A DNA stretch of 64,000 bases. Source: an uncultured Actinomycetes bacterium (lineage in GTDB: Bacteria > Actinomycetota > UBA4738 > HRBIN12). Both the position numbers and the translations under genes were made by a program. The DNA lies in NCBI GenBank assembly GCA_963826185.1, contig CAWGVY010000002.1, positions 18,705 through 82,704 on the forward strand, given 5' to 3'. Below are positions 1-64,000 of the stretch, in pieces. Positions within the stretch are counted from its first letter, which is position 1; each line of letters begins with the position of its first letter. The notes beneath the pieces were generated by a model. It saw only the letters and a list, made by a program, of their open reading frames with translations. It was not told the origin of the DNA and searched no databases.

Positions 1-109
1 CAGCCGGCTGGCCGTCGGGGGTTCGCACCGAATCGGGCATCGCGAAATGGGCCCGATACATCATGCTGGAGACATCAAGCAGTAAGCGGCGGTGACCGTT
101 GGGCTTCAT
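1..109 (-). CDS. 5'-3' exonuclease / DNA polymerase I N-terminal domain (partial, continues beyond left edge)
   Basis: Reverse-strand ATG at 109 gives MKPNGHRRLLLDVSSMMYRAHFAMPDSVRTPDGQPA. This resembles the usual LLLDGxSLxYRAFFA start of FEN-type 5'-3' exonucleases. Absent from the ORF track because it is truncated by the window edge. Confidence 0.55.
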   Translation of the reverse strand, partial: MKPNGHRRLLLDVSSMMYRAHFAMPDSVRTPDGQPA

Positions 110-155
110 CTCAGATGCCCACGTCCCACGCACCCGGCCGACCCTGGATCGATCA

Positions 156-575
156 TCATTCGCCTGCGTTGGAGCCTTTGGGGATGAACGCGGTGACGGA
201 GATCTCAACGATCGCGTCGGGCGAGTAGAGCTGCGTCACACCGACCGCGGTCCAAGCCGGGAAGGGCTCTATCGTGACGAATTCGCGGTGTATCTCGGTC
301 ATCAGATCGATGTCGCGCCGGAAGTTCACGTGGTAGGTCGTCATCGAGACGACGTCGTTCCAGCTCGCGCCGGCCGCACTGAGCACCTCGCCGACTTCCT
401 CGTAGGCACGCCGCATCTGATCCTCCGGCGAGTCTGCAGACGAGCCGGTACATCCGGCGACGAACAACAGGTCATCAACCTGGACAGCTGGAGAAAGGCG
501 GGTCCTCCGGTACCACTCGAGATCTTCCCCCCATGCGTCGGGTTCGATAGCCCTTCGTTCGTTCATCAGCGACAT
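156..575 (-). CDS. RidA/YjgF/UK114-family protein
   Basis: Last 139 codons of ORF 156..1025(-), starting at ATG 575 (MSLMNERRAIE...LLFVAGCTG...MTTYHVNF...TAVGVTQLYSPDAIVEISVTAF). The upstream 150 codons are Ser/Thr/Arg-rich shadow sequence. Confidence 0.8.
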   Translation of the reverse strand: MSLMNERRAIEPDAWGEDLEWYRRTRLSPAVQVDDLLFVAGCTGSSADSPEDQMRRAYEEVGEVLSAAGASWNDVVSMTTYHVNFRRDIDLMTEIHREFVTIEPFPAWTAVGVTQLYSPDAIVEISVTAFIPKGSNAGE

Positions 576-678
576 CCTCTTGGACGATGGACAGAGGGAC
601 AACCTGAGACGCCCGATGAACGGATCCGCGCGGGGCCGGTACATCGCCACTTCGACACGTCGAGGAGTGATCGGTGGG

Positions 679-1197
679 TCACGCGCCCAACGTATCGGTG
701 GCCGGCCAGGGGAGTTCGAACGCGTCGAGGAGGTTGTCGAGATCGCCCGGAGAGTGCCCGCACTCGGTGAAGTACCGGGCAAGCTCGCTCCGGTGCTGCG
801 TGCCATGGCTGACGATGTGGGACACCACGAGCCATCGTGGCCGCAGGAAGCGAGCGTCAGTTCCCCACGGCTCGGCCAGCGCGTTGTCGTCGAGCGACTC
901 GACGAGCGTACGGAGCCGCGCGTCTTCCTCGAGGCAGAACGCGTGCAGGGCGCCGAGGTCATCGAGCACGTACCCGTGGTCCCACACGTACGTCTCGCCC
1001 ACGTCGTTGCCGATGCAGAACTCACGCCAGCTCCAGTCGACGTCGACGAGATGCCGGATCGTCCGGAAGGCGCTCCCGTGGTCGAGCACCCCAGGCCTCT
1101 GAAACTCCTCGTCGGACAACTCGGCCGCGATCGTCAGGATCCGATCGTTCGCCCAGGCGTGATACCGAACGAACGCGAGCAGGGAGTTGCCATCCAT
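679..1197 (-). CDS. DinB-family (DinB_2) metal-dependent protein
   Basis: ORF 679..1197(-): MDGNSLLAFVRYHAWANDRIL...RHLVDVDWSW...VSHGTQHRSEL. Typical DinB four-helix-bundle His pattern. Confidence 0.75.
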   Translation of the reverse strand: MDGNSLLAFVRYHAWANDRILTIAAELSDEEFQRPGVLDHGSAFRTIRHLVDVDWSWREFCIGNDVGETYVWDHGYVLDDLGALHAFCLEEDARLRTLVESLDDNALAEPWGTDARFLRPRWLVVSHIVSHGTQHRSELARYFTECGHSPGDLDNLLDAFELPWPATDTLGA

Positions 1198-1375
1198 CCG
1201 CCAACCCTAGCGGGGCCGTCGGCTAGCGTCCTTCGGGTCGCCTATGAAGCTCGGTACATGATCGTCACCACACACATCCAGAAGGATCCTGTGGGTCACG
1301 CCGACAGCGCAGCGCACTCCTCGCGCCACATGCACCTTTCTTCGAAGGACCCGCGACTTCCCGGGCCCGAGTCGT

Positions 1376-1468
1376 TCAGCTGTTGGCGCGGTGGCTCCGG
1401 CGACGAGCGATGATGATCGCCGCGATGGCGATGACGACCGTGCTGATGAAGATGACCATGCCGTCCAT
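1376..1468 (-). CDS. Candidate 30-aa hydrophobic peptide (single TM plus basic tail)
   Basis: ATG at 1468 is preceded by AAGGGAGGCAGC (a GGGAGG Shine-Dalgarno 5 nt upstream). Product is MDGMVIFISTVVIAIAAIIIARRRSHRANS, stop at 1376-1378. Too short for the ORF track; it is the tail of the shadow ORF 1376..1978(-). Confidence 0.35.
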   Translation of the reverse strand: MDGMVIFISTVVIAIAAIIIARRRSHRANS

Positions 1469-1594
1469 GCTGCCTCCCTTCGCGCAACTCCACACTTGCA
1501 CGAGGCGGCGGCAACGACGAGGGTCGAACGTCAGTGGTTCAGCAGGACTCCTGCGTGGCCGCGTTGAAGCACCAGCGCATCGTAGAGTCCCCGA

Positions 1595-1869
1595 GTGACC
1601 ATCACCTACACCTGGCGCGGCAGCGTTGCGGATGCGGAGCTGAATCGGCTCCATGCCGAAGCGTTCGACACGCAGCTCTACACGGAGGACGGATGGAACT
1701 GGGTCGAGCTCGGCGCGGCATCGGGACCGAGCTCGTGAAGGTGGCCGTCCAGGGGGCGAGGTCTGCCGGGTGTGGATGGCTGCACGTCGACTTCGGCAAG
1801 CAGCTCCGTCCCTTCTACTTGGATGCGTGCGGATCCTCGCCGACGGACGCCGGTTTGATCGCGCTCTAG
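1595..1869 (+). pseudogene. GNAT acetyltransferase remnant (internal deletion plus frame change)
   Basis: GTG 1595 gives VTITYTWRGSVADAELNRLHAEAFDTQLYTEDGWNWVEL, then stop at 1736. The next frame resumes at about 1711 with RRGIGTELVKVAVQGARSAGCGWLHVDFGKQLRPFYLDACG. That is the acetyl-CoA loop (R-R-G-I-G) and C-terminus of a GNAT. The central beta strands, roughly 40 aa, are missing. Confidence 0.5.
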
Positions 1870-1892
1870 GGCAAAGGCTCCCACGCCCGGAA

Positions 1893-2768
1893 CTAGAGTC
1901 CTGCGATGGAGCGCACCGGCGTCCGCGGGCCGAACCGGGGAGCGCTCCGTCCCCCCGCCTCCAGGAGCCGTTGCACACGGCCCCGGTGTCCTCGATAAGG
2001 CTCCAGGAGTTCCAGCATGCGCTCGTCGGTCCCTCGGGGCTCGCCCGCCAGGGTCCAGCAGACCAGGTGCGGGAGGTGGTAGTCGCCGACCGAGACCGCG
2101 TCGGGGTCGGCCATGGCCAGGCGGGTCACCTCGGCCGCGGTCCAGGGTCCGATCCCGGGCCACGCTTGCAGTCGCTCCCTCGCCTCGGCCGCGGGGAGCC
2201 GGTGGAGCTCCTCGATCTGGGCGGCCTGCTCGCACACGCGGCGGATCACCTCGGCGCGGCGGCGTTCCACCCCGAGGGGGTGGAACGCGAAATAGGGAAG
2301 CTCAGCCACCCGACCGGGGTCGGGTGGCAGCCGGAGCTCGGGCGCCGGGCCCGGTGCGGGCTCGGAGGTGCGGAGCACCAAGCCTCGCCATGCGCGCCGC
2401 GCCTCGATCCCCGTGACCTTCTGCTCCAGGATGGCGGGGAGGAGCGCACGCAGCAGGTCGCCCGTGGTGGTGAGCCTGAGGCCTCGGTTCCGACGCCACA
2501 GCGTGGCGACGATCCCGTGCTCGGGCCGGAATCCGGGGGCGGTGTCGTGGGCGCCGACCAGGTCGGGCGCTTGGCTGAGCGCTCGCTCGGCACCGGGACC
2601 CCAGGACTCGGCTCGGATCACATCGCCATCGGCCCATAGATGCAGCGTGGCTGGGCCCTCGGCGGTTCTGGTCGTCCACCACGCCTCGCAGGCGTCGATC
2701 CGGGTGGTGGGATCGTTCGGTCCCCTTCGCAGCGGGAACAACGTGCGCTGCCAGGTCGACCGGTCCAC
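1893..2768 (-). CDS. DNA-3-methyladenine glycosylase II (AlkA-like, HhH-GPD superfamily)
   Basis: ORF 1893..2768(-): ...LLPAILEQKVTGIEARRAWRGLV...LQAWPGIGPWTAAEVTRLAMADPDAVSVGDYHLP... Helix-hairpin-helix plus catalytic Asp context. Confidence 0.8.
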   Translation of the reverse strand: MDRSTWQRTLFPLRRGPNDPTTRIDACEAWWTTRTAEGPATLHLWADGDVIRAESWGPGAERALSQAPDLVGAHDTAPGFRPEHGIVATLWRRNRGLRLTTTGDLLRALLPAILEQKVTGIEARRAWRGLVLRTSEPAPGPAPELRLPPDPGRVAELPYFAFHPLGVERRRAEVIRRVCEQAAQIEELHRLPAAEARERLQAWPGIGPWTAAEVTRLAMADPDAVSVGDYHLPHLVCWTLAGEPRGTDERMLELLEPYRGHRGRVQRLLEAGGRSAPRFGPRTPVRSIAGL

Positions 2769-2828
2769 CCTCCGGCACGATCGACTGGGTCGCCACGGCC
2801 ACAGGGTACGCTCGCTATGGCGGTCCGT

Positions 2829-4256
2829 TCAGCGAGGCAGGTAGCGCGCCATCGCGAAGCCGCCGCATGGTGCAGGATCCGCTCCGATCTCCCCGATCGC
2901 GAGGACCTTATGGTCGGGTTGGATGACGACGGCGTCGATCCTCGAGCTGCAACGCTTCCCTCCGAATCCGGTCGTGACCTTGCCGTCGCCGCCGAAACTC
3001 GGGTCCAGCCGGCCGCCGTTCGTGAGCCGGATCAGGGCGAAGTCGGTGCGTTCGGGCGCACCCTTGCGCATCCCTTCCCATCCGGCCGCGACGATCCTCC
3101 CGTTCGACTGGATCGCGACGTCGAACGCGGCATCAGCACGGTTCCCCACGTGGAACAGCGTGGTGACCCTACCGTGGCGACCGAACATGGGGTCGAGGGC
3201 TCCGTTCAAGCGGAACCGGGCGACGACGAAGTACGGGCCGGGGAGCGCTCCGACCTTCGGCGCGCACCCTTCCATACCCGCGGCCACGATCTTCCCGCCG
3301 GGCTGGATCGCCACGGCGTGGGCCATGGGCGAGCCGCCGCAGAGCCGGCTGTGGAGGTGCTCGATCACCCTCCCGTCGCCCCCGAACGTCGGGTCGAGGG
3401 TGCCGTCGCTCTCGGTAGCGAGCGAGGGCGAATCCAGGCTCCGTGGCGTGGGGGTCGTCGATGGAGTCATCGGCGGAGGTGCCGGCCACCACGATCTTGC
3501 CGCCCCCGGTCAGGGCCACGTCGGCGAGGTTGTCATAGCCGGGAGTGAAGTTGGTTCGGATCTGTCCTCCGTGGCCGAACGTGGGGTCGAGGCTCCCGTC
3601 GAGGGTGTACCGCGCGACCGCGTACCGGTAGTCGAGCAAGGGGCCGCTGGGTCCCGCAGCGAGCGATGCCGGCGGCGATCACCTTGCCGTCGGGCTGGAT
3701 CGTCGCGGCGTTCGCGTACCCCGTGCACGTCGCGCGCGGCCCGAAGCTCGTGAGGAGCTTCCCATCTCCGCCGAAGCTGGGGTCGAGATCGCCATCGGTG
3801 TCGTAGCGGGCCAGCGCGAACAGTGCCCGCGTGCAGTAGGACAGACCCACGGCCACGATCTTGCCGTCGGTCTGGACGACCACATCGTTGGCCATGTCCC
3901 AGCAACCGGGGCCGGTGCGGAACGGGGTCACGACCACGCCGTTCGCGCCGAACGAGGTGTCGAGGCTCCCGTCGGTCTCGTACCGAGCGACGGCCATGCG
4001 CGGGTTCGCGGGAAGTGTCCGCCAACGCGCCGGCCACGACGATCTTGCCGTCGGTCTGAAGCGCCACGCTCGTTCCTGAGCCCGCGCCCGTGGTGACCAC
4101 CTTCCCACCGTGGCCGAACGAGGGATCGAGGTCGCCACCTGCGGCGGCCGCAGGCGGCGCCACGGCGACCGAGGCAGCCATGAAGGCAGCCGTCACCAGC
4201 GGGAGCATCCGGGTGCACGAGCGACGAAGCAGGATCCACCGGGATCGCTCGACCAT
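2829..4256 (-). pseudogene. Secreted delta-60-repeat protein, split by at least 3 frameshifts
   Basis: Four overlapping minus-strand ORFs (3510..4322, 3533..4138, 3169..3639, 2829..3470) each carry the repeat unit DG(S/T)LDP(S/T)FG..G...(Q/A)(P/T)DGKIV(A/V)AG...(F/Y)A(L/V)ARY. The N-terminus has a signal peptide (MVERSRWILLRRSCTRMLPLVTAAFMAASVAVAPPAAAA). Frame changes at about 4015-4025, about 3640-3644 (a G4/C4 run) and about 3414-3418. Confidence 0.75.
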
Positions 4257-4402
4257 CCTGTCCTCCCTTTTCGATGTGCTGGGACCTGGCATAAGCAGTT
4301 CCATCTGCTGTTCGCCCTTCATGTTCGCGGCCAGAGCCGGGTCTGGATGAGGGCCGAACGACCCCTCGCCTGCGGGTCTATCTCCGCCGGCGGGATGCGA
4401 GG

Positions 4403-5221
4403 ATGGGTGGGCCGCCCATGACGTACGCCCTGAACTCGCTTGACACCAGCCGGGTCTACTTCGAGGACGATGGTGGCGCAGGCACCCCGGTCGTGATCCT
4501 CAGCGGATGCCTCGACCCCCTCGACCTGGTGCGAGCCTCGCCGATCGCCCAAGCCCTGCAGGAGCTATCCGAGGAGTTTCGGCTCATCTACGTCGACCAC
4601 CGCGGTCACGGGCGAAGCGACAAGCCGCACGACGCGCGGTCGTACGCCATGCCCTTGCGGGTCGCCGATGTGGTGGCGGTCCTCGACGTTCTCGGCATCG
4701 AGCGAGCGGATCTCGTCGGCATCTCCTGGGGGGGAAGCCTGTGCTTCGGGATCGGAGAGCACGCGTCGGAGCGCGTGCGGTCGCTCACGATCATCGGTCA
4801 GCAGCCATACGAGATCGACCCAGAGGGTCCACTCACCCGTGTCGTGGGAGACGCACTGGCGGCATCTCAGGAGCAGGGCATCGAGGCGCTCGTCCAAGCG
4901 TTCGAGTCCATCGTGGGTCCCTACCCCCAGTCCGTGCGGACGAAGTACCTCGCGAGCGACGCGGCGGCGATGCGGGCTGCCTACAGCGCCGCGATGGCTG
5001 AAGGACCGATCAGCGAGGAACTGGGAGCGTGGGACGTCCGATGCCTCATCTGCTTCGCGGCGGACGACATGGACTTCTTCGATCAAGCGCGACGCGCGGC
5101 CGAGGAGATCCCCAACGCGAGCTTCGTCTCGATCGAAGCCACGGACCACTTCGGGATGGACACGGCCGGGGTCGATCCCGTTCTACCCAGCGTCCTGCGA
5201 ACACTGCGGACCACGAACTGA
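4403..5221 (+). CDS. Alpha/beta-fold hydrolase
   Basis: ORF 4403..5221(+): HRGHGRSD motif, nucleophile elbow GISWGG, C-terminal ...ATDHFG. An alternative start at ATG 4418 is possible. Confidence 0.8.
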   Translation: MGGPPMTYALNSLDTSRVYFEDDGGAGTPVVILSGCLDPLDLVRASPIAQALQELSEEFRLIYVDHRGHGRSDKPHDARSYAMPLRVADVVAVLDVLGIERADLVGISWGGSLCFGIGEHASERVRSLTIIGQQPYEIDPEGPLTRVVGDALAASQEQGIEALVQAFESIVGPYPQSVRTKYLASDAAAMRAAYSAAMAEGPISEELGAWDVRCLICFAADDMDFFDQARRAAEEIPNASFVSIEATDHFGMDTAGVDPVLPSVLRTLRTTN

Positions 5222-5325
5222 GCATCGGTGTTGCTTCGCGCGTCCATGAGCGCCCCGACTAGGCTGCGTTCCGTGCCGACCGTCTACGACCTCTCCCTCG
5301 AGACGCTCGACAATCGGATGCACGC

Positions 5326-6333
5326 ATGGGGCAACCGGGGTACCGCGCGAGCCAGGTGTGGCGGCAGCTGTGGAAGCGAGCTGCCACCTACGGTGAGATG
5401 ACCGATGTTGCTCCGGCGCTGCGTGAACGCCTCGCACATGAGCTGCCGATCGGGGTCGACGTGCTGGACGAGCGGGCGGCGGACGGTGGTGCCACGCGGA
5501 AGTCGCTCTTGAAGCTGGGCGCGAAAGGCCACATCGTCGAGGTCGTGTTGATGGGATATCCCGACCGGGTGACGGTCTGCATCTCGTCGCAGGTCGGGTG
5601 TGCCATGGACTGTGGCTTCTGCGCGACGGGGCAGATGGGACTGATGGGCAACCTGACCGCCGGCGAGATCGCCGCGCAGGTCGTGTGGGCAAAGCGCGAA
5701 GCGGCGAACCTGCCGGACGCGACGCCCCGGCGTCTCAGCAACGTGGTCTTCATGGGCATGGGCGAGCCGCTCGCGAACTACACGAAGGTGCGCGACGCCA
5801 TCACCAAGCTCACGGATCCCGCGGGGATGCGCATGGGTGCCCGTCACATCACCGTGTCGACCGTCGGGCTCATCCCAGGGATCCGGCGGCTGGCCGACGA
5901 CCATCCACAGGTAGGTCTCGCGGTGAGCCTGCATGCGGCCGACGACGCCACGCGCGACGAGCTCGTCCCGATCAACCGTCGGTACCCGCTCGCGAAGCTC
6001 CAGGCCGCGATACACGACTGGCGATCGATCACCCACCGCCGGCCCTCGATCGAGTGGGCGATGATCGAGGGCGCCAACGACACCGACGAGCAGGCATCGT
6101 TGCTCGTTCCGATCGCTCGCGGGCTGGGCGCGCACGTCAACCTGATCCCGCTCAATCCCACGCCCGGCTGGCCGACGCAGCCCAGTCCGCCCGAGCGGAT
6201 CCGCGCCTTCGTGCGCGTTCTGAAGGCGGGCGGGGTCAACGTCACGGTGCGTGACACCCGAGGCAGCGACATCGATGCGGCGTGTGGACAGCTCCGATGG
6301 GAGTACGACCGCTCGGGGGTCCTTCGGGCCTAG
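5326..6333 (+). CDS. rlmN: 23S rRNA/tRNA (adenine-C2)-methyltransferase RlmN (radical SAM)
   Basis: ORF 5326..6333(+): radical-SAM CAMDCGFCATGQ, MGMGEPLAN, C-terminal DIDAACGQL. The conserved N-terminal segment (VPTVYDLSLETLDNRMHAWG, from GTG 5273) lies in another frame. This implies a 1-nt indel near 5329-5333. Confidence 0.9.
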   Translation: MGQPGYRASQVWRQLWKRAATYGEMTDVAPALRERLAHELPIGVDVLDERAADGGATRKSLLKLGAKGHIVEVVLMGYPDRVTVCISSQVGCAMDCGFCATGQMGLMGNLTAGEIAAQVVWAKREAANLPDATPRRLSNVVFMGMGEPLANYTKVRDAITKLTDPAGMRMGARHITVSTVGLIPGIRRLADDHPQVGLAVSLHAADDATRDELVPINRRYPLAKLQAAIHDWRSITHRRPSIEWAMIEGANDTDEQASLLVPIARGLGAHVNLIPLNPTPGWPTQPSPPERIRAFVRVLKAGGVNVTVRDTRGSDIDAACGQLRWEYDRSGVLRA

Positions 6334-6365
6334 GGAGTCGTGAGTGCCGCCGGCCGGCGATCCGT

Positions 6366-6707
6366 TTACGTCGCCTCGCGGTCCTTCCGCTTCTTCGGAT
6401 CCAGCCCCTTGCCGATCCACCCGAGGGCCACGGAGAACAGCACCACGAACGTGGTGACCAGCAGCATCACGCCGACCACGATCACCACGGGGTTGACGTG
6501 GTCGGGTGCGGACCCGATCCATTTCACGATCGCGTAGACGCTCACCAAGGTCCACACACCCACGACGAGCAGCACGGGGAGCAGGGCATACATCACGAAC
6601 GCGGTGCCGCCGAGCGCCATACCGAGGCCGCCCTTCTCAGGGATCTTCGGCGTGCTGGAGGGGGTGACGTGCGCCGGTTCCAGCGGTCGCTCCTGGGGGA
6701 CGGTCAT
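6366..6707 (-). CDS. Small integral membrane protein (3 predicted TM), function unknown
   Basis: ORF 6366..6707(-): three hydrophobic stretches and a basic tail KKRKDREAT. No family recognised. Confidence 0.6.
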   Translation of the reverse strand: MTVPQERPLEPAHVTPSSTPKIPEKGGLGMALGGTAFVMYALLPVLLVVGVWTLVSVYAIVKWIGSAPDHVNPVVIVVGVMLLVTTFVVLFSVALGWIGKGLDPKKRKDREAT

Positions 6708-6770
6708 GCGTCACAGTATCCACCACGGACGGCCGGTTCCGCAGGCTCACCGGCGGTAGCCTCCAGCACC

Positions 6771-7571
6771 ATGAACGACATGGTGCGTCTGGTTGACGTC
6801 GAGGTCCGCGTGGTCGGGTCGGGCGCGATCCTCGGCCCGGTCTCGCTACGCGTCCGCCCCGGTGAACGCTGGGTGCTGCTGGGCCCGAACGGGAGCGGGA
6901 AGACGACCCTCCTCTCGGTGGCCGGAGCGTGGCGACAGCCCTCGGCGGGAGCCGCTTGGGTCCTGGGTGAGCGCCTCGGCGGCACGGACGTGCGACGCGT
7001 GCGTGAGCGGATCGGACACGTTGGGCACACCATCTCGGAACGCCTTCGTGGCGGGTCGTCGGTGCGGGACGTGGTCCTCACCGGTCGTTCATCCACCCTC
7101 GAGACGTGGTTCCAGAACTTCGGCGAGGGCGAGCGAAGAGAGGCCGAGCACCGCCTCGACCAGGTCGGGTGCCTGGCGATGGCCGATCGAGCCTTGGCAA
7201 GCTGCAGCCAGGGGGAGCGAGCTCGCGTGCTGCTGGCTCGGGCGCTGTTCGGTCGTCCCGACCTGCTGTTGCTCGACGAGCCAGCGGCGGGGCTCGACCT
7301 GCCGGGGAGGGAAGCGCTGATCGCCGCGATGGAGTCGACCGCCGCGGATCTGCACGGACCGACGAGCATCCTGGCGACCCACCATCTGGAGGAGGTTCCC
7401 CCCAGCGCCACGCATGCGGCACTGCTGCGCGCGGGACGGTCCGTCGCGGCCGGGCCGATCGAGGCGATCCTCACCTCCGAGCGGTTGACGCAGGCGTTCG
7501 GGATGCCCATCGCGGTGGACCGTCGGTCCGGCCGGTGGACGGCGATCGCCATGCGTGGGCACCCGGACTGA
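6771..7571 (+). CDS. ABC transporter ATP-binding protein (stand-alone, YlmA/ModF-like)
   Basis: In-frame ATG 6771 inside ORF 6282..7571. Walker A GPNGSGKTT, signature CSQGERARV, Walker B LLLLDEP, H-loop ATHH. No adjacent permease. Confidence 0.85.
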   Translation: MNDMVRLVDVEVRVVGSGAILGPVSLRVRPGERWVLLGPNGSGKTTLLSVAGAWRQPSAGAAWVLGERLGGTDVRRVRERIGHVGHTISERLRGGSSVRDVVLTGRSSTLETWFQNFGEGERREAEHRLDQVGCLAMADRALASCSQGERARVLLARALFGRPDLLLLDEPAAGLDLPGREALIAAMESTAADLHGPTSILATHHLEEVPPSATHAALLRAGRSVAAGPIEAILTSERLTQAFGMPIAVDRRSGRWTAIAMRGHPD

Positions 7572-7589
7572 GGGCATCTCCGCAGGTCA

Positions 7590-9128
7590 GTGATGGTACG
7601 TTCAGGCGTCGTGCGACCCCTGGACGGCTCCCGTTCCGCCACGCGTGCCGTGGTGCTCGTCATCGCGGGCTTGCTCCTGTTCGCCATGTTCGCCGCCACC
7701 CCGGGCTCGCCGTTCCAACCGGTGTTGCCCCGAGGGGCTGAGCCCGCCGGTCCACTCCGCTGGCTTGGAGGGATCGCTGGGTTCGATCGGCTGACCGGAT
7801 CCTGGTTGATCGCCACCGGGGTGGCGCTCGCCGCGCTCGCCGTGATCGCGTTCCTGCTCCTGCTTCGTGAGGCCTGGCGAGGCAAGGTCTCCGTGCGGAC
7901 GGTCGTGATCCTGACGGTGGCGTCGAACCTGCTCGTGTTGACGCTACCGTTGCTCTTCTCTCGTGACGTCTACTCCTATGCGTTCTACGGCCGCATCGCG
8001 GGCGTGTACCACGCGAACCCCTACGTGCTGACGCCCGTGGCCTTCGCACACGATGCCCTCTGGCCGTTGGTGGGCCCGAAGTGGGTGGACACACCGGCGG
8101 TGTACGGGCCTCTGTGGACGACGATCTCCGGCGGCCTCGCCCGTCTGTTACGCGACCCGTTGGACCTGGTGGGCTCCTTCCGATGGATCGCCGTGGCCGG
8201 CAGCCTCGCGACGGTCGGCGTGATCTACGACACGGTGAAGCGTCTCTGGCCCGAGCGGGTGACCTTCGCCGTGGTGGCGTTCGGCTTGAACCCGGTGGTG
8301 CTCTTCCATTCGGTGGCCAGCGGCCATAACGATGTTCTGGTTGGCCTGGCGGTCGTGGGCGCGTTCGCGCTGCTGATCCGCGAACGTGAGTTGCCCGCGA
8401 TCGCCGTGCTCTCGCTCGGGGTCCTGGTGAAGGCGACGGTGCTGGTCCCGCTCCTCCTGGTGCTGGTGTGGTGCGTGTCCCGACGTCCCAAGGTTCTCCG
8501 CTGGCGCACGGCCGCGACGCACGTGGGGTTGTCGGCCGCCATCGGGCTGGCGTTCGCCCTCCCGTACCTGCAGACCGATGACCCCACCCTGGGGATGGTG
8601 GAGCTTGCAGGACACGAAGGTTGGCTCGCGCCCTCGGTGTTCATCCGGAATCAGGTGGAGCTCGTGAGTTTCCACACGCTGGGCTGGACCGCCCGGGTCG
8701 CCTTCGGCTTGCTGCTCGTCATCTCGGTCGCGGCCCTGGTGCGCGCGGTTGCCAGGCGCGCACACCGGGCCGACGTTCGTGAGCTCGGCGCGGCGATGGG
8801 GTGGTCCCTGGTGCTCGTCATGTTGCTCGGTCCGGTGCTGCTGCCGTGGTACGCGGCGTGGGTGCTCCCGCTGGTGTGGCTCCTCCCCAGGGCGCCGCGC
8901 GTGGCGGTGATCGGGGCCGGCGTCGCGCTGCTGCTCGCGCAATGGTCCACCGAGCCGTTGCGCTATCCGGGGGCGTTCAGCGTGAACCTATGGATCGGGC
9001 ACTGGATCGTGATGCCGGTGATCACCGGTCTGCTCGTCTGGGTCCTGGTCGATCTGCGGCGCCGACTCCGGTTGGGCCTTGCCCTGCACGATCAGGAGCC
9101 CGTACCCCAGGCCGCCGGCCACCGCTGA
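7590..9128 (+). CDS. Polytopic GT-C-type glycosyl(mannosyl)transferase, DUF2029/GT87-like
   Basis: ORF 7590..9128(+): more than 10 TM segments and an N-terminal loop SRDVYSYAFYGRI...NPY typical of polyprenol-phosphate-sugar dependent mannosyltransferases. Confidence 0.6.
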   Translation: MMVRSGVVRPLDGSRSATRAVVLVIAGLLLFAMFAATPGSPFQPVLPRGAEPAGPLRWLGGIAGFDRLTGSWLIATGVALAALAVIAFLLLLREAWRGKVSVRTVVILTVASNLLVLTLPLLFSRDVYSYAFYGRIAGVYHANPYVLTPVAFAHDALWPLVGPKWVDTPAVYGPLWTTISGGLARLLRDPLDLVGSFRWIAVAGSLATVGVIYDTVKRLWPERVTFAVVAFGLNPVVLFHSVASGHNDVLVGLAVVGAFALLIRERELPAIAVLSLGVLVKATVLVPLLLVLVWCVSRRPKVLRWRTAATHVGLSAAIGLAFALPYLQTDDPTLGMVELAGHEGWLAPSVFIRNQVELVSFHTLGWTARVAFGLLLVISVAALVRAVARRAHRADVRELGAAMGWSLVLVMLLGPVLLPWYAAWVLPLVWLLPRAPRVAVIGAGVALLLAQWSTEPLRYPGAFSVNLWIGHWIVMPVITGLLVWVLVDLRRRLRLGLALHDQEPVPQAAGHR

Positions 9129-10841
9129 GGCGGCGGTCGCTCCCGCCGATCCACCCAGCGAGACGCCGAGCCGCTCGAAGGCCAGGGCGACCAGGATCAG
9201 CACCGCCACGCCGAACCCCGGCGCGGCGGCCACAGCCCCGACACCGTCCGGCAGTGCCCACCGCGCCCATCCGTACCCGGTCGCAACGAGCAAGATCACG
9301 ATCTCGGCTGCCGCCCATGCGATCCTCCACGGGGTCGATGGGGCGAGCTCACCCGGGAGTGGCGACAGGGGCCGGGGGTTCGGCACGGACGATGTGACCG
9401 CGTCGTCCCACCGCACGAGGCGAGGATCCTTCGGATCGTCGATGCCCCGGTTGAACTCGCGGATCACGAACGTGGCGACCGGGCCCCGGGGGATCGCGTC
9501 CAGCGATGTGCGCGACATCGTGTCGTACTCGGGGTCGCCGATCGCGGTGGGCCGGTGCTCGAGGAGGGCGTCTGCATCGCCCACGTAGACGTAGGCGTCG
9601 GCCGCGCGCTCCGGGGGGATGGCCGCCCGCACGATGTTCATGGCGTGCGCGTACAGGAACGTCGCTGTGCCGGGGCCGCCGTTGACCACCATGACGAGCG
9701 GCGTGCCGGCGGGGAGCGTCTCGGCGATCCGCCCGACCATCGTGGCCGACGCCAGATCGTCGGGCGACATGTAGGTCTGCTGCTGGCCTCGGGCAGCGAC
9801 CGCTCCAGCGGCCATCGCCAGGACCAGTGTCGCCGCCACCGGCCAGGCGAGCCACACCGCCCGTCGGGCGATCGCCTCCCAGACCCAGACCACCCCCAGC
9901 GCTGCAAGCGCGGGGAGGGCGAAGGCGAAGGTGATGATCCGATCCGGGGGGAACCATCCGGTCGCGATCCCGATGGGCACACCGGCGAGCGACACGGATC
10001 CCCACGACACCAGGAACCGGCGCGTGAACCCCCAGGCACGTGGGGCGCCGGCCACCGCCAGCGGCAGCAGCACCCAGGGGACGTAGCTCCCGATCTTCTG
10101 CCGGAACCGCTCCAGATAGTTCGCCCCAAGGGAAGCGTCCAAACCGGACCGTCGCAGGAAGGCATCCTTCGATGTGTCCACCCTTAGCCGGGTCGGGCCC
10201 GACAGAGAGGACACCAGGCCGGCGCCCACGACGACGGCACCCCCACCGACGGCGACCATCGTGCGTCCCGCGTCCGACGACCATCCCCGTTCCGATGTGC
10301 GGAGCCACGCCCAGGCGGCGACCAGGCCGAGGATCCCGGCGCCCACCAGGAAGAACTGTGGGTGCGCCAGTCCACCTCCGCCCAGCAGTAACGCTGCAGC
10401 GATCGTCCCCCGCCGTGACCGGGCGGCCAGGGCGGCGCCGGCGGCGAAGAACGGCACCGTGAACGCCAGGTTGGCGATGTAGCCGCCACTCAGGTGTACG
10501 GCGTACAAGCCCACCAGGACCCCAGCCAGCAGCCATGCCCATCTCCCCCCTTGAGCGCGGCCACGCACGAGCGCGATCGACCCCGTTCCCGCGCATGCCG
10601 CGAGCGCGTTCTGGAGTCCGCCGACCGTCGCGACGAGCGGCAGGTGCAGCATGCCCGCGACCGTGGGGATCAGCGCCGGGATCCCCGGGCGTTCGCCCAC
10701 GAGCGAGATCCCCTCGCTCGCTCCCACGCGCGCCCACCACAGGTAGACGGGGACGTCGGGCCCGACGCCGAACGGCCAGTGATGCGTGAACGTCGGTCGC
10801 AGGTAGAACGCGAGCAATGCTGCGGCGAGGCCCACGATCAA
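8988..10841 (-). CDS. Large polytopic membrane protein, function unknown
   Basis: ORF 8988..10841(-), 617 aa. Many TM segments flank a soluble insert of about 130 aa. The 3' end overlaps the convergent gene 7590..9128 by 141 nt. Confidence 0.6.
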   Translation of the reverse strand: MIVGLAAALLAFYLRPTFTHHWPFGVGPDVPVYLWWARVGASEGISLVGERPGIPALIPTVAGMLHLPLVATVGGLQNALAACAGTGSIALVRGRAQGGRWAWLLAGVLVGLYAVHLSGGYIANLAFTVPFFAAGAALAARSRRGTIAAALLLGGGGLAHPQFFLVGAGILGLVAAWAWLRTSERGWSSDAGRTMVAVGGGAVVVGAGLVSSLSGPTRLRVDTSKDAFLRRSGLDASLGANYLERFRQKIGSYVPWVLLPLAVAGAPRAWGFTRRFLVSWGSVSLAGVPIGIATGWFPPDRIITFAFALPALAALGVVWVWEAIARRAVWLAWPVAATLVLAMAAGAVAARGQQQTYMSPDDLASATMVGRIAETLPAGTPLVMVVNGGPGTATFLYAHAMNIVRAAIPPERAADAYVYVGDADALLEHRPTAIGDPEYDTMSRTSLDAIPRGPVATFVIREFNRGIDDPKDPRLVRWDDAVTSSVPNPRPLSPLPGELAPSTPWRIAWAAAEIVILLVATGYGWARWALPDGVGAVAAAPGFGVAVLILVALAFERLGVSLGGSAGATAASAVAGGLGYGLLIVQGKAQPESAPQIDQDPDEQTGDHRHHDPVPDP

Positions 10842-10886
10842 GGCGAGGTCGATCCGCGTGCGGGTCCGCTCGGGCGAGTCCGTGCC

Positions 10887-11489
10887 CTACCCCGTTGCGC
10901 TGAAGGTGCCTAGCGCGTTGATCGACAGGGCGCCGTTCGTGCTGGCGAGAGCGGTGCATCGATAGCTGCCCCCCATGGCGTTCGGCAGAGCGGGGTCGAT
11001 CGTGATCTGACATTCGCCGGCGATCGATCGGAACTCCGCCTTCTTGCCTTCAACCCGCAGCGTGAGCGTCAACGCACGCGTCCCCGACGTGGATTGCACG
11101 CTGGTGAACGATTCACCGCCGATCCCGAGCGACTGCCCCGACGGGCCCGTCCACACCAAGGCCATCCCACCGGGCGGGGGCTCCCAGATCGCCGGACTGC
11201 CCAACGAGCCGAACGCGATCGTGGTCACCATCCCTCCCGTGACGGTCGCCGAGGCGGTGCCGGCGTTCACGGCGCCGGTGATCCCCGGTGAGGAGGTGGG
11301 TGGCAGGCTCCCGCTGGGGCTGACCGTGACGCCGGTGCTTCCGGTGGCCGGGCTCGCGGGCGACGTGGCTGGAGGGGGTGAGGTGGCGGTCGGGACCGGG
11401 CCGAGCGACGAGGTGGTGTCACGGTTGCAGGCGCCGACCGCCAGGGGGAGTGCTATCAAGGCGGCGACGATCGTGAGGTTCCTGCGCAT
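10887..11489 (-). CDS. Lipoprotein, function unknown
   Basis: ATG 11489 within ORF 10887..12308(-): MRRNLTIVAALIALPLAVGAC (lipobox VGAC), then a Pro/Ser/Thr linker and a beta-rich domain. Confidence 0.7.
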   Translation of the reverse strand: MRRNLTIVAALIALPLAVGACNRDTTSSLGPVPTATSPPPATSPASPATGSTGVTVSPSGSLPPTSSPGITGAVNAGTASATVTGGMVTTIAFGSLGSPAIWEPPPGGMALVWTGPSGQSLGIGGESFTSVQSTSGTRALTLTLRVEGKKAEFRSIAGECQITIDPALPNAMGGSYRCTALASTNGALSINALGTFSATG

Positions 11490-11564
11490 CGTGTTTCGAC
11501 TCCTCGTCGGTGGCTGACTGTACTCCACCCGGCCGGCCCGGCGGCGCCTGCTAGCATCCCGCGC

Positions 11565-12950
11565 ATGCTGGACCGGGAGCTCGCAGAAGACGTGCTCCGG
11601 GCCGCCCGTCGCCGCGGAGGCTCGTTCGCGGAACTGTTCGTCGAGGAGCGCTCGTCGACATCGATCCGTCTGGACGACGGGAAGGTCGAGGAGCTGACCA
11701 CAGGGCTCGACCGCGGGGCAGGGGTTCGTGTGGCGCTCGGCACGTCGTACGGCTACGCCTATTCCAACCGCCTGGATCGCGAGGCGCTGTTGGAGGCAGC
11801 CGAAGCCGCCAGCGCGGCTCTGCGGGACGGGGCCGGCGGTGACGTCGTCGATCTGACCGAGCTCACGGGCAGGGGCACGAACCGGGTGGAGCGTCCCGCC
11901 GGCGAGGTGCCCGCCGCCGACAAGGTGGCGTGGCTCCAGGAGGTCGACGCCGTTGCCCGCGCCTACAGCCCCGAGGTGCTGCAGGTCGTCGGGGTTTACG
12001 GCGATTCCTTGCAGCGCAAACTGATCGCGACGTCGGACGGGCGATGGGTCCAGGAGGATCGCCCCAGGATCCGGATCGTGGCCCAGGTGGTGGCCAAGCG
12101 CGAAGACGTCATCCAAACGGGGCTCTTCGGGCCGGCGGCCTGTTCGGGGGTGGAGTTCATGGAGCGGTTCACCCCCCGGGCCACCGCTGAGCTGGCCGCC
12201 AAGCGTGCTGTGACGATGCTCGACTCGATCCCCGCGCCCGCCGGCGAGATGACGGTCGTCCTCGCGCCCGGGATGGGAGGGGTCCTGTTCCACGAAGCCG
12301 TCGGCCATCCGCTCGAGTCAGACGCCGTGGACAAGGAGGCCAGCGTGTATCGCGGGTTGATCGGTGAGCGGTGCGCGAGCGAGCTGATCAACGGGGTCGA
12401 CGACGCATCGGTCCCCAACGGCTGGGGATCGTTCGACTTCGACGACGAGGGTCAGCCGTCGCAGCGGACGGTCCTGTTCACCGAAGGCGTCCTGCAGAGC
12501 TTCCTCTACGACCGGCTGCGTGCGGAGAAGGCGGGAGTGGCCTCGACCGGGAACGGTAGGCGCGAATCCTACGCGCATCCACCCGTGGCCCGCATGACGA
12601 ACACCTACATCCTGGACGGCGGGTCGGAGCCCGACGACGTCCTGTCCTCGACCGTCAGCGGTGTGTACGTCACCTCCCTGGGCGGTGGGCAGGTCAACCC
12701 CGCCACCGGGGATTTCGTGTTCGGGGTCAGCGAGGGGTTCGTGTTGGACCACGGTCGCGTGGGCGCGCCGGTCCGCGGCGCGAACCTGATCGGGCGCGCC
12801 ATCGAGGTCATGAGTGCTGTGGATGCGGTCGCGAACGATTTCGACACGTGGGAGGGCGTCTGCGGCAAGGATGGTCAAGCGGCCCCGGTGGGCAGCGGGT
12901 CGCCCACGCTGCGGATCTCGAAGATCACCGTGGGAGGCACCGGTGCCTGA
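11565..12950 (+). CDS. tldD: Metalloprotease TldD
   Basis: ORF 11565..12950(+): TldD/PmbA-family sequence with HEAVGHPLESD metal site. Its stop overlaps the start of the pmbA-like partner. Confidence 0.9.
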   Translation: MLDRELAEDVLRAARRRGGSFAELFVEERSSTSIRLDDGKVEELTTGLDRGAGVRVALGTSYGYAYSNRLDREALLEAAEAASAALRDGAGGDVVDLTELTGRGTNRVERPAGEVPAADKVAWLQEVDAVARAYSPEVLQVVGVYGDSLQRKLIATSDGRWVQEDRPRIRIVAQVVAKREDVIQTGLFGPAACSGVEFMERFTPRATAELAAKRAVTMLDSIPAPAGEMTVVLAPGMGGVLFHEAVGHPLESDAVDKEASVYRGLIGERCASELINGVDDASVPNGWGSFDFDDEGQPSQRTVLFTEGVLQSFLYDRLRAEKAGVASTGNGRRESYAHPPVARMTNTYILDGGSEPDDVLSSTVSGVYVTSLGGGQVNPATGDFVFGVSEGFVLDHGRVGAPVRGANLIGRAIEVMSAVDAVANDFDTWEGVCGKDGQAAPVGSGSPTLRISKITVGGTGA

Positions 12951-14283
12951 GCTGGACGAGCTGGTTCGGGCGGCCGTGGACGCTGCGGAACCGGATGAAG
13001 CCGTCGAGGCCTACGCCGACGAGACCCGCCAGACCGAGGCCAGCGCGCTGCGAGGCGAGGTCGAAGGGCTGTCGTTCTCGGAGTCGCGCGGCGTGGGGGT
13101 GCGGGTGATCCGCGATGCACGGCTCGGCTACGCATGGGCCGCTGACCCGACGCCGGACGAGGTGCGCGACACGGTGCGCCGCGCCCGTGAGAACGCGGCG
13201 CTCGCCGAACCCGACGAGTTCAACGTGTTGCCAGGTGTCGAGGCCGCCGAGCCGATCTCCGCGCTGTTCCGTGAGGATGCGGCCCATCTCTCCACTGACC
13301 AGAAGGTACAGATGGCGTTGGACCTGGAGGCGCGCTCCGTGTCGCGGGATCCACGGGTGACCAAGGTGGATCTGGCGCAGGTGGGTGACGCCGTCTCGCG
13401 GTGTGCGATCGCCTCCACGGCCGGTGTCGAGGCCGGGTATGCACGCACGGACGCCTGGTGCGTGGTGGTGACCCTCGCGACCCAGGACGACGAAACGCAG
13501 ACGGGGTTCTCGTACAAGATCGCACGCGGCCTGGACGAACTCGGGTGGGAGTCGATCGCCGATGAGGCGGTGGAACGGAGCATCCAGATGCTCGGGGCGC
13601 TGAAGCCGCCCACCGCCAAGGTCCCCGTGATCTTGGATCCGTTCGCCGCCACGAACTTCCTTGGTGTGCTGGCGGGGGCGCTGAGCGCCGAGGCCGTACA
13701 GAAAGGCAGGTCCCTGTTCGCCACGATGGTGGGGGACCAGGTCGGCTCCCCGCTCGTCACGATCGTGGATGACGGGCGGGTGCCCGACGGGCCAGGCTCA
13801 TGCCCGTTCGACGACGAGGGCGTGCCGAGCGGCCGGACCGAGCTCTTCTCGGGCGGACGCCTCAACGGGTTCCTGCACGATGCCTACACGGCCGCGCGCG
13901 CTGGGGAAGGGCAGCGGAGCACCGGGAACGGCAAGCGGGGCTACCGCAGCGCTCCCGGCGTGGGCACGTCCAACTTCTTCCTGGATGCGGGGACCCGGTC
14001 CTTCGAACAGCTGCTCGCTGAGGCGGACGGCGGCGTCTTGATCCGCGACGTGTCCGGCGTCCACAGCGGCGCGAACCCGATCAGCGGGGAGTTCAGCGTG
14101 GGGGCCACCGGCCTGCGGATCGGGGGCGGGACCCTCGGTGAGCCCCTGCGGGAGATGACGATCGCCTCCACGTTGCCCGAGATGCTGGCGGGGATCTCGG
14201 CCGTCGGCGATGACCTCCGGTTCTTCTCCAGCGTGGGAACGCCGTCGATGTTGATCGGCGAGATGACCCTCGCCGGTGTCTGA
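12943..14283 (+). CDS. pmbA: TldD-partner protein PmbA/TldE
   Basis: GTG 12943 (GTGCCTGA overlap with the tldD stop) inside ORF 12814..14283. Reads VPELDELVRAAVDAA...GVGVRVIRDARLGYAW...SGVHSGANPISGEFS. Confidence 0.85.
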   Translation: MPELDELVRAAVDAAEPDEAVEAYADETRQTEASALRGEVEGLSFSESRGVGVRVIRDARLGYAWAADPTPDEVRDTVRRARENAALAEPDEFNVLPGVEAAEPISALFREDAAHLSTDQKVQMALDLEARSVSRDPRVTKVDLAQVGDAVSRCAIASTAGVEAGYARTDAWCVVVTLATQDDETQTGFSYKIARGLDELGWESIADEAVERSIQMLGALKPPTAKVPVILDPFAATNFLGVLAGALSAEAVQKGRSLFATMVGDQVGSPLVTIVDDGRVPDGPGSCPFDDEGVPSGRTELFSGGRLNGFLHDAYTAARAGEGQRSTGNGKRGYRSAPGVGTSNFFLDAGTRSFEQLLAEADGGVLIRDVSGVHSGANPISGEFSVGATGLRIGGGTLGEPLREMTIASTLPEMLAGISAVGDDLRFFSSVGTPSMLIGEMTLAGV

Positions 14284-14291
14284 AGGAGCAT

Positions 14292-14310
14292 CTAGTCTGA
14301 GTCAGACTAG
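14292..14310. repeat. Perfect 19-nt palindrome CTAGTCTGA-G-TCAGACTAG between convergent genes
   Basis: Read directly. It lies between the pmbA stop (14281-14283) and the stop of the convergent NTF2-like gene (14302-14304). It could form an 8-bp hairpin or act as a dimer-binding site. No U-tract. Confidence 0.5.
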
Positions 14311-14700
14311 CTTCTCGACCTTCCGCTCGACGTCCTTCCGTGCGATGAACCATTCACGGAAATCGCTGCAGCGACCCTCGTCGTTGAAGCGCATCAGGAA
14401 CACGTTGTCGTAGATGCGGTCCGGATCGCCGGCATCGTCGAAGTAGGTGCTGACCCCGGTCGCGGCGGCCGCATCTCCCTCCACCGCGTGGGGCTCGTAC
14501 CAGGCGTCCCACGTGCCGGGCTCATCCGGATCTTCCAGCCAGGACTTCGCGATCGCTTCGCTGCCCCGCAACGGCTCGTCCGCCGGGTGATAGCGGTAGG
14601 TGGCATCGGCGCTGAACAGGTCCTCGATGGCGGTTCGCTCGTTCGCCCGCCACGCCGCCACGTACCGATCCAGCCAGCGCTGTACCTGCTGCCGATCCAT
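14302..14700 (-). CDS. SnoaL-like / NTF2-family protein
   Basis: ORF 14302..14700(-): MDRQQVQRWLDRYVAAWRANERTAIEDLFSADATYRYHP... Typical SnoaL-like N-terminus. Confidence 0.7.
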   Translation of the reverse strand: MDRQQVQRWLDRYVAAWRANERTAIEDLFSADATYRYHPADEPLRGSEAIAKSWLEDPDEPGTWDAWYEPHAVEGDAAAATGVSTYFDDAGDPDRIYDNVFLMRFNDEGRCSDFREWFIARKDVERKVEKLV

Positions 14701-14746
14701 CCCCGCTCTCCTTGTTCCGCTCGTCGGTGTCCGAGCCTACCGTCAC

Positions 14747-15583
14747 TCAGAAGGTGGCGGGGCGCACCCCGGTCGCGATGAGCGCGAAGATCAGCGCAGC
14801 CATCGCCAGCCGGTACCACATGAACACCTTGAACGTGTGGCGCTTCAGATAGGTCAACAGGCCCGCGATCACCAGATACCCGCTCACGGCCGAGGCGACG
14901 AACCCCCAGAAGAACTGCGCCTGATAGCCCTGGAACCCGTTCTGCAGCACGTCGATGCCCTTGTACAGACCCGCACCCGCGATGATCGGGAGCGAGAGCA
15001 GGAACGAGAAGCGCGCCGCCGACTCACGGTCGATGGTCAGGAGCCGGGCCGCCGTCATCGTGATGCCCGAGCGAGAGATCCCGGGCTGCAGGGCCAATGC
15101 CTGGGCGCTGCCCAGGAACAATCCGGTCCGGGGGCCGATCGATTCCAGGCTGCGCTCACTGCCCATCTTCGCGTCCACGTACCACAGCACCACGCCGAAC
15201 ACGCCCAGCATGATGGCGATCAACCAGGGTTCGCCGAGCGTCTCCTGGATCACCGATTCCAGCGTCGCACCCAGGATCACACCCGGGATCGTCCCGATGA
15301 TCAAGGCCCACGCCAGGCGCTCGTCCACCGAGGAGATCGAGCGTCGGGAGATGGACCCGAACCAGGCCTTGAGGTAGCGCCACGCATCGTGCCGGAAGTA
15401 GATCAGGGCGCCCAGCAACGTCCCCATATGCAGCGCGACGTCGAAGGTCTTGTTGAAGTCCGCGTTGGCGAAGATGGAGGCGTTCCAGCCGAACAACCAC
15501 GGCACCAGGATCAGATGACCGGAACTCGAGACCGGCGCGTACTCGGTGACGCCCTGGGTGAGGCCCAGGATGATCGCTTGCAA
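14747..15583 (-). CDS. uppP: Undecaprenyl-diphosphate phosphatase
   Basis: ORF 14747..15583(-), TTG start: GLTQGVTEYAPVSSSGHL and PGISRSGITM motifs of BacA/UppP. Confidence 0.9.
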   Translation of the reverse strand: MQAIILGLTQGVTEYAPVSSSGHLILVPWLFGWNASIFANADFNKTFDVALHMGTLLGALIYFRHDAWRYLKAWFGSISRRSISSVDERLAWALIIGTIPGVILGATLESVIQETLGEPWLIAIMLGVFGVVLWYVDAKMGSERSLESIGPRTGLFLGSAQALALQPGISRSGITMTAARLLTIDRESAARFSFLLSLPIIAGAGLYKGIDVLQNGFQGYQAQFFWGFVASAVSGYLVIAGLLTYLKRHTFKVFMWYRLAMAALIFALIATGVRPATF

Positions 15584-15673
15584 GATGCTCAGGGGGTTGT
15601 CTCCTTCCGGCAGGTCCGCGTCAGCCTAGCGGTTGGGCGTGCTCAGAGATGTGGAGAACGAGTTGCGGCGCAA

Positions 15674-16354
15674 CTAGGGCGAGACGACCGTCGGACTGGG
15701 TGTGGAAACGGGCGGCTGGACCGTCATCACCAACGTCGCGAAGGCCGCGGCGTAGGCCAGATCCTCGGCCGTCGATGGATCCACCAGCAGGACCAGCACG
15801 GGTCCGCCCGCCTGTCCGACATCTGTCGGACCCTCGGATCGTGGCGCCAGCACGCGGGCAACGGGGACCCCTTCGGCCACCGTCTCCACGTGGGGGCGGC
15901 CTCCCCCGAACGTCCCCAGCACGTCGACCACGTCGCCCGGCACCACCGTTCCGACCGGCAACCCCGAGGGGACCAGGAACGCTCGCAGGCCGTCGGGAAC
16001 CACGGCCGCCACCGGACCGACCGCGGATCCTGCGAGACGGGTCGAGGTGAGCACCTCGCCCGACGCCACATCGGCCGCCAGCACCCGCCCCACCGCGGAC
16101 CCGTCCGCAGGCGTCGCGTCCGGCGGAAGCACGCCGGCAGGGATCGGTTGATCCCGGAGCATCTCGGCGGTCAGCGTGGTCCCGCGAACCAGGTCCTGGG
16201 TGACGACGACGGCTGTGACGGGAGTGCCGAGGTCGGGCCGTCTCGCCTCCACGCGGCGGGCGTAACCCTGCATCACCAGCACGGTCAGCGATCCGCACGC
16301 GATGGCGAGCCCGAAGAACGCTATCGCCGACAGCGGCAGCTTGCGGCGGAACAT
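15674..16354 (-). CDS. SAF-domain protein, CpaB/RcpC-like (orphan)
   Basis: ORF 15674..16354(-): N-terminal TM, SAF-like segment VVVTQDLVRGTTLTAEML, then a C-terminal RcpC-like domain. No other tad/flp genes nearby. Confidence 0.65.
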   Translation of the reverse strand: MFRRKLPLSAIAFFGLAIACGSLTVLVMQGYARRVEARRPDLGTPVTAVVVTQDLVRGTTLTAEMLRDQPIPAGVLPPDATPADGSAVGRVLAADVASGEVLTSTRLAGSAVGPVAAVVPDGLRAFLVPSGLPVGTVVPGDVVDVLGTFGGGRPHVETVAEGVPVARVLAPRSEGPTDVGQAGGPVLVLLVDPSTAEDLAYAAAFATLVMTVQPPVSTPSPTVVSP

Positions 16355-16475
16355 GGCTGGACGCTACGGAGGAGCGACGACCGGCGCCGTGATCCCGGTC
16401 ACGTCTGCGCGGACGTTCGCTGCGGCGTCGCTCGCGCGAGGTGAGTCGGAGCCGCCCCTCCGGTACCGTTGCCCG

Positions 16476-17318
16476 ATGCGACTCCGACTCCAAACTCGCC
16501 GGCTCTTGTTGGGTCTGCACGGGTTGGCGCTGTTGCGCGGCTGGCCTTTCGGCGATGCCGCCGAGGCTGCCGAGAACATGGACATGATGCGGGGCATCCT
16601 GTCTGGCCACGCGGATCCGGACCCGCCCGAAGTGGAGGTCGATCATCCGGGACTCCAGGCCGCCTATCGCTCCTGGTCCGACACCTACGACGAGATGTGG
16701 AACGGCCTGATCGAGATCGAGGAGCCGGTCCTTCGGGCCGCCCTGTCCTCGATGGAACCGGGCAACGCCCTGGACGCGGCGTGCGGGACGGGTCGGGTCA
16801 GCGCGATCCTGGCGGACCGCGGTCACGACGTGGTCGCGATCGACGCCTCGCCCGAGATGCTCGACCGTGCCAAGGCGAAAGGGATCCCTGCCCGCTTCGA
16901 ACTGGGCGACCTCGAGCATCTCCCCCTGGATGACCAGAGCGTCGACCTGGCGGTCGCATCGTTGGCGTTGACGCACTCGCCGTCGTTGGACGAGGTGTTC
17001 GCAGAGCTCACCCGAGTGGTGAGGACCGGCGGCCGGATCGTGCTTTCGGATGTCCATCCAATGGCCGTAGCGACGGGCGCGCAGGGCTTCTTCAGACGCG
17101 CCGATGGCTCGCGAGTGGTCGTGGAGAACCATGTGCACTGGGCGAGCGCGTACGTGAACGTCGCGGTTGCCCAGGGACTCCGCATCGAACGGTGCGAGGA
17201 GGTTCCGGTCGACGAGCCATTCATGTCGCAGATGGGCGACGAAGCGATCCGGCTAGCGGCGCATGGTGCCTTGATCGGCCTCCCCCTCGTGCTGATCTGG
17301 GTCATGCGCAAGCCCTGA
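16476..17318 (+). CDS. Class I SAM-dependent methyltransferase
   Basis: ATG 16476 within ORF 16302..17318. SAM motif I LDAACGTGRV and DASPEML. A later start (MDMMRG) is possible. Confidence 0.75.
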   Translation: MRLRLQTRRLLLGLHGLALLRGWPFGDAAEAAENMDMMRGILSGHADPDPPEVEVDHPGLQAAYRSWSDTYDEMWNGLIEIEEPVLRAALSSMEPGNALDAACGTGRVSAILADRGHDVVAIDASPEMLDRAKAKGIPARFELGDLEHLPLDDQSVDLAVASLALTHSPSLDEVFAELTRVVRTGGRIVLSDVHPMAVATGAQGFFRRADGSRVVVENHVHWASAYVNVAVAQGLRIERCEEVPVDEPFMSQMGDEAIRLAAHGALIGLPLVLIWVMRKP

Positions 17319-17325
17319 GCTTGCT

Positions 17326-17505
17326 TCAGTCCCGGGGCGCCTTCTTCCTCGACAGGGGCAGGGTGCGAACACGGAACTCCTCGAGGGCGTCGCGGCCCAC
17401 GATCATCGACACCGACTCCCTGATCCGATCGCCCACGGCGTTCGGATCGATGTCGTCCGTGCTCTTGAAGGCCAGCTCGACGCGGATCAGGACGGGTTCG
17501 GCCAT
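17326..17505 (-). CDS. Candidate 59-aa protein coupled to mtnP
   Basis: ATG 17505 lies 4 nt after the mtnP stop (17510-17512). Product is MAEPVLIRVELAFKSTDDIDPNAVGDRIRESVSMIVGRDALEEFRVRTLPLSRKKAPRD, with GC-rich third positions like neighbouring genes. Just below the ORF-track length cutoff. Confidence 0.4.
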   Translation of the reverse strand: MAEPVLIRVELAFKSTDDIDPNAVGDRIRESVSMIVGRDALEEFRVRTLPLSRKKAPRD

Positions 17506-17509
17506 CGGC

Positions 17510-18304
17510 TCACTCCCCGAACCGGGCGCCGGCGAGGGCGGTGGCGCAGGGGCAGTCGCGCTCCTGCGGGAGGTCGGGGATCACGGCGAACAGCAGATCA
17601 CGGAGCTTCTCGTTGTTCTCGGTGAACACGCGCACGACCTCCTCATGGGTGACGGGCGGCACGTCTTCGACGCCCACGTCGTAGTCGGTGATAAGCGAGA
17701 TGCTGGCGTAGCAGAGCTCCTGCTCGCGCGCCAGCAACGCTTCGGGGTACTGGGTCATGTTGATGACCTCCCAACCGGCGGTGGCGAACCAGGCGGACTC
17801 GGCCCTCGTGGAGAATCGCGGGCCTTCGATCACGACGACCGTGCCGCGTTCGTGGATCGGGATCTGGAGTTCGTGGCCTTTCGTGATCGCGACCTGCCGC
17901 ATCGTCTCGCAGTACGGGTCGGCGAACGAGATGTGGGTGGTGACCGGGCCATCGTAGAACGTGTTCTCTCTCGCCCGGGTCCGATCCACCAACTGGTCGC
18001 AGATCACGAAGTCTCCGGGCCGCACCGTGGGCTGCAGCGATCCGCTGGCGTTCGGACCGAGGACCCGGGTGACGCCCAACTCCTTCATCGCCCACACGTT
18101 CGCGCGATAGGGAACCCTGTGTGGCGGGAACTCGTGCTTCAGACCGTGCCGCGGGATGAACGCCACCGTCCGGCCGCCCACCTCACCGATCACCGGCGGG
18201 GCGCTGGGAGGGCCGAACGGCGTGTCGACCTCCACCGTCTCCATGTCGTCGAGGAAGGCGTAGAAGCCGGACCCTCCGAAAACGCCTATCTCGGCCGTGG
18301 CCAC
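17510..18304 (-). CDS. mtnP: S-methyl-5'-thioadenosine phosphorylase
   Basis: GTG 18304 within ORF 17510..18541(-): VATAEIGVFGGSGFY...FIPRHG...VINMTQYPEALLAREQELCYASISLITDYD. The N-terminal 79 track codons are shadow sequence overlapping the next gene. Confidence 0.9.
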   Translation of the reverse strand: MATAEIGVFGGSGFYAFLDDMETVEVDTPFGPPSAPPVIGEVGGRTVAFIPRHGLKHEFPPHRVPYRANVWAMKELGVTRVLGPNASGSLQPTVRPGDFVICDQLVDRTRARENTFYDGPVTTHISFADPYCETMRQVAITKGHELQIPIHERGTVVVIEGPRFSTRAESAWFATAGWEVINMTQYPEALLAREQELCYASISLITDYDVGVEDVPPVTHEEVVRVFTENNEKLRDLLFAVIPDLPQERDCPCATALAGARFGE

Positions 18305-18305
18305 C

Positions 18306-18641
18306 TCAGTCCTCCTTATTCGATGTCGACGAACCGCTCGATCCCGAGTCCTTCGACGAGCTCGAGGCGCCGTCGGACTTCTTCTCGGTCTTCGTTTCTG
18401 AGGAGGAGGACTTGTCCGAGGACGCGGCGTCCTTCTTCCCGGTGTCGGGCTTGGGTTTGGCCTTCTTGCCATGGTCAGTGGCGTAGAAGCCGGATCCTTT
18501 GAACGAGATCGCGGGAGGAGTGAACACCTTCCGGAGCTCACCGCCGCACTCCGGGCATTCCTTCAGGGGGTCGTCCTTCATGGACTGCACGATCTCGAAC
18601 AGGTGTCCGCAGCTCCTGCAGACGTATTCGTAGGTGGGCAT
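18306..18641 (-). CDS. FmdB-family zinc-ribbon protein with Ser/Lys-rich disordered tail (resembles the Rv0991c/Ruc type)
   Basis: ORF 18306..18641(-): MPTYEYVCRSCGHLFE...CPECGGELRKVF...FKGSGFY followed by a low-complexity S/K/D tail. Divergent from galU, as at the mycobacterial locus as I recall it. Confidence 0.8.
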   Translation of the reverse strand: MPTYEYVCRSCGHLFEIVQSMKDDPLKECPECGGELRKVFTPPAISFKGSGFYATDHGKKAKPKPDTGKKDAASSDKSSSSETKTEKKSDGASSSSKDSGSSGSSTSNKED

Positions 18642-18753
18642 GGCCGGACGAGTCTAGCGAGGCATCCATGCCCACGGCCCCTCCCCGCGGCCTACATCGA
18701 AGGAACGACTGGCGGCGTTCGGTGGTCGGAACGTACACTCGCGTTCCGTCGGA

Positions 18754-19647
18754 GTGGAGGGTGCCCACGTGAAGGTCAGGAAAGCGGTGATCCCCGCCGC
18801 CGGGCTCGGGACACGGTTCCTTCCGGCGACCAAGGCGCAACCCAAAGAGATGCTGCCGGTCGTCGACACCCCCGCGATCCAGCTGGTCGTCGAGGAGGCC
18901 GTCCGGGCGGGTCTCACCGACATCCTGATCATCACGGGCCGGAACAAGCGATCCATCGAGAACCACTTCGACCGCAACGTCGAGCTGGAGTTGTTCCTCG
19001 AGGAGAAGGGGAAGTTCGACGACCTGAAGATGGTGCGCGGGCTCTCCGAGATGGCGGACATCCATTTCATCCGACAGGGCGAGGCGTTGGGGCTGGGGCA
19101 CGCGGTGAGCATCGCCGAGCCGCATGTGGGAGGGGAGCCGTTCGCCGTCCTCCTGGGCGACGATCTGATCCACGAGTCCGTGCCGCTGCTCCCCGAGATG
19201 CTGCGTGTGCACGAGAAGTACGGGCGGAGCGTCCTGGCCGCCCAGGAGGTCTCGAAGGACGAGATCTCGCTCTACGGGTGCATCACGCCGGAGTTCGTGG
19301 ACGAGAACCTGGCGCGCGTGATCTCGGTGATCGAGAAGCCCTCTCCAGAGGAGGCCCCTTCTAACCTCGCGGCGATCGGTCGCTACGTGTTCACCCCGGA
19401 GATCTTCCCGGCGATCCGCCAGACGAAGCCGGGCCGTGGCGACGAGATCCAGCTCACCGACGCGATCAATCTGCTCGCGCAGGAGCAGGCGGTGTACGCC
19501 TTCACCTTCGACCACGGTCGCTACGACGTGGGCAACAAGCTGGACTACCTCAAGGCCACGGTCGAGATGGCGATCGAGCGCGATGACGTTGGACCCGCGT
19601 TCCGCAGCTACCTTGCCGATCTGGTCCAGCGAAAGAAGCTCGTCTGA
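18754..19647 (+). CDS. galU: UTP--glucose-1-phosphate uridylyltransferase
   Basis: ORF 18754..19647(+): KAVIPAAGLGTRFLPATKAQPKEMLPVVD, LGDD, VEKP motifs. Start is GTG 18754 or GTG 18769. Confidence 0.9.
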   Translation: MEGAHVKVRKAVIPAAGLGTRFLPATKAQPKEMLPVVDTPAIQLVVEEAVRAGLTDILIITGRNKRSIENHFDRNVELELFLEEKGKFDDLKMVRGLSEMADIHFIRQGEALGLGHAVSIAEPHVGGEPFAVLLGDDLIHESVPLLPEMLRVHEKYGRSVLAAQEVSKDEISLYGCITPEFVDENLARVISVIEKPSPEEAPSNLAAIGRYVFTPEIFPAIRQTKPGRGDEIQLTDAINLLAQEQAVYAFTFDHGRYDVGNKLDYLKATVEMAIERDDVGPAFRSYLADLVQRKKLV

Positions 19648-19679
19648 GGCCCGATCCGGAGCCTCTGTAGACTCCGGGC

Positions 19680-20945
19680 ATGGCCAACGCTCATGCCGCC
19701 GTGCACGACCACGACTCAGGTGATGGATTGGTCCCGGTGGACGAAGCGCGGGAGCGGGTGCTCTCGGCCGTCAAGCCGTTGGCACCGTTGGAACTGCCGC
19801 TGACCGACGCCTTCGGGTGCGTGGTCGCGCAGGACATGGTCGCCGCCATCGACCTGCCGGAGTTCCCTTCATCGGCGATGGACGGTTTCGCCATCCGCGC
19901 TGCGGATACCGCCGCCGCATCCCCCCAGAGCGCCGTGGAACTCCGCATCGTGGGCCGATCGATGATCGGTCACCGCCCCGAGGCGACCGTCGGGATCGGT
20001 GAGGCGGTGGAGATCGCCACGGGGGCCCCCATACCGGCGGGCGCCGACGCCATCGTTCCGGTGGAGAACAGCGAGAAGGCGAACGAGACGGTCCGTCTCT
20101 TCCAGGCGCCCGCACCGGGCACCCACGTCCGCCCGGCGGGCGAAGACGTGAAGACCGGCCAGGTCCTGGTGGAGCGCGGCAAGCGCCTTGGTCCGCCCGA
20201 GCTGGGCCTGCTCGCGAACGCCGGACACCCCACCCCGCTGGTCCACCCGCGTCCGCGGGTGGTGGTGTTGTCCACCGGCGATGAGCTGATCCCACCTACC
20301 GAGACCCCCGAGTTCGGTCAGGTGCGCGATTCCAACGCGTTCACGATCTTCGGAGCGTTGCGTGATGCGGGCGCCATGCCGGTGCTCGCGGGGATCGTCC
20401 GTGACGACGTCGAGCAGCTGAAGGAAACGGTGCTCGACTACGTGATCCAAGCCGACGCCTTCATCTCGTCGGGAGGTGTGAGCGTGGGCGAGCGCGACGT
20501 CGTGAAGGCCGCCTTCTTCCGGCGGGGGGACATCGCCTTCTACAAGGTGGCCATGCAGCCCGGGATGCCGCAGGGGTTCGGCCACATCGAGGGCAAGCCG
20601 TACTGGGGGTTGCCCGGGAACCCCGTCAGCGTCTTCGTGAGCTTCGAGCAGTTCGTCCGGCCCGCGATCTTGAAGATGATGGGACGCACCCAGTTGGCGC
20701 GTCCCGAGGTCACGGCCACCCTCACGCAGGACGTGGCCGGTCCTGTGGGCAAACTGCAGTTCGCGCGGGTGCTCGTGGAGCGCACGCGAGAGGGGTGGCG
20801 CGCCACGCCCACCGGCGCCCGAGGGTCGAACCTGATCTCCACGGTGTCCCGCGCGAACGGTCTGGCGATGATCCCCCCCGGCATCGAGGTGGCGCCCGCC
20901 GGCTCTCCCGTCCGCGTCCAGGTGTTCCGCGCACCAGAGGACTGA
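19680..20945 (+). CDS. moeA: Molybdopterin molybdotransferase MoeA (gephyrin-like; possible Glp role)
   Basis: ORF 19680..20945(+): FPSSAMDGFA, STGDEL, SSGGVSVGERD, GLPGNPVS motifs of MoeA/gephyrin E-domain. Confidence 0.9.
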   Translation: MANAHAAVHDHDSGDGLVPVDEARERVLSAVKPLAPLELPLTDAFGCVVAQDMVAAIDLPEFPSSAMDGFAIRAADTAAASPQSAVELRIVGRSMIGHRPEATVGIGEAVEIATGAPIPAGADAIVPVENSEKANETVRLFQAPAPGTHVRPAGEDVKTGQVLVERGKRLGPPELGLLANAGHPTPLVHPRPRVVVLSTGDELIPPTETPEFGQVRDSNAFTIFGALRDAGAMPVLAGIVRDDVEQLKETVLDYVIQADAFISSGGVSVGERDVVKAAFFRRGDIAFYKVAMQPGMPQGFGHIEGKPYWGLPGNPVSVFVSFEQFVRPAILKMMGRTQLARPEVTATLTQDVAGPVGKLQFARVLVERTREGWRATPTGARGSNLISTVSRANGLAMIPPGIEVAPAGSPVRVQVFRAPED

Positions 20946-20950
20946 TCACG

Positions 20951-21430
20951 GTGGGCTCGCAGCAAGCCGGCGCTGATGGGGTCACCCGGATCATCGAGGT
21001 CGGCGCGAAGCCCGAGACCGAACGCACAGCGGTGGCCGAGTGCTGGGTGTCTATGACCTCCGAGGCCGTCGGAAACCTCCTCGCCGGCACGAGGAAGGGA
21101 TCACCCATCGAGACCGCGAAGATCGCCGGCGTGATCGGCGTGAAGGAAACGCCACGGCTGTTGCCGCACTGCCACCCGATCCGCGTGACGGGGGCCGAGA
21201 TCGTGATCGAGCCCGACCCGGCCGCAGGCCGCATCCGTGTCGAGGCCACCGTCCGCGCCATCGATCGGACCGGGGTGGAGATGGAGGCACTCACCGCCGC
21301 CGCCGTCTCCGCACTGAGCCTCTACGACACGGCCAAGGCGTTCGACCGTGCATCGCGGATCGATGGACTTCGTCTGTTGTCGAAATCGGGCGGAAAGTCC
21401 GGTGACTACCGGGCCGAGCCCTCAGCCTGA
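20951..21430 (+). CDS. moaC: Cyclic pyranopterin monophosphate synthase MoaC
   Basis: GTG 20951 within ORF 20795..21430: KGSPIETAKIAGVIGVKETPRLLPHCHPI...DRTGVEMEALTAAAVSALSLYD. Confidence 0.85.
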   Translation: MGSQQAGADGVTRIIEVGAKPETERTAVAECWVSMTSEAVGNLLAGTRKGSPIETAKIAGVIGVKETPRLLPHCHPIRVTGAEIVIEPDPAAGRIRVEATVRAIDRTGVEMEALTAAAVSALSLYDTAKAFDRASRIDGLRLLSKSGGKSGDYRAEPSA

Positions 21431-21541
21431 AGCGCTCGGACGGCCTACCGCATACGTCCTACCGGGTCCGGGGTAACGGGACGTGACGGGAACACGGCTT
21501 GTGAAAAAGTGCTTCGGATCCTTTCGATGTGATTGAGAGCC

Positions 21542-21584
21542 CCTAGATGTGGTGCTAGCTTCCAGTTCCAGCCTAGATGTTGTG
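21542..21584 (+). promoter_or_regulatory. Direct repeat CCTAGATGT(G/T)GTG x2, 30-nt period, in a low-GC leader
   Basis: Read directly: 21542-21554 and 21572-21584, in the 190-nt moaC to SepX/GlpR-like intergenic region, which is visibly lower in GC. Confidence 0.35.
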
Positions 21585-21620
21585 TACGAACCGGGATCGA
21601 ACACCGACGGGAGGCTGGGT

Positions 21621-22205
21621 TTGGAGTGGCTGCTCCTGGCCGCGTTAGGCATCATGTGGGCGGCGTTCCTAATGCCCTCCGGACGTCGCAGGCACTCGCC
21701 GGACGCGAGCGTCCTTGACTTCGAACGCAGGATGGAGCTCTTGGCACAGGCGGAAGTTCAGGGAACCAGCGGTCGCTGGATCGTGACCCCTCGTAAGGGC
21801 GTGCGCTTCGTCGGCACGGCCGAGCGCAAGCGGGCGCGCGCCCGCGAGCGCCGCAAACAGGTGTTCACGTTCCTGTTGGAGGCCATCGGCCTCACGTTCA
21901 TCATCGGGCTGGTGCCACCGCTGCGGGTGATGTGGACGGTCAGCATGATCCTGGGCGGGATCCTCCTGCTATACGTCTGGCTCTTGCTCTCCATGAAGCA
22001 CCGGGCGGACTCGCCCGCGCACGAGAAGGCGCGTGCCGCGAAGGCGCCAACCCAGCGCGTCGCTCCCATGGCGGCCGCCCAGCGGTATGTCGCCGAAGGA
22101 CGGAGCACCCTGGCACGTTCCACGTTCAACGGCCTGGGCGCCGTCGACGAGAGCGACCGCGTGCATGTCGTCGTGCGACCGGCCGGCCAGATGGTCCACG
22201 CGTAG
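21621..22205 (+). CDS. Membrane protein, SepX/GlpR-like (candidate gephyrin-like-protein receptor)
   Basis: TTG 21621 is preceded by GGGAGG 6 nt upstream. N-terminal TM LEWLLLAALGIMWAAFLMPSGRRR, then a basic linker and two C-terminal TMs. It sits downstream of galU-moeA as in Actinobacteria. Track start 21549 was rejected because codons 21549-21620 are AT-rich at third positions. Confidence 0.5.
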   Translation: MEWLLLAALGIMWAAFLMPSGRRRHSPDASVLDFERRMELLAQAEVQGTSGRWIVTPRKGVRFVGTAERKRARARERRKQVFTFLLEAIGLTFIIGLVPPLRVMWTVSMILGGILLLYVWLLLSMKHRADSPAHEKARAAKAPTQRVAPMAAAQRYVAEGRSTLARSTFNGLGAVDESDRVHVVVRPAGQMVHA

Positions 22206-22217
22206 CGTCCACACCGC

Positions 22218-22856
22218 GTGGACCTCGACGATCTCACCACCCAGCTCCATGCTCGCTTCGACGCGAAGAACGCCGCTCGCGAACGGGCCATCCCTGCGGC
22301 TCGTCGGTCGATCCGCGCGAGTGCGAACGCGATCCGCGCCGTGCACCGCGGGGAGTTCGAACGTGCCGGGGAGCTGATCGCGGAGTCGCGCTCCGCCCTG
22401 CGGGAGGGTATCGATGCCGTCGTCGACCATCCGGACGTGCGGTTCGCCGGCTATCTCCAAGACGCCCAGAAGGAGTACGCGGAGGCGAACATCACCTTCG
22501 CGCTGGTCGCGGCGGAGCCGCTCCCGTCACCCACGGAGCTGGGCGTCGAGGACGCGCCCTATCTCAACGGCATGGCGGAGGCGATCGGCGAAGGGCGGAG
22601 GTTCGTGCTGGACACGTTACGAACCGGCGACGTCGCCCGGGCCGAGGCGATGCTGGGGGCGATGGAGGATCTCTACGGGGTGCTGGTGACGATCGACTAT
22701 CCGGACGCTCTCACCTTGAACCTGCGGCGATCCACCGACGTGGCGCGTTCGCTCATCGAGAAGACGCGTGGTGATCTCTCGATCGGCCTCGTGCAACGCG
22801 ATCTCGAGGACGCCTTGGAGCGGCACGCGCGACAGGTGGGAAGCGGCCCGAGCTAG
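22218..22856 (+). CDS. Translin/TRAX-family protein
   Basis: ORF 22218..22856(+): all-helical. AQKEYAEA acidic pair and YLNGMAEAIGEGRR (resembling the Y..G..D..GEL.R pattern I associate with translin/TRAX). Confidence 0.65.
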   Translation: MDLDDLTTQLHARFDAKNAARERAIPAARRSIRASANAIRAVHRGEFERAGELIAESRSALREGIDAVVDHPDVRFAGYLQDAQKEYAEANITFALVAAEPLPSPTELGVEDAPYLNGMAEAIGEGRRFVLDTLRTGDVARAEAMLGAMEDLYGVLVTIDYPDALTLNLRRSTDVARSLIEKTRGDLSIGLVQRDLEDALERHARQVGSGPS

Positions 22857-23527
22857 CGATCGCGGCGCGCGACGCGGCGGCGGTCCCAGATCCGCGCCGC
22901 GCGCGTGAGGGTGCCGATCCTCTGGGGCGACGGCAGGATCTCCTCGGGCAACAGGCGGACCCCGTAGGCATCCAACAGGGCACCCTGCACGAGGTCGGCA
23001 TCCAAGCGGTCGACCGGGTCCTTCACCCGGTCCTGGTGGACGGCGCAGCTCGGGCTGAGCTCTTCGTCACGATGCACGAGCACGACGCTGGGGTCGGCGG
23101 GCCAGTCACCGATGCGGATGCACCAGGGACAGGTCAGGCGGAGTCGCGACGGATAGGCGTATTCGGCCCGCCACCCCTTCGTGTGTTCGATCACGCGTCC
23201 CCACAGGGCGACCTGACCCACCACCGCCGCAGGTCCGCCCGGCCGGACCAGCGCCGCCGGGTCGCTCGCCGCGTGGTAGCCACAGGTGCAGAACTTGTCC
23301 GGACTCCGGTGGGGCACCCCGTCGGGGTCCAGCTCGGCGTACAGGCGGGTGTGCGACCCGCTGCATGTGGCGGCGGGCGCTCGGCCCGGCTCCCACACCG
23401 CCCGTGGGGTGGTGGGGGCAAGGCGCGGCCCGCGACCGCTGCGCGTCAGCCGCCACGCGCGGAACCCCAGGATCGCCTCGTCGGAACGATCGATCGGGAG
23501 TTGCCCGGGGGTGGTCCATCGGCCCAT
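22853..23527 (-). CDS. Cys-rich hypothetical protein
   Basis: ORF 22853..23527(-): FCTCGYHA, LTCPWC and SPSCAVH cysteine clusters. No family recognised. Shares a CTAG stop overlap with the convergent translin-like gene. Confidence 0.5.
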   Translation of the reverse strand: MGRWTTPGQLPIDRSDEAILGFRAWRLTRSGRGPRLAPTTPRAVWEPGRAPAATCSGSHTRLYAELDPDGVPHRSPDKFCTCGYHAASDPAALVRPGGPAAVVGQVALWGRVIEHTKGWRAEYAYPSRLRLTCPWCIRIGDWPADPSVVLVHRDEELSPSCAVHQDRVKDPVDRLDADLVQGALLDAYGVRLLPEEILPSPQRIGTLTRAARIWDRRRVARRDR

Positions 23528-23576
23528 CAGATGTCTCCAGGCCAGGGTACGACGCCTGCTACGCTGAGGCCGACAC

Positions 23577-23653
23577 GGGGGTGTAGCTCAGCCCGGTAGA
23601 GCGCTGCCTTCGCACGGCAGAGGCCAGGGGTTCAAGTCCCCTCACCTCCACCA
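23577..23653 (+). tRNA. tRNA-Ala (anticodon CGC), CCA encoded
   Basis: Folded by hand. Acceptor GGGGGTG/CACCTCC with the G3:U70 Ala identity pair, D-stem GCTC/GAGC, anticodon stem CTGCC/GGCAG with loop TTCGCAC, T-arm AGGGG-TTCAAGT-CCCCT, 3' ACCA. Confidence 0.95.
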
Positions 23654-23700
23654 CCAGCTCGCACTTCAGGTTCACCCCCAACGCGCCGAAGCCTTTCGAC

Positions 23701-24198
23701 ATGGACTCGAAGAAGATCTCTTTCGCGGCGGTTGCGGTGAGCGTGGCCGGGTTGTTCGGAGCCCTGGCGACCTTCCTGACGTGGTGGACGTACCAGGCCG
23801 GGCTGAAGGGTGGCTCGTCCGTCGACGTCTCGATCAAGGGCGTCAGCAACTGGACCGGCCAGGTGGCTGCGGTAGCCGGGTTCGCGGCCCTCGTGTTCGG
23901 CGCCGCCAGCATCCTGATGAACGATTCCAGTCTCGAGCGGATCTTCCTCATCGGGATGGCCGTGGCCTCGGTGATCCTGACCGGCGCCGCCCTGATCGGC
24001 GCCCTCTCGATGGACTCGATCGTTCAGAGCTCGGGAGGGCCCGTGGACGTGGTATCGGCCTCGCGAGGCGTGGGACTGCTGGTCACCCTCCTCGCCGGTG
24101 TGGTGGCGTTCGCCGGTTCCCTGTCGCTGGGAGCGGCCGCCCAGGCCGCCGACGCCTCCGCCGAGGAGCCGGTGCAGGAGGCCGCTGAAGCCGGGTAG
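23701..24198 (+). CDS. Integral membrane protein (4 TM), function unknown
   Basis: ORF 23701..24198(+): four hydrophobic segments and an acidic tail. Confidence 0.6.
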   Translation: MDSKKISFAAVAVSVAGLFGALATFLTWWTYQAGLKGGSSVDVSIKGVSNWTGQVAAVAGFAALVFGAASILMNDSSLERIFLIGMAVASVILTGAALIGALSMDSIVQSSGGPVDVVSASRGVGLLVTLLAGVVAFAGSLSLGAAAQAADASAEEPVQEAAEAG

Positions 24199-24208
24199 CC
24201 TTCCCCGC

Positions 24209-25456
24209 GTGCAGACCACCGACGCACGCACCTGGTGGGAACGGCCCGGGCTCGACGTCCGCGCCGGACGCCTCGCGATCGCCGGACGCGACGCTGAGGC
24301 GCTCGCGCACGAGCACGGCACCCCTCTGTTCGTCTACGACCTGACCGAAGCCCGGGATCAAGCGCGGGCGCTCCAGGAGGCGCTGTCGGCCACCGGTCTC
24401 GATCACCGCGTCCGGTACGCGATGAAGGCGCAACGCGAGCCGGCGTTCCTGGCCGCGTTGCGTTCCCTTGGCCCACCCGGTTCGCCCGAGAGCGTCGGTA
24501 TCGACGTCTGTTCGCCGGCGGAGCTCGAGTACGCGCTCGCTCACGGGTTCACGGTCGAGGAGATCAGCTACACGGGGACGAACCTGTCCGAGCGCGACCT
24601 CGACCGGATCCTCCCCACGGGCTGCCACGTGAACGTCGACCTGTTCTCTCAGCTCGAGCGGGTGGGGCGGCGCGCACGCGGACGGACCATCGGCCTCCGC
24701 GTGAACCCGCGGTCGGGTGCGTCGCGGGAGACCGCCGGCGAGACGAAGTACGCGGGGACGCGGCCCACGAAGTTCGGCGTCTACCCGGAGCGTCTGGACG
24801 AGGCCGTGGAGGTGGCGAGCCGGTTCGCCATGACGATCGACACCGTCCACGTGCATTCTGGCTACCTCTACTTCGACGACCAATTGCCGGCGGTCGACGA
24901 GACGATGCGGCGCGTGGCCGAGATGACCGCCCGCCTCCAGGCCTTGGGCTGTCCCATCATCGAGGTCAACACCGGCGGTGGATTGGGCGTGCCGTTCCGG
25001 CCGGACGACCGCCCGCTGGACCTCACCGCGTGGGCGGCGATCATGCAGAGGCATTTCGGGTCGCTGGGCGTCGCGGTGGCCACCGAGCCGGGTGACTTCA
25101 TCGCGAAGCGCAGCGGGACCCTGCTGGCCGAGATCGTGACCGTGGAGGACCGCGACGGCGCGACCTTCGTCGGGGTGGACGCGGGGTGGAACCTGGCCTG
25201 CGAGCACTTCGCCTACGACATCCCGTTCCACCCGATCCTGTGCCGGGCTGCCGATGCGTCCGCTGCCGGGTCGGTCACGATCTCCGGCAACATCAACGAG
25301 GGAGATGACCTCTTCGCCGAGGAGTGGTCGATGCCGGAGATGCACGAGGGGGATGTGATCGCCCTCCCCAACGTCGGTTCGTACAACGCGGCCATGACCT
25401 CGGCCCATTGCCTGCGCGAGCCGGCAGCGGCGGTCTGCTTCGACGACCGCGTGTGA
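24209..25456 (+). CDS. PLP-dependent decarboxylase, Orn/DAP/Arg decarboxylase family (LysA-like)
   Basis: GTG 24209 within ORF 24098..25456: YAMKAQ (PLP-Lys), HVHSGY, GGGLGVP, EPGDF, GSYNAAM motifs. Confidence 0.8.
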   Translation: MQTTDARTWWERPGLDVRAGRLAIAGRDAEALAHEHGTPLFVYDLTEARDQARALQEALSATGLDHRVRYAMKAQREPAFLAALRSLGPPGSPESVGIDVCSPAELEYALAHGFTVEEISYTGTNLSERDLDRILPTGCHVNVDLFSQLERVGRRARGRTIGLRVNPRSGASRETAGETKYAGTRPTKFGVYPERLDEAVEVASRFAMTIDTVHVHSGYLYFDDQLPAVDETMRRVAEMTARLQALGCPIIEVNTGGGLGVPFRPDDRPLDLTAWAAIMQRHFGSLGVAVATEPGDFIAKRSGTLLAEIVTVEDRDGATFVGVDAGWNLACEHFAYDIPFHPILCRAADASAAGSVTISGNINEGDDLFAEEWSMPEMHEGDVIALPNVGSYNAAMTSAHCLREPAAAVCFDDRV

Positions 25457-25484
25457 TCCGACGGCTGCATCCGAGCGCGGCGGT

Positions 25485-26753
25485 ATGCTCCGCGGCATGT
25501 CTCCCGCGCCAGCAGATCGCACCGTCGTCCGTGCCGGCCGCCTGATCGACGTCGAGGCAGGTGAGGTCCTCACCGACCAAGCGATCGCGATCGAAGGGGA
25601 CCGGATCGCGTCCGTCGGATCCTTCGCGGATCCGGTGGACGATGCGACGCTGATCGATCTGTCTTCGTGCACGGTGCTGCCCGGCCTCATGGACATGCAC
25701 GCGCACATGGTGGGCAACGTGGAGGGGAGCGAGACCTACGCCGCCCTGGCGATGCGCAGTGGAGCCCAGGAGGCGATGACGGGCGTGCGCAACGCGCGGG
25801 ACACCGTGATGGCAGGGTTCACCACGGTGCGCGACATCGGGACGTTCCGGGCGTTCGTGGATCTGGCGCTGCGCGATGCGATCGATGCGGGCTGGACGCC
25901 GGGACCCAGGATGTTGTGCGCCGGCCCCTTCGTCACGTCTTCGCAGGGGGGCGGCGATATCCCGGGCCTCGCCGTGGACGTCGACGAGCGGCTGCCCAGG
26001 GATCTTCGTTTCGGTGTCGCGAACTCCGCGGACGAGGTCCGTGCGGTCGTGCGCGAGATCCTGCACCGCGGCGCGGGATTCATCAAGGTGATCGCCACCG
26101 GCGCGGTCCTCACCGAAGGCACCACGCCCGGTGCCCCTGAGTTCAGCGAAGACGAGATCCGCGCCGCGGTGGAGGAGGCGTCGTACTACCACGCCCACGT
26201 GGCGGCGCACGCGCACGGCGCCGAAGGGATCAAACGGGCCGTCCGGGCCGGCGTGCGTTCGATCGAGCATGGGTCGTTGATGGACGACGAGGCGATCGCG
26301 TTGATGCTCGAGCACGGGACCTACCTGGTCGCCGACATCTACAACGGCGACTGGATCAACGAGATCGGCGGTCGGGATGGGTGGTCGCCCAACTCCCTGC
26401 GGAAGAACCGCGAGACGACCGATGCCCAGCGCGAGGGGTTCGCGAAGGCGCTGGCGGCCGGGGTGACCATCGCTTACGGCACCGACTCCGGCGTGTATCC
26501 GCACCGATTCGTAGGCCGGCAGTTCGCCTACATGGTGCGCCACGGGATGACGACGATGCAGGCGATCCAAAGTGCCACGACCGTGAGCGCCGAACTGATG
26601 GGCTGGCAGGCAGACGTGGGCGCCCTGTCGCCGGGACGGTACGCGGACCTGGTGGCCGTGGACGGAGATCCGCTCGAGGACATCGGGCTATTGGAGGAGG
26701 TCACCTTCGTGATGAAGGGCGGCACCGTGGTGCGCTCAACTGTAGACTGTTGA
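25485..26753 (+). CDS. Amidohydrolase-family metal-dependent hydrolase
   Basis: ORF 25485..26753(+): LPGLMDMHAHM, AHAHG, SIEHG, YGTDSG metal-ligand motifs. Confidence 0.8.
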   Translation: MLRGMSPAPADRTVVRAGRLIDVEAGEVLTDQAIAIEGDRIASVGSFADPVDDATLIDLSSCTVLPGLMDMHAHMVGNVEGSETYAALAMRSGAQEAMTGVRNARDTVMAGFTTVRDIGTFRAFVDLALRDAIDAGWTPGPRMLCAGPFVTSSQGGGDIPGLAVDVDERLPRDLRFGVANSADEVRAVVREILHRGAGFIKVIATGAVLTEGTTPGAPEFSEDEIRAAVEEASYYHAHVAAHAHGAEGIKRAVRAGVRSIEHGSLMDDEAIALMLEHGTYLVADIYNGDWINEIGGRDGWSPNSLRKNRETTDAQREGFAKALAAGVTIAYGTDSGVYPHRFVGRQFAYMVRHGMTTMQAIQSATTVSAELMGWQADVGALSPGRYADLVAVDGDPLEDIGLLEEVTFVMKGGTVVRSTVDC

Positions 26754-26756
26754 CAC
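26736..26756 (+). promoter_or_regulatory. Candidate GntR-type operator A: TCAACTGTAGACTGTTGACAC
   Basis: Two ACTGT repeats plus TTGACA. Overlaps the amidohydrolase stop and lies 2 nt before the TTG start at 26758. Shares ACTGTYGAC with sites at 32092, 39952 and (degenerate) 43055. Confidence 0.4.
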
Positions 26757-26757
26757 T

Positions 26758-28353
26758 TTGACCGGGACCTACGACGCGATCGTGGTCGGTGGCGGCCACA
26801 ACGGGCTCGTCGCCGCCTTCTATCTGTCGCGCGCGGGTCTTCGAACGGTGGTCCTGGAACGTCGGCCGTTCGTGGGTGGCGCCTGCAACACCGAGGAGTT
26901 CGCCCCGGGGTTCCGGGCCTCGACCGGGGCTTACGTTCTGTCGATGCTACGCGCGTCCATCTGGCGAGACATGCGCTTGGTGGAGCGCGGCATCGTGGTC
27001 GATCAGGCGGGGCCATCGCTCAACCTGACTCCGGATGGAGCCCGATACGAGCTGGGCGACGATATGGCCGCCAACGTATCGGAGACTGCGCGTTTCTCGC
27101 CGAAGGACGCCCGCGCGTTTCCGGTGTTCGAGCAGGATCTGGCCGAGCTGGCCAAGGCCGTGCTGCCGTCGTTCGAGTGGACGGCTCCCGATCCCCGGAT
27201 GCTGAACCCCCAGCACCTTCGCGACCTCTCGAAGTGGGGGCGGATCGGCTGGAAGCACCGCCGGAACCTGCAGGAGCTGGCGTACCTGTTCTCGACCTCA
27301 GCCACGCAGTTCCTGGCCGAACGGTTCGAGGATCCCCACGTCATGGCGGCGCTCGGGTGGCATGCGATCAACGACTCTGTGGCCGGCCCATCCACGCCGG
27401 GAACGGCGTACGTGCTGCTGCATGACCATGCCAGCGAGGAGACCGGTGGTGGCGTCCGTCAGTGGGGGTTCGTCCGTGGAGGCATGGGTCGCGTCACCGC
27501 GACGATGGCCGAGGCGGCCCGGGAAGAAGGGGTCGAGATCCGCTGCGAAGCGGAGGTGGAGCGGGTCCTATCCCGCGGAGGCGCGGCCATCGGCGTGCGA
27601 CTGGCGAGCGGGGAGGAGCTGCGCGCGCGTCGCATCCTGTCGAACGCGGATCCGAAGCGGACGTTCCTACGGCTGTGTGATCCCGCGGACCTCGCACCCG
27701 ACTTCACGGCGAAGATCCGCGCATACCGATGCCAGGGGACCAGCATGAAGATCAACCTGGCACTATCCGAGCTCCCGATGGTGCAGGGTCTCCCCGAGGG
27801 CGGTCCGCAGCGTTACCACACGGGGATCATGGAGCTGAACCCATTCATCCCCGACATGGACTTCCAGCAGGCGCAGGCCGTACAGGGGATCGCGGCGGAC
27901 CCGGCGCACATCGAACTCTGCTTCCCCACGGTCCACGACCCGAGCCTGGCGCCTGAGGGTAGGCACATCATGACGATCGACGTGAACTCCCAGCCCTACG
28001 GGCTGCGTGATGACTGGGACCAGGTGAAGGAGGCGCGGGCCGACCGAGCCGTGGACCAGATCGCTGAGTCCTTCCCCAAGCTCCCGGATCTCATCGAGCA
28101 CCGGCAGGTCCTGACCCCGTTGGACATGGAACGCGTGATGGGACTCACCGGGGGCCATGCCCTACACGGCGACATGGCGCCGGACCAACTCCTCTTCCTG
28201 CGCCCCGTGCGCGGATGGGCCGACTACCGGACGCCCATCCGCGGGCTCTACCTGTGTGGAGCGGGGACGCATCCAGGCGGCGGGGTGACCGGCGCGAACG
28301 GTCGCAATGCAGCGCGCGAGGTGCTGCGCGACGCGCGGAAGTCTCGTAAGTGA
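26758..28353 (+). CDS. FAD-dependent oxidoreductase, phytoene-desaturase (CrtI/COG1233) family
   Basis: ORF 26758..28353(+): YDAIVVGGGHNGLVAAFYLSRAG dinucleotide fold and C-terminal GLYLCGAGTHPGGGV. Confidence 0.8.
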   Translation: MTGTYDAIVVGGGHNGLVAAFYLSRAGLRTVVLERRPFVGGACNTEEFAPGFRASTGAYVLSMLRASIWRDMRLVERGIVVDQAGPSLNLTPDGARYELGDDMAANVSETARFSPKDARAFPVFEQDLAELAKAVLPSFEWTAPDPRMLNPQHLRDLSKWGRIGWKHRRNLQELAYLFSTSATQFLAERFEDPHVMAALGWHAINDSVAGPSTPGTAYVLLHDHASEETGGGVRQWGFVRGGMGRVTATMAEAAREEGVEIRCEAEVERVLSRGGAAIGVRLASGEELRARRILSNADPKRTFLRLCDPADLAPDFTAKIRAYRCQGTSMKINLALSELPMVQGLPEGGPQRYHTGIMELNPFIPDMDFQQAQAVQGIAADPAHIELCFPTVHDPSLAPEGRHIMTIDVNSQPYGLRDDWDQVKEARADRAVDQIAESFPKLPDLIEHRQVLTPLDMERVMGLTGGHALHGDMAPDQLLFLRPVRGWADYRTPIRGLYLCGAGTHPGGGVTGANGRNAAREVLRDARKSRK

Positions 28354-28399
28354 TGGCACCGACGATGGTGGGCTCGGTCCCACCGGAAAGGGGTAGCGC

Positions 28400-29866
28400 A
28401 TGAGCCGCAACGCCCGACGATCCGATCTCTCGAGGCGCCAGTTCCTGAAGGCCGGCGCCGCCGGCACCGCGGCGGGCGCGGTGGCGCTCGGTGTCCCGAC
28501 GCTGGCCAGTGCCGCGCCGAAGCCGAAGATCCGCGGGCCCAAGCCTCGGACGGCGGGATTGATCACGGCTGGGCCGGAGATCGGTCTGCCGCCCGGGTTC
28601 AGCTACACCGCCTTCGGTCAGTTCGGCTCCGCCATGTCAGACGGATTCATCACGCCGCCGATCCACGACGGCATGGGTGTGTTCGACGCCGGCGGCGGGA
28701 CCTACCGGATCGTGCGCAACCACGAGCTGGGCGAGGGCAACGACATCGGTCCCGGACGCCCAACGGGTCTGAAGTCCACCGCGTGGGATCCCAAAGGCCG
28801 AGGGTGCACCACCACGATGACCGTTGACAACGACGGGAACCTGTTGGAGAGCTTCATCTCGCTCAACGGCACCGACACGAACTGTTCGGGCTCGCCGACC
28901 CCGTGGGACACCTGGCTGACCTGCGAGGAGACGACCGCCGGCGTGAAGTCCGGGCTGCAGAAGCCTCACGGCTACATCTTCGAGGTGGATGCCTTCGCCG
29001 ACGAGCCGGTGCTGACGAACCCGCACAAGGCGATGGGACGCTTCCTGCACGAGGCGGCCGCGGTCGATCCCGATACCGGCGTTGTCTACATGACCGAGGA
29101 CAACGGGCCCGATGGGTTCTACCGGTTCGTCCCCAAGACCTTCGGCAAGCTCAACAAGGGAACGGTTCAGATCCTGAAAGTGAAGGGGCAGCCCGGGTAC
29201 AACACGGTGATCGGACAGACGGTCGGTGAGGTCTTGCCAGCGAAGTGGGCGACGATCACCGATCCGGATCCGGCAGACGCCGAGGACCATCCCGACGCCG
29301 TCTATCGGGAGGGCCGTAGCAAGGGAGCCGCGCGGTTCCTGGGTGGGGAAGGCTGTACCTTCCGCGCCAACGGTGGTACCGACCCCGGCTCGTGTGTCTT
29401 CAACTCCTCCGACGGAGGTGATGCGGAACTCGGCCAGATCTGGCAGTACACGCCCACGAAGAACGTCGGAGATCTGGACGAGGATGGCGAGCTCGTCCTC
29501 CTCTATGAATCGGTCGACGAGGCTGCGATGCAGGGGCCCGACAACCTGTGCACCAGTCCCGGTGGAGCCATCATCGTGGCCGAGGACGGCGACGCCACGA
29601 ACTTCCTACGGGCGCTCCTTCCCGACAACACGCTGATCACGATCGGCGAGAACCTGGTGTCGGTGCGGATCGCCTACATCGATTCCTCAGGGATCGTGTT
29701 CGATCCCGACACGCCGTTCGACGACTACAACTTCACGACCGGCAACGGGATGTCGGAGTTCGCGGGATGCCGCTTCAGCCCCGACGGGAAGTTCCTGTTC
29801 GTGAACATCCAGGTGCCCGGGATCACGTGCGCGATCACGGGCCCGTGGGGCAGTATCGGACTATGA
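28400..29866 (+). CDS. Tat-exported DUF839/PhoX-family beta-propeller protein
   Basis: ORF 28400..29866(+): twin-arginine signal SRRQFLKAGAAG, then NHE, TPWDTWLTCEE, FSPDGKFLFVNIQ motifs. Confidence 0.75.
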   Translation: MSRNARRSDLSRRQFLKAGAAGTAAGAVALGVPTLASAAPKPKIRGPKPRTAGLITAGPEIGLPPGFSYTAFGQFGSAMSDGFITPPIHDGMGVFDAGGGTYRIVRNHELGEGNDIGPGRPTGLKSTAWDPKGRGCTTTMTVDNDGNLLESFISLNGTDTNCSGSPTPWDTWLTCEETTAGVKSGLQKPHGYIFEVDAFADEPVLTNPHKAMGRFLHEAAAVDPDTGVVYMTEDNGPDGFYRFVPKTFGKLNKGTVQILKVKGQPGYNTVIGQTVGEVLPAKWATITDPDPADAEDHPDAVYREGRSKGAARFLGGEGCTFRANGGTDPGSCVFNSSDGGDAELGQIWQYTPTKNVGDLDEDGELVLLYESVDEAAMQGPDNLCTSPGGAIIVAEDGDATNFLRALLPDNTLITIGENLVSVRIAYIDSSGIVFDPDTPFDDYNFTTGNGMSEFAGCRFSPDGKFLFVNIQVPGITCAITGPWGSIGL

Positions 29867-31222
29867 ACGAAGGGTCCGGCCCCGGCGGCGAGATCGAGGT
29901 GCCACGCATCCTGGCCGCGCCGCCGGGGCCGCGCACCCGCGACACCCTGGAGCGGCTGGGCAAGGTGCTGTACCGGGGCCTGGCCGACGAGCTCGGACCG
30001 TTCGTGATCCGTCGCAAGTCGGGGTGGGAGATCGAAGACGTGGACGGCAACGTCTACCTCGACTTCATCAGCGCCATGGCCTCGGTTCCGTTGGGAGCCG
30101 CGCCGAGAGGACATCACGGAGGCGGCGGTGGAGGCGCTCCGCCGCTACGGCAACGAGGACACCCACTACTTCGCGAACGAGTACGTGCTGCCGCTCGTGG
30201 AGAAGCTGCTGGCCGTGGCGCCGGGACAGCTCGCCCGTGTGGACATCGCCTTGAACGGCACGGAGGCCGTGGAGACCGCGATCCGCTTCATGCGCCGCGC
30301 CACCGGCCGGCCGATCGTGATCGGCTTCATGGGTGGCTACCACGGAGAGGCCGGGACCGCGGGCGCGGCCGGCGCAGAGGACGCGGAGATCTCCTACGGG
30401 TACCGGGCCCTGATGCCGGGCTTCGTGCACGTTCCCTACCCTAACCCGTACCGCACGCCGTTCCGGGCCCGACCCGGCGGCTGCGGCGACGGGACCGTGG
30501 ACTACCTCCGCGATCACGTGCTGCACCATGTCGTCGATCCCCGCGAAGTGGCGGGCTTCGTGATCGAACCGGTGATGGGTTCGGGCGGTTGCGTCGCGCC
30601 GCCCGAGGCGTTCTGGCGGGCGCTTACCGAGCTCTGCCACGAACAGGATCTCCTGCTGTGTGCCGACGAGGTGAAGACGGGGTTCGGCCGAACGGGACAC
30701 CTGTTCGCGGTCGAGCGCTGGGGGGTCGAGCCGGACCTGATGGCGTTGGGCAAGGCGATGGGTGGCGGCGTGATGCCGATCGGCGCCGTCCTGGGGACCG
30801 AACGCGCGATGGACTTCGGCGATCTCTCCACCGGTTCCACCTGGTCGTGGCTCCCCGCAGCCTGCGCCGCCGCGATCGAGACCCTCGACGTCTTCGAGCG
30901 CGAGCCGATCCTGGAGCACGTGCGGGCGCTGGAGGAGGAGGGCCGCACCTTGTTGGAGCCGTTGCGCGACCGCTACGCACCGGTGGGTGACGTCCGCGTG
31001 GTGGGCTGCTTCATGGCGATCGAGTTCGTGAAGGACCGCGAGACGAAGGAGCGCGATCCCGAGCTCGGCGAACGCGTCGCACGGGCCTGCATCCAACGCG
31101 GGTTGCTGGTCGACCTCACCTCGACATCCCTGCACCTGCAGCCCTCCCTCGTGACGCCCGTCGAGGTGCTGAGGCAGGGGGTGGCCATCTTGGACGACGC
31201 GATCGCCGAGGTCCTGGGGTGA
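29863..31222 (+). pseudogene. Class-III (omega) aminotransferase, one frameshift
   Basis: ATG 29863 (ATGA overlap with the phoX-like stop). The N-terminal 78 aa are in the frame of ORF 29548..30444 (...YLDFISAMASVPLG). The rest is in ORF 30128..31222 (...REDITEAAVEALRRYG...ADEVKTGFGRTG...). Frame change at about 30094-30104. Confidence 0.8.
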
Positions 31223-32103
31223 TCGAGCCGGAGGCGTTCGAGGAGCTGGCGGGTGGGCTGAACCATCCCGAGGGCGTCGCGTGGAACCCGGTCGACGGGC
31301 GCGTCTACGCGGGGGGCGAGGGCGGCGAGATCTACGCGGTCACCTTGGACGGGACGGTGCAGCAGGTGGCGTCGAGCGGTGGGTCGATGCTGGGCGTGGC
31401 CGTCGACGGTCAGGGGCGCGTGTACGCATGCGATGCGGGGCGAGGGGAGATCGTGCGTTGGGACCCGTCATCGTCGGCGTTGACGACCTATGCGCGCGGG
31501 GTTGCCGGCGAGGACATGGACTGCCCCAACGTGGCGGCCTTCGGGCCCGACGGCGCTCTGTACGTGACCTGCTCGGGCGAGGAAGGGCGGCCCGAGATCC
31601 TTCGGGTCCCCGCGGGCGGCCAGGTGGAACGGTGGGCCACGTCGGTGCCGGGCTATCCCAACGGCGCACTCGTGAGCCCCGACGGGGCTTGGCTCGTGGT
31701 GGTCGAAGCCCATGAGCAGCGCCTGGTCCGGATCCCGATCCTCAGCGATGGCGCGGCCGGGAAACCGGAGCTGGTGGCGGAGCTTCCCGATACGGACCCC
31801 GACGGCGTGGCTCTGGACGCCGAGGGACACTTCTGGGTCACGCTCTATCGACCCGACGGGCTGGCTCGGATCGGACCCCACGGCGAGGTCAGGATCGTGG
31901 TGGACGATCACCTCGCATCCACGCTCGATGCGCCCACCAACATCGCCTGGGTCGGCGAGGTGCTCGATCGCACGGTGGTCGCCAACGTGGGAGATACCTT
32001 CCTGGCCATCGCGGACCTGGGGGTCGAGGGGGCAGCCGCTGCACCACCCCATCCTCGACTGACGAAACGTCGTCCTGTGGCGGCCCGGACGGACTGTCGG
32101 TAG
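31219..32103 (+). CDS. SMP-30/gluconolactonase/LRE-family protein
   Basis: ORF 31219..32103(+), GTGA overlap with the upstream gene. Six-bladed propeller repeats (HPEGVAW, PNG, PDGVALD). Confidence 0.75.
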   Translation: MIEPEAFEELAGGLNHPEGVAWNPVDGRVYAGGEGGEIYAVTLDGTVQQVASSGGSMLGVAVDGQGRVYACDAGRGEIVRWDPSSSALTTYARGVAGEDMDCPNVAAFGPDGALYVTCSGEEGRPEILRVPAGGQVERWATSVPGYPNGALVSPDGAWLVVVEAHEQRLVRIPILSDGAAGKPELVAELPDTDPDGVALDAEGHFWVTLYRPDGLARIGPHGEVRIVVDDHLASTLDAPTNIAWVGEVLDRTVVANVGDTFLAIADLGVEGAAAAPPHPRLTKRRPVAARTDCR

Positions 32104-32115
32104 ACTGTCGACAGT
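32092..32115 (+). promoter_or_regulatory. Candidate GntR-type operator B: GACTGTCG-GTA-GACTGTCGACAGT
   Basis: GACTGTCG repeated at an 11-nt period. The second copy is part of the perfect palindrome ACTGTCGACAGT (32104-32115), which overlaps the GTG start (32114) of the grdE-like gene. Confidence 0.45.
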
Positions 32116-33372
32116 GTCATCCACGCTCGCTGATCTCGAGATCGCGACGTTCGCGGTCGACGAGGTCGTCGAGGGGGACCAGACAGGGCGGGACGGACGC
32201 ACCTTGGTGCTGTCGCTCCCGCAGCTCGCGGTCGGAGCCGGGGAGCCGGCGCTGGCGGAGGCCACGGTCGAGGTCATCCGTCCCGGCGATCCCGTTCGCA
32301 TCGCCAACGTCCTCGACGCCGTGTTGCCCGACGCCCGCGTCGACGATCCTTCGGCCACCTTCCCGGGCGTCGTCGGCTCCGCCGAGGCCGTGGTGGGTGG
32401 CCGGCTCCACCGGCTGACCGGCGTGACGGTGTTGCCCGTATGCGACTGGGCTGCCGCCGGATACGCGGACGCCGCGGAACTCCCCGACAGCTTCGTGGAC
32501 ATGGCAGGACCCGGCGCCGATCGGAGCCCGTTCGGCGCCACGACGAACCTGGTGGTGCGATGCGTCCCGCAACCGGGCGTCTCCGCCGCCGACGCCGATG
32601 CGGCGGTCAGACGGGCGTGCCTACGGCTCGCCAGTGACCTGGCCCTGAGCACGGCTGAGGACGAACCCGATGCCGTGAGGTCGATCGGGCCTGTGGCCTA
32701 CCCGCGATCCTTCCCTGGCCTCGATCGCGGTGATCCTTCAGGTCGCCTCGGAAGGCCCGTTGGTCGACACGTTCTGGCGCGGCTCGCCGATGCGCCCCCT
32801 GACGCCGAGGATCGCCGATCATCGCGAGGTGCTGGGAGGGTGTCTCACGAACGGCGCATACGACTGGCCGGGGGTGCGCAACGTGACCGCGCACTACCAA
32901 GACGGAGCGTTGCTCGTGCGGTGCTGCTCGAGGCCGACGGTGACCGTCTCCGCTACGCGGGCCTGGTGCTGACGCCCGGCTACCTGGACGACGCGGCCGA
33001 GAAGCGTCGGGCGGCGGAGCGCGCCGCCACGCTCGCGGACAGCTTGGGGCCGATGGTGTCGTGTGCACGACCTTCTCCTCCGGCAACTCACACACCGACA
33101 CGATGCTCACGGTCCGGGCGTGCGAAGCGATGCGGCCTGCGGACCGTGGCGCTCGTCGCCGAGACGAACGGTGGGCTCACCGATCACGTTCCCGAGGCCG
33201 ACTGCCTGGTGAGCACGGGGAACGAGGACGAGCTGGTGGAGCCGTGGAGCCCCGCTCGCGTGATCGGTGCGCAGGACGGTGCGCGAGCGGGCGAGCGGGT
33301 CCCGACCGTGCACTACCTGGCGGGCTGCACCGCAGATGGGCGACGCGCGATGGACGGCGGTGCCGGCATTGA
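32114..33372 (+). pseudogene. grdE: Glycine/sarcosine/betaine-reductase component B alpha/beta proprotein (GrdE/PrdA family), at least 4 frameshifts
   Basis: N-terminus in ORF 32114.. (LEIATFAVDEV...VEVIRPGDPVRIANVLDAV...FPGVVG). It continues in ORF 32730..32972 (IAVILQVASEGPLVDT...AHYQDGALL), then back to the first frame (LLEADGDRLRYAGLVLTPG). Next comes ORF 33061.. (ADGVVCTTFSSGNSHTDTMLTVRACEAM), then the first frame again (GLRTVALVAETNGG...). Shifts at about 32695-32725, 32920, 33046-33049 (G4 run) and 33133. The 3' end and stop are uncertain. Confidence 0.75.
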
Positions 33373-34659
33373 TCGTCCATTACCTGAACCAGTTCTTCGC
33401 GGGGTTGGGCGCGGAGGAGGCCGCCGGTCACGAGCCCGTCCGGATCGACGGGCCGGTGGGCCCGGGGCGCGGCCTGGTCGGCTGCCGGCCTTCGTCCCGA
33501 CATCACGCTCGCCTGCGGCGACGACTTCTTCGGTGAGCGGGAGGCCGAGGCGCTCGCCATCCTGGTGGGCTGGCTCGACGAGCTGCAGCCCGAGGTTCTG
33601 GTCTGCGGACCCTCGTTCGGATCGGGCCGCTACGGCTACGCGTGCGGGGTGCTGGCCCGCGAGGCAGGGCGACGAGGCATCCCGGTGGTCGCCGCGATGA
33701 CCGAGGACTCGCCCGGGGTGCTGGCCTCAGAAGGGGCGGCCTACATCGTGCCGACGGGTTCCAACGTCGCGGCGATGAAAGACGCCCTGCCCGCTATGGC
33801 GTCTCTGGCGTCTCGGCTCGCGGCCCGCGAGCCGGTCGGACCCGCCGAGCAGGAGGGCTACCTGCCCCGGGGGTTGCGGACCAATGTCTTCTCGGACCGC
33901 ACGGGGGCCGAGCGGGCGATCGATCTGTTGCTCGCGAAGCTCGCCGGCGATATCCGCACCGAAGTCACGCCGCGTGGGGATCGCGTGCCGCCTCCGCCGG
34001 CCTTGGCCGATCCCGGTGCGGCAACGATCGCTCTGGTGACCGAGGCGGGGTGCGTTCCCCAGGGCAATCCCGACCGCCTGCCGTCGCGTCACGCGCATCA
34101 GTGGCTCCGCTACGCGATCGCCGACCTCGACGGGCTGGATGCGCCGGCCTACAGATCCGTGCACGCGGGCTTCGACACCCACGCCGCGAACCTGGATCCG
34201 AACCGGCTCGTCCCGCTGGACGCGGTCCGCTCCCTCCAGCGTGCCGGGCGCATCGGCGACGTGTATCCGGCGTTCTTCACCACATCGGGCGTCGACACGC
34301 CCGTGGCCGTCGCCGCGCGCTTCGGCCAGGAGATGGCGCTGGAGCTCCGTGAGGCCGGCGTGCAGGCGGTGATCCTCACCGGGACCTGAGGCACCGGCAC
34401 GCGTTGCGGGGCAACGCTGGCGAAGGAACTCGAACGGGAAGGGATCGTGACCGTGTTCGTGACGGCGTTGCCGACGATCGCGCAGATGGTGGGCGCCAAC
34501 CGCATCCTGCGCGGTGTGTCGATCGCGCATCCCACCGGCGATCCCTCGCTGTCGGTGGGTGACGAACACGCCTTGCGCGAACGGATGGTGGGCCGAGCGC
34601 TGGACATGCTGGCGTCCGACGTCGGGCCGGGCACGGTGTGGGAACGGGAGGAACCGTGA
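33360..34659 (+). pseudogene. grdB: Selenoprotein B of glycine/sarcosine/betaine-reductase type (GrdB/GrdF/GrdH family): Sec-UGA at 34387-34389 plus one frameshift
   Basis: GTG 33360 gives (M)PALIVHYLNQFFAGLGAEEAAG. Frame change at about 33478-33486 into the frame of ORF 33565..34389. That ORF and ORF 34447..34659 are in the same frame, separated only by TGA 34387: ...GVQAVILTGT-U-GTGTRCGATLAKELEREGIVTVFVTALPTIAQMVGANRI... This is the conserved Sec context of GrdB. Confidence 0.85.
34401..34417 (+). promoter_or_regulatory. Candidate SECIS hairpin for grdB
   Basis: Perfect GCGTTGC-GGG-GCAACGC stem-loop starting 11 nt after UGA 34387-34389, with a G-rich apical loop. Confidence 0.5.
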
Positions 34660-35973
34660 GCGTGCGGCGCGCCGCCGTGACCGCGGCATCCTTCGTCCTG
34701 GAGCACGTTCCCGACCTGGTGCGGTATGGGTCCAAGCCGGCCAGGGAGCGAGGCGCAGCTGCCCGAGCTCCTGAGATCCCTGCGCTCGTTCGATGACGCG
34801 GTCGCCTATCCGCCGAACCAGGTGTTCATCGGCAACCTTGCACCCCAGGATCTTTGGGATCGCCCCAGGGACTGGTGGGAACACCCCCTCGAAGGCGCCG
34901 CCCCGACCGGCTCGACGGGCGAGGTGATGGATCCTGACGCCTTCTACGACCTGATGCGGGAGGTCGATCGGTTCGATCTGGTCACGTCCGAGTTCGTTCC
35001 CGAGTCCCGCGCGCTGCCCCTCTACCGCGGTACCGCGATCGTGGGAGCGATCGCCCCCGAGCATGAGCAGGACGAGTCGTTGAGCGCCTCCGTGTTGCTC
35101 GAGAACCTCGCGATCAAGGCGAGCGGCGTCCACGCCCTGCGCGATCTGCTCCAGCGAACGCAGATCGACCCCGCATCGATCACCCACGCGATCGGCTGTG
35201 GCGAAGAGGCCGTCGGCGACCGATACCAGCGCGGAGGCGGCAACATGGCCAAGGCGATCGCGGAGGAATGTGGTCTGCTGCGCGCTGCCGCGATCGATGT
35301 CAAGTCGTTCTGTGCGGCACCCGTTCACGCGATGGTCCTGGCCGCCGCCCTGATCGGGTCGGGCATCGAGGAGCGCGTGGTGGTGGTGGCGGGGGGCTCG
35401 CTGGGCAAGCTCGGGATGAAGTTCGAGGGAGCGCTCTCCAAGGGCTTCCCGATCCTGGAAGACGTACTGGCGGGGATGGCGATCCTCCTGGAGCCGGCGG
35501 ACGGCTCCAACGGACCCGTCCTGCGCACCGATGCGGTTGGCAGGATGCCGGTGCAGGCCGGCAACGCTCCCCAGGCTCAGCTGGAAGCGCTGGTGGGCTG
35601 CCCCCTCGACGCCCTGGGGATCACGGTCGGCGACGTGGGGACGTACGCCACCGAGATCCACAACCCGGAGATCACGCAACCGCAGGGCGGTGGCGACGTT
35701 GCGGACCGCAACTACAAGATGTTGGCCGGCCTGGGCGTGGTGCGCGGAGAGCTCGACCGGACCGACATCGCGGGGTTCGCGCGGGCACACGGGATGCCCG
35801 GGTTCGCGCCGACCCAAGGACACATCGCCAGCGCCGTTCCCTGGCTACCGCACGCGCTCGCCCGCATGCGGGCCGGTGAACTGCATCGAACGATGCTGAT
35901 CGCGAAAGGGTCGCTGTTCCTGGGACGCCTCACGCGTCTGTGGGACGGCGTGTCCGTGACGCTCGAGACCTGA
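34656..35973 (+). pseudogene. grdC: Glycine-reductase component C beta subunit (GrdC, thiolase-fold), one frameshift
   Basis: GTG 34656 (GTGA overlap with the grdB stop) gives VSVRRAAVTAASFVLEHVPDLVRYGSKPAR. Frame change at about 34745-34750 into ORF 34726..35973 (...LRSFDDAVAYPPNQVFIGNL...GGGNMAKA...). Confidence 0.8.
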
Positions 35974-35982
35974 GGAGGATCG

Positions 35983-36366
35983 ATGATCGATGCCACCGTG
36001 GACACCTTCCAGGAGCTCGCCGGCACCGGCGAGGTCTTGGTGGACATCTGGGGCCCGCAGTGCCAGCCGTGCCTCGCCCTGATGCCGGCGGTTGAGGCCC
36101 TGGCGGAGACCTACGGCGATCGCGTGCGGTTCGTGAAGGTGAACGCGCCGGAGAACCGGAGGATCTGCCGGGACCTGCGGGTGGCCGGCCTTCCCGCCTA
36201 CGTGACCCTGCGCGACGGGGTCGAGGTCGAGCGACTCACGAGCGCCGGGACCACGCCCAGGCAGATCGAGGACGCCATCGTCCGACTCGTGAACGGAGCG
36301 CCGGCGGTCGGTCCGCCGGTGCCGGAACACCTGCGCGAGCAGGCCGAGACCGCCGAAGGGGGGTGA
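35983..36366 (+). CDS. Thioredoxin-like protein with atypical active site WGPQCQPC
   Basis: ORF 35983..36366(+): thioredoxin fold with a CQPC dithiol, located between grdC and grdA as in clostridial grd operons. Confidence 0.8.
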   Translation: MIDATVDTFQELAGTGEVLVDIWGPQCQPCLALMPAVEALAETYGDRVRFVKVNAPENRRICRDLRVAGLPAYVTLRDGVEVERLTSAGTTPRQIEDAIVRLVNGAPAVGPPVPEHLREQAETAEGG

Positions 36367-36369
36367 CCC

Positions 36370-36828
36370 ATGGATCTACAGGGCAAGAAGGTGATCGCTC
36401 TCGGAGAGCGGGACAGCGTTCCCGGTGAGGCGATCGCCGAGGTGGCGCGTTCCGCCGGTGCCGAGGTGATCGAGGTGCGAACGGAGTGCTTCGTCTGAAC
36501 GGCGTCCGGTGCCATGGATCCGGACAACCAGGCGCTGATCAAACGGATCGTCGATGAGATCGGCAGCGACGACGTCGTGGTGATGCTCGGAGCCGCCGAC
36601 GCGGAGGCGGTCGAGGTCGCCGTCGAGACCGTCCGAGATGGCGATCCCGCCTGGGTGGGTCCATTGGCCGGGGTCCAGTTGGGACTCCCCGTGCTGCACG
36701 TGTTCGAGGACGAGGTGAAACGTCAGGCCGACGACGGCGTCTACGAGGCGCAGATCGGCTTCTTCGAGATGACCCTGGACGTCGACCAGGTGAAGGAGGC
36801 GATGAAGCGCGCCCGCGGCGAGACCTGA
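36370..36828 (+). CDS. grdA: Glycine/sarcosine/betaine-reductase selenoprotein A (Sec-UGA at 36496-36498)
   Basis: ATG 36370 gives MDLQGKKVIALGERDSVPGEAIAEVARSAGAEVIEVRTECFV-U-TASGAMDPDNQALIKRIVDE...GDPAWVGPLAGVQLGLPVLHVFE. The TGA is in frame with ORF 36514..36828. CFVUTA(A/S)GAMD is the GrdA active-site signature. Confidence 0.9.
36504..36525 (+). promoter_or_regulatory. Candidate SECIS hairpin for grdA
   Basis: GTCCGG-TGCCATGGAT-CCGGAC stem-loop beginning 5 nt after UGA 36496-36498. Confidence 0.45.
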
Positions 36829-36832
36829 GCCG

Positions 36833-37906
36833 TTACCGCCGCTTCGCGACCTCGAACTGGGCGGTCGTGGGAGCGGCGAGCGTCTGGTCGCCCGAATCCA
36901 ACGTGAAGTCGAACGATCCCATCGGGCCGGTGAGCGTCCAGGTCGTTCGCTTGCAGTGCGGTCCGGTCGCGACGACCTTCGCGCCCTTCGTGTACGTCAT
37001 CGTCCCACCCGGTTGCACGAAGGGTTGTCCGATGTCGCTCAGGATCTCCACCTGCGTAGGCGTCGCCGTGATCACCTCGGGATCGCCGAACGCGAACAGC
37101 AGGTGCGTGACGACCGCGACACCCACCTGCTCCTGCTCCTGGAGCACCAGCGCGTTCTCCTCCCTCGAAGAGAACGCGTCGATGATGTACCCGCCCATGC
37201 CGACCGGCTGCAGGCCGTCGAACGTGCGGCCCACGTCGCAGGTCGTGCCGAATGGGCACGGGTTGTCGGTGTACTTGTCACGCTCGATCGTCGCACGGAC
37301 GTGCGAGATGTTGACGTCCGAGGGCATCTGTGGATCGGAGTAGCCGGGGAAGAAGGTCATGGAGCCACGGAGCATGCCGCGACGCCGGCTGCGGGTCGTG
37401 AGGAGCGCGCCGGTCTTGGGACAACGGTCCTTCGATCGCGTGATCGGACCCAGACCTTCCAAGTCCATGAAGATGGCGCCGTAGCCGGGGATCAAGCCGG
37501 TGTCCAGCCCCACGTGACGCAACTGCGCGTCGAACTGCAGGGATCCCGCCGGCAGGTCGAACTCCCAGATGTGGACCTGCTCGGGGTGGGTTCCAGACGG
37601 GGCGGCGCGGTCCGCGATCACGCGCAGGTTCGGGTCCGAGGGGGGCGAGCCCGGTCCCGGACGGTACTGAGAGGCTTCAAGCGACCAGAAGTAGGGGGAC
37701 CCGTCCACCTTGAAGGGCGCCGTGGTGAGGGTGGTGTAGGAGGCTCCTCCCGCACGCCGATGCGGGGCTGACGGATGGATGAGCCGATCCATCCGCCGGG
37801 GCAGGTGGTGGGCCGCGGCGGCCGACGCTGCCTCGAACGAGGTCAGCATCAGGGCGCCCACGAGCACCAGGGCGGTCGATCGGATCCGGCGAGAAGCGGT
37901 CAGCAC
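36833..37906 (-). CDS. Secreted hypothetical protein (357 aa)
   Basis: GTG 37906 is preceded by GGAGGG. Signal-like VLTASRRIRSTALVLVGALMLTSFEAASAAAA. This is the C-terminal part of track ORF 36833..38845(-). No family recognised. Confidence 0.6.
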   Translation of the reverse strand: MLTASRRIRSTALVLVGALMLTSFEAASAAAAHHLPRRMDRLIHPSAPHRRAGGASYTTLTTAPFKVDGSPYFWSLEASQYRPGPGSPPSDPNLRVIADRAAPSGTHPEQVHIWEFDLPAGSLQFDAQLRHVGLDTGLIPGYGAIFMDLEGLGPITRSKDRCPKTGALLTTRSRRRGMLRGSMTFFPGYSDPQMPSDVNISHVRATIERDKYTDNPCPFGTTCDVGRTFDGLQPVGMGGYIIDAFSSREENALVLQEQEQVGVAVVTHLLFAFGDPEVITATPTQVEILSDIGQPFVQPGGTMTYTKGAKVVATGPHCKRTTWTLTGPMGSFDFTLDSGDQTLAAPTTAQFEVAKRR

Positions 37907-37974
37907 GAGGTCCCTCCACGTTCGACTCGACGATGAGGAAGGTATCGGCCGTGGGGGGGCGTTTCCACAACCCT

Positions 37975-38797
37975 CTAGCCCGTGAGGGGGCGATCGGGCG
38001 GCGAAGGAGGTGCGTCGGCGTCGTCGTACCAGCTGCCGCCGCCCAGCTCGCCCCCGTCCACGATCAGCGTTTGGGCGCTGATGAAACGAGCATCGTCGCT
38101 CGCGAGGAACAGCACCGCCATCGCCTGATCCCGGGGGGTCCCCGCGTGCCGCAACGGGATCCGGGAGAGATAGCGAGTGACCAGATCGCGTTCGCGGGGA
38201 TCGGCGGCCATCTCCGCTTCGGCCTCCGGGGTGATCGTCTCCCCCGGAGCGACGCAGTTCGCGCGGATCCCGTGGTGGCCCATCTCGTGGGCCACGGCCT
38301 TCGTTGAGCGCGACCAACGCCGCTTTCGACGCGTTGTAGATCGATTCGGGTGATTCGTTCTGGAAGGCGTTCGCGCTGGCGATGTTGACGATCGAGCCGG
38401 GGGAACCGCGCTCGATCAGGTGCCGGCAGACGTCCTGCATCAACAGCAGTGGGGCTCCCACGTTGACGGCGAAGCACGCGTCGAGATCTTCGGTCGTGAC
38501 GTCGAGCACCGGGCCGTCGGGCTGGGCGCCGGCGTTGTTGACCAGCACGTCGACCCCTCCTTGGGTCTCGATCGCGGCCGGGACGATCGTCCGCACCTGG
38601 GTCGGGTCCGCCAGGTCGGTGGCGTGGGTCCGCAGCCGACCAGCGTGGGGATGCGTGGCCGCCATGACCTCGAGCCCCTCCTCCAGGACGTCGGTGGCCA
38701 GCACGCTGGCGCCCTCATCCAGGAAGGCGTCCACGATCCCACGTCCGATCCCCCGGGCGCCTCCGGTCACGATCACGCGTCGTCCCTCGAACCTCAT
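37975..38797 (-). pseudogene. Short-chain dehydrogenase/reductase (SDR), one frameshift
   Basis: ATG 38797 gives MRFEGRRVIVTGGARGIGRGI...NNAG...YNASKAALVAL in the frame of ORF 36833..38845. It continues as TKAVAHEMGHHGIRANCVAPG...IVDGG in ORF 37975..38295. Shift at about 38303-38308. Confidence 0.8.
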
Positions 38798-38804
38798 CCT
38801 TCGT

Positions 38805-39933
38805 TCACCCCTCCTGGCCGGCTCGGACGACCCCGAGCGTGACATCCTGCAGCGCTTCGGGATCCAGCTCGACCCCGATTCCCGCGCCGTCCGGTGCGTC
38901 GATGCATCCGTCCTCTCCGGTCCGCAGGGTGCGCGTCACCCCGTATTCGAACGGTTCCGGCGGCACCGCCTGCTCGAAGAAGGACGTCCGTTCGAAGGCC
39001 AGCGCGGCGTGCAGGTTGGCGGCTTGGATCACGGTGTGGCCGTAGCTGGTGAGCTCGACCGGCAGGCCGGCTTCGGCCGCCACCTCCATCAGGGACGACG
39101 TGGGGGTCAGGCCACCCACGAACGACACGTCAAATCGGACGGCGTCCCAGGGGGGATCGCGGAGGATGTCGCGCAACAACCGCGGGTCCCAGACCGCGTC
39201 GCCGGCGGGAAGGATCGGTACGTCCTGCACGGCTCGGCCGAAGCGCTCGGTACCCGGGAAGATCGAAGTCGGGGAGGGGGGCCTCGAACCAGCGAGCCCC
39301 GATCTCCGCGCAGACCCGCGCCACGCCGAGGGCACCGTCGGCGTCGTAGCGGCCCTCAGCATCGTGCATCACCGTCAGGGAGCCGAACGCGGATCGGATC
39401 GCCCGCAGCAGGGCGGCGTCGCGATCGGGGTCGCCCCACGCGTGCACCTTGATCGCCCCGAACCCAGCCTGGACCTGATCCTCGATCGCGCTCAGGTAGT
39501 CCGTCTCAGCGTCGAAGGTGGGGATCGAGGCGTAGGAGGGCAGGGCGTCCGAGCGACCGGGGCCCAGGATCCGTCGCAACGGCTCGCCCGCGCGGCGGGC
39601 GGCCAGATCCCACAACGCGATGTCCACGGTGGACCGGACGGCGGGCGGGAACGGCGAGGTCCCATCCTCGCTGAGCATGGCCGCCACCCGGTTCCGGTCC
39701 TCGGCGTCGATCCCGATCAGCGGCGGGATCAGGGTCCTCAGGGTCTCCAGCGGCGCTCGATCCCAGTCCCCGTAGGTATCGGAGTCGTAGGCGCCGATGC
39801 CCGCGACACCGTCCTCATCGGTGATGCGCACGAGCGTCGTCGTCGTGAAGACCTCCGGTTGGAACGAGGTGTAGCGGAAGCGTTCCACGGGCGGCCCGAT
39901 CGCTCGTGCCTCCACGTCCCCGATCCTCGACAT
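38805..39933 (-). pseudogene. Enolase-superfamily enzyme (mandelate racemase/muconate lactonizing family), one frameshift
   Basis: N-terminus in ORF 39130..39933(-) (...GIGAYDS...IKVHAWGDP...MHDAEGRYD...WFEAPLP). C-terminus in ORF 38805..39362(-) (VPILPAGD...VRFDVSFVGGLT...). Shift at about 39234-39245. Confidence 0.75.
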
Positions 39934-39951
39934 CGCCCCTCCGGGTCATCG

Positions 39952-39969
39952 GTCAACAGTCGACAGTCG
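39952..39969. promoter_or_regulatory. Candidate GntR-type operator C: GTCAACAGTCGACAGTCG (reverse complement CGACTGTCGACTGTTGAC)
   Basis: Lies in the 53-nt divergent region between the enolase-SDR operon (start 39933) and the gntR gene (start 39987). Contains two ACTGTYGAC units on the minus strand. Confidence 0.5.
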
Positions 39970-39986
39970 CATGCTAGGCTACGCCG

Positions 39987-40673
39987 GTGACGGATGCGGC
40001 AACCTCCACGCCCCTGGCGCCGCTCGCGGCACCTCGATCGTTGGCCGAGGATGCAGCCGACCGCATCCGCGAGCAGATCCTGTCGGGGGGGTTCCATCAA
40101 GGCGAACACCTGGTGGAGGCCAAGCTCGCAGAGCAGTTGAACATCAGCCGTGGGCCCGTCCGAGAAGCCTTCAAACTCCTCCGCGCCGAGGGCCTCCTCA
40201 ACGAAGAGCCGCGCCGCGGCACGTTCGTGGTCAGCCTCACGGCGGACGACGTGCGTGAGATCTACGGGCTGCGCGCCGCGCTGGAGAGCCGCGCCGCGAG
40301 GCTGCTGGCCCGCGGTCGAGACCCGGGGGCGATCGCACGGCTCCGCGGGCTGGTGGACCAGATCGACGCCGCTGTGGCCACCGGCGACGCGGTGGCGGTC
40401 TCCAGAGCCGACCTCGCGTTCCATGAGGGCCTGTGCGAGCTCTGCGGGAACGCGCGGATCCTGGAGGTGTTCGACCGCTACGTCCCGATGCTCCGCGCCC
40501 TCCTCCGGCTGGACGAGCGGGTCCTGCGTTCGTTGGACGAGGTGTCGATGCAACATCGGCCGTTCGTCGAGGCGATCGAGGACGGCGACGAGGATCTTGC
40601 ATCCCGTCTGCTGGCCGAACACGCCGAGCACGCGGGCGAGCTGATCGCCGGCGTCGTGGCCACGAACGGATAG
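39987..40673 (+). CDS. GntR-family transcriptional regulator, FadR subfamily (FCD domain)
   Basis: ORF 39987..40673(+): wHTH LVEAKLAEQLNISRGPVREAFKLLRAEGLL plus a helical FCD effector domain (DLAFHEGL...HRPFVEAI). Confidence 0.85.
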   Translation: MTDAATSTPLAPLAAPRSLAEDAADRIREQILSGGFHQGEHLVEAKLAEQLNISRGPVREAFKLLRAEGLLNEEPRRGTFVVSLTADDVREIYGLRAALESRAARLLARGRDPGAIARLRGLVDQIDAAVATGDAVAVSRADLAFHEGLCELCGNARILEVFDRYVPMLRALLRLDERVLRSLDEVSMQHRPFVEAIEDGDEDLASRLLAEHAEHAGELIAGVVATNG

Positions 40674-40718
40674 CGCCGCCCACTCACGTTCCGCCCGCCG
40701 CCTGCCGATACGTTCAGG

Positions 40719-41597
40719 ATGATGACGCGAACCCGTTCGTTCCGGCTGTTGTCCGCCGTGCTCGTGTCCGCCTCGCTCCTGGCGGCCTGCGGCTCCGATG
40801 CACCCTCGCACGCGACCGGCGGGGTCGGGTCGGACGGGAGCGTCGACCCGGTGGCGATGATCCAGGCCGCTTCGGACAAGGTCCTGCAGGCCAAGGCCCT
40901 CCACATGACGTTCGGGATGGAGATCTCGGCGGCGGGTCAGACGATCTCGGGATCGGGAGAGGGCGACGTCTCGCTCGAGGGCCTGCAGCAGCACATGACC
41001 TTCCACTTCGACCGCATGGCAGGGCTGAGCGACGGGATGGACATGGAGTTGATCCTCGACGGCCACGTGATGTACATGCGGTCCTCGATGTTCTCCCAGC
41101 TCCCCGGCCTCGGTACCGACTGGGTCAGCATGGATCTGAACGACACCGTGCCGGGGTTCGAGCGCCTCGCGTCCTTCGGCACCGGCCAGAACGATCCCTC
41201 AGCGGCGTTCGGCTATCTACGCGGGGTCGAGGACGCCGAGGTGGTGGGCACCGAAGAGATCCACGGTGTGGAGACGACGCACTACCGAGGCACGCTGAGT
41301 CTCGAGGACGCGCTCGGCCAACTCCCCGAGGACATGCAAGCTGATTTCAGCCAGGTGATGGCCCAGTTCCGCCAGCAGTTCGGCACGGTCACGATGCCGT
41401 TCGACGTGTGGGTGGACGCGGACGGACAGCTGCGCCGCATGACCTACCGCATGGAGACCGACGGAGGTTCGATGGGGGCGGCCGGAGCGTTCTCGATGAC
41501 GATGACGATCGACATCACTCGCTACGCCGATCACCTGACGCTGGACCTCCCGGCCGCCGGCGACGTCACCGACGTCAAGGACCTGTCCTTCGGCTAG
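40719..41597 (+). CDS. Lipoprotein, LppX/LprG/LolA-like fold suspected
   Basis: ORF 40719..41597(+): lipobox LLAAC, and a repetitive beta-rich body with Met-rich segments. Confidence 0.55.
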   Translation: MMTRTRSFRLLSAVLVSASLLAACGSDAPSHATGGVGSDGSVDPVAMIQAASDKVLQAKALHMTFGMEISAAGQTISGSGEGDVSLEGLQQHMTFHFDRMAGLSDGMDMELILDGHVMYMRSSMFSQLPGLGTDWVSMDLNDTVPGFERLASFGTGQNDPSAAFGYLRGVEDAEVVGTEEIHGVETTHYRGTLSLEDALGQLPEDMQADFSQVMAQFRQQFGTVTMPFDVWVDADGQLRRMTYRMETDGGSMGAAGAFSMTMTIDITRYADHLTLDLPAAGDVTDVKDLSFG

Positions 41598-41613
41598 ACC
41601 TCAGCGGTGTCGC

Positions 41614-43008
41614 TCACGTGTTGGGGATGAAGACCTTCAGCAATTGACCTCCTTCGCCACGTGCCGAATCCGGTCGCAGACCGGGACCGGGCTGGCGGAC
41701 ATGGGTTCCATGAGACTCGACGTCGAGCAGCCACCATCCGCTGCCGAAGAACGCGCTGGCATCGATCACGCCCGAGGTCTCCCACACGCCCCTTCCGGCC
41801 AGATCGATCAGCCACTTGAACGGATCCACGCGCGCGGCCGCCGTGAGCGATCCGCTGCTGAGGTCGTAGACGAGCACACGCGCCCATCCCGATTCCGTGT
41901 TGTTGCGATCCTCCTGGATCACCAGGGCCTCGTCGCTGATGCCCAGGTTGTCCGGGTTCACCATGGCGTCGCCGGCGTCGCCATCTAGCACGACCTCGAG
42001 CGATGCCTTCCGCGGCTTCGTCGGGTCGACCGTGAGCCGGTAGATCCTGCCGTGGAGCGTCTCGCGTCCGTAGGAGCCGGTGTCGGAGAAGTACACGACG
42101 CCGGGGTCGTTCGGGTCCGCCGTGGCGTCTTCGATGCGCACGAAGGCGAAGGCGCCGACGTCGTCGCTGGCGGCGTTCAGGGCCGCCGGGCTCAGGGAAC
42201 CGGCGTGCGGGATCGTGACGAAATGGCCCTTCATGACGTCACCGAGCTGGATGTCGTCGGTGGAGGGATGTCCGTCGGTGTGACCGTTGGGCACCCAGGC
42301 GCGCAACGATCCGTCGCCGCGGATCAGGTCACCGAAGGTCTGGGAGAAGAAGGCGTACGCCTGCGACTTCCCGGCGTCGCCGTCCTCGGAGACGAACGTC
42401 ACGGCCCGTCGCAAGCCGTCAACGGGCACGACGTTCTCGTGGAACATGTGGCCGAGCCACGGCATCTCCCGGTGCTGACCGCTGATCGCGTTCATCCCCA
42501 CCGCCACCCCGTTGTGCGCCGACGTGGGGGATTCTTCGCCGGTGAAGTACCACGGGGTGCCCGTGTGCAGGGTGAACAGCGTGGACGAGCAGAAGGCCTC
42601 GTAGCCTTCGGAGCCGTCGATGGGATAGGTCGCGGCGTTGACCTCCCCGTTGTTGTCCAGCGTGAGGTGCGAGACGCGGGAGTTGGCCACGTCCCCGTCA
42701 CGCCGAGCGAGCTCGTGGTTCATGAAGAGCTCGATCGTGCTGGCGGAACTCCGGTACGCGCCGAGCCCGTCGGGCACGCCGGTCATCTGATACCCGAAGC
42801 GCTTCCCACCGATGATGTCGCCCGCCGACAGGAGCGGCTGGATCTGGACCCCCGCGGCGACACCCACGATGAAGGGACGGGTGGAGGTGACGAACCCTCG
42901 CGGGGCCACGCCATGGCCCGGCACGCGTGCCGACGCTGAGGGGAGCACCAGCCCCATCACGGCGGCCATGATGCCGACCACGCGTATCGTCCTTCTCGTA
43001 CCCCTCAT
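41614..43008 (-). CDS. Secreted DUF839/PhoX-like beta-propeller protein (second paralog)
   Basis: ATG 43008 within ORF 41614..43275(-): signal MRGTRRTIRVVGIMAAVMGLVLPSASA, then NHE and TPWYFTGEE motifs, with a VYFSDTG segment also read. Confidence 0.65.
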   Translation of the reverse strand: MRGTRRTIRVVGIMAAVMGLVLPSASARVPGHGVAPRGFVTSTRPFIVGVAAGVQIQPLLSAGDIIGGKRFGYQMTGVPDGLGAYRSSASTIELFMNHELARRDGDVANSRVSHLTLDNNGEVNAATYPIDGSEGYEAFCSSTLFTLHTGTPWYFTGEESPTSAHNGVAVGMNAISGQHREMPWLGHMFHENVVPVDGLRRAVTFVSEDGDAGKSQAYAFFSQTFGDLIRGDGSLRAWVPNGHTDGHPSTDDIQLGDVMKGHFVTIPHAGSLSPAALNAASDDVGAFAFVRIEDATADPNDPGVVYFSDTGSYGRETLHGRIYRLTVDPTKPRKASLEVVLDGDAGDAMVNPDNLGISDEALVIQEDRNNTESGWARVLVYDLSSGSLTAAARVDPFKWLIDLAGRGVWETSGVIDASAFFGSGWWLLDVESHGTHVRQPGPGLRPDSARGEGGQLLKVFIPNT

Positions 43009-43054
43009 CGAGAACCCCTTCCGCTCGAACGTGCTCGTGCGGGGGGTAGTGTCG

Positions 43055-43067
43055 GTCAACCGTTGAC
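43055..43067. promoter_or_regulatory. Inverted repeat GTCAAC-C-GTTGAC (candidate operator D), plus an extra GTCAAC at 43091-43096
   Basis: Lies in the divergent region between the DUF839-like gene (start 43008) and the potD-like gene (start 43133). ACCGTTGACA differs by one base from ACTGTTGACA at site A. Confidence 0.4.
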
Positions 43068-43132
43068 AATCTGCAAGTTCGACGGCTACGGTCAACTGGG
43101 CATCCGAGGGGCATGTCCGGCGGGGAGGATCG

Positions 43133-44256
43133 ATGAAGGCAAGGCGGTTCCTGATCGGTGCGGCGATGGCGACCGCCCTGGTCCTGGTGATGGCGGCCTG
43201 CAGCAACGAGGACGCGTCCTCCGGATCGAGCGCCGCCGGCACGAACCCCGCCGATCCCGCGTCGATCACCGGCAAGGTTCGCCTCTTCTCCTACTCAGAC
43301 GGCTTCGATCCCGAGTACATGTCGACCTTCTACGAGACCTATCCGAACATCGATCTGGAGACCGCCTCGTTCAACTCGAACGAAGTGGCCGTCGCCAAGA
43401 TCCAGGCGGGATTCCAGGCGGACGTGATCAACAGCTGCGTGGACGAGGCGACCCTGGAGATGGTGAACAAGGGGATGTACATGCCACTGGACACCTCGCG
43501 CCTGGAGAACTGGGATGCGATCTGGCCGGGCATGAAGATCCCTGCCCGGGGGTGCAGGTCGACGGCCAGGCGTACCTCGTGCCAGTGGATGCGGGCACCG
43601 CAGGGATCATGTACAACGCCGACGAGATCACCACGCCCCCCACGTCGTGGAAGGACCTGTTCGATCCACAGTACGAGGGGCGAGCGTCGCTGGAGGACCT
43701 GGCGATCACGGCGCTGGATGTCGGTGCCCTCGCCAACGGGATCGCGAACCCACTGGAGATGACCGACGAGCAGTTGGCACAGGTGACGCAGTACCTGAAG
43801 GATCACCGCGCATCAGTTCCGCACGTTCTACCAGGGGCAAGCCGACATCCGCGCGCAGTTCAAGTCCGGCGAGGTGATCATCTCTTCCGGCTACCCGGGC
43901 GACGCGAAGCAGATGCGAGAGGAGGACGGCGTGAACGTGCAGTTCGTGGCGGCTGAAGAGGGCCAGATGTTCTGGACGTGCGGGTACGGCATCAGTCCCG
44001 ACATCGATCCCGGAGAACCTGGACGCGGCCTACGCACTGCTGAACTGGTACACATCGCTGCCACCGCAGATCTACGCAGCCACCAACTGCAACTTCCTCG
44101 ACGTCGAACGAGGGGATCATCGACGCGGTCCCCAAGAAGGTCGTCCAGGAAGCCGCGCTGGATTCTCTCTACAGCCTGGACAACGCGATCCCCGCTAGCC
44201 CTCCAGACGACCGTGCGGCGTGGATCGCGGCGTGGACCGAGGTGAAGGCCTCCTAG
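43133..44256 (+). pseudogene. PotD-type (polyamine/amine) ABC substrate-binding lipoprotein, 4 frameshifts
   Basis: Lipobox VMAAC. Reading frames alternate between ORFs 43133.., 43063.., 43874.. and two unlisted frames. Segments read ...WPGMKI / PGVQVDGQAYLVPVDAGTAGIMYN...YLKDHR / QFRTFYQGQADIRAQFKSGEVIISSGYPGD...GISPDIDP / ENLDAAYALLNWYTSLPPQIYAATNCNFLDV / NEGIIDAVPKKVV...AAWTEVKAS. Shifts at about 43540, 43812, 44012 and 44106. Confidence 0.75.
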
Positions 44257-45173
44257 TGGCTCAGGCGGTCTCCGAGCGCGCCGGTCTGCCGGTCACGGAC
44301 CTGGCCGGGGCGGCCCGGTGGCGGCGTCGACGCGCCCTCAACGCCTGGGGCTGGCGCGCGTTCCTGGCGATCGTGATGTTGGCCCTGTTCGGCCCGCTCG
44401 TGATCCTGGTGCTGTTCTCGTTCAACGACGCCAGCGTGCTGGCGTTCCCACTGGAAGGGTTCACGCCCCATTGGTACGCGGACGCACTCGTCGGATGCCG
44501 ACGCTCCGCACGGCCATCGCGAACTCTTTCGCCGTCGCGTTGATCGTGGCGCCCTCTGAGCCTCGTGTTGGGGACCCTGGCGGCCTTCGGGCTCACGAGG
44601 TTCCGGTTCCGTGGACGGGGGCGGTCGGCGGACTGGTCGGCGCCCCGCTGGTCCTGCCGTGGCTCATCGTCGGCATCGCCGCGCTGATGGGCTACGCCAG
44701 GGCGAACATCGACCTCAGCCTCAGGACGGTGATCGCGACCCAGACGGTCTGCACGTTCCCGCTTGTGACCGCGATCGTGGCCGCGCAGCTCTTCCGCTTC
44801 CAGAAGGTGCAGGAGGAGGCCGCCATCGACCTGGGATGCACGCGCCTTGCAGGTACTGCGGCACATCATCCTGCCGCACATCTTCCCCGCTCTCGCGGCG
44901 GCGACGATCTTCGCGTTCACGTGGTCGTTCAACAACTACGAGATCAGCGCGTTCACGCTCGGGTTCCAACAGACGTTCCCTGTGTGGGTCTTCTCGTCGG
45001 TGCGCAACCCCGATCACACCGCCGTGGTGAACGCGATCTCGACCCTCATCTCGCTCGCACAGCTGCTGTTGATCTGGCTCGCGCTCCGTCTGCTCCGGTC
45101 GCGCTCGGGGGACGAAGGAGCGAAGAGCCTGATCGCCGGCACCGAGGCCGTGGCGGCGGGGGCGAAGACCTAG
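44256..45173 (+). pseudogene. PotC-type ABC permease, 4 frameshifts
   Basis: GTG 44256 (overlaps TAG 44254-44256). Segments read ...FSFNDASVLAFPLEGFTPHWYADAL / TLRTAIANSFAVALIVAP / LSLVLGTLAAFGLTRFRFRGRG / AVGGLVGAPLVLPWLIVG...EEAAIDLG / QVLRHIILPHIFPALAAAT... Shifts at about 44495, 44554, 44617-44621 (G5 run) and 44846. Confidence 0.75.
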
Positions 45174-46055
45174 ATGGCAGCGGTCGAAGACGTTCTCGAG
45201 ATCCCCCGCGGCGGCGGGAAGCCTCGTGGATCCGGACGCGGTGCGTTCGGGATCCTGTTCGCCCCCGTCACGCTGCTGATCCTGTTCTTCCTGTTGCCCT
45301 TCCTGATCATGGTGCAGATGAGCGTGGTGAAGTACCCGCCCAACCTGTCCAGCGGGTACACGCTCAGTCACTACGTCGAGGTCCTGACGAACGACCTCAA
45401 CCCCCACATCGCGTGGACCACGATCACGATCGCCACCACGGCCATGGCGATCATGCTCTTGATCGCGATCCCGCTCGCCCACTTCATGGTCTTCCGAGCG
45501 GGGAAGTGGGAGCTGTTCCTGCTGCTGTCGCTCGTGCTGGCCGACGAACTGGCTCCCGTGGTGAAGGTCTACGCTTGGCAGGTGATCCTGGGTCGCAACG
45601 GGATCGCCAACTGGCTGATCCCGGGACCGCCGGTCGAATGGCTCCTCTACAGCAGGTTCGCGGTGATCCTGACCCTGGCCACCACCTACATCACCTACAC
45701 GACGATCCCGATCTACGCCGCGATGAAGGCGATCGAGCCCTCGATGTTCGAGGCGGCGACCGATCTGGGCGCGGGATGGTGGCAGCAGTCGCGCAAGATC
45801 CTGATCCCGCTGGCGGCCCCCGGCATCTTCGTCGCCATGATCCTGGTGTACATCCCGATGCTCACGGACTTCGTGACGTCGGACATCGTGGGAGGAGCCG
45901 GTTCCTTCATGATGGGCCAACGCGTCCGCAACCTGATCCTGGAGCAGGGCGACTGGGGAGCGGGATCCGCGTTGAACTTCCTCCTCCTGGGGATGTCGGT
46001 CGTGCTGTCTCTCGTGGCCTACCGCCTCGCCAAGCTGAACAGGATCGACGCATGA
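45174..46055 (+). CDS. PotB-type ABC permease (intact)
   Basis: ORF 45174..46055(+): six TM segments and the EAA-type loop FEAATDLGAGWWQQSRKILIPLAAPG. Confidence 0.85.
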   Translation: MAAVEDVLEIPRGGGKPRGSGRGAFGILFAPVTLLILFFLLPFLIMVQMSVVKYPPNLSSGYTLSHYVEVLTNDLNPHIAWTTITIATTAMAIMLLIAIPLAHFMVFRAGKWELFLLLSLVLADELAPVVKVYAWQVILGRNGIANWLIPGPPVEWLLYSRFAVILTLATTYITYTTIPIYAAMKAIEPSMFEAATDLGAGWWQQSRKILIPLAAPGIFVAMILVYIPMLTDFVTSDIVGGAGSFMMGQRVRNLILEQGDWGAGSALNFLLLGMSVVLSLVAYRLAKLNRIDA

Positions 46056-47245
46056 GCGCGAACGGGCAGCCGGGTCGCGAGGGCGAGATCCAGGTGGAGC
46101 GTTGCACGAAACGTTTCGGCGACGTGACGGCGGTGAACGACGTATCGATCACGATCCCGGGCGGAGAGTTCTTCTCGATGCTGGGACCGAGCGGGTGCGG
46201 GAAGACCACCACGTTGCGGATGATCGCCGGGTTCGAAACGCCGGACGAGGGCCGGATCCTTCTGCAGGGGCAGGAGGTCACGCACGTCCCGCCCGCGAAG
46301 CGCAACGTCAACATGGTGTTCCAGGCCTACGGGCTGTTCCCGCACATGACGGTCGCGCAGAACATCGCGTTCGGCCCGAAGATCAAGAAGCTGCCGCGCC
46401 AGGAGGTCGCCGAACGTCTGATCGAGATCCTGAGGGTCGTGCGGCTGGAGGGATACCAGGACCGCCGCCCCGGACAGCTCTCGGGGGGGCAACAGCAGCG
46501 TGTGGCCCTGGGTCGTGCCCTGATCAACCGCCCCGCCGCGCTCCTGTTGGACGAGCCCCTGGGAGCGCTGGATCTGAAGCTTCGCAAGGAGATGCAGCTG
46601 GAACTCAAGGATCTGCAGCAGCGCACCGGCACCACGTTCGTCTACGTCACGCACGATCAGGAGGAGGCGATGACGATGTCCGATCGCATCGCCGTCATGA
46701 ACGGTGGCGTGGTGGAACAGCTCGCCACGCCTCGCGAGCTCTACCAGCGCCCCGCTTCGGCCTTCGTAGCCGGGTTCATCGGGACGTCGAACCTGATCGA
46801 ACTGCGGGTCGACCGGCGCGAGGACGGGCTGCTGACCATGGATCTCGGCGGAGGCCAGCGGATCCTGGCGATCGACCCCGAGGCCTCGCCGGGCGCCCCC
46901 GGCGTCGACGCTCACGCCACCATCACCGTGCGTCCGGAGTGGATCAAGGTGGCGAGTGGTGACGTCGGGATCGGCGACTCCCAGGTGACCGGCACGGTGG
47001 TCGACGTCGTCTACCTGGGGTCGGTGACCCAGCTGATCGTGTTGCTCCCGACGGGAGAGCAACTCACCGTGCACCGCCTGAACGACGAGGTCGGCGCCGA
47101 GGACCCGACGCCGGGTCGACAGGTGACCGTGCACTGGGCGGCGGAGCACAGCTACGTGGTGGGATCGTCCGTGGGCGTGCCCGCGGCCTCGGAAGACCCC
47201 ACCCACGGCGGGGGCGGCCAGGCGGCCGCCCCCGCCACCACCTAG
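46052..47245 (+). CDS. PotA-type ABC ATPase
   Basis: ATG 46052 (ATGA overlap). This is the last 397 codons of the chimeric track ORF 44318..47245. Walker A GPSGCGKTT, LSGGQQQRVALGRAL, LLLDEP, and a C-terminal TOBE-like domain. Confidence 0.9.
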   Translation: MSANGQPGREGEIQVERCTKRFGDVTAVNDVSITIPGGEFFSMLGPSGCGKTTTLRMIAGFETPDEGRILLQGQEVTHVPPAKRNVNMVFQAYGLFPHMTVAQNIAFGPKIKKLPRQEVAERLIEILRVVRLEGYQDRRPGQLSGGQQQRVALGRALINRPAALLLDEPLGALDLKLRKEMQLELKDLQQRTGTTFVYVTHDQEEAMTMSDRIAVMNGGVVEQLATPRELYQRPASAFVAGFIGTSNLIELRVDRREDGLLTMDLGGGQRILAIDPEASPGAPGVDAHATITVRPEWIKVASGDVGIGDSQVTGTVVDVVYLGSVTQLIVLLPTGEQLTVHRLNDEVGAEDPTPGRQVTVHWAAEHSYVVGSSVGVPAASEDPTHGGGGQAAAPATT

Positions 47246-47264
47246 AGGAGGAAGGACCGCAACC

Positions 47265-48599
47265 ATGTCCACCGACACCGGCTCCATGACGGCCGAGCAG
47301 ATCATCGAGGACTCCAAGCGCTTCACGCTGTTCGACTGGCAGGCGCAGTCGAAGGTGTCGCCGCTCGCGATCGATCGCGCCGAAGGTGTCTACATGTATG
47401 GCGTGGACGGCAGGCGCTGGATCGACTTCAGCTCGCAGCTCATGGGCGTCAACATCGGGCACGGGGACAAGCGCGTCACCGAGGCGATCGCGCGCCAGGC
47501 CGAGAAGCTCCCCTACGTCTCCCCGTTCCAGGCCTTCGAGGGCCGCGCGGTCCTTGGGCGCAAGCTCGCCGGGCTGTGGCCCGGGGACATCGAGAAGACG
47601 TTCTTCACCCTCGCCGGAGCCGAGGCTAACGAGAACGCCGTGAAGATCGCGAAGCTCGTCACGGGCCGCCAGAAGGTGCTGGCCCGCTACCGCTCCTACC
47701 ACGGATCGACGTTCGCCACGATGGCGATGACCGGCGATCCCCGACGGTGGCCCAACGAGGCACCGCCGATGCCGGGCGTGGTCCACGTGATGGACCCGTA
47801 CCACGGCCCCAAGCGTGGGTTCGACGATGCGCCCACCGCCCTGGCGTTGCTGGAGGAGACGATCGAATTGGAGGGCCCGCAGACGATCGCGTGCTTCATC
47901 CTGGAGCCGGTGACGGGGACGAACGGGATCCTGATCCCCCCGGATGGATACCTGCAAGGTGTGCGCGAACTCTGCACGGCCCACGGCATCCTGCTGATCG
48001 CCGACGAGGTGATGTGTGGATGGGGCCGAACGGGGGAATGGTTCGCGGTGAACCACTGGGACGTGGTACCGGACCTGATCACCACCGCCAAGGGACTCAC
48101 CTCCTCCTATGCTCCTCTGGGCGCCGTGGGGATGCGCCCGGAGCTGGCCGCCTACTTCGAGGACAACGTGTTCTGGGGCGGTCTCACCTACAACACGCAT
48201 CCCTTGGGCGTGGCCGCCGCGATCGCCGCGGTGCAGGTCCTGGAGGATGACGACCTCATCGGTAACGCGAAGCGGCTGGAACCTGTGATGCGCGCCCATC
48301 ACGAGGCGCTCGCGGCGAAGCACCCCAGCGTCGGGCGCTACCGCAACATCGGGCTGTTCGGGATCTTGGAGCTCGTGAAGGACCGCGAGACGATGGAACC
48401 GCTCAGTCCCTTCAACACCGTGAGCGAGCCGATGGCCGAGTTGAACCGGTTCCTGCTCGACAACGGACTCGCCACCTTCATCCGGTGGTGGAACGTGATG
48501 ACGAACCCACCGCTGTGCATCACCGAGGAGGAGCTGGCGGAGGGCTTCGAGATCATCGACCGGGCCTTGGAGATCTCCGACGCTGCCATGGAGTCGTGA
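47265..48599 (+). CDS. Class-III (omega) aminotransferase
   Basis: ORF 47265..48599(+), strong RBS GGAGGAAGG. ADEVMCGWGRTGEWF, TTAKGLTS (PLP-Lys) and GLTYNTHPLG. Confidence 0.85.
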   Translation: MSTDTGSMTAEQIIEDSKRFTLFDWQAQSKVSPLAIDRAEGVYMYGVDGRRWIDFSSQLMGVNIGHGDKRVTEAIARQAEKLPYVSPFQAFEGRAVLGRKLAGLWPGDIEKTFFTLAGAEANENAVKIAKLVTGRQKVLARYRSYHGSTFATMAMTGDPRRWPNEAPPMPGVVHVMDPYHGPKRGFDDAPTALALLEETIELEGPQTIACFILEPVTGTNGILIPPDGYLQGVRELCTAHGILLIADEVMCGWGRTGEWFAVNHWDVVPDLITTAKGLTSSYAPLGAVGMRPELAAYFEDNVFWGGLTYNTHPLGVAAAIAAVQVLEDDDLIGNAKRLEPVMRAHHEALAAKHPSVGRYRNIGLFGILELVKDRETMEPLSPFNTVSEPMAELNRFLLDNGLATFIRWWNVMTNPPLCITEEELAEGFEIIDRALEISDAAMES

Positions 48600-49477
48600 T
48601 GGGGGAGCGGATCGGGTTCATCGGCCTGGGGATCATGGGCAGGCCCATGGCCCTTCACCTGGTGGAGGCGGGCTACCCGCTCACGGTGCATTCGCGCAGC
48701 CCCGGCCCCGTGGACGAGTTGGTCGCGGCGGGGGCTGCGCGGGCCGAGGGGCCGGACGGCGTCGGCGCGGCGAGCGACATCGTGATCACGATGCTCCCCG
48801 ACACCCCGGATGTGGATCAGGTCCTGTTCGGGCAGGGCGGGGTCTCCGAAGGCCTCCAGGCGGGAAACCTGGTGATCGACATGAGCTCGATCGATCCGAT
48901 CCCCACGCGCGCGTTCGCCGAGCGCCTGGCGGAACGCGATGTGGCGATGCTCGACGCGCCGGTCTCGGGTGGGGAGAAGGGAGCCTTGGAGGCCACGTTG
49001 TCGATCATGGTGGGGGGCGCGGAGGAGTCGGTCACGCGGGCGATGCCCATCTTCGAGACCCTGGGGGCCAGCGTCGTGCACGTCGGGTCCTCGGGCGCCG
49101 GGCAGATCTGCAAGGCCTGCAACCAGCTGGTGGTCGCCGCCACGATCGAGGCGGTGGCCGAGGCGCTGGTCCTGGCCGAGCGCGCCGGGGTGGACCCGGC
49201 GAAGGTGCGCGAAGCCCTGATGGGAGGGTTCGCAGGATCCAAGATCCTGGAGGTGCATGGGCAGCGGATGCTGGACCGTGCGTTCGACCCGGGGTTCCGC
49301 GTGCGGCTGCATCGGAAGGACGCCAGGATCGTGATGGACGCGGCCGCGGAGGTGGGCGCGCCGGTGCCGTCGTTCACCATCGTGGCCGAGCAGTTCCAGC
49401 GCTTGATCGACCGAGGTGGCGGCGAGCTAGACCACTCGGGCTTGTTCACCCTCTTGGAGGCCGAACCGAGCCGCTGA
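48599..49477 (+). CDS. NAD(P)-dependent beta-hydroxyacid dehydrogenase (tartronate-semialdehyde / 3-hydroxyisobutyrate reductase family)
   Basis: ATG 48599 (TGATG overlap) within ORF 48485..49477: IGFIGLGIMGRPMA, DAPVSGG, GAGQICKACNQ. Confidence 0.85.
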   Translation: MGERIGFIGLGIMGRPMALHLVEAGYPLTVHSRSPGPVDELVAAGAARAEGPDGVGAASDIVITMLPDTPDVDQVLFGQGGVSEGLQAGNLVIDMSSIDPIPTRAFAERLAERDVAMLDAPVSGGEKGALEATLSIMVGGAEESVTRAMPIFETLGASVVHVGSSGAGQICKACNQLVVAATIEAVAEALVLAERAGVDPAKVREALMGGFAGSKILEVHGQRMLDRAFDPGFRVRLHRKDARIVMDAAAEVGAPVPSFTIVAEQFQRLIDRGGGELDHSGLFTLLEAEPSR

Positions 49478-49993
49478 GGTCACACCCGACGGCTCGCCGT
49501 ACATCCCGCGATCGGGCGCGCGGTCGGCCTCGAGGTCGCGATCGGAGTAGCCGTCGGTCGTCAGGGAGACCCGGATGCGCTTGCCGATGTGGAACCACCA
49601 GCGAGCGAACCGACAACCGATCACGTCGCCATGTTGGAGGGTCCCCGTTCTGGAGCCCCCGTGGCGGAGCGCGTGGACCTGGCAATCGAACCATCCGGCG
49701 CTCGCACCGTCGTACATGAGCTTCACGCGGTAGTCGACCCGGCGGTCGCCGACCGTGTCGAGTCGCCATCGCATCAGGGCGTAGGTGAAACGAGCGGATC
49801 CGAACCGAGTGAAGCCGACCGTGAGGGCCCGTCCGCCCCCGCTCCTGAACACATGGACGAACGCCCTTCGGATATCCAGCGCCGAGCGGACATCGTCGGG
49901 ATCGCGACCTCCGATACTGTACGCGGACGCCGGTGTCGGCGCGAGCAGGAGCATCGAGGCCAGCAGCGTCGCCATCACGGCTGCCTTCCTCAT
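49427..49993 (-). CDS. Secreted hypothetical protein
   Basis: ATG 49993 (ATGA overlap with the acyltransferase stop): MRKAAVMATLLASMLLLAPTPASA. Its 3' end overlaps the convergent dehydrogenase gene by 51 nt. Confidence 0.55.
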   Translation of the reverse strand: MRKAAVMATLLASMLLLAPTPASAYSIGGRDPDDVRSALDIRRAFVHVFRSGGGRALTVGFTRFGSARFTYALMRWRLDTVGDRRVDYRVKLMYDGASAGWFDCQVHALRHGGSRTGTLQHGDVIGCRFARWWFHIGKRIRVSLTTDGYSDRDLEADRAPDRGMYGEPSGVTSAARFGLQEGEQARVV

Positions 49994-51228
49994 CGGTGGT
50001 TCCCTCCTTCGGGTCCGTCCACGCTGCGTCTCGGCCGTTCGAACCGCCCGAAGACGAGCACCAGGCCGAACAGGATCACGCCCGGCACGATGAGCCACAG
50101 GGGTCGCTCCAGCCACCATCGCAGGGTGCTGTCGGTCTCCTGCCCGTATCCGAGGGGCCACAACAACAGGATCGCCAGCAGGTAGGCGGTCATGTGCCAC
50201 AGGAACAGGGTCATGATCACGCTGTTGATCGCGATCGTGAACCGCCACGGCCTGCGGTGGTCGAGCCATCGAGTGAGGCTCGGGCGCAGGAGCATCGCGG
50301 CGCCGATCGACCAGACCCCGCCCAGCAGGAAGCACAGGGTCGGCGGGTAGGCGTTCGACACGGCCTCGACGTCGGTGCCGAGCAGGCTCTTCGGATAGGT
50401 GCCGATCCCCGGGAACCAGGTGTGACGCACGTCGCCGAACAGCTGCCAGAAGGGCGGGTTCGTCAGCAGGACGAGTCCGGCGAGGCCGGCCGCCACCATC
50501 GCCCAGAAGGCTCGAGGTGGCCAACGCGTCATCCGCCCGTCGCCGTAGAGATGTCCCAGCTGATGGGGGAACAGGAGGACGAACACGACGTTGCACCACC
50601 GCACCAGCGGGTGTCCACCGATGAACCCGACAGCGTCCGAGACGACCGCACCCAGCAGCATCACGGCCGGCACCCACAGGCCGAACCGACGGTTCAGGGC
50701 GATCGTCCACGGGCTCACGATCGCCACGACCAGGTAGACCGCCAAGAACCACAGCGGCCCGAACGGGATCGTGGCGCCCGGGGGCAGAACGCCCCGGAGG
50801 AGGCGGGTCTCGCCCCACAGGGGTGGACCCGCCTGGGTGCCGACGTTGGCCAGGTGCAGGACGATCATCACGACGGCCCACACACCCAGGAACACCAAGG
50901 ATGGACGCAGCAGCCGGTCCAGCCGGCTTCGGATGAAGGCACCGGTGGTGGCCCCGCGCCGCTGGGAGGACTCGTACGCGACCTGGTTCGCATACCCGCC
51001 CACGAAGAAGAAGATCGGCATCACCTGCAGGAACCACGTCGCGAGCCAGAGCCAGGAGGTCTGACCGATGGCGCTGGTGCTGCGGACGAGACCGCCATCC
51101 CAGACGATCATGCCGATCATCCAGTGCCCCGCCACCACGGCCAGGATGCTGACGGCGCGGAGGAAGTCGACGTAGCGGTCACGCGTCGCCGGCGTGGCGG
51201 CGACCATCTCGTCGAGCCGGGCGGTCAT
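49990..51228 (-). CDS. Acyltransferase family 3 membrane protein (OafA/OpgC-like)
   Basis: ORF 49990..51228(-): RYVDFLRAVSILAVVAGHW, FFFVGGY, about 10 TM segments. Confidence 0.8.
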   Translation of the reverse strand: MTARLDEMVAATPATRDRYVDFLRAVSILAVVAGHWMIGMIVWDGGLVRSTSAIGQTSWLWLATWFLQVMPIFFFVGGYANQVAYESSQRRGATTGAFIRSRLDRLLRPSLVFLGVWAVVMIVLHLANVGTQAGPPLWGETRLLRGVLPPGATIPFGPLWFLAVYLVVAIVSPWTIALNRRFGLWVPAVMLLGAVVSDAVGFIGGHPLVRWCNVVFVLLFPHQLGHLYGDGRMTRWPPRAFWAMVAAGLAGLVLLTNPPFWQLFGDVRHTWFPGIGTYPKSLLGTDVEAVSNAYPPTLCFLLGGVWSIGAAMLLRPSLTRWLDHRRPWRFTIAINSVIMTLFLWHMTAYLLAILLLWPLGYGQETDSTLRWWLERPLWLIVPGVILFGLVLVFGRFERPRRSVDGPEGGNHR

Positions 51229-51390
51229 CGCGTCTCCCTCCCGTCAGGGTCTACTTCGCGAACCCGAACAGGTCAAGGAACCACCGCACGCCTCCTGACC
51301 AGGTACGCGCGCCTGCCGGAGCGAGCCGTGACTTGTGGGCATAGATCTGTCGTCGGACGACCCCGGGAACCCCGGTGGTAGCGTCCAGCC

Positions 51391-52146
51391 GTGCCCACCG
51401 TCGCAAGGATCAACGTCACGCCGGTGAAGTCCACGGCGCTGCACCACCCCGCGTCGGTTGAGCTCGAGACCACCGGGCCGGTGGGTGACCGCCGCTTCTT
51501 CTTCGTGGACGACGCTGGCGAACGGTTCGGCGGCGATGCCAAGGCGCCGCTGATGGTGGTGCAGGCATCCCTGGAGGGGGAACGGTTGGCGCTCCGGTTC
51601 CCGGACGGCCGCGTCGTCGAAGGGGTCGCGAGGCCCGATGGGACGGCGATCTCGGTGGACTACCTGGGCGAACCGGTGGGGGCCCACCTGGTGGGCGGCA
51701 CGTGGAGCCGGGACCTATCGGATCACCTTGGTCGGAGCCTCCACCTGGCGTACCTCGACGAGCCGGCGACCCTGGTCGACGAGCCGGTGACGATCGTCTC
51801 GCTCGCCTCGGTCGAGGAACTGGGACGCCAAGGCGGGAAAGACGATCTGGATGCGGATCGGTTCCGCATGACGTTCGAGCTGGACGGGTGTGAGCCTCAC
51901 GAGGAAGACACGTGGACGGGGCGGAGGATCGCGGTCGGTGACGCGGAGCTGGAGATCGGAACGGGGATCCCCCGTTGCGTGATCACCACCCTCGATCAGC
52001 GGACCGGGCGTCCGGACTTCCCCACCCTCAAGGTGATCGCCGGCTACCGGGATCCGCTCCCCGACCGTGAGATGCCCTTCGGGATGTATGCGACCGTGAC
52101 CCGTCCGGGAACGGTGAGCGTGGGCGACGCCGTCACGCCCGGTTAG
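51391..52146 (+). CDS. MOSC-domain protein
   Basis: ORF 51391..52146(+): beta-barrel N-domain plus MOSC core ...DRFRMTFELDG...GIPRCVITT... Confidence 0.75.
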   Translation: MPTVARINVTPVKSTALHHPASVELETTGPVGDRRFFFVDDAGERFGGDAKAPLMVVQASLEGERLALRFPDGRVVEGVARPDGTAISVDYLGEPVGAHLVGGTWSRDLSDHLGRSLHLAYLDEPATLVDEPVTIVSLASVEELGRQGGKDDLDADRFRMTFELDGCEPHEEDTWTGRRIAVGDAELEIGTGIPRCVITTLDQRTGRPDFPTLKVIAGYRDPLPDREMPFGMYATVTRPGTVSVGDAVTPG

Positions 52147-52478
52147 CTGCGTCCGGCGGGTTCCTTGGTGGCCCATCGCTCGGCCCACTGGCCGAGCTCG
52201 TCCATCACCTTCGACAGATCTCGACCCCGCTCGGTGAGGCCGTACGCGATCCGCACCGGGGTGTCGGGGGTGACGGTACGTGTCACGATGCCCCCAGCCT
52301 CCAACTCCTTGAGCCGCTCCGAGAGCAGGGCGTCGCTGATGTGGGGGATCGAGGACTTCAGATCCGAGAACCGGGTCACGCCCGCTTGCAAGGCACGCAC
52401 GAGCTGCGGGTTCCACCGCTTGCCGATCAGCTCGGCGGCCCGTTGGAAGTGCTCACAGATCGGGGATTCCTCGGCCAT
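52143..52478 (-). CDS. HxlR-family winged-helix transcriptional regulator
   Basis: ORF 52143..52478(-): CEHFQRAAELIGKRWNPQLVRAL...RFSDLKSSIPHISDALLSERLKELEAGGIV. Confidence 0.85.
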   Translation of the reverse strand: MAEESPICEHFQRAAELIGKRWNPQLVRALQAGVTRFSDLKSSIPHISDALLSERLKELEAGGIVTRTVTPDTPVRIAYGLTERGRDLSKVMDELGQWAERWATKEPAGRS

Positions 52479-52612
52479 CTCGTCATCCTAGTGCGCCAGT
52501 GATGAGGTACGGGAAGATGATGAACTAAGGAATACAGAGTACCTTGCCTCTCGTTAGTGACGTAGTAGGGCGCCGCTAGGGGCGGGGCCGCACGGTAGAA
52601 GGAGGCCATGCG

Positions 52613-53179
52613 ATGGCACAGGCAGTTCGCGAGATCCAGGGCGTCGAAGCGCCACCGGCAGGGACGTACGAGCTCGATCCGGGCCACACCACGGTGGAGT
52701 TCGTGGGACGTCACATGCTCTCGAAGACCCGAGGTCGCTTCACCGAGTTCTCAGGAACCGTCGTGATCGGAGACACGGTCGAGGCGTCCAGCGCGGAGGT
52801 CGAGATCCAGAGCGCCAGCATCCAGAGCAACCTGGAGCAGCGTGACAACCACCTGAGGAGCGGCGACTTCCTCTCGATCGAGGATCACCCCACCATCACG
52901 TTCGCGAGCACCGCCGTGCGGATCCTCGGCGGGAACGCCTTCGAGCTGGACGGCGACCTGACGATCAAGGGCACCACCAGGCCCGTCACGCTGACGGGCG
53001 AGTACCAGGGTTGGAGCCCGGACATGGAGGGCAAGCCCATGTTCGCCGCCTCCGCCAAGACCTCGATCGACCGCGAGGACTGGGACATGACCTGGAACAT
53101 GGTCCTGGAGACCGGTGGCCTGTTGGTCGGCAAGAAGGTCGATCTCGAGATCGAGGTCGAGGCCCACAAGGTCGCCTGA
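52613..53179 (+). CDS. YceI-family polyisoprenoid-binding protein
   Basis: ORF 52613..53179(+), GGAGG 7 nt upstream: YELDPGHTTVEF...RDNHLRSGDFL...GDLTIKGTTRPVTL. Confidence 0.85.
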   Translation: MAQAVREIQGVEAPPAGTYELDPGHTTVEFVGRHMLSKTRGRFTEFSGTVVIGDTVEASSAEVEIQSASIQSNLEQRDNHLRSGDFLSIEDHPTITFASTAVRILGGNAFELDGDLTIKGTTRPVTLTGEYQGWSPDMEGKPMFAASAKTSIDREDWDMTWNMVLETGGLLVGKKVDLEIEVEAHKVA

Positions 53180-53211
53180 CCCCGCATCGCACGGACGCTC
53201 GGGCTCGCGCC

Positions 53212-53817
53212 TCAGTCGATGGGGCGCGGGCCCGATGCTCCCGGTTCGTACGACGCCAGCTCGAACAAGGTCTCGTACTTCACGACCACGTCGTCGGCCG
53301 TCCACAGATCGGCCGTCCACCCGTCATCGAGGCTGGTGTAGGTCCACCGGGTGGCGACGAATCGGCCCGCCGGCGTTGCGACCGCTTCCTGCCCGTGGCG
53401 GTCGTAGCGCTGGCGGACCATCGTCGCCTCCAGCGTGACCGGAGCGAGGTAGACGACGTCGACGTCCGCGGTGGTCGTGAGTCGTCGGCAGGTGATCGCG
53501 TTGGTCGCGGGTGTGAAGTAGTCCAGGTGGGTCTGCGAACCGAACGGGATCTGGACCTCGACGCCGTCGCGGAAGCCGACGAGCGAGTCTCCCCGCGTCT
53601 CCAACAGCAGGTCGTGTGACCCAGTGTCTATCCGAACGCGCGCCACGCGCCAGGAAGCGTCCACCGCCACGTCCACGGTCTCGTGGTGCGGCTCGGGGTC
53701 CTCCGTCTGGATCTCCGCGAAGTAGCGCCACCCCATCGGGCCCGGCGCGCATCGGAAGTCCTCGCTCCCCACGACCGTTCCTTCGCCGTCGGACACCGTG
53801 TACCGACCCTGCGGCAT
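53212..53817 (-). CDS. DUF1089-like (putative glycolipid-binding) protein
   Basis: ATG 53817 within ORF 53212..54006(-): ...WRVARVRIDTG...DYFTPATNAITCRRL...VVKYETLFELAS. The pattern resembles PF06475-type proteins. Confidence 0.5.
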   Translation of the reverse strand: MPQGRYTVSDGEGTVVGSEDFRCAPGPMGWRYFAEIQTEDPEPHHETVDVAVDASWRVARVRIDTGSHDLLLETRGDSLVGFRDGVEVQIPFGSQTHLDYFTPATNAITCRRLTTTADVDVVYLAPVTLEATMVRQRYDRHGQEAVATPAGRFVATRWTYTSLDDGWTADLWTADDVVVKYETLFELASYEPGASGPRPID

Positions 53818-53818
53818 G

Positions 53819-54973
53819 TCAGCTCGCCGGCAAACCCAGGTCACGAGCCAGGATGAGCCGCTGGATCTCGCTCGTGCCCTCCCCGATCTCCAGGATCTTC
53901 GCGTCTCGGTAGAAGCGCGCCACCGGGAACTCCTCGATGTAGCCGTAGCCTCCGTGGATCTGGACCGCGTCGTTCGCCGAGGCCACCGCCGCCTCGCTGG
54001 CGACAAGCTTGGCGACGGACGCCTCCGCCGTGTGGGGCCGTCCCTGGTCCCGGAGCCAGGCCGCTCGGTACGTGAGGAGCCGCGCGGACTCCAGGCGGGC
54101 CCGCATGTCGGCGAGCTTCGCTTGGATCAGTTGGAACTCCCCGATGGTCTTGCCGAAGGCCGTGCGCTCCCCGGCATATCGAAGGCTGTGATCCAGGCAG
54201 GCTTGGATCAGCCCCACCGCGATCGCCGCCACGCTGATCCGCCCGCCGTCCAGCGCTTCCAGGGCGTGGGGGAAGCCGCGGCCGCGCGGGCCAAGGAGGT
54301 TCTCCTGCGAGACGCGGCAGTCCGTGAACGCCAGCTCATGCGTGTCGCAGGCGTGCCATCCCATCTTCCGGTACGGGGGCCCCACGGTGATCCCCTCCGC
54401 ATCGGCGGGGACCAGGATCGTGGATAGACCTCGTGGCCCGCCGCCCGGCTCGGTGGCCGCGGTCAGCACGTGCACGCCGGTGATCGGGGTGCCGCTGTTG
54501 GTGATGAAGGACTTCGTCCCGTCCAGGACCCAGGCGTCGCCGTCCACGCGCGCCGTCGTGGTCGCGGCGGCTGCGTCCGATCCCCCTCCCGGCTCGGTGA
54601 GCGCGAACGAACCCAGGATCTCGCCCCGCGCGATCCCGGGCAGCCAGCGGCCCCGTTGCTCGTCGGTCCCCAGACGCGCGATCATGCCGCCGGCCAGTCC
54701 TGACGACACCGACACCGTGATGGCCACCGACTGATCCGCACGCCCGAGCTCTTCCAGGGCCACGCAGTTCGTGAGCGTGCCGGCGTCCACTCCGCCGTAC
54801 GCCTCCGGCAGCGTGAGCCCGAAGAACCCGAGCTCGCCCATCTGGCGCACCACCTCGAGGGGGAACGTCTCCTCGCGGTCGTGACGCTCGGCCGCGGGTG
54901 TCACCACCTCGGTGGCGAACTCCCGGACGACGTCCCGCAGCTGCTGCTGCTCCGGCGAGAGGTCGAGATCCAT
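53819..54973 (-). CDS. Acyl-CoA dehydrogenase
   Basis: ORF 53819..54973(-): LTEPGGGSD, GWHACDTHE, GGYGY, and C-terminal EIGEGTSEIQR. Confidence 0.9.
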   Translation of the reverse strand: MDLDLSPEQQQLRDVVREFATEVVTPAAERHDREETFPLEVVRQMGELGFFGLTLPEAYGGVDAGTLTNCVALEELGRADQSVAITVSVSSGLAGGMIARLGTDEQRGRWLPGIARGEILGSFALTEPGGGSDAAAATTTARVDGDAWVLDGTKSFITNSGTPITGVHVLTAATEPGGGPRGLSTILVPADAEGITVGPPYRKMGWHACDTHELAFTDCRVSQENLLGPRGRGFPHALEALDGGRISVAAIAVGLIQACLDHSLRYAGERTAFGKTIGEFQLIQAKLADMRARLESARLLTYRAAWLRDQGRPHTAEASVAKLVASEAAVASANDAVQIHGGYGYIEEFPVARFYRDAKILEIGEGTSEIQRLILARDLGLPAS

Positions 54974-55407
54974 CAGATCTCCTCCGGACCGAAGCCTTCG
55001 ATGTCGAGCATGGACCCCACCCGATCCTCGCGCAGGCGCACCGAGACGCGCATGTCCACCGAGGGGGTCTCGACGTCCACCAGATCGTGCATCAGCACCG
55101 TGTCGGCGCCGTCCAGTTTCACCAGGGCGAGGGTCCGCGGCGGATCCAGCGGCTCACCGTCGATCCCGGACCGAGCCACCGTGTAGGACCACACGGTTCC
55201 TCCGGGGCCGCATTCGGTGTCGGCGGCGAGCTCGGCGAAGCAGCGTTCGCAGAAGATACGCGCGGGCAGGTAGGTGAGCTCGCAGGCAGTGCATCGGGAG
55301 CCGAGCATCACCCCCCGGTCTCGCAGCGCTTCGAGGAAGGCCGTGGTTCCCACCCCGGGCGTGTAGCGGAACCCGACGGGAAGCTCGCCTCGAACGGTGC
55401 GGGTCAC
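54973..55407 (-). CDS. Zn-ribbon / OB-fold protein (DUF35)
   Basis: GTG 55407 (GTGA overlap): ...CTACELTYLPARIFCERCF... followed by an OB-fold segment. The stop overlaps the ACAD start. Confidence 0.75.
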   Translation of the reverse strand: MTRTVRGELPVGFRYTPGVGTTAFLEALRDRGVMLGSRCTACELTYLPARIFCERCFAELAADTECGPGGTVWSYTVARSGIDGEPLDPPRTLALVKLDGADTVLMHDLVDVETPSVDMRVSVRLREDRVGSMLDIEGFGPEEI

Positions 55408-57128
55408 GGCGCCACCGCGGCCACGCGACGCGCCGGATCCACCGGCCGGAAATAGGCGATGTCCAGGATCGAACCGGACCGCTCCTCGATCGGTCGCCAC
55501 ACGGCCTCGACCTCCAGCCCGATCACGACGTCGCGCGGAGCGACCTCGTCGAGCATGTGGAGGAACCCTCCCTCGCTGGCACCGCGCAACCGGATCACCG
55601 CCGGGACCTCCGGGGGATCGAGCCGTTCCATGTCCCAGCGCACGTGGCAGATCGAGAAGGTCTCCACGATGCCGATGTCCTCGACCGTGTCCCAGGTGTC
55701 GGTGGGGCGGAAGCATCGTTCGCAGAAGGTGCGGGGCGGGACCAGCGTCCGCTTGCACTGCGCACAGACGGTGGCCACGATCCGGCCCTCGCGGAGTCCC
55801 TCCAGGAACGCTCCCATCGCCTGCCCCGCGTCCCAGTCGTACGCGGCGTCCAGCCGGTCCTCGACCGCGCCGGTCGCGCTTCGGAAGGCGGCGTCTGACA
55901 GGGGCGTGGCCCGCGGAGCGAGCGGTGGGGTCGCCATCTCCGTCGCCACCGTCGCGGGCCCGCCACCGGTTCCCATGACGACGACGGTCCCCACCTGCAT
56001 CAGATCGCCCCACGCCTGCGCCACCCCGCGCTCAGGTGTCCCCGGGACCTGGCGCGCTCCCGCCTCCCCTCGGAGCTGCCAGTAGAGCTCGGCGATCTTC
56101 ATCAGGCCGGCGGCGGCTATGGGGTTCCCGACGCCCAGCAGTCCGCCACTGGGGCATACGGGCAGGTCGCCGTCGCGCTGGGTGATGCCGGCGGCGACGG
56201 CTTCTGGCGCCTTCCCTCTGTCGAACAGCTGCAGGCCCTCCAGGTGGTGCAGCTCCTTGTAGTCGAAGGGGTCGTACGGCTCGGCGACGTGGATCTGTTT
56301 CCTCGGTTCCGTGACCCCCGCCATGTCGTAGGCCATGCGCGCCGCGTTCTCCACGTACTGCGGATACACCAGGTCGCGGTTCGTCCAGTAGGTGGTGTCC
56401 AGGTTCCATCCGACCCCCTGGATCCACACCGGGGCGTCCGTGAGGCTGCCGGCCACCTCCTCCGACGCCAGCACCAGGGCCACGGCGCCGTCGCTGATGG
56501 GGGAGACGTCCAGGCGTTGCACCGGCCACGCGAGGGTCTCCGAGGCCAGCACGTCGTCGACGGTGATCCGCTCGTCTCCCAGCAGGGCGGCGGGGTGGTC
56601 GGCCGCGTTCCGCTTGTTCTTCACCGCGACGGCGGCGATGTCCCGCTTGTCCAGTCCGTAAGCCTGCATGTAGCGGTTCATCTCCAGGGCGAAGATCCAC
56701 AGCAGGTTCGGCCCCAGCGGGCGTTCGATGATGTTGTCGAAGATCGTGAGGAAGGCGCCCTGCGGATGGGGCTGGCAGCTGGACATCTTCTCCTCGGCCA
56801 CCACCAACACGACGTCGGCGACCCCCGAGGCCACCGTGTACCACCCTTGGATCGGCGCGAACACGCCGGTGCCGCCACCCACGTAGGTGCGGATGAACGG
56901 CTTGTTCAGGGCTCCGCAGCCGTCGGACAGGTACTCGCCCTTGCGGTGGACCCCATCGAACGCGTCGGGCGCGGTGCCGCAGCACACGGCGTCGACACGC
57001 GCCAGATCGATGCCGGCACCCTCCAGGGCCTGCTTCGCTGCGATCCAGCTCAACTCCTTACCGGTCTCTTGGGCTCGGCGCACGAACCGGGTCATGCCGG
57101 CTCCCACGACCGCGACGCGGCGACCCAT
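55404..57128 (-). CDS. SCP-x-type thiolase-like protein fused to a C-terminal DUF35 Zn-ribbon/OB-fold domain
   Basis: ATG 57128 within ORF 55404..57236(-): MGRRVAVVGAGMTRF...VVAEEKMS...SGGLLGVGNPIAAAG..., then with no stop ...GTGGGPATVATE-MATPPLAPR...CAQCKRTLVPPRTFCERCF... Confidence 0.75.
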   Translation of the reverse strand: MGRRVAVVGAGMTRFVRRAQETGKELSWIAAKQALEGAGIDLARVDAVCCGTAPDAFDGVHRKGEYLSDGCGALNKPFIRTYVGGGTGVFAPIQGWYTVASGVADVVLVVAEEKMSSCQPHPQGAFLTIFDNIIERPLGPNLLWIFALEMNRYMQAYGLDKRDIAAVAVKNKRNAADHPAALLGDERITVDDVLASETLAWPVQRLDVSPISDGAVALVLASEEVAGSLTDAPVWIQGVGWNLDTTYWTNRDLVYPQYVENAARMAYDMAGVTEPRKQIHVAEPYDPFDYKELHHLEGLQLFDRGKAPEAVAAGITQRDGDLPVCPSGGLLGVGNPIAAAGLMKIAELYWQLRGEAGARQVPGTPERGVAQAWGDLMQVGTVVVMGTGGGPATVATEMATPPLAPRATPLSDAAFRSATGAVEDRLDAAYDWDAGQAMGAFLEGLREGRIVATVCAQCKRTLVPPRTFCERCFRPTDTWDTVEDIGIVETFSICHVRWDMERLDPPEVPAVIRLRGASEGGFLHMLDEVAPRDVVIGLEVEAVWRPIEERSGSILDIAYFRPVDPARRVAAVAP

Positions 57129-58192
57129 CAGCCCTGCCCCCGGAAGATGGCCACGCATGAGCCGGTGCTGGGGACGTCGCGGGTCACGCACGCGAGGGCG
57201 ACGTCGGCGTCGCCGGAGCGGATGCGCTCGACGCACGACAGCGTTCGCGCCAGCCCGTGGGCCTCATGGAGATATCCCTCGCCCAGCGCGCCGCCGGATG
57301 GGTTGACGCGTTCGCTCGGGAGCTCGGCTGCGTCGCAGACACGGACGGCGGCCAGCTGACGATGGGCGTAACGGTCGTCCACCTCGACGACGTCCAGATC
57401 CCCGGGCACCACGGATGCGCGTGTCCATGCCGAAGCGGCCGCGAGCTCCAGGGAGGCAGAGCACCAGCCCCACCGCCGGCTCTCGATCGAGGGGGCGTCC
57501 TGCCGCCAGTCGATCGCATCCAGGACCACGCCGCGTTCACCGGCACGTTCGTCGTCGGCCAGCACGAGGACGATGCAGCCGTCGGCGCTGGGAGCCACCT
57601 GGTCCGCCGTGAGCGGATCGAACAGCGGCGTGCGATCCGCGGGGCGATCGGCGAACGAGGCCCGGGGGTTGTCGCGCGCATTGATGCGGTTGTCCGCGGC
57701 CAACTCGCTGCACGTGTCCGCCGTCAGGCCGAGCTCGTGGAGGCACCGGCGCATCTCCAGTCCCGCCACCGCCATCGCCGCGACGCCCAAAGGACGGTTG
57801 AGCACCGGGTCGAGCGCGAACCGGTCGATCCGACCCTGGGACACGACGTCGCTGGCTTTCGAGTGAGCCTCGACAGCCACCACGGAGGCGATGCCGCTGC
57901 GGATCAGCATCGCGCCAGTCGCGAGGCCGAAGAGTCCATCGCCGGCGACGGTCTGCACCGGCCTCTGGACCGCTCCCAGCTGATCGGGCACGTACTCGTC
58001 GAAGATCGAGGTGCCCTCATCGAAGTCTTCGGAGCAGCACACGAACGAATCGATCTGGGTTCGCGGATCGATCCGAGCATCCGCGTAGGCCATCCGTGCG
58101 GCCTCGAACATCAGCTCTTTGTAGGAGACGCCTTCGGTGGTGGGCGCGAACCCGGACCAGCCCGCCCCCACGATGCGTACCGGTGGTCCCAC
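57128..58192 (-). CDS. Second thiolase-like (SCP-x/Ltp-type) subunit
   Basis: GTG 58192 within ORF 57128..58318(-): VGPPVRIVGAGWSGFAP...VVAVEAHSKAS...NPSGGALGEGYLHEAHGL. The stop overlaps the next start (TGATG). Confidence 0.7.
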   Translation of the reverse strand: MGPPVRIVGAGWSGFAPTTEGVSYKELMFEAARMAYADARIDPRTQIDSFVCCSEDFDEGTSIFDEYVPDQLGAVQRPVQTVAGDGLFGLATGAMLIRSGIASVVAVEAHSKASDVVSQGRIDRFALDPVLNRPLGVAAMAVAGLEMRRCLHELGLTADTCSELAADNRINARDNPRASFADRPADRTPLFDPLTADQVAPSADGCIVLVLADDERAGERGVVLDAIDWRQDAPSIESRRWGWCSASLELAAASAWTRASVVPGDLDVVEVDDRYAHRQLAAVRVCDAAELPSERVNPSGGALGEGYLHEAHGLARTLSCVERIRSGDADVALACVTRDVPSTGSCVAIFRGQG

Positions 58193-58253
58193 GGGAGGGT
58201 TATACCGCGAACGGCGCGAACCCACGCGCGGGGCCCCGCGGTACGGTGGCGCC

Positions 58254-60224
58254 GTGAGCGATCTGGTGTGGACGCCCTCGGACGAGTACGTGGAGCGAGC
58301 CAACGTCACGCGGTTCATGCGAGCTCACGGCGTCGCCACCTACCCGGAGCTGGTGCAGCGATCGATCGCCGACATCTCGTGGTTCTGGGACGCCGTCGTC
58401 CGAGACCTGGGGATCGGATTCTCCACGCCGTACCGGCAGGTCGCGGACCTCTCGCGCGGCCCCGAATGGGCCACCTGGTTCGAGGGGGGCACGATCAACC
58501 TGACCGAACAGTGTGTCGACCGGTGGGCGGATCGCACCCCCGATGCCGAGGCCGTCATCTGGGAGGCGGAGGACGGCGAGGTTCGCCGGGCGAGCTACCG
58601 GGAGCTACGACGGATCACCGACCGGCTCGCTCGCGGACTGGTGCGGCTGGGCGTGGGCGCCGGCGACAGGGTCGGGATCTTCATGCCGATGGCGATCGAG
58701 ACCGTCGCCGCGGTGATGGCGTGTTCGAAGCTGGGCGCCGTCTGGGTGCCGATCTTCAGCGGCTTCGGTGCGGACGCGGTGGCGGCCCGTCTCCGGGACG
58801 CCGGGGCATCCTGGATGATCACCGCGAACGCCTTCCTGCGCAAAGGTTCCGTCGTTCCCATGGGAGCGATCGCCGCTCGGGCGGCGGCCGAGTCTGGGAC
58901 CGAGTGTCGTCTACTAGTCTGGAACAGACTACCTCGCGAGGGCGGGGTCACCGATCGGGCCGGTGACGTGGGTTGGGATGATCTGCTCGCGGGTCCGGCT
59001 GAACCCTTCCCGGCCCCGGCGCTTCCCAGCGAGCACCCGTTGTTCATCGGATACACGAGTGGGACGACCGGGCGACCGAAGGGCGCGCTGCACGTGCATG
59101 GTGGCTTCCTGGTGAAGGTCGCGCAGGAGGTCGCCTATCAGGTCGACGTCCGACCCGGCGACGTGCTGCACTGGGTGACGGACCTGGGCTGGATCATGGG
59201 TCCATGGGAGATCGTGGGGGCGTTGGCCCTGGGATCCACGGTCCTGCTGACGGAGGGGGCGCCCACCCACCCGGGTCCCGACCGCCTGTGGGCCACGGTC
59301 GAGCGCCACCGCGTGACCACCCTCGGCGTCTCGCCCACCTTGATCCGGGCGTTGATCCCGGCGGGTGACGAGCCCGTGCGATCCCACGACCTGTCCAGCC
59401 TCCGGATCCTCGCCTCCACCGGCGAGCCGTGGAACCCCGATCCGTACCGGTGGTTCTTCGAACGGGTGGGCGGCGGCCGGTGCCCCGTGATCAACCTTTC
59501 CGGCGGGACCGAGGTCGGGGCCTGCTTCCTGTCCCCCCTGCCCATCACCTCGCTGAAGTCCTGCACCCTCCGTGGCCCCTCCTTGGGGATGGACATGGCG
59601 GTGGTGGATCAGGACGGAGCTCCCGTGCTTCCCGGGGAGGTGGGCGAGCTGGTATGCCGGCAGCCCTGGCCGTCGATGACCCGCGGCGTCTGGGGCGATC
59701 CGGAACGGTATCTGGACACCTACTGGCGTCGGTTCCCGGGGATGTGGGTGCACGGCGACTGGGCCAGCGTCGATGACCAGGGCTACTGGTTCCTGCACGG
59801 CCGGAGCGACGACACGCTGAGCGTGGCGGGCAAGCGGATCGGCCCGGCCGAGGTCGAGTCCGCCCTGGCGTCGCATCCGGCGGTCGCCGAGTCGGCCGCG
59901 ATCGGGATCCCGCATCCGGTGAAGGGGGAGGCGATCTGGTGCGTCGTGGTCCCGATGCCACGGGCCGATGCCGACGAAACGCTCGCCGGGGAGCTCACAT
60001 CGGTGGTCGCCGATCAGCTGGGTCGGTCATTCGCCCCGTCGGGCGTGGTGTTCGTGAGCGCGTTGCCGAAGACGCGGAGTGCGAAGATCGTGCGCAGGGC
60101 GATCCGCGCCGCCGCTGTGGGCGACGATCCCGGCGATCTTTCATCGCTGGAGGACCCCGCCGTCCTCGACCCGATCCGAGACGCATTCGCGGGACAACGT
60201 GCGGGCAGCCGGTCGGATGACTAG
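58254..60224 (+). CDS. AMP-forming acyl-CoA synthetase (acetyl-/acetoacetyl-CoA synthetase-like)
   Basis: GTG 58254 within ORF 58137..60224: YTSGTTGRPKG, WVTDLGWIMG, STGEPWNP, GDWASVDDQGYWFLHGRSDD, LPKTRSAKIVRR. Confidence 0.9.
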   Translation: MSDLVWTPSDEYVERANVTRFMRAHGVATYPELVQRSIADISWFWDAVVRDLGIGFSTPYRQVADLSRGPEWATWFEGGTINLTEQCVDRWADRTPDAEAVIWEAEDGEVRRASYRELRRITDRLARGLVRLGVGAGDRVGIFMPMAIETVAAVMACSKLGAVWVPIFSGFGADAVAARLRDAGASWMITANAFLRKGSVVPMGAIAARAAAESGTECRLLVWNRLPREGGVTDRAGDVGWDDLLAGPAEPFPAPALPSEHPLFIGYTSGTTGRPKGALHVHGGFLVKVAQEVAYQVDVRPGDVLHWVTDLGWIMGPWEIVGALALGSTVLLTEGAPTHPGPDRLWATVERHRVTTLGVSPTLIRALIPAGDEPVRSHDLSSLRILASTGEPWNPDPYRWFFERVGGGRCPVINLSGGTEVGACFLSPLPITSLKSCTLRGPSLGMDMAVVDQDGAPVLPGEVGELVCRQPWPSMTRGVWGDPERYLDTYWRRFPGMWVHGDWASVDDQGYWFLHGRSDDTLSVAGKRIGPAEVESALASHPAVAESAAIGIPHPVKGEAIWCVVVPMPRADADETLAGELTSVVADQLGRSFAPSGVVFVSALPKTRSAKIVRRAIRAAAVGDDPGDLSSLEDPAVLDPIRDAFAGQRAGSRSDD

Positions 60225-60233
60225 GGTCAACGG

Positions 60234-60702
60234 GTGAGTCAACCCAGCCACAAGCAGGAGAACCGTGAGCTGCTCGAGCTCCTGAACGAGGTACGGGTGG
60301 TGGTGCCCGGTGTCCAGGTGCTGTTCGCGTTCCTGCTCACGATCCCGCTGTCCAGCGTGTACCAGCGGTTCTCGTCCTTCGAGAAGAACACCTACGTCTT
60401 CGCGTTCTTCGCGACCACGGCCGCGGCGATCCTCCTGATCGCGCCGTCGGCCTACCACCGGCTGCGGTGGCGCCAGGGCGACAAGGAGGCGCTGCTGATC
60501 ACCTCGAACCGCGTGACGGTGGTCCGGCCTGGTGCTCCTGGGCGTGGCGATGGTGGCCGTGGTGGCGCTGGTCGCCGAGCAGGTGTTCAGCGACACCGTC
60601 GCCACCGTCATGACCATCCTGGTGGCTGCCTTGATCCTGGTGATGTGGTTCGGGATCCCCCTGTCGAGGAAGTTCCGCGTGGGCGACGGATCGTCGTCCT
60701 AG
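60234..60702 (+). pseudogene. DUF6328-like membrane protein, one frameshift
   Basis: ORF 60234.. gives ...ELLNEVRVVVPGVQVLFAFLLTIPL...APSAYHRLRWRQGDKEALLITSNRVTVV. The hydrophobic C-terminus GLVLLGVAMVAVVALVAEQVF...VMWFGIPLSRKF is in the +1 frame (stop 60700-60702). There is an extra C at about 60524. Confidence 0.6.
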
Positions 60703-60714
60703 ACTGACGGGCCC

Positions 60715-61530
60715 ATGCGGGTCGCCCTGTGTCAGATGAACGCCGGTGATGACGTCGCCGCGAACCTGGACATCGCCGAGGGTCTCCTGGAGGAGGCCGC
60801 CGGAGAGCGGGCCGATCTGGCTGCCCTCCCGGAGTACCTGAGCTACCTGGGTCCGTCCGCGCGTCGACCCGAGCTGGCCGAGCCGATCCCGGGACCGACC
60901 TCGGATCGCTTGGCGGCGAAGGCTGGGGAGACCGGGATGTGGGTGCTGGCCGGTGGTCTGTTGGAGGCGGATGGCGAACGGGTGCACGACACCGCCGTCC
61001 TGTACGACCGGTCCGGCGAGCCGGTGGCTCGCTACCGCAAGATCCATCTGTACGACGTCGACCTGCCGGGCCAGCCCCCGTTCCGGGAGTCGGCCACGAT
61101 CACGCCGGGTGAGCAGCTCGTGACCCACCGGGTCGACGATTGTCGGGTGGGGCTGTCGGTCTGCTACGACCTGCGGTTCCCCGAGCTCTACCGGGGACTG
61201 ATGGCACAGGGCGCCGAGGTCCTCCTGGTTCCGGCGCAGTTCCAGTTCGCGACGGGCAAGGACCATTGGCACACGCTGCTGCGAGCACGCGCGATCGAGA
61301 ACCAGTGTTTCGTGGTGGCGCCGGGGCAATGGGGTCCCTACGGGGATCCGGAACGGGGCCGCCGATCGTACGGCCATAGCCTGGTGGTCGACCCCTGGGG
61401 GCGGGTGATCCTGGAAGCTCCCGAAGAGGGGACCGGCGTGTGGGTCACCGAGCTGGACCTGGCAGAGCTCCGTCGGATCCGGCAGACGTTCCCGGCGCTG
61501 CAGCACCGACGGCTGGGCACGTCCTGCTGA
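60715..61530 (+). CDS. Carbon-nitrogen hydrolase (nitrilase superfamily, omega-amidase/Nit-like)
   Basis: ORF 60715..61530(+): Glu (ALPEY), Lys (YRKIHLYD), Cys (VCYDLRFPE) catalytic triad contexts. Confidence 0.85.
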   Translation: MRVALCQMNAGDDVAANLDIAEGLLEEAAGERADLAALPEYLSYLGPSARRPELAEPIPGPTSDRLAAKAGETGMWVLAGGLLEADGERVHDTAVLYDRSGEPVARYRKIHLYDVDLPGQPPFRESATITPGEQLVTHRVDDCRVGLSVCYDLRFPELYRGLMAQGAEVLLVPAQFQFATGKDHWHTLLRARAIENQCFVVAPGQWGPYGDPERGRRSYGHSLVVDPWGRVILEAPEEGTGVWVTELDLAELRRIRQTFPALQHRRLGTSC

Positions 61531-61555
61531 CGCTCCAGGTGGGGGAACGACGCAT

Positions 61556-62125
61556 CTAGCCGGGGGGGAGGTCCGCGAGGGTGTCGATGTCCGGCGGCGC
61601 GTCCGAGTCGATCGGGACCTCCTCGACCCAATCAGGGTGCGACGCCATCAGCACCCGGGCGCCCACGTCGCCGTGGAGATGCCCCGCCTCCGCATAGATC
61701 TCTCGGGAGAGCAGCGCCGGACCGGGGCCGTCGTTGAACGCGGCTCGGACGATCTGCTTGCGGGTAGCCCGGAAGCGCTCGATCAGGGCGAGCACCACGG
61801 ACGGAGCGATCCCGGGTTGATCGGCCACCAGCACGACCGCGGCCTCGCTGTCGTCATCGACGTGATGGAGCGCGGCGGCCAGCGACGTGGCCTGCCCGTC
61901 CTTGAACGCAGGGTTGCGCACGAACATCCCGTTCGGGGGAAGGTGCACGGCGGCCTCGACCGCGTCCGCATCGTGGCCCGTCACCACCAGGATCTGGTCC
62001 ACCCCCGATGTCTCCAGGGTGTCGATGGCGTGCTGGGTCAGCGTCTTCCCTCCGACCACGGCGAGCTGCTTCGTGCCCCCGAACCGCGACCCGGTGCCCG
62101 CGGCCAGCACGATCCCGGAGATCAC
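61556..62125 (-). CDS. Molybdenum-cofactor cytidylyltransferase-like nucleotidyltransferase (MocA family)
   Basis: ORF 61556..62125(-): GIVLAAGTGSRFGGTKQL... NTP_transf_3 pattern. Adjacent to cox/xdh accessory genes. Confidence 0.75.
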   Translation of the reverse strand: MISGIVLAAGTGSRFGGTKQLAVVGGKTLTQHAIDTLETSGVDQILVVTGHDADAVEAAVHLPPNGMFVRNPAFKDGQATSLAAALHHVDDDSEAAVVLVADQPGIAPSVVLALIERFRATRKQIVRAAFNDGPGPALLSREIYAEAGHLHGDVGARVLMASHPDWVEEVPIDSDAPPDIDTLADLPPG

Positions 62126-62126
62126 G

Positions 62127-62774
62127 TCAGGACGTGGACCGTCCGCCGAAGAGCTTGCGGAAGAAGTTCGTGATCAGAGCCCAGATGGCCGCGATCCCCA
62201 GACCGATGCCACCCACCGGTTTCGCGGCGGCGGGGGACGCCGCGGGAGCGGCGGGCGCGCTCGACGTGTCCGGAGCCGCCGCCGGAACGGCGGCGGCCCC
62301 CTCGCCCGACACGGACGCCTGCTGCGCCGCCATGCCGGCCTGCAGGCAGTCGGCGAACTGCTGGGTCAGCTTCTTCGAGATCTGGGGGAGCAGGCCGCGC
62401 GAGAGTTGCGCGGCGGCTCCGGTGAGGGTGATGTCGGCCTGCATCTTCACGGTGCTCTCGTCGGGCGAGGATCCCGGTTCCAGCCAGGAGGTGACGGAGG
62501 CGTTCGCGGCGCCCTTACCTTTCTGCTCCATGCCCTTTGCCTTCAGGACCACGCGGTGGGCCTCGTCGTCGCGCTCGGTCATCTCGACCGTCCCCGCGAA
62601 CGACATGCTCACCGGGCCGAACTTGGCGTTGAGCTTGCCCTTCCAGTTGCGCTCGTCGACGACCTCGGTGAGCTCAGCCCCAGGCATGCAGGGCGCGATG
62701 CGCTCCACGTCCAGGAGGTAGTTCCACAGGAGGTCGGTCGGCGCCTTGACGGTGAACTCGTTGTCGATCTGCAT
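62127..62774 (-). CDS. CoxG-like SRPBCC protein with Ala/Pro linker and C-terminal hydrophobic anchor
   Basis: ORF 62127..62774(-): MQIDNEFTVKAP...LWNYLLDVERIAPCMPGAEL... (CoxG), then an A/P-rich linker and GGIGLGIAAIWALITNFF. Confidence 0.75.
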   Translation of the reverse strand: MQIDNEFTVKAPTDLLWNYLLDVERIAPCMPGAELTEVVDERNWKGKLNAKFGPVSMSFAGTVEMTERDDEAHRVVLKAKGMEQKGKGAANASVTSWLEPGSSPDESTVKMQADITLTGAAAQLSRGLLPQISKKLTQQFADCLQAGMAAQQASVSGEGAAAVPAAAPDTSSAPAAPAASPAAAKPVGGIGLGIAAIWALITNFFRKLFGGRSTS

Positions 62775-62835
62775 GGGGGAAGCCTACTTCCACCGGCGCT
62801 TCCAGCGCCTCGCGTGGAGCACGGAGCCGGAAGGA

Positions 62836-63810
62836 TCAACCGTCGTCCCGGCGGGCGGCCGGTGCATGCGGTGCCACACCGTAGCGGGCGGGGTCGGCTT
62901 CGAACGCCTCCAGACACCCCGCCGAACAGAAGTAGTACGTCTTCCCCTCGACCACCGTCCGGAAGCGGGCGTCGGCCACGTCCACCGTCATCCCGCACAC
63001 CGGATCCAGTTCCTCGTGTCGGGTCGAGGGGCTCGGCGAGCCACCCTCCAGCTCGCCGGCTCCTTTCATGCGGACGATCTCTCCGAGGATCGCCACGGCG
63101 ATCTCCTCGGTGGCGACGTGACCGAGATCGAGCCCCGCGGGCGCATGTACCCGAGCCAGGTCCTGGTCTGGCACGCCCCGATCCCGCAGGTACCCCAGCA
63201 CCGACTCCGCACGTTTCGCCGACGCCACCAGTCCCACGTAGGCCGCGGAGGTCTCCAGCGCACGCTGCAGCGCCTCCTCATCGAAATGCCCCTGCGTGGC
63301 CACGACGACGAACGCCCCGGGCTCCACCGACGACAGGTCGGCGTCGTCGATCACCGTGCTCCGCCAGCCGAGCGCCTCGGCGAGGGCGGCCAAGGTGGCC
63401 GCGGCGGGGGATCGGCCGATCGCGACCAGCTGCGGTTGCGGCAGGACGGGTTCCACGTAGACCTCCAATGCGCCTTCGCTCTGGCACGCGATCGGCACCG
63501 TGACCACGCCGGCGCGTTCGTGTCCCTCCAGTTCCTCCGGTGTTCCCATGAAGAGCAGAGTGGGGGTGCCGTGCTCTAAGGCCTTCAGCGCCTCGCGGAC
63601 GACCGTCGGCTCGGCGCAGGCGCCTCCGAGCCAGCCCCGCACCGAGCGATCGGGCGTGATGAGTGCTGTGGCGCCGGGCTTGCCGGACGACGGCGACCGG
63701 CTCCACACGACCGTGGCCAGCACGAACGGCTGCCCGTCGCGGGACAGCGCAGCCGCCAGTTCCAGGACGTCGGGCTTCAGGCGCCCTTCGCCTCCTGGAT
63801 CGCGCCCCAT
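62836..63810 (-). CDS. XdhC/CoxI-family Moco-insertion chaperone fused to a C-terminal YHS (TRASH-like) metal-binding domain
   Basis: ATG 63810 within ORF 62836..63996(-): ...FVLATVVWSRSPSSGKPGA...WLGGACAE...VAIGRSPAA...VVVATQGHFDEE..., then DPVCGMTVDVADARFRTVVEGKTYYFCSAGCLEAFEADP. Confidence 0.75.
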   Translation of the reverse strand: MGRDPGGEGRLKPDVLELAAALSRDGQPFVLATVVWSRSPSSGKPGATALITPDRSVRGWLGGACAEPTVVREALKALEHGTPTLLFMGTPEELEGHERAGVVTVPIACQSEGALEVYVEPVLPQPQLVAIGRSPAAATLAALAEALGWRSTVIDDADLSSVEPGAFVVVATQGHFDEEALQRALETSAAYVGLVASAKRAESVLGYLRDRGVPDQDLARVHAPAGLDLGHVATEEIAVAILGEIVRMKGAGELEGGSPSPSTRHEELDPVCGMTVDVADARFRTVVEGKTYYFCSAGCLEAFEADPARYGVAPHAPAARRDDG

Positions 63811-64000
63811 ACCTTCGCCGAGGTGAGCGGCATGTCGATGTTGGTCACGCCCAGCGGTCGAAGCGCGTCGATCACGGCGTTCACGTATGCCGCGGGGGAG
63901 CCCACGGTGGCCGACTCGCCCACCCCCTTCGCGCCGATCGGGTGGTGAGGCGACGGCGTGACGGTCTCGAACAGCTCGAACTTCGGGGTCTCCCACGCGG
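63777..64000 (-). CDS. Molybdopterin-dependent dehydrogenase large subunit (CoxL/XdhA-type), C-terminal fragment running off the right edge
   Basis: Reverse translation gives ...AWETPKFELFETVTPSPHHPIGAKGVGESATVGSPAAYVNAVIDALRPLGVTNIDMPLTSAKVWGAIQEAKGA, stop at 63777-63779. Typical C-terminus of aerobic CO/xanthine dehydrogenase large chains. Confidence 0.7.
   Translation of the reverse strand, partial: AWETPKFELFETVTPSPHHPIGAKGVGESATVGSPAAYVNAVIDALRPLGVTNIDMPLTSAKVWGAIQEAKGA

Follow-up and report, generated by a model that had tools for sequence, protein, structure and literature searches.

Whether a short repeat that recurs at four operon heads beside a FadR-type GntR gene marks the regulon of that gene is the question raised by this locus, a 64-kb stretch of DNA from an uncultured Actinomycetes bacterium (hereafter the window). 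A first-pass annotation had read a shared motif, ACTGTYGAC / GTCAAC, at four places, and direct reading confirmed the four sequences: TCAACTGTAGACTGTTGACAC at 26736-26756 (site A), GACTGTCGGTAGACTGTCGACAGT at 32092-32115 (site B), CGACTGTCGACTGTTGAC as the reverse complement of 39952-39969 (site C) and GTCAACCGTTGAC at 43055-43067 (site D). The motif does recur, but its true unit is not ACTGTYGAC; it consists of two GTNNAC hexamers set 7 bp apart, GT-NN-AC-N-GT-YG-AC then A, spanning 13-15 bp, usually with the trailing A and in some cases with a third, weaker hexamer that keeps the 7-bp register. Read in this frame, and without assignment to a strand, the sites are TGTAGACTGTTGACA at 26741-26755 (A), GGTAGACTGTCGACA at 32099-32113 (B), GGTCAACAGTCGACA at 39951-39965 with an extra upstream half-site GTCATC at 39945-39950 (C, in all 39945-39965), and GGTCAACCGTTGACA at 43054-43068 with a third hexamer ATCTGC at 43069-43074 (D, in all 43054-43074).

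The common core GTNNACNGTYGAC occurs at four distinct sites (six strand matches) in the window against 0.40 expected, a number equalled in none of 100 shuffles, although this pattern was picked post hoc, with the four sites already seen. The independent test was a position matrix trained on orthologous loci only, without the window, which singled out just the four sites A-D across the 64 kb, at 24.4, 21.7, 23.7 and 22.7 bits, respectively, with the best other position at 12.7 bits. The first-pass annotation had not seen the full motif in the other intergenic regions that it inspected, apart from a weaker look-alike at about 51335-51351; this look-alike falls away, with 3.2 bits in a window where 35 positions score at least 0. 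ACTGTYGAC gave five strand matches against 1.1 expected (a count reached in one of 100 shuffles), and GTCAAC alone was not enriched in the window (30 against 24.8 expected). The signal is confined to the exact GT/AC frame, and degenerate versions of the motif carry none: GACTGTYGAC at one mismatch gave 9 matches against 13.7 expected and GTMGACTGTYGAC at two mismatches 12 against 9. Words of nine letters shared among the 'intergenic' segments of the window were G+C-rich only, on a gene map that is incomplete beyond the focal region.

The comparison set comprised 36 orthologous loci (593 kb) from other uncultured Actinomycetota, selected through the presence of the GntR gene, whose products are 60-87% identical to that of the window. 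The pattern matched 94 times in these loci against 7.95 expected; in a control of 29 loci with a non-orthologous GntR gene (27-41% identical; 549 kb) it matched at chance level (4 against 4.75 expected). The first-pass annotation had suggested conservation upstream of orthologous operons as a check on the motif; 87 of the 94 matches lie at the same four positions as in the window, upstream of the gene for GntR (36 of 36 loci), the PotD-type ABC transporter operon (28 loci), grdE (9 loci) or the flavin oxidoreductase, which site A equivalents precede in 12 loci. The sites travel with their genes when gene order is rearranged, those upstream of GntR span three different gene neighbourhoods, and in loci that have PotD immediately after GntR, or grdE immediately after the oxidoreductase string, a site is found at the head of the string only. 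An unbiased search for enriched 7-mers in the orthologous upstream regions of the four gene classes returned pieces of the same motif as its top words, and alignment of the orthologous sites showed a nearly invariant motif between flanks without conservation. Taken together, this 36-locus comparison supports the GntR regulon of grd operon, transporter and catabolic genes that had been proposed.

These counts, with those from the window and the orthologue-trained matrix, exclude chance, and sharing of only about 15 bp between unrelated flanks argues that the repeats do not belong to a mobile element. That they act instead as RNA hairpins in translation or termination at gene junctions is suggested by sites A and B, which overlap stop and start codons, and by the 12-nt perfect palindrome of site B; folding of the four sites was, however, no better than that of shuffled sequences (z from +0.33 to +1.55), no Rfam match fell on the sites, and C and D lie upstream of the inferred transcription starts. 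An origin in RNA structure, chance or mobile repeats is accordingly very improbable. Across the scanned sequence, Rfam at gathering thresholds returned one tRNA only and no riboswitches.

The gene at 39987-40673 (plus strand) encodes a GntR-family regulator of 228 aa and, as annotated, of the FadR subfamily, with a winged helix-turn-helix (wHTH; GntR domain PF00392, 62.1 bits against a cut-off of 27, residues 19-81) and a C-terminal FCD domain (PF07729, 95.5 bits against 24.3, residues 91-214); it is the presumed binder of sites A-D. FCD domains are all-helical and serve effector binding and oligomerisation. Across the window protein and 34 orthologues (35 sequences), the wHTH is conserved more strongly than the FCD domain, in which D142, H146, H190 and H212, each conserved in at least 90% of the sequences, are taken by us to be the usual FCD metal ligands. 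Its relatives in the PDB are all GntR/FCD regulators.

Operators of the GntR family follow the rule NyGTNxACNy, with x = 2-3 in the FadR subfamily; palindromic GT-N2-AC operators are known for the GntR, HpxS, HypR, MdcY, PrpR and UxuR groups, and an extra half-site 7-12 nt away has been described for 13 FadR-subfamily groups (Suvorova et al. 2015, PMC4494728). The annotated fit to a GT-Nx-AC form holds with x = 2, as the GT..AC hexamers are invariant in 92 of 92 aligned sites (88 from orthologous loci and four from the window). Like the groups of that study, the system of the window combines a wHTH with an FCD domain, has invariant GT and AC 2 nt apart with T/A flanks (TGTCGACA), carries a weaker extra half-site about 7 nt away, and places a site upstream of the regulator's own gene near local catabolic and transport operons. 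It differs from them in its high-G+C, uncultured hosts and in a 13-bp GTNNAC-N-GTNNAC unit in place of one A/T-rich TKGT/ACMA palindrome, flanks that the aligned sites match only in part. The inner dinucleotides of the 13-mer run AC-N-GT, versus the canonical GT-N3-AC, a polarity with which both a single dimer across the two hexamers and separate GT-N2-AC sites are compatible.

This polarity, off the textbook FadR layout, and the choice of loci through the GntR gene would also suit true operators that are bound by another factor encoded elsewhere, with the adjacent GntR gene merely one of its targets. We consider this unlikely, given that a site stands directly upstream of GntR in every orthologous locus and in all three neighbourhoods, that the hexamers match the GT-N2-AC rule of the family (PMC4494728), that the motif is absent around non-orthologous GntR genes, that strong conservation of the wHTH goes along with that of the motif, and that no second regulator gene is conserved in the loci. 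Very probably, then, it is the product of the neighbouring GntR gene that binds the motif.

The positions of the sites relative to genes and promoter hexamers are informative about how such a regulator would act. The wider stretch of site A adjoins the start of the flavin oxidoreductase gene, as had been noted, but ends 1 nt rather than 2 nt before the TTG at 26758; the 15-bp site ends 2 nt before that codon, covers the TGA stop of an amidohydrolase gene (26751-26753) and contains a -10-like hexamer TAGACT (26743-26748). Site B covers the TAG stop (32101-32103) of an SMP-30/gluconolactonase-like gene and abuts the GTG of the grdE-like gene (32114), and the palindrome that had been described as overlapping this start, ACTGTCGACAGT at 32104-32115, does so. 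Both sites are inside a co-directional gene string, 4 nt (A) and 10 nt (B) from the preceding stop codon, and the orthologues show that they behave as independent operon heads. At site B, GTAGACTGTCGAC is identical at eight of the nine orthologous grdE heads irrespective of the upstream gene, the exception being locus L022 with GTAGACTGTCAAC, while the stretch GACTGTCG upstream of site B shows no conservation in the orthologues. A TAGACT 7-10 nt before the grdE start is conserved in orthologues, and TAGACT at 32101-32106 would be the -10 from which a grd transcript starts with little or no leader.

Site C was correctly placed in the 53-nt divergent gap between the enolase-superfamily start (39933, minus strand) and the GntR gene (39987). 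Its extra half-site GTCATC keeps the 7-bp register (the shifted position 39944 scores 11.6 bits), and GTC at -7 to -5 of the gntR-upstream sites is also conserved across orthologues. Consensus suggests an extended -10 of the gntR promoter, TGC-TAGGCT, at 39972-39980 on the plus strand; 6 nt separate it from the GTG start, so that the mRNA would be leaderless, and in most closer orthologues a TGCTAnnnT block is likewise followed by ATG after 6-7 nt. The third hexamer of site D, ATCTGC, keeps the 7-bp register as well, and 28 loci conserve GTYRAC-S-GTTGAC-AATCTAC ahead of the transporter operon. The right half of site D with its A forms the -35 hexamer TTGACA (43063-43068) of a potD-type promoter whose candidate -10, again from consensus, is TACGGT, 18 nt further on at 43087-43092 (plus strand), followed by a Shine-Dalgarno sequence and an ATG at 43133; TTGACA-N17/18-TAnnnT is conserved at potD in orthologues. 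A further GTCAAC at 43091, previously counted with the motif, is present but is not part of it, as it shares positions with the inferred -10 and shows no conservation among orthologues. Judged from consensus elements, the operators would overlap the -35 at potD, the -35/spacer at gntR and the -10 at grdE and the oxidoreductase gene. A scan of 26000-44000 with E. coli consensus models returned no promoters and two terminator-like hairpins and is uninformative at 68% G+C; in public sequencing data, words of this sequence occur in just three runs (5-11% of the words each), all of them soil-metagenome DNA and none RNA.

The overlap with the -10-like TAGACT and the -35-like TTGACA could also be read as a promoter element for an alternative sigma factor. 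This is very improbable, as the motif is two-fold symmetric and varies in its position relative to start codons and promoter hexamers (-35 at potD, spacer at gntR, -10 at grdE), and several orthologues without a grdE site retain the TAsACT -10, which makes promoter and motif separable. The loss of the site in these orthologues also means that direct control of grd is not universal. A different objection concerns the direction of control. With its centre near -38, the potD site would fit a class II activator as well, and FadR itself activates some promoters; the same GntR protein might then activate at some sites, chiefly at potD, where site D, judged by its position relative to the candidate -10, overlaps the -35. 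We regard activation as improbable, however, because the potD promoter, in which a TAnnnT -10 already lies 17-18 nt from a perfect TTGACA, should not need it, and because the grdE and oxidoreductase sites, over -10 and start, and the gntR site, over the spacer, are sensibly placed for repression only.

We therefore infer, with good though not full confidence, that sites A-D are the operators of an autoregulated FadR-subfamily (FCD) GntR repressor, encoded at 39987-40673 and released by a small molecule. The ligand-free dimeric regulator would sit on the four sites and block RNA polymerase, with the operator at the grd-like and flavin oxidoreductase operons covering both the TAGACT -10 and the transcription start, and site C would also cover the point where the divergent enolase-superfamily/SDR unit begins. 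Binding of a small molecule by the FCD domain would free the regulator from DNA; the amine-type substrate that is imported, or else a carboxylate intermediate, is the probable ligand. With this release, uptake, transamination/oxidation, the selenoprotein reductase and the regulator itself would be switched on jointly.

The four target units, defined by Pfam, NCBIfam and translation matches together with gene order in the orthologues, indicate what such a switch may control. The first (26758-32103, plus strand) encodes a CrtI/amine-oxidase type flavin oxidoreductase, a PhoX-like TAT-secreted protein, a class-III aminotransferase and the SMP-30/gluconolactonase-like protein. The second, the grd-like operon (32114-36828, plus strand), encodes a GrdE-like protein, a GrdB-family selenoprotein, component C beta, a thioredoxin and GrdA. 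The translation of the GrdB-family gene has an in-frame TGA at 34387-34389 (context LTGT*GTGTRCG), and that of the GrdA gene (36370-36828) has one at 36496-36498 (context CFV*TASG), such that selenoprotein A, a GrdB-family selenoprotein B with in-frame UGA and component C of a Grd system are all found. Family scores were 249 vs 65 for TIGR01918, 514 vs 450 for NF040746 and 119.8 for NF040748, the last from the post-TGA part only; the substrate-specific equivalogs all scored below cut-off (GrdF 242/800, GrdH 231/775, GrdB 212/602, GrdG 76/780).

The third unit (37981-39933, minus strand), divergent from gntR, consists of enolase-superfamily (MR_MLE) and SDR genes, both frameshifted in this window and recognised with Pfam and by tblastn with the intact proteins of locus L017. 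The fourth (43133-48599, plus strand), conserved in order in orthologues, encodes a PotD/PotF-like binding protein, two permeases, an ATPase and a class-III aminotransferase, with frameshifts in the binding protein and first permease genes; the transporter components score higher on polyamine PotB/PotC models than on 2-aminoethylphosphonate models. Across site D, the gene divergent from potD (41614-43008, minus strand) encodes a secreted protein of 464 aa, with homologues in the same divergent position in loci L025, L027 and L029. The annotation of this interval as a DUF839/potD divergent region was right about the location of site D and less so about the divergent gene: its product has no Pfam or NCBIfam match and is only 25% identical to the PhoX/DUF839-like product of the 28400 gene, of which it is a distant relative. 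This gene is a possible further target of the regulon.

PhnR, the phosphonate-utilisation-associated regulator (Burkholderia type, TIGR03338), is by far the top named family for the regulator, matching over nearly the full length at 144.8 bits, well under the equivalog cut-off of 271.5, with the next family at 65 bits. By the NCBIfam names of TIGR03226/TIGR03255/TIGR03262, 2-aminoethylphosphonate is taken up by ABC transporters from the superfamily to which PotD-type importers also belong. No phosphonate-catabolic enzyme, phosphonatase and phosphonoacetate hydrolase included, was found among the scanned genes, which instead encode two PhoX-like proteins and class-III aminotransferases with sub-threshold similarity to PbfA. 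E. coli NanR, an FCD-type GntR repressor, binds an operator (GGTATA)3 over its promoter as several cooperative dimers (PMC8012715; structures PDB 6ON4/6WFQ/6WG7). The sites of the window resemble this arrangement in having two to three hexamers in fixed phase: two strong hexamers and one weak at a 7-bp phase, the weak one being GTCgnn on the upstream side at gntR and ATCTAC on the downstream side at potD. They differ in that the hexamers are themselves palindromic/inverted (GTCRAC/GTYGAC) and that the weak third hexamer changes side between promoters, and the similarity of the regulator to NanR is remote (E 8e-6; 65 bits).

Grd operons of Firmicutes are controlled, for example, by glycine riboswitches. 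The operon of the window is of the same GrdE/GrdB/GrdC/Trx/GrdA type, but without a riboswitch or Rfam element, and has instead an apparent protein operator at a predicted leaderless promoter. Our literature search found a target set of Grd-type selenoprotein reductase and PotD-type importer in no described GntR regulon, and nothing relevant on a GntR-controlled grd operon or a PhnR operator. The regulon is well supported and of an ordinary kind: GntR/FadR repressors that act locally and control their own genes are textbook cases, and the value of this one would lie in annotation and pathway discovery rather than in a new principle. A precise ~15 bp operator, a regulator and four target promoters are now proposed for a cluster found only in uncultured soil Actinomycetota, and a selenocysteine-containing Grd-like reductase would come under joint control with an amine-type ABC importer and catabolic enzymes. 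The search for the substrate is narrowed, as the regulator should respond either to the substrate itself or to an intermediate, and the regulator gene is open to synthesis and ligand screening without culturing the organism.

More tentatively, and as a possibility that we hold to be doubtful, the operator set may mark a catabolic module that has not been described before in uncultured soil Actinomycetota, one where a Grd-type selenoprotein reductase, with a substrate subunit unlike those of glycine, sarcosine or betaine reductases, is joined by the PotD-type importer, class-III aminotransferases, flavin oxidoreductase and PhoX-like phosphatases, for a substrate that is an amine, an N-substituted glycine or aminophosphonate-like and is sensed by the GntR protein. 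The sites might then form a 7-bp-phased, NanR-like multi-dimer array, with half-sites that also serve leaderless promoters as their -10 (GTAGACT) or -35 (GTTGACA). In locus L022, an alkaline phosphatase gene is located behind a double site.

The four sequences on which the first-pass annotation had based a candidate regulon were all found by direct reading at the coordinates given there, each lying at the start of a gene cluster. Site A precedes the oxidoreductase as proposed, although the gap to its TTG codon (26758) is 1 nt and not 2; at site B, the palindrome ACTGTCGACAGT (32104-32115) overlaps the GTG start of grdE at 32114; site C lies within the 53-nt gap between the enolase-superfamily gene (minus strand, start 39933) and the gene for the FadR-type regulator GntR (start 39987); and site D lies within the 124-nt gap between a minus-strand gene (start 43008) and the potD-like gene (ATG at 43133). 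A repeat motif is indeed shared by all four sites, but alignment redefined its unit: rather than the quoted word ACTGTYGAC (5 strand matches in the window vs 1.1 expected) or GTCAAC, which alone was not enriched there (30 vs 24.8 expected), the aligned rows GTAGACTGTTGAC (A), GTAGACTGTCGAC (B), GTCAACAGTCGAC (C) and GTCAACCGTTGAC (D) share the 13-mer GTNNAC-N-GTYGAC, made up of a pair of GTNNAC hexamers in a 7-bp register, with A as the next base at each site. This pattern was expected 0.40 times in the window, and none of 100 shuffles equalled the four sites. Since mismatch-tolerant versions of the motif reached only chance level in the window, the signal resides in the exact GT/AC frame. The 13-mer was picked post hoc, once the sites were known, and an independent test was therefore required.

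For this test, the GntR protein was used as query, with one genome per species, yielding two groups of loci: an orthologous group of 36, all from MAGs of uncultured Actinomycetota, with GntR proteins 60-87% identical, and a control group of 29 from Arthrobacter, Glutamicibacter and others, with GntR proteins 27-41% identical. The pattern GT..AC.GT..AC occurred 94 times in the orthologous loci (593 kb) where dinucleotide shuffles gave an expectation of 7.95 and a maximum of 13, and four times in the control loci (549 kb) against 4.75 expected. Placement of the matches relative to homologues of the window's genes confirmed that the motif is conserved ahead of orthologous operons, with 87 of the 94 belonging to four gene classes: a match was found directly upstream of gntR in all 36 loci, ahead of the PotD-type transporter operon in 28, of the flavin oxidoreductase gene in 12, and of grdE in nine. 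Four further matches lie ahead of other genes (the second ABC transporter and the alkaline phosphatase of locus L022, and one in L026), and the remaining three are intragenic and chance-like in appearance. Where gene order is altered, the sites stay with their genes; grdE keeps its site irrespective of whether its upstream neighbour is an SMP-30-like gene, an ABC ATPase or another gene, an unbroken oxidoreductase-aminotransferase-SMP-30-like-SDR-grd string has a site at the first gene only, and potD abutting gntR directly leaves a site at gntR only. When 7-mers were counted class by class in the upstream regions, blind to the motif, the top over-represented words were pieces of it, including GTCGACA in 25 of the 36 gntR upstream regions (1.7 expected) and GTTGACA in 27 of 32 potD upstream regions (0.6 expected).

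A symmetrised 15-position weight matrix, trained on the orthologous sites only, recovered exactly sites A-D from the 64-kb window (24.4, 21.7, 23.7 and 22.7 bits, respectively). Together with the counts in the window and in the two groups of loci, this result excludes chance as the origin of the sites. The runner-up scores were 12.7 bits at 47114 and 11.6 bits at 39944, the latter being site C shifted by 7 bp; a look-alike previously noted near 51335 scored 3.2 bits and is not a site. The match at 47114-47128, GGTCGACAGGTGACC, the best below threshold, lies in the terminal part of the ABC ATPase gene, some 150 nt ahead of the second aminotransferase gene; a strict match to the pattern is present in L008 at a comparable position (14796). 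For the window match, chance is the probable origin, with an internal weak site as a possible alternative.

The anatomy of the predicted operator was derived from 88 orthologous sites, in which GT and AC are set by the search pattern. Of the variable positions, 3 carries C>A>T and 4 carries G>A; C and T share position 10 about equally, position 11 is G, and the base 3' of the 13-mer is A in 81 of the 88. The hexamer base frequencies mirror each other (GTCRAC / GTYGAC), and the unit is therefore an inverted repeat about its central base; because GTCGAC is self-complementary, it also forms a short array that repeats every 7 bp. An extra conserved GTC is present 7 bp upstream in the gntR class and an extra conserved ATCTAC 7 bp downstream in the potD class, and the flanks outside these elements lack conservation. 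The GntR-family consensus is NyGTNxACNy, with a GT-AC distance of 3 nt in the FadR subfamily and 2 nt in the GntR, HpxS, HypR, MdcY, PrpR and UxuR groups, and many palindromic sites of the family are accompanied, at 7-12 nt, by an additional, weaker half-site (PMC4494728); the motif of sites A-D agrees with these rules when each hexamer is read as GT-N2-AC (TGTCGACA). In the NanR operator, (GGTATA)3, each hexamer binds its own dimer (PMC8012715). Occupancy by one dimer over both hexamers, whose centres are 7 bp apart, or by one dimer on each as in NanR would both be compatible with the sequence.

The presumed binder, a protein of 228 aa encoded at 39987-40673, combines a GntR wHTH with an FCD domain, and thus belongs to the FadR subfamily. 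Among named families, TIGR03338 (phosphonate-utilisation-associated PhnR, Burkholderia type) matches it best, over nearly the full length at 144.8 bits, under the 271.5 cut-off; the NanR, LldR, CsiR and PdhR models follow at no more than 65 bits, and the PDB relatives are without exception GntR/FCD regulators. Conservation across the window protein and 34 orthologues (n = 35) is higher in the wHTH than in the FCD domain (8.5 vs 7.0 on a 0-9 scale). D142, H146, H190 and H212, presumably the usual metal ligands of the FCD domain, are each the predominant residue at their position, in at least 90% of the 35 aligned sequences. Occupancy of sites A-D by a different transcription factor is unlikely, given that the GntR gene is invariably preceded by a site, across three distinct neighbourhoods, that the motif obeys the GntR-family rule, and that the loci are without any other conserved regulator gene.

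The sites overlap putative promoter elements, predicted from conserved consensus sequences. In the potD class, the right hexamer plus the following A forms TTGACA, with TAnnnT 17-18 nt on and then a 35-70-nt leader with a Shine-Dalgarno sequence; in the window, the putative -35 is TTGACA at 43063-43068 and the putative -10 is TACGGT at 43087-43092. The GTCAAC at 43091, initially counted as part of the motif, only coincides in part with this -10 and lacks conservation in the orthologues. Activation of potD by GntR would be geometrically possible, but this promoter already has a perfect -35. The gntR class in most closer orthologues consists of the site, about 7 nt, TGC-TAnnnT, 6-7 nt and the start codon (in the window, an inferred extended -10, TGCTAGGCT, at 39972-39980 and the GTG start at 39987); as the start codon lies 6-7 nt past the -10, the mRNA would be leaderless, with the operator over the -35/spacer region. 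TAGCAT on the other strand (39976-39971) may act as a promoter element of the divergent enolase-superfamily/SDR unit, which would place the operator at the transcription start of that unit. The left hexamer of the grdE class is invariably GTAGAC followed by T, giving TAGACT, a TAnnnT -10 positioned 7-10 nt ahead of the GTG/TTG start; in site A, TAGACT is arranged likewise, 9 nt ahead of the TTG. Orthologues without the full motif at grdE still have TAsACT or TAAGCT at that distance, implying that promoter and operator are separable, and suggesting a conserved internal grdE promoter over which direct control by the regulator may have been gained or lost in evolution. In the 80 nt upstream of grdE, six loci (L006, L010, L015, L019, L024 and L029) have lost the full operator and kept TAGACT/TACACT 8-10 nt before the TTG.

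The possibility that the motif is itself an alternative-sigma promoter element is contradicted by two observations: the motif does not keep a fixed position with respect to the other promoter hexamer, and some loci retain the -10 though the motif is lost. Folding energies of the sites no better than those of shuffles (z +0.33 to +1.55) and the lack of any Rfam match argue against palindromes functioning at the RNA level. With operators lying across the -35 element, the spacer, or the -10 together with the start site, the geometry would be that of repression by occlusion. Transcription is predicted to begin at about 39987 for the leaderless gntR mRNA, about 43099 for potD, about 32113 for grdE and about 26755 for the oxidoreductase gene.

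The predicted targets in the window comprise the genes for a CrtI/amine-oxidase-type flavoprotein, a PhoX-like TAT-secreted protein, a class-III aminotransferase and an SMP-30-like protein (26758-32103); the grd-like operon encoding GrdE-like, GrdB-family selenoprotein, component C beta, thioredoxin and GrdA proteins (32114-36828); the enolase-superfamily and SDR genes (37981-39933, minus strand); the regulator gene itself; and a PotD/PotF-like ABC importer with a second class-III aminotransferase (43133-48599). The gene for a PhoX-related secreted protein (41614-43008) is a possible target. In-frame TGA codons in the GrdB-family gene (34387-34389, …LTGT*GTGTRCG…) and in grdA (36496-36498, …ECFV*TASG…) are both at selenocysteine positions of these families, so that this 68% G+C soil actinomycete appears to have two selenoproteins encoded in the cluster. 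Against the glycine-, sarcosine- and betaine-specific models, both the GrdB-like and the GrdE-like protein stay far under the cut-offs; a natural guess for the effector would be an imported amine-type compound or a carboxylate intermediate of such a compound.

The two genes between gntR and the potD operator (40719-43008), one lipoprotein-like (plus strand) and the other the 464-aa secreted PhoX-related gene (minus strand), are missing from this position in most orthologues; homologues of the latter occupy the same spot in L025, L027 and L029 and lie elsewhere in L004, L005, L017 and L034. In L022, a triple-hexamer site, GTCTACTGTCGACTGTTGAC (17071-17090), is directly ahead of the alkaline phosphatase gene (PF00245), with an AlaX-like gene and one of agmatine deiminase type downstream, and the other site (1023-1035) heads the second ABC transporter. 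These extra sites imply that the extent of the regulon varies between species, with phosphatases repeatedly included. Immediately upstream of site A is an amidohydrolase gene (25485-26753; NCBIfam Caulobacter-type Xaa-Pro dipeptidase, 504.7 vs cut-off 500), preceded by an Orn/DAP/Arg decarboxylase-family gene (24098-25456). No motif was found upstream of either gene in the window, and homologues also adjoin the oxidoreductase site in L027 and L025.

In type, the predicted system would be an autoregulated GntR regulon of the FadR subfamily that acts locally, and comparative genomics has catalogued such regulons by the hundred. What is new is the particular predicted operator, the lineage, known from soil MAGs only, and the target set, foremost a selenoprotein Grd-type reductase that would be governed by a protein operator at a leaderless promoter, a combination for which no report was found in a literature search. 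Public reads holding the window sequence are soil-metagenome DNA only.

Comparison with the intact proteins of the orthologous locus L017 revealed frameshifts in four window genes: at least two in the PotD-like gene (43537-44253), two in the first permease gene (44597-44848), and one each in the enolase-superfamily (39238-39278) and SDR (38300-38361) genes. Long-read indel errors are a more likely explanation than pseudogenes. The class-III aminotransferase at 30128 lacks its N-terminus, and six of the MAG loci (L005, L008, L020, L029, L030 and L032) are fragmented in the same manner as the window. The sole RNA gene detected in the 64 kb was a tRNA-Ala (anticodon CGC) at 23577-23653.

Follow-up and report, generated by a model that had tools for sequence, protein, structure and literature searches.

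The locus analysed here raises the question of what a selenium-dependent reductase of the glycine reductase type is doing in the genome of a soil actinomycete, and on which substrate it acts. Glycine-type reductases are known from textbooks as enzymes of strictly anaerobic amino-acid fermentation, in which GrdD yields acetyl phosphate and through it ATP. An earlier note on the 64-kb stretch of DNA studied (the window) had recognized an operon of this type lacking grdD and trxB, embedded in an aerobic-looking catabolic block, and had proposed that it may act on a different amine. The five-gene set is a genuine relative of selenium-dependent glycine reductase, and it belongs to a type that is common in soil Actinomycetota genomes. 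The proposed amine substrate is another matter, as described below.

Gene content and reading frames

Matches to Pfam and NCBIfam models place the genes along the + strand in the order grdE-like, grdB, grdC, thioredoxin, grdA (E-B-C-Trx-A), with in-frame TGA codons in grdB and grdA. This agrees with the first reading of the sequence. The features, with the grdE, grdB and grdC limits taken from frameshift-aware comparison, are as follows.

31219..32103, + strand: SMP-30/gluconolactonase-like (SGL) gene; tblastn with SGL1 of relative L002 (PF08450), 72% identity
32114..33372 (end approximate), + strand: grdE-like gene, substrate-binding subunit of protein B; PF09338 in three frame pieces
33369..34659, + strand: grdB, selenoprotein B; PF07355, TIGR01918; Sec TGA at 34387-34389
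34401..34417, + strand: SECIS-like hairpin, 14 nt past the grdB UGA; GCGUUG-CGGGG-CAACGC
34656..35973, + strand: grdC, protein C beta subunit, KAS III/thiolase-like; NF040746, DUF5940
35983..36366, + strand: Grd-associated thioredoxin with a CQPC motif; PF00085
36370..36828, + strand: grdA, selenoprotein A; PF04723, NF040748; Sec TGA at 36496-36498
36504..36525, + strand: possible hairpin past the grdA UGA; GUCCGG...CCGGAC, which folds in the window

The most useful relative is L002, which carries an intact syntenic cluster on an 876-kb contig. The 10 nt reported between the SGL gene and grdE are confirmed, and the gap is identical in L002. The first gene models were wrong for grdE, grdB and grdC because frameshifts had been overlooked. 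An open reading frame at 32114-33700 (528 aa), taken as the grdE-like gene, crosses at least three frames of true grdE and then the beginning of grdB; it is rejected as a stop-free, high-GC artefact. Starts for grdB at 33565 or 33697 give way to one at about 33369, which is probably TTG in the window and is ATG in relatives. The grdC start moves from 34726 to a GTG at 34656. This GTG overlaps the grdB stop as GTGA, so the overlapping stop and start codons described earlier hold for grdB/grdC. The ATGA junction of grdE and grdB bears a 1-nt insertion that destroys the grdB ATG.

Frameshift-aware alignment locates shifts near 32696, 32916, 33038, 33127 and 33332 in grdE, near 33471 in grdB and near 34749 in grdC. 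It is improbable that the operon is a decaying pseudogene cluster in which these shifts are real. Five or six of them fall within the 1.25 kb of grdE, at the upper end of the local rate, with one each in grdB and grdC besides the lost grdB ATG. The sites are not clearly homopolymeric, and the public gene call for the 200,886-bp source contig contains the same broken grdB fragment (P0004, 274 aa). Against decay, a similar density affects at least seven unrelated neighbouring genes, for example, four shifts in the SBP gene and five in the permease gene. AT3, SGL, SDR, MR_MLE, SBP and permease genes together carry about 1.2 per kb, and this similarity of rates indicates assembly error rather than loss of the operon. 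In the corrected grd frames the only in-frame stops are the two Sec UGA codons, and identity to intact relatives is still 64-90%. The sister assembly L001 is fragmented in the same way, while the genes are intact in relatives from comparable nanopore soil MAG projects, such as L002. The window frameshifts are most likely long-read metagenome assembly errors.

Subunits of the variant

Frame-corrected GrdB is a member of the generic selenoprotein B family, with 356.6 bits for PF07355 (cut-off 22) and 398.9 bits for TIGR01918 (cut-off 65.45), and it shares 74% identity with L002 GrdB over their alignment. Specific assignments fail. The GrdB equivalog TIGR01917 (cut-off 602.2) scores the window at 346 bits and the Gaiellales/Thermoleophilia-type relatives L029 and L032 at 386 bits, compared with 624-655 bits for canonical loci L063, L064 and L081. 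The GrdF model NF040794 (cut-off 800) gives 397 bits, the GrdH model NF040795 (cut-off 775) scores the window at 379 bits and relatives at 354-356 bits, and the PrdB model TIGR04483 (cut-off 300) gives 71.9 bits. Clade GrdB proteins range over 346-399 bits with the specific NCBIfam models, and they do not match the motifs that Nobu et al. (PMC9751293) give for GrdB and GrdF. They are monophyletic in a neighbour-joining (NJ) tree (bootstrap 95/100) built without labelled GrdF, GrdH or PrdB references, exclusion from those families being given by the NCBIfam cut-offs. This places GrdB and GrdE outside the glycine-specific group, in line with the divergent pair proposed earlier. The window GrdB reads TGT-U-GTGTRC at its Sec, or UxxGxxC, in place of the UxxCxxC of glycine reductase. 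All 52 clade loci, including the window, have UGTGTRC, whereas canonical loci have UGTCTRC.

The grdE product, once corrected, is 64% identical to intact L002 GrdE. The GrdG model (NF040793, cut-off 780) finds the window pieces at 75 and 35 bits and L002 GrdE at 149 bits, and the FarE model (NF053623, cut-off 675) reaches 47 bits on a window piece and 92.5 bits on L002 GrdE. Glycine and sarcosine reductases have GrdE or GrdG proproteins with a cleavable Cys that becomes a pyruvoyl group. At this position the window has Tyr, in the motif TNGAYDW, such that canonical SGN-C-VSAC corresponds to NGA-Y-DW in the clade. Each of the 41 clade loci that could be aligned has this Tyr, as do 120 of 120 additional homologues from the databases. 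A second GrdE Cys is also missing, from every clade locus and from 117 of the 120 homologues. Absence of the processing Cys is a published mark of the unprocessed subunits GrdI and FarE (PMC10838667). Loss of the pyruvoyl-forming residue argues against an ordinary amine and favours a substrate whose leaving group is good in itself, as in betaine or fluoroacetate (PMC10838667). The proposal of a different amine substrate is therefore not supported, since this GrdE-like protein has no Cys to supply the pyruvoyl group that activates primary and secondary amines. That the invariant Tyr is itself turned into a carbonyl (quinone) cofactor is unlikely, because the same Tyr is found in presumably anaerobic Desulfobaccales and Dehalococcoidia MAGs.

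GrdC passes its family cut-off (NF040746, 450 bits) at 514 bits in the window and 525 bits in L002, compared with 818 bits for canonical L055, and it aligns well only at model positions of about 150-474. It carries the motif 'EEAVGDRYQRG' ('DRY') and lacks a C-terminal tail. None of the 52 loci combining EEA[VI]GDRY with tail loss has GrdD, whereas all 13 loci having GrdD carry EEACGDMNQ. A FabH-like Cys is kept in both the DRY-type and the GrdD-partnered forms, and the L002 orthologue matches the KAS III structure 1mzj in the PDB with an E value of 1.5e-4.

The thioredoxin is 86% identical to that of L002. Its top NCBIfam match is the clostridial Grd-type TrxA model NF047697, at 91 bits, under the cut-off of 140. 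Its CQPC motif had been called atypical, but every Grd-linked thioredoxin examined has a motif other than WCGPC. GrdA has 90% identity to L002 GrdA, 193 bits for PF04723 and 196 bits for NF040748 (cut-off 130), and its UGA lies in the motif CFVUTA (CxxU).

Both UGA codons appear to be read through, as GC3 coding periodicity and protein conservation run on past them in grdB and grdA. Downstream of the grdB UGA, RNAalifold predicts a hairpin of six pairs on 18 distinct relatives. One pair changes from UA to CG, a compensatory exchange, in 7 of the 18, and another changes from GC to GU. In grdB the module thus has the post-UGA SECIS stem-loop and the continued coding expected of a bacterial selenoprotein gene. 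The grdA hairpin lacks covariation support across relatives, with 75% of cells paired, no better than shuffles. Some relatives have Cys in place of Sec in GrdB. No tRNA-Sec or sel genes (selA, selB, selC, selD) occur in the 64-kb window.

Missing partners and genomic neighbourhood

Searches for grdD, trxB and Sec-insertion genes covered the 64 kb of the window and 20 kb in each relative. GrdD (NF040747) has no tblastn match at E<=10 in the window, GrdX is not detectable there, and the only TrxB matches are to the FAD motif of the neighbouring oxidoreductase. Pfam finds none of the three proteins among the remaining large window ORFs. The absence of grdD and trxB noted at the outset is therefore real, and it is conserved: in about 50 clade loci GrdD, TrxB and GrdX are missing within 10 kb on either side, even at E<=10. 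By comparison, GrdD is present in all 13 canonical Bacillota loci that continue beyond grdC, nearly all of which also have TrxB and GrdX. Neither the full glycine/sarcosine/betaine complex with GrdD nor the glycine system with linked TrxB and GrdX is found in the window and the clade neighbourhoods. The earlier note had considered a canonical arrangement with a grdD-trxB pair nearby and glycine-clade GrdB and GrdE; the related loci hold no such pair within 10 kb. A housekeeping trxB is expected elsewhere in the genome.

The same intact five-gene module occurs in about 50 Actinomycetota MAG species. Its embedding in a catabolic block is real and conserved in relatives, but it is confined to one sub-clade, and linkage of the SGL gene to the module is seen only in window-type loci. 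Gaiellales-type relatives have the five genes standing alone behind an IclR regulator, which indicates that the module is self-contained. The nearby DUF839/PhoX protein carries the twin-arginine motif SRRQFLKAG, in line with the Tat export proposed for it. The linked transporter is PotF-like rather than a classical betaine transporter. The neighbouring genes yield generic family names only, so they do not identify a substrate. Public annotations call relatives glycine, sarcosine or betaine reductase, and these automatically assigned names are unsupported by the present evidence. High-GC soil Actinomycetota MAGs commonly contain this form of the module, adjoining genes for oxidases and cytochrome oxidase assembly.

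Proposed reaction and relation to known reductases

The variant is defined by three correlated departures: GrdE has Tyr in place of Cys, GrdB reads UxxGxxC, and GrdC is of the DRY type and has no tail. Because these three hallmarks of the classical enzyme are missing, the module probably cleaves a compound other than glycine. Judged from sequence, we lean, by a modest margin, towards a functional, GrdD-independent, non-pyruvoyl reductase that forms a distinct branch of the Grd family. The best reading of its mode of action would place it closer to betaine or fluoroacetate reductase than to glycine reductase. GrdE and GrdB would bind a substrate of the X-CH2-COO- type, whose leaving group does not need Schiff-base activation. 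X could be a halide or an onium group, for instance quaternary ammonium, by analogy with betaine reductase (GrdHI) and fluoroacetate reductase (FarBE). The GrdB selenol would displace X, and the carboxymethyl group would pass to the Sec of GrdA. GrdC, a KAS III-like protein that has a conserved Cys, could take this group from GrdA as a thioester and, without GrdD, hydrolyse the thioester or transfer the group to CoA instead of forming acetyl phosphate. Oxidized GrdA would be reduced again by the dedicated thioredoxin, with electrons from a housekeeping thioredoxin reductase.

Two known activities compete with this proposal. An ordinary glycine or sarcosine reductase, with grdD and trxB elsewhere in the genome, would account for the presence of every core part but GrdD, each passing a generic or a GrdA or GrdC cut-off, and it is the reading given by the public annotations. 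We consider it very unlikely, as the amine-activating pyruvoyl precursor is an invariant Tyr, UxxCxxC is altered with scores far under the GrdB and GrdF cut-offs, GrdC is systematically unlike every GrdD-partnered GrdC, and about 50 neighbourhoods lack grdD and trxB. Betaine is abundant in soil, which counts for a glycine-betaine reductase orthologous to GrdH/GrdI and yielding trimethylamine. An unprocessed alpha subunit is a known property of GrdI (PMC10838667), and the aromatic Y-D/H-W at the pyruvoyl position would lend itself to cation-pi contact with an onium group. Even so, of the three specific models GrdH scores lowest (354-379 bits compared with a cut-off of 775), no BCCT/OpuD or OpuAC-type transporter accompanies the PotF-like one, and no trimethylamine-handling genes are recognized nearby. 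This second alternative is accordingly unlikely, if a little less so than the first.

A distinct, GrdD-independent branch, if functional, would imply unrecognized reductive C-X cleavage in oxic soils and wider selenium use in soil Actinomycetota. It would also be a natural experiment on the need for GrdD and the pyruvoyl group. More tentatively, aerobic soil Actinomycetota (Gaiellales, Thermoleophilia and relatives) may widely carry this unrecognized, self-contained branch and use it to cleave the C-X bond in a carboxymethyl compound that is not an amine, for example one of onium type, the acyl group passing from GrdA through KAS III-like GrdC to CoA or water. We regard this extended version as possible though doubtful; it would give bacteria of oxic soils a new means of acquiring carbon or of detoxification. 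No earlier description of this Grd variant was found in the searchable literature.

Glycine reductase, GrdABCDE with GrdX-TrxB-TrxA, is known from Peptoclostridium acidaminophilum and Clostridium sticklandii, and is represented here by the Thermobrachium celere locus L055. The window shares with it GrdE, Sec-containing GrdB, GrdC, Sec-containing GrdA with CxxU, a dedicated non-WCGPC thioredoxin and a SECIS-like hairpin after the grdB UGA. Its gene order is E-B-C-Trx-A rather than X-TrxB-TrxA-E-A-B-C-D, and GrdB identity is 43-47%. Beyond the absence of GrdD, TrxB and GrdX, of both GrdE processing Cys residues and of the UxxCxxC motif, its GrdC is missing the Cys of EEACGD, an internal insert of ~40 aa and the C-terminal tail.

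Betaine reductase (GrdH/GrdI) has an alpha-type subunit that is not a pyruvoyl proprotein (PMC10838667), and the window GrdE likewise lacks the pyruvoyl-forming Cys, a comparison made with the published description of GrdI. Such a subunit implies a substrate that is unable, or does not need, to form a Schiff base. The window misses the GrdH NCBIfam cut-off by a factor of two, its transporter context differs, and it departs from the shared GrdA/GrdC/GrdD/Trx/TrxB set used by classical betaine reductase. Fluoroacetate reductase FarB/FarE of Cloacibacillus porcorum (Synergistota) has a FarE without the processing Cys and a FarB without part of the CxxC protection motif (PMC10838667), and it shows that homologues of Grd protein B are able to use X-CH2-COO- substrates other than amines. 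The far operon encodes an antiporter and a radical-SAM protein and relies on GrdA, GrdC and GrdD encoded elsewhere, whereas the window encodes GrdA, GrdC and Trx within the operon; window-type GrdE reaches 47-92 of the 675 bits required for FarE. D-proline reductase PrdA/PrdB is a distant homologue of GrdE/GrdB with Sec in its B subunit. It has a pyruvoyl PrdA and no GrdA or GrdC, both of which the window has.

The window also resembles operons in Desulfobaccales, Syntrophus and Chloroflexi MAGs (L076, L080, L081 and L067), for which no characterization was found in the searchable literature. As in the window, their order is E-B-C-Trx-A, their GrdC is DRY-type and tail-less, and no GrdD is nearby. 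Their GrdB proteins are only 47-48% identical to that of the window and, in the NJ tree, branch outside the Actinomycetota clade. The GrdE Tyr and GrdB UxxGxxC of the window recur in L076 and L080, whereas L081 and L059 keep the canonical GrdE Cys and GrdB UxxCxxC.

The five-gene module and its corrected gene model

The Grd-type selenoprotein reductase operon that the earlier note had recognized is real, because Pfam and NCBIfam recognize all five encoded proteins and because GC3 periodicity runs on through the in-frame TGA codons of both grdB (34387-34389, in the context LTGT-U-GTGTRCG) and grdA (36496-36498, ECFV-U-TA). Its first gene, however, had been misread. The 528-aa open reading frame at 32114-33700 that was taken for grdE is a stop-free artefact of high-GC sequence (65-72% in the window). 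The GC3 frame changes five times inside it, the PF09338 match is divided among three of its frames, and the conserved GrdB N-terminus (IVHYLNQFFAGLG) lies within it in a different frame. A single tblastn match to GrdE (51% identity in one frame) was misleading. Since it crossed wrong-frame stretches, it was replaced by frameshift-aware alignment to the intact orthologues of L002, a relative with an intact syntenic cluster. The resulting gene model is as follows.

Genes of the grd operon, with family matches and approximate frameshift sites
32114 to ~33371, + strand: grdE, GrdE-like protein (PF09338); shifts near 32696, 32916, 33038, 33127 and 33332
~33369-34659, + strand: grdB, selenoprotein B (PF07355, 357 bits; TIGR01918, 399 bits); shift near 33471
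34656-35973, + strand: grdC (NF040746, 514 bits against a cut-off of 450, plus DUF5940); GTG start overlapping the grdB stop as GTGA; shift near 34749
within 32114-36828, + strand: thioredoxin with active site CQPC
within 32114-36828, + strand: grdA, selenoprotein A (NF040748, 196 bits against a cut-off of 130)

At the grdE/grdB junction the window reads ATTGA through a 1-nt insertion, in place of the ATGA stop/start overlap of its relatives. The CQPC motif, previously described as atypical, was rejected as the mark of an unusual thioredoxin; all Grd-linked thioredoxins carry variant motifs.

Frameshifts also interrupt the aminotransferase, SMP-30/gluconolactonase-like (SGL), SDR and enolase-superfamily genes, and those for a substrate-binding protein (4 shifts) and a permease (5 shifts), at a rate of about 1.2 per kb across 18 kb when aligned frameshift-aware to intact orthologues. 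Indels outside the operon are spread over 29866-46052, for example near 30103, 38305 and 39231 and at 43538-44100 and 44490-44846. The shifts are read as assembly errors because neighbouring genes are affected too, because the sister assembly L001 shows similar fragmentation, and because nanopore soil MAG projects supplied many of the relatives. True decay of this copy of the operon is improbable given the shifted neighbours, even though GrdB is truncated in the same way (P0004) in the public gene call for the 200,886-bp source contig. Alignment places the frameshift sites only approximately, which limits their comparison with homopolymers. With assembly error as the preferred reading, the window resembles a long-read assembly without polishing, and ORF-based readings of it are therefore unreliable. 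A tandem TldD/PmbA metallopeptidase pair (11382-14280, + strand) has stop-to-stop ORFs that seem to overlap by 134 nt, probably a further artefact of long high-GC ORFs.

A 6-bp hairpin (GCGUUG/CAACGC, with a G-rich loop) starts 14 nt past the grdB UGA and is conserved across relatives. Of 18 distinct relatives, 7 carry a compensatory UA-to-CG change in one pair; another pair changes from GC to GU. The compensatory change joins a synonymous change in an Arg codon to a substitution of Val for Thr, a pattern that suggests constraint at the RNA level. The window can also form a hairpin past the grdA UGA, but covariation across relatives gives it no support. True Cys variants of GrdB (TGT or TGC) occur in the clade with GrdA retaining its UGA. 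Examples are L083:1278-2567 and L084:10001-11290; the latter locus keeps UGA in GrdA, and its GrdB motif, CGTGSRS, has lost the last Cys as well. GrdB with a natural Cys is reported to be uncommon (PMC1794560). An Rfam gathering scan, whose families include none for SECIS, matches a tRNA-Ala alone, which is also the only tRNA in the window.

Relatives and gene neighbourhoods

Database homologues of GrdB number in the thousands, the best being 70-77% identical and typically truncated at UGA. Scanning a single genome for each GTDB species yielded some 50 MAG loci from Actinomycetota, of which several carry the labels Thermoleophilia, Gaiellales or Gaiellaceae; canonical loci from Bacillota and a small number from other phyla were also recovered. 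The order grdE-grdB-grdC-trx-grdA holds in every sufficiently long Actinomycetota locus. These loci split into two sub-clades. Window-type loci combine the module with a CrtI/amine-oxidase-family FAD enzyme, a Tat-exported PhoX/DUF839 protein and a class-III aminotransferase, with an SGL gene ending 10 nt before grdE, and usually have downstream a second SGL, an SDR, a GntR regulator and a PotF-like ABC transporter. Gaiellales-type loci have just an IclR regulator and the five genes, adjoining a caa3 oxidase assembly gene. The five genes are thus a self-contained module. The catabolic block in which the operon had been described as embedded is a conserved setting within the window's own sub-clade, but it does not extend to the Gaiellales type.

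The names of the neighbours are too generic to provide a substrate clue. Ten of these genes give sub-threshold or generic NCBIfam matches only: a lysA-like decarboxylase, an Xaa-Pro-dipeptidase-like amidohydrolase, the CrtI-family FAD enzyme, the class-III aminotransferase, a glucose-1-dehydrogenase-type SDR, an enolase-superfamily protein and the PotF-like binding protein are among the names returned.

In the window, a secreted-protein gene (36833-~37950, - strand; about 370 aa with a signal-peptide-like N-terminus) occupies the site of the relatives' second SGL, which overlaps the grdA stop; tblastn matches it to none of the L002 genes. Two sizeable ORFs with coding-like GC3 (40674-41597, + strand; 41614-43290, - strand) separate GntR from the ABC transporter and have no Pfam match; since they also have no L002 counterpart, they form an insertion relative to L002. 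Downstream of the transporter is a second class-III aminotransferase, and about 21 kb further down are a gene resembling acetyl-CoA synthetase (ACAS_N and AMP-binding), one for an acyl-CoA dehydrogenase and a thiolase/ChsH2-like gene; this group lies at 47127-48596 and 58125-60221 (+ strand) and 53822-57263 (- strand). In one relative (L015, a 1.23-Mb contig of MFD00392.bin.2.405) the clade's GrdE-like/GrdB pair stands by itself, none of GrdC, Trx and GrdA lying within 10 kb. This pair may represent a second protein B with a substrate specificity of its own, relying on a module located elsewhere.

Missing partners and distinguishing sequence features

NCBIfam-verified GrdX, TrxB, TrxA, GrdE, GrdB, GrdC and GrdD from the canonical locus of Thermobrachium celere served as queries. 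GrdD has no tblastn match in the 64-kb window, even at E<=10, and TrxB matches there only the FAD-binding motif of the adjoining oxidoreductase. GrdX is not detected in the window either. Pfam reveals no sel genes, ackA or pta among the other large ORFs of the window, which are housekeeping and catabolic genes of an ordinary kind. The earlier statement that operon and window lack grdD and trxB is thereby borne out. Nor does a canonical grdD-trxB pair lie nearby: GrdD, TrxB and GrdX are absent within 10 kb in all of the roughly 50 Actinomycetota loci. GrdD is present in 13 of the 13 canonical loci that reach past grdC. The flanking SGL proteins were rejected as a substitute for GrdD, since no SGL gene accompanies the module in Gaiellales-type loci.

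GrdE, GrdB and GrdC all set the clade apart. The canonical GrdE motif SGN-C-VSAC-DKN, whose first Cys is the residue cleaved into the pyruvoyl group, is replaced by NGA-Y-DW (or GE-Y-HW), with the second Cys lost too. The Tyr occurs in all alignable clade loci and in 120 of 120 further homologues. GrdB has U-GT-G-TR-C in 52 of 52 loci against the canonical UxxCxxC. GrdC reads EEA[V/I]GDRY[Q/N]RG rather than EEACGDMNQRG and is without an internal insert and a C-terminal tail of about 30 residues, but keeps the FabH-like Cys (FCAAP) and candidate His and Asn. GrdD accompanies DRY-type GrdC in 0 of 52 loci and MNQ-type GrdC in 13 of 13.

Window GrdB is 43-47% identical to canonical GrdB. In a neighbor-joining (NJ) tree the Actinomycetota clade has bootstrap support of 95/100 (100/100 when a Spirochaetaceae MAG, L051, is included), and the canonical UxxCxxC clade 95/100. 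A PDB sequence search found no homologue of GrdB or GrdE and a weak KAS III match for GrdC.

MAGs of Desulfobaccales, Syntrophus and Chloroflexi likewise show the E-B-C-Trx-A order and a DRY-type GrdC; Desulfobaccales loci additionally share the GrdE Tyr and GrdB UxxGxxC. In five loci from other phyla (L059, L067, L076, L080 and L081), EEA[VI]GDRY and loss of the C-terminal tail parallel GrdD absence. Because this association spans several phyla and the gene order recurs, the data suggest a second general architecture of Grd systems, beyond actinobacteria. L076 and L080 also have a second GrdE/GrdB-like pair a few kb upstream.

Proposed chemistry and comparison with known systems

Fluoroacetate reductase subunit FarE, like the betaine subunit GrdI, is without processing cysteines and is not a proprotein, and glycine and sarcosine require a pyruvoyl/Schiff-base step (PMC10838667). 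By the same logic, a GrdE of the Tyr type speaks against glycine, sarcosine and all other ordinary primary or secondary amines as substrates, and would favour a compound whose carboxymethyl-type carbon bears a good leaving group. One might speculate that an onium group would fit the aromatic Y-D/H-W that stands where the pyruvoyl group used to be. With GrdA and the KAS III-like GrdC inside the operon, the module would still pass a carboxymethyl group to GrdA and carry out the thioester step. Because GrdC is tail-less and DRY-type and GrdD is missing, the acyl group would probably exit by hydrolysis or transfer to CoA, not as acetyl phosphate. The dedicated thioredoxin would draw electrons from a housekeeping reductase.

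No account of this clade was found in the literature on glycine reductase, grdD, or Actinobacteria, Thermoleophilia and MAGs. The module is widespread and not peculiar to the window. It belongs to the generic selenoprotein B, GrdA and GrdC families. The features checked as diagnostic for FarE, for the D-proline reductase PrdB and for protein B of glycine, sarcosine and betaine reductase are lacking in it. With the NCBIfam models for glycine, sarcosine and betaine reductase, GrdB reaches 346-399 bits, short of every cut-off (602, 800 and 775). The GrdE-like protein reaches no more than 149 bits with GrdG (cut-off 780) and 92 with FarE (cut-off 675). The clade has GPSFGSGRYG, VHAGFDT and TTSGVDT instead of the conserved forms of the GrdB and GrdF motifs defined by Nobu et al. 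(PMC9751293). To judge from sequence comparison, the module would work most like the non-pyruvoyl members, the betaine reductase protein B GrdHI and the fluoroacetate reductase FarBE.

Follow-up and report, generated by a model that had tools for sequence, protein, structure and literature searches.

The 64-kb stretch of DNA analysed here as a whole (the window) comes from a high-GC soil actinobacterium near Thermoleophilia/Gaiellales-type MAGs, and it carries a cassette in the order grdE-grdB-grdC-trx-grdA (Table 1). This order is conserved in 70–78 of 83 loci. The likely start of grdB lies at 33368–33371, where relatives have ATG and the deposited sequence reads cATTGa, and the gene would comprise about 429 codons once repaired. 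At its other end, the grdB stop is overlapped by the GTG start of grdC (GTGA).

Table 1. Genes and features of the cassette, in coordinates of the window
Feature	Coordinates	Strand	Basis or detail
grdE-like gene (PF09338 component-B proprotein)	32114–33372	+	Pfam, tblastn with GrdE of relatives, three-frame inspection
grdB-family selenoprotein B gene	33360–34659	+	PF07355, TIGR01918; stop TGA 34657–34659
1-nt insertion (+1 frameshift) in grdB	33470–33483	+	frame pos mod 3 = 0 to pos mod 3 = 1
Predicted selenocysteine (Sec) codon, UGA	34387–34389	+	residue about 340, context ILTGT-U-GTGTRCGA; TIGR01918 position 346
Bacterial SECIS element (predicted)	34390–34427	+	11-nt spacer 34390–34400; stem-loop 34401–34417; flanking bases
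grdC (component C beta subunit)	34656–35973	+	NF040746, 525 bits (cutoff 450)
Thioredoxin (CQPC active site)	35983–36366	+	NCBIfam thioredoxin models; conserved in 71 of 83 loci
grdA, selenoprotein A	36370–36828	+	PF04723, 3e-57; NF040748, 196 bits (cutoff 130)

GrdB ranks among the classical selenoproteins of bacteria. In the frame of the ORF at 33565–34389, the TGA that ends this ORF is the sole stop ahead of the terminal TGA, and translation confirms that the fragments 33565–34389 and 34447–34659, which a first-pass annotation had joined, share a frame and are parted only by this triplet. Read-through gives ...GVQAVILTGT*GTGTRCGATLAKELEREGIVTVFVTALPTIAQMVGANRILRGVSIAHPTGDP... When the product is placed on the TIGR01918 profile, its N-terminal piece stops at position 345 and its C-terminal piece begins at position 347, with the TGA at the Sec column between them, in agreement with the earlier claim that the codon sits in the Sec context of protein B. 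In 80 of 80 related loci, from soil Actinomycetota, Thermoleophilia and Gaiellales MAGs, TGA occupies the same column and an open, conserved frame continues past it, and five orthologs have a real Cys codon there. Close homologs, then, neither end at this position nor lack Sec or Cys. As had been anticipated, plain ORF callers cut such genes short, after no more than 340 residues. Of the best 120 protein homologs listed, almost all measure 337–356 aa, and each of the six such proteins whose sequence was inspected terminates at ...ILTGT. In the window, the indel splits the gene as well. The finding is thus of practical use in annotation.

These short database entries would be correct if the TGA were an ordinary stop, yielding a 340-residue GrdB-like product, with the next 89 codons forming a separate small gene or remaining untranslated. 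Gene callers annotate it so, P0004 and most database homologs have the shorter length, and TGA is the usual stop in the window, terminating 10 of the 11 genes checked. (On the last observation, an alternative genetic code with TGA as a sense codon was rejected.) However, the 89 downstream codons fit positions 347–431 of the family profile in frame and are conserved at every one of the 80 loci, the full-length Cys orthologs run straight across the TGA column, and orthologs keep a hairpin of SECIS type at the canonical spacing, all of which makes termination at this codon extremely improbable. The TGA almost certainly encodes Sec, with a hairpin for its insertion, in a protein B gene of the glycine reductase family. 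If the hairpin works like those of E. coli fdhF and clostridial grdB, it would bind SelB-GTP-Sec-tRNA(Sec) and hand it to the ribosome, such that UGA would be decoded as Sec and translation would run on through the final 89 codons.

The hairpin itself, GCGTTGC-GGG-GCAACGC, was found at exactly the coordinates first proposed for it, with a perfect 7-bp stem and a GGG loop exactly 11 nt past the TGA, and it is recovered in the minimum free energy structure of the region. The minimal SECIS of E. coli fdhF is a 17-nt stem-loop located 11 nt after the UGA. Much like this element and the GrdB-type Rfam family SECIS_4 (RF01990), the element of the window directly follows the UGA, with an 11-nt spacer, a 17-nt stem-loop and a G-rich loop. 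The match to RF01990 covers the full length of the model (1–38) with E = 6.3e-6, and its score of 37.0 bits falls 1 bit short of the gathering threshold (38). The stem CGUUGC...GCAACG is identical to the SECIS_4 consensus, whereas the spacer encodes G-T-G-T, not G-T-C-T, and the loop is GGG, not GGU. Folding energy relative to shuffled sequences was unremarkable (z = -0.17 for 66 nt and -1.2 for 39 nt), a measure that is uninformative at 70% GC and was left out of the evidence. Since the hairpin is no more stable than the shuffles, the evidence that it did not arise by chance is the Rfam match together with its conservation. It is retained in all 80 related TGA loci, and 97.1% of stem cells are paired across 81 sequences, with slid controls all far lower. 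Covariation accompanies this conservation: stem pair 18–28 is UA in 34 distinct sequences and CG in 29 and is broken in none, a compensatory swap that may represent few independent events.

Stem conservation is partly imposed by the conserved RCGA peptide, and the hairpin could conceivably be a by-product of the peptide T-R-C-G-A-T/V-L, with no RNA function and with read-through occurring by other means. The stem sits in conserved codons, the hairpin is still present in the Cys orthologs L081 and L086, and the folding z-scores are weak, each as such a by-product would allow. Codon usage argues otherwise. Third positions of the stem Thr, Cys, Gly and Ala codons, including four-fold degenerate ones, are frozen (entropy of 0–0.4 bits), whereas those of the Gly/Thr/Gly codons in the spacer vary freely (1.6–1.8 bits), even for the same amino acids. 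Moreover, a synonymous CGT to CGC change accompanies ACG to GTG on the partner side, preserving the pair, and the hairpin is lost in three of the five Cys orthologs (L082, L087 and L088), with the stem of L087 having decayed mostly through synonymous change. A purely peptide-driven hairpin is therefore very unlikely, and a role in Sec insertion, in the manner of known bacterial elements, would better account for these patterns.

Assignment of the gene to the grdB family is clear. The PF07355 match has an E-value of 6e-94, the repaired protein scores 398.2 bits against TIGR01918 (cutoff 65.45) with residues 2–425 aligned to profile positions 2–431, and identity to many homologs is 58–78%. Clostridial GrdB, GrdF and GrdH (TIGR01917, NF040794 and NF040795; TIGR01918; PF07355) belong to the same fold family and match the protein end to end, with Sec at the same column. 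Nevertheless, the repaired protein falls far under all three substrate-specific cutoffs, with 348.2 bits against 602.2 for the GrdB-specific TIGR01917, 396.7 against 800 for the sarcosine reductase model NF040794 (GrdF) and 379.9 against 775 for the betaine reductase model NF040795 (GrdH). Published motifs point the same way. The GrdB motif AHGGxD[QTAP]..RV[IL]PxD..TxGNxTxV (PMC9751293) is absent, the protein reading VHAGFDT, RLVPLD and TSGVDTPV instead, and so are the GrdF motifs IHGGYDR..TTGTGT (PMC9751293). Similarly, the classical GrdB redox centre is UxxCxxC (PMC13188914), whereas U-G-T-G-T-R-C (UxxGxxC), with Gly replacing the middle Cys, is found in the protein of the window and in every one of the 80 relatives. 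Because none of the models or motifs specific for glycine, sarcosine or betaine is matched, the label "GrdB-type" given by the first-pass annotation holds at the family level only. A PDB sequence search with the protein found no solved relative. The D-proline reductase subunit PrdB (TIGR04483) shares homology with the C-terminal half of the protein, where the Sec lies (72 bits), but PrdB is short, its profile spanning 238 positions, and has a cutoff of 300, far above this score. No PrdA-type partner accompanies the gene of the window.

As deposited, grdB cannot encode a full-length protein. The span 33360–34659 had been described as a single gene, and a grdB-family gene does occupy it, but not in one frame: a 1-nt indel near 33470–33483 had been overlooked. 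The N-terminus, VHYLNQFFAGLGAEE..GRGLVG (from 33360/33369), is read in the frame pos mod 3 = 0, and from about 33483 onward the gene continues in pos mod 3 = 1. The switch falls at 33466–33476 according to tblastn HSPs and at 33481/33482 according to a codon-model Viterbi path, which was used in place of a GC3 frame plot that was too noisy. In DNA alignment there is one extra base relative to seven relatives, and the repaired peptide GRGLVGAGLRPDITL aligns gap-free. The neighbouring genes are affected as well. The deposited grdE contains five frame changes, with PF09338 matches in two frames; alignment across the grdE/grdB junction shows one additional T, which shifts the grdE stop (TGA); and grdC has a 1-nt insertion at about 34745–34751 by comparison with relatives, with a tblastn frame switch at 34735–34739. 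A single-frame grdE, as suggested by tblastn with a distant GrdE, was overturned by closer homologs and Pfam, which gave the five frame changes.

Two explanations of these indels have to be weighed. One is that the operon is decaying, with the frameshifts in grdE (about five), at the junction, in grdB and in grdC all real, the UGA and SECIS a relic, and the selenoprotein no longer made. About eight frame changes are packed into 2.7 kb (32.1–34.8 kb), while the region at 24–30 kb is free of indels and its four genes at 24.1–29.9 kb are intact against Pfam profiles. Likewise, selA, selB, selD and tRNA-Sec were not found within the 64-kb window, although in the relative L036 tRNA-SeC (1269–1365) and selB (from 12780) flank the cassette. 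The other explanation is error in the consensus of a long-read metagenome assembly. Similar frameshifts number about 20 across the window and strike unrelated genes all over it, including homology-detected cases in genes for an aminotransferase, an SDR, an MR_MLE protein, an SBP, a permease, a repeat protein and a membrane protein. The automatic Viterbi counter yields false positives at gene overlaps, at about 1 per 5–6 kb in short-read MAG controls, and for this reason only homology-verified frameshifts are counted as firm. Coding signal and conservation are intact on either side of every shift, and after repair the genes show zero nonsense codons or large deletions and normal identity to relatives. 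The TGA and its perfect hairpin are kept, as are an intact grdA, trx and most of grdC. Related long-read MAG loci bear comparable loads, with grdB matches whose length is not divisible by 3 in the "MFD" relatives L047 and L075 and with 7–11 frame switches per 13 kb in MFD loci versus 0–3 in short-read MAGs. Genuine decay thus appears rather unlikely. Given the similar frameshifts throughout the window, assembly error is most likely the cause of the indel in grdB and of those in grdE and grdC, and grdB is probably intact in the organism. The combined reading, namely a Sec codon in protein B of a Grd-family selenoenzyme whose gene is whole apart from assembly errors, can be held with good confidence.

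The remaining genes of the cassette are consistent with a Grd-type system. The repaired grdE product scores 139.6 bits to GrdG, under the cutoff. In grdA there is a second in-frame UGA, a further predicted Sec codon, at 36496–36498 (ECFV-U-TASGAMD), and the TGA is conserved in 71 loci. For this codon, RNAalifold on 65 distinct downstream sequences gave no convincing SECIS, and no Rfam SECIS matched at E ≤ 10. As in the clostridial GrdB, GrdF and GrdH systems, a GrdE-type proprotein is encoded immediately upstream of grdB, and GrdA (Sec), GrdC and thioredoxin belong to the cluster. In contrast to clostridial Grd, the cassette follows the order given above and has no grdD, trxB or grdX, and it resides in a soil actinobacterium of high GC content, not in an anaerobic Firmicute. 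If the chemistry follows the clostridial Grd precedent, GrdB would partner with the pyruvoyl proprotein GrdE, and its Sec would attack the GrdE-bound substrate. A carboxymethyl-type group would then move on to the Sec of GrdA, from which GrdC would release it as an acyl-phosphate, with GrdA being re-reduced by thioredoxin.

The recoding event is not new in kind, because Rfam and NCBIfam already contain models of the UGA and SECIS of GrdB. A scan of species-representative genomes with patterns from the clade alignment gave at least 530 confirmed matches, and no paper on this actinobacterial clade turned up in literature searches. It is conceivable, as a tentative suggestion, that these genes form a distinct Grd-type clade, widespread in soil Actinomycetota and marked by UxxGxxC and a fixed cassette lacking grdD and trxB. 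If so, the enzyme would reduce neither glycine nor sarcosine nor betaine but another substrate, and would do so in hosts that are not known to carry out anaerobic metabolism of the Stickland type. Many uncultured Thermoleophilia, Gaiellales and other Actinomycetota of soils share the selenium-dependent Grd-type cassette, which bears on how selenium is used and amines or amino acids are broken down in soils and is a clear target for biochemical characterisation.

As for its surroundings, the cassette is linked in closer relatives to genes for an amine oxidase, a class-III aminotransferase, an SGL-lactonase-like protein, an SDR and a GntR protein.

Translated in phase with ORF 33565..34389, the grdB-family gene gives ...REAGVQAVILTGT, a stop, and then GTGTRCGATLAKELEREGIVTVFVTALPTIAQMVGANRILRGVSIAHPTGDPSLS..., running on to EREEP and the terminal TGA at 34657-34659; the sole stop in between is the TGA at 34387-34389. 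The piece upstream of this TGA matches PF07355 (GRDB) in Pfam at 6e-94. Against TIGR01918, the NCBIfam model of the glycine/betaine/sarcosine/D-proline family reductase selenoprotein B, the 5′ piece stops at profile position 345 and the 3′ piece starts at 347, and the TGA therefore represents position 346. TGA is also the ordinary stop of 10 of the 11 genes checked in the window, so recoding at 34387-34389 would be site-specific.

A scan with one genome per GTDB species confirmed at least 530 stretches as relatives and returned 80 loci, all of them MAGs labelled Actinomycetota, Actinomycetes, Thermoleophilia, Gaiellales or Gaiellaceae, with 58–77% identity. The Sec column is TGA in 80/80 loci, and the same element then follows. 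When 5.8 billion proteins were searched, almost all of the best 120 homologs listed were 337–356 aa long; the six of this length that were read out all terminate at ...ILTGT, which indicates that gene callers truncate them at the same UGA. NCBI names an ortholog in an Actinomycetota MAG ‘family reductase selenoprotein B’. The first-pass annotation had proposed a Sec codon here from the in-frame TGA, the same-frame pieces and a hairpin. All three elements were found where it placed them, and the proposal is supported by TIGR01918 column 346, by the conserved TGA and by a SECIS_4 match just short of the cutoff.

The hairpin in question, GCGTTGC-GGG-GCAACGC (34401-34417), is spaced 11 nt from the TGA. 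Rfam SECIS_4 (RF01990), the GrdB element with consensus GGuACcUGUACUCGUUGCGGUGCAACGAUgGU, covers 34390-34427 at full length with 37.0 bits (E = 6.3e-6), one bit below the gathering score of 38. Folding stability did not separate the hairpin from shuffles in GC-rich sequence (z = -0.17 and -1.2; the window is 65–72% GC), and comparative evidence was relied on instead. Across 81 sequences, 63 of them distinct, 97.1% of cells in the 7-bp stem are paired, a value reached by 0/500 shuffles and compared with 24–61% in slid controls. Pair 18-28 is U-A in 34 distinct sequences and C-G in 29, and is broken in none; in the swap, CGT to CGC, synonymous for Arg, is coupled to ACG to GTG in the opposite arm, which replaces Thr by Val. 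Third codon positions vary by 1.58–1.82 bits in the spacer (Gly, Thr, Gly), whereas in the stem and loop they do not vary for Thr (ACG) and Cys (TGC) and reach 0.39 and 0.20 bits for Gly (GGG) and Ala/Ser (NCA). Five full-length homologs carry Cys at the Sec column, with DNA codons that are truly TGT or TGC, and the hairpin is kept in two of them (L081, L086) and lost in three (L082, L087, L088), in L087 mostly via synonymous change. The SECIS_4 match, stem pairing, swap, third-position contrast and hairpin states of the Cys orthologs together show selection on the RNA structure wherever the UGA is present. In loci L082 and L083, the UGA is retained in grdA, while grdB has changed to Cys and its downstream Cys is gone too (RCG to RSG).

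A search for Sec machinery, which the first-pass annotation had suggested for the rest of the genome, came up empty within the 64-kb window, where E. coli SelA, SelB and SelD queries gave no match below E = 0.1 in tblastn and tRNA-Ala is the only tRNA. In a related locus, L036, whose GrdB is 69% identical, grdB has a tRNA-SeC (anticodon TCA, 1269-1365) 4.6 kb upstream and the beginning of selB (12780-13271; TIGR00475 at 1.2e-50 on a 164-residue fragment) 5.5 kb downstream. These genes flanking the cassette argue that the clade decodes Sec. Between grdA and selB, L036 also carries an Rv1679/Rv1680-like pair made up of an acyl-CoA dehydrogenase and an SBP-like protein that weakly matches a putative selenate-binding family.

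By analogy with E. coli fdhF, we infer that the hairpin would be bound by SelB-GTP-Sec-tRNA(Sec) as the ribosome arrives at the UGA, with Sec then inserted. If the chemistry follows clostridial Grd, Sec340 would attack a substrate held on the pyruvoyl group of processed GrdE, and a Se-carboxymethyl-type group would be handed to the Sec of GrdA; GrdC would turn the GrdA-bound group into an acyl-phosphate, and thioredoxin would restore GrdA.

Features of the grd cassette, frameshifts elsewhere in the window and Cys codons of related loci
Feature	Position	Basis
grdE-like	32114 to ~33372	PF09338
grdB-family	33360/33369-34659	PF07355, TIGR01918
grdC	34656-35973	NF040746, 525 bits vs cutoff 450
thioredoxin	35983-36366	
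grdA, selenoprotein A	36370-36828	NF040748, 196 bits vs cutoff 130
aminotransferase frameshift	~30105	homology
SDR frameshift	38302/38303	homology
MR_MLE enzyme frameshift	39249	homology
solute-binding protein, five frames	43.1-44.2 kb; breaks 43538-44105 (four)	homology
permease frameshift	~44500-44842	homology
repeat protein frameshifts	2.8-4.3 kb; breaks 3414-4015 (three)	homology
membrane protein frameshift	60523 (60.5 kb)	homology
Cys codons, GrdB-clade variants (own locus coordinates)	L081 2298; L086 1095; L087 1627; L082 9021; L088 1136	

The span 33360-34659 originally assigned to grdB is not a single reading frame; a frameshift was overlooked. The N-terminus VHYLNQFFAGLGAEEAAGHEPVRIDGPVGPGRGLVG lies in frame 0 (position mod 3), from 33360/33369, and the remainder in frame 1; tblastn with an ortholog places the switch at 33466-33476, and DNA alignment finds one surplus base relative to seven relatives at 33470-33483. 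Removing one base yields GRGLVGAGLRPDITL, which aligns gap-free to homologs. Nearby, grdC has a 1-nt insertion at ~34745-34751, grdE changes frame five times (with several breaks at 32690-33370), and at the grdE/grdB junction GCATTGATC stands in place of the GCATGAC.. of relatives, with its overlapping ATG and TGA. Overall, the window holds ~20 single-base frameshifts in otherwise well-conserved genes. One of these genes, at 2838-4332 (-), encodes a secreted protein of recurring DGSLDPSFGxxGKV-type units spread over four frames.

We attribute the indels, with considerable confidence, to consensus errors as the likeliest cause, and their pattern fits residual indel errors of long-read metagenome assembly. 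Coding signal and conservation run on across every break, and the repaired genes have no nonsense codons. Real decay of the grd locus may nevertheless be involved, because ~8 indels cluster in 32.1-34.8 kb and none occur in 24-30 kb; against this, frameshifts also fall in genes outside the operon (Table), and loci of relatives from long-read ‘MFD’ MAGs show the same pattern. In two of these, L047 and L075, grdB match lengths are not multiples of three, and several MFD loci show 7–11 frame switches per 13 kb versus 0–3 in MAGs from short reads, whose few calls sit at gene overlaps. ORF-based readings of the window should allow for such indels.

The repaired protein (429 residues, U340) passed the umbrella model TIGR01918 alone, scoring 348/602, 397/800 and 380/775 against the GrdB, GrdF and GrdH cutoffs, and it lacks the GrdB and GrdF motifs of Nobu et al. 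(PMC9751293). The label ‘GrdB-type’ is thus apt for the family only. While the redox motif of classical GrdB is described as UxxCxxC (PMC13188914), the window protein and 80/80 relatives have UxxGxxC. No specific model was passed by the GrdE-like partner, and a sequence-based search detected no solved structure. Both GrdA and GrdB have long been known as selenoproteins (PMC1794560), and the recoding itself is another case of this family. Our literature search found no paper on this actinobacterial clade, which may be a substrate class of its own, new among the Grd-type selenoenzymes, in soil Actinomycetota.

The cassette grdE-grdB-grdC-trx-grdA was found in 70–78 of 83 loci, and truncated contigs could explain much of the shortfall; grdD (component C alpha subunit) and trxB are absent from it in the window (32114-36828) and in the 83 related loci. 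Its second in-frame TGA, in grdA (36496-36498; ECFV-U-TASGAMD), is kept in 71 related loci; downstream of it, Rfam gave no SECIS match and RNAalifold no convincing structure. The codon model gives no coding signal for a 698-codon ORF antisense to grdB/grdC (33727-35823, -), a long spurious ORF of the kind usual in high-GC DNA.

Upstream of the cassette, closer relatives share with the window an amine oxidase/PhoX, a class-III aminotransferase and SGL; downstream, they share SDR and GntR. The surroundings look like an amine/amino-compound catabolic island. An amine oxidase, an amidohydrolase and an Orn/Arg-type decarboxylase lie at 24-28 kb, and the stretch 43061-49460 carries a polyamine-type ABC transporter (the frameshifted SBP, two permeases and an ATPase with a TOBE_2 domain) and, after it, a second class-III aminotransferase and a 3-hydroxyisobutyrate-dehydrogenase-like gene. 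Farther out, 18754-21418 contains a nucleotidyl-transferase gene and then moeA and moaC of molybdenum-cofactor biosynthesis, and a MOSC-domain gene occupies 51388-52143.
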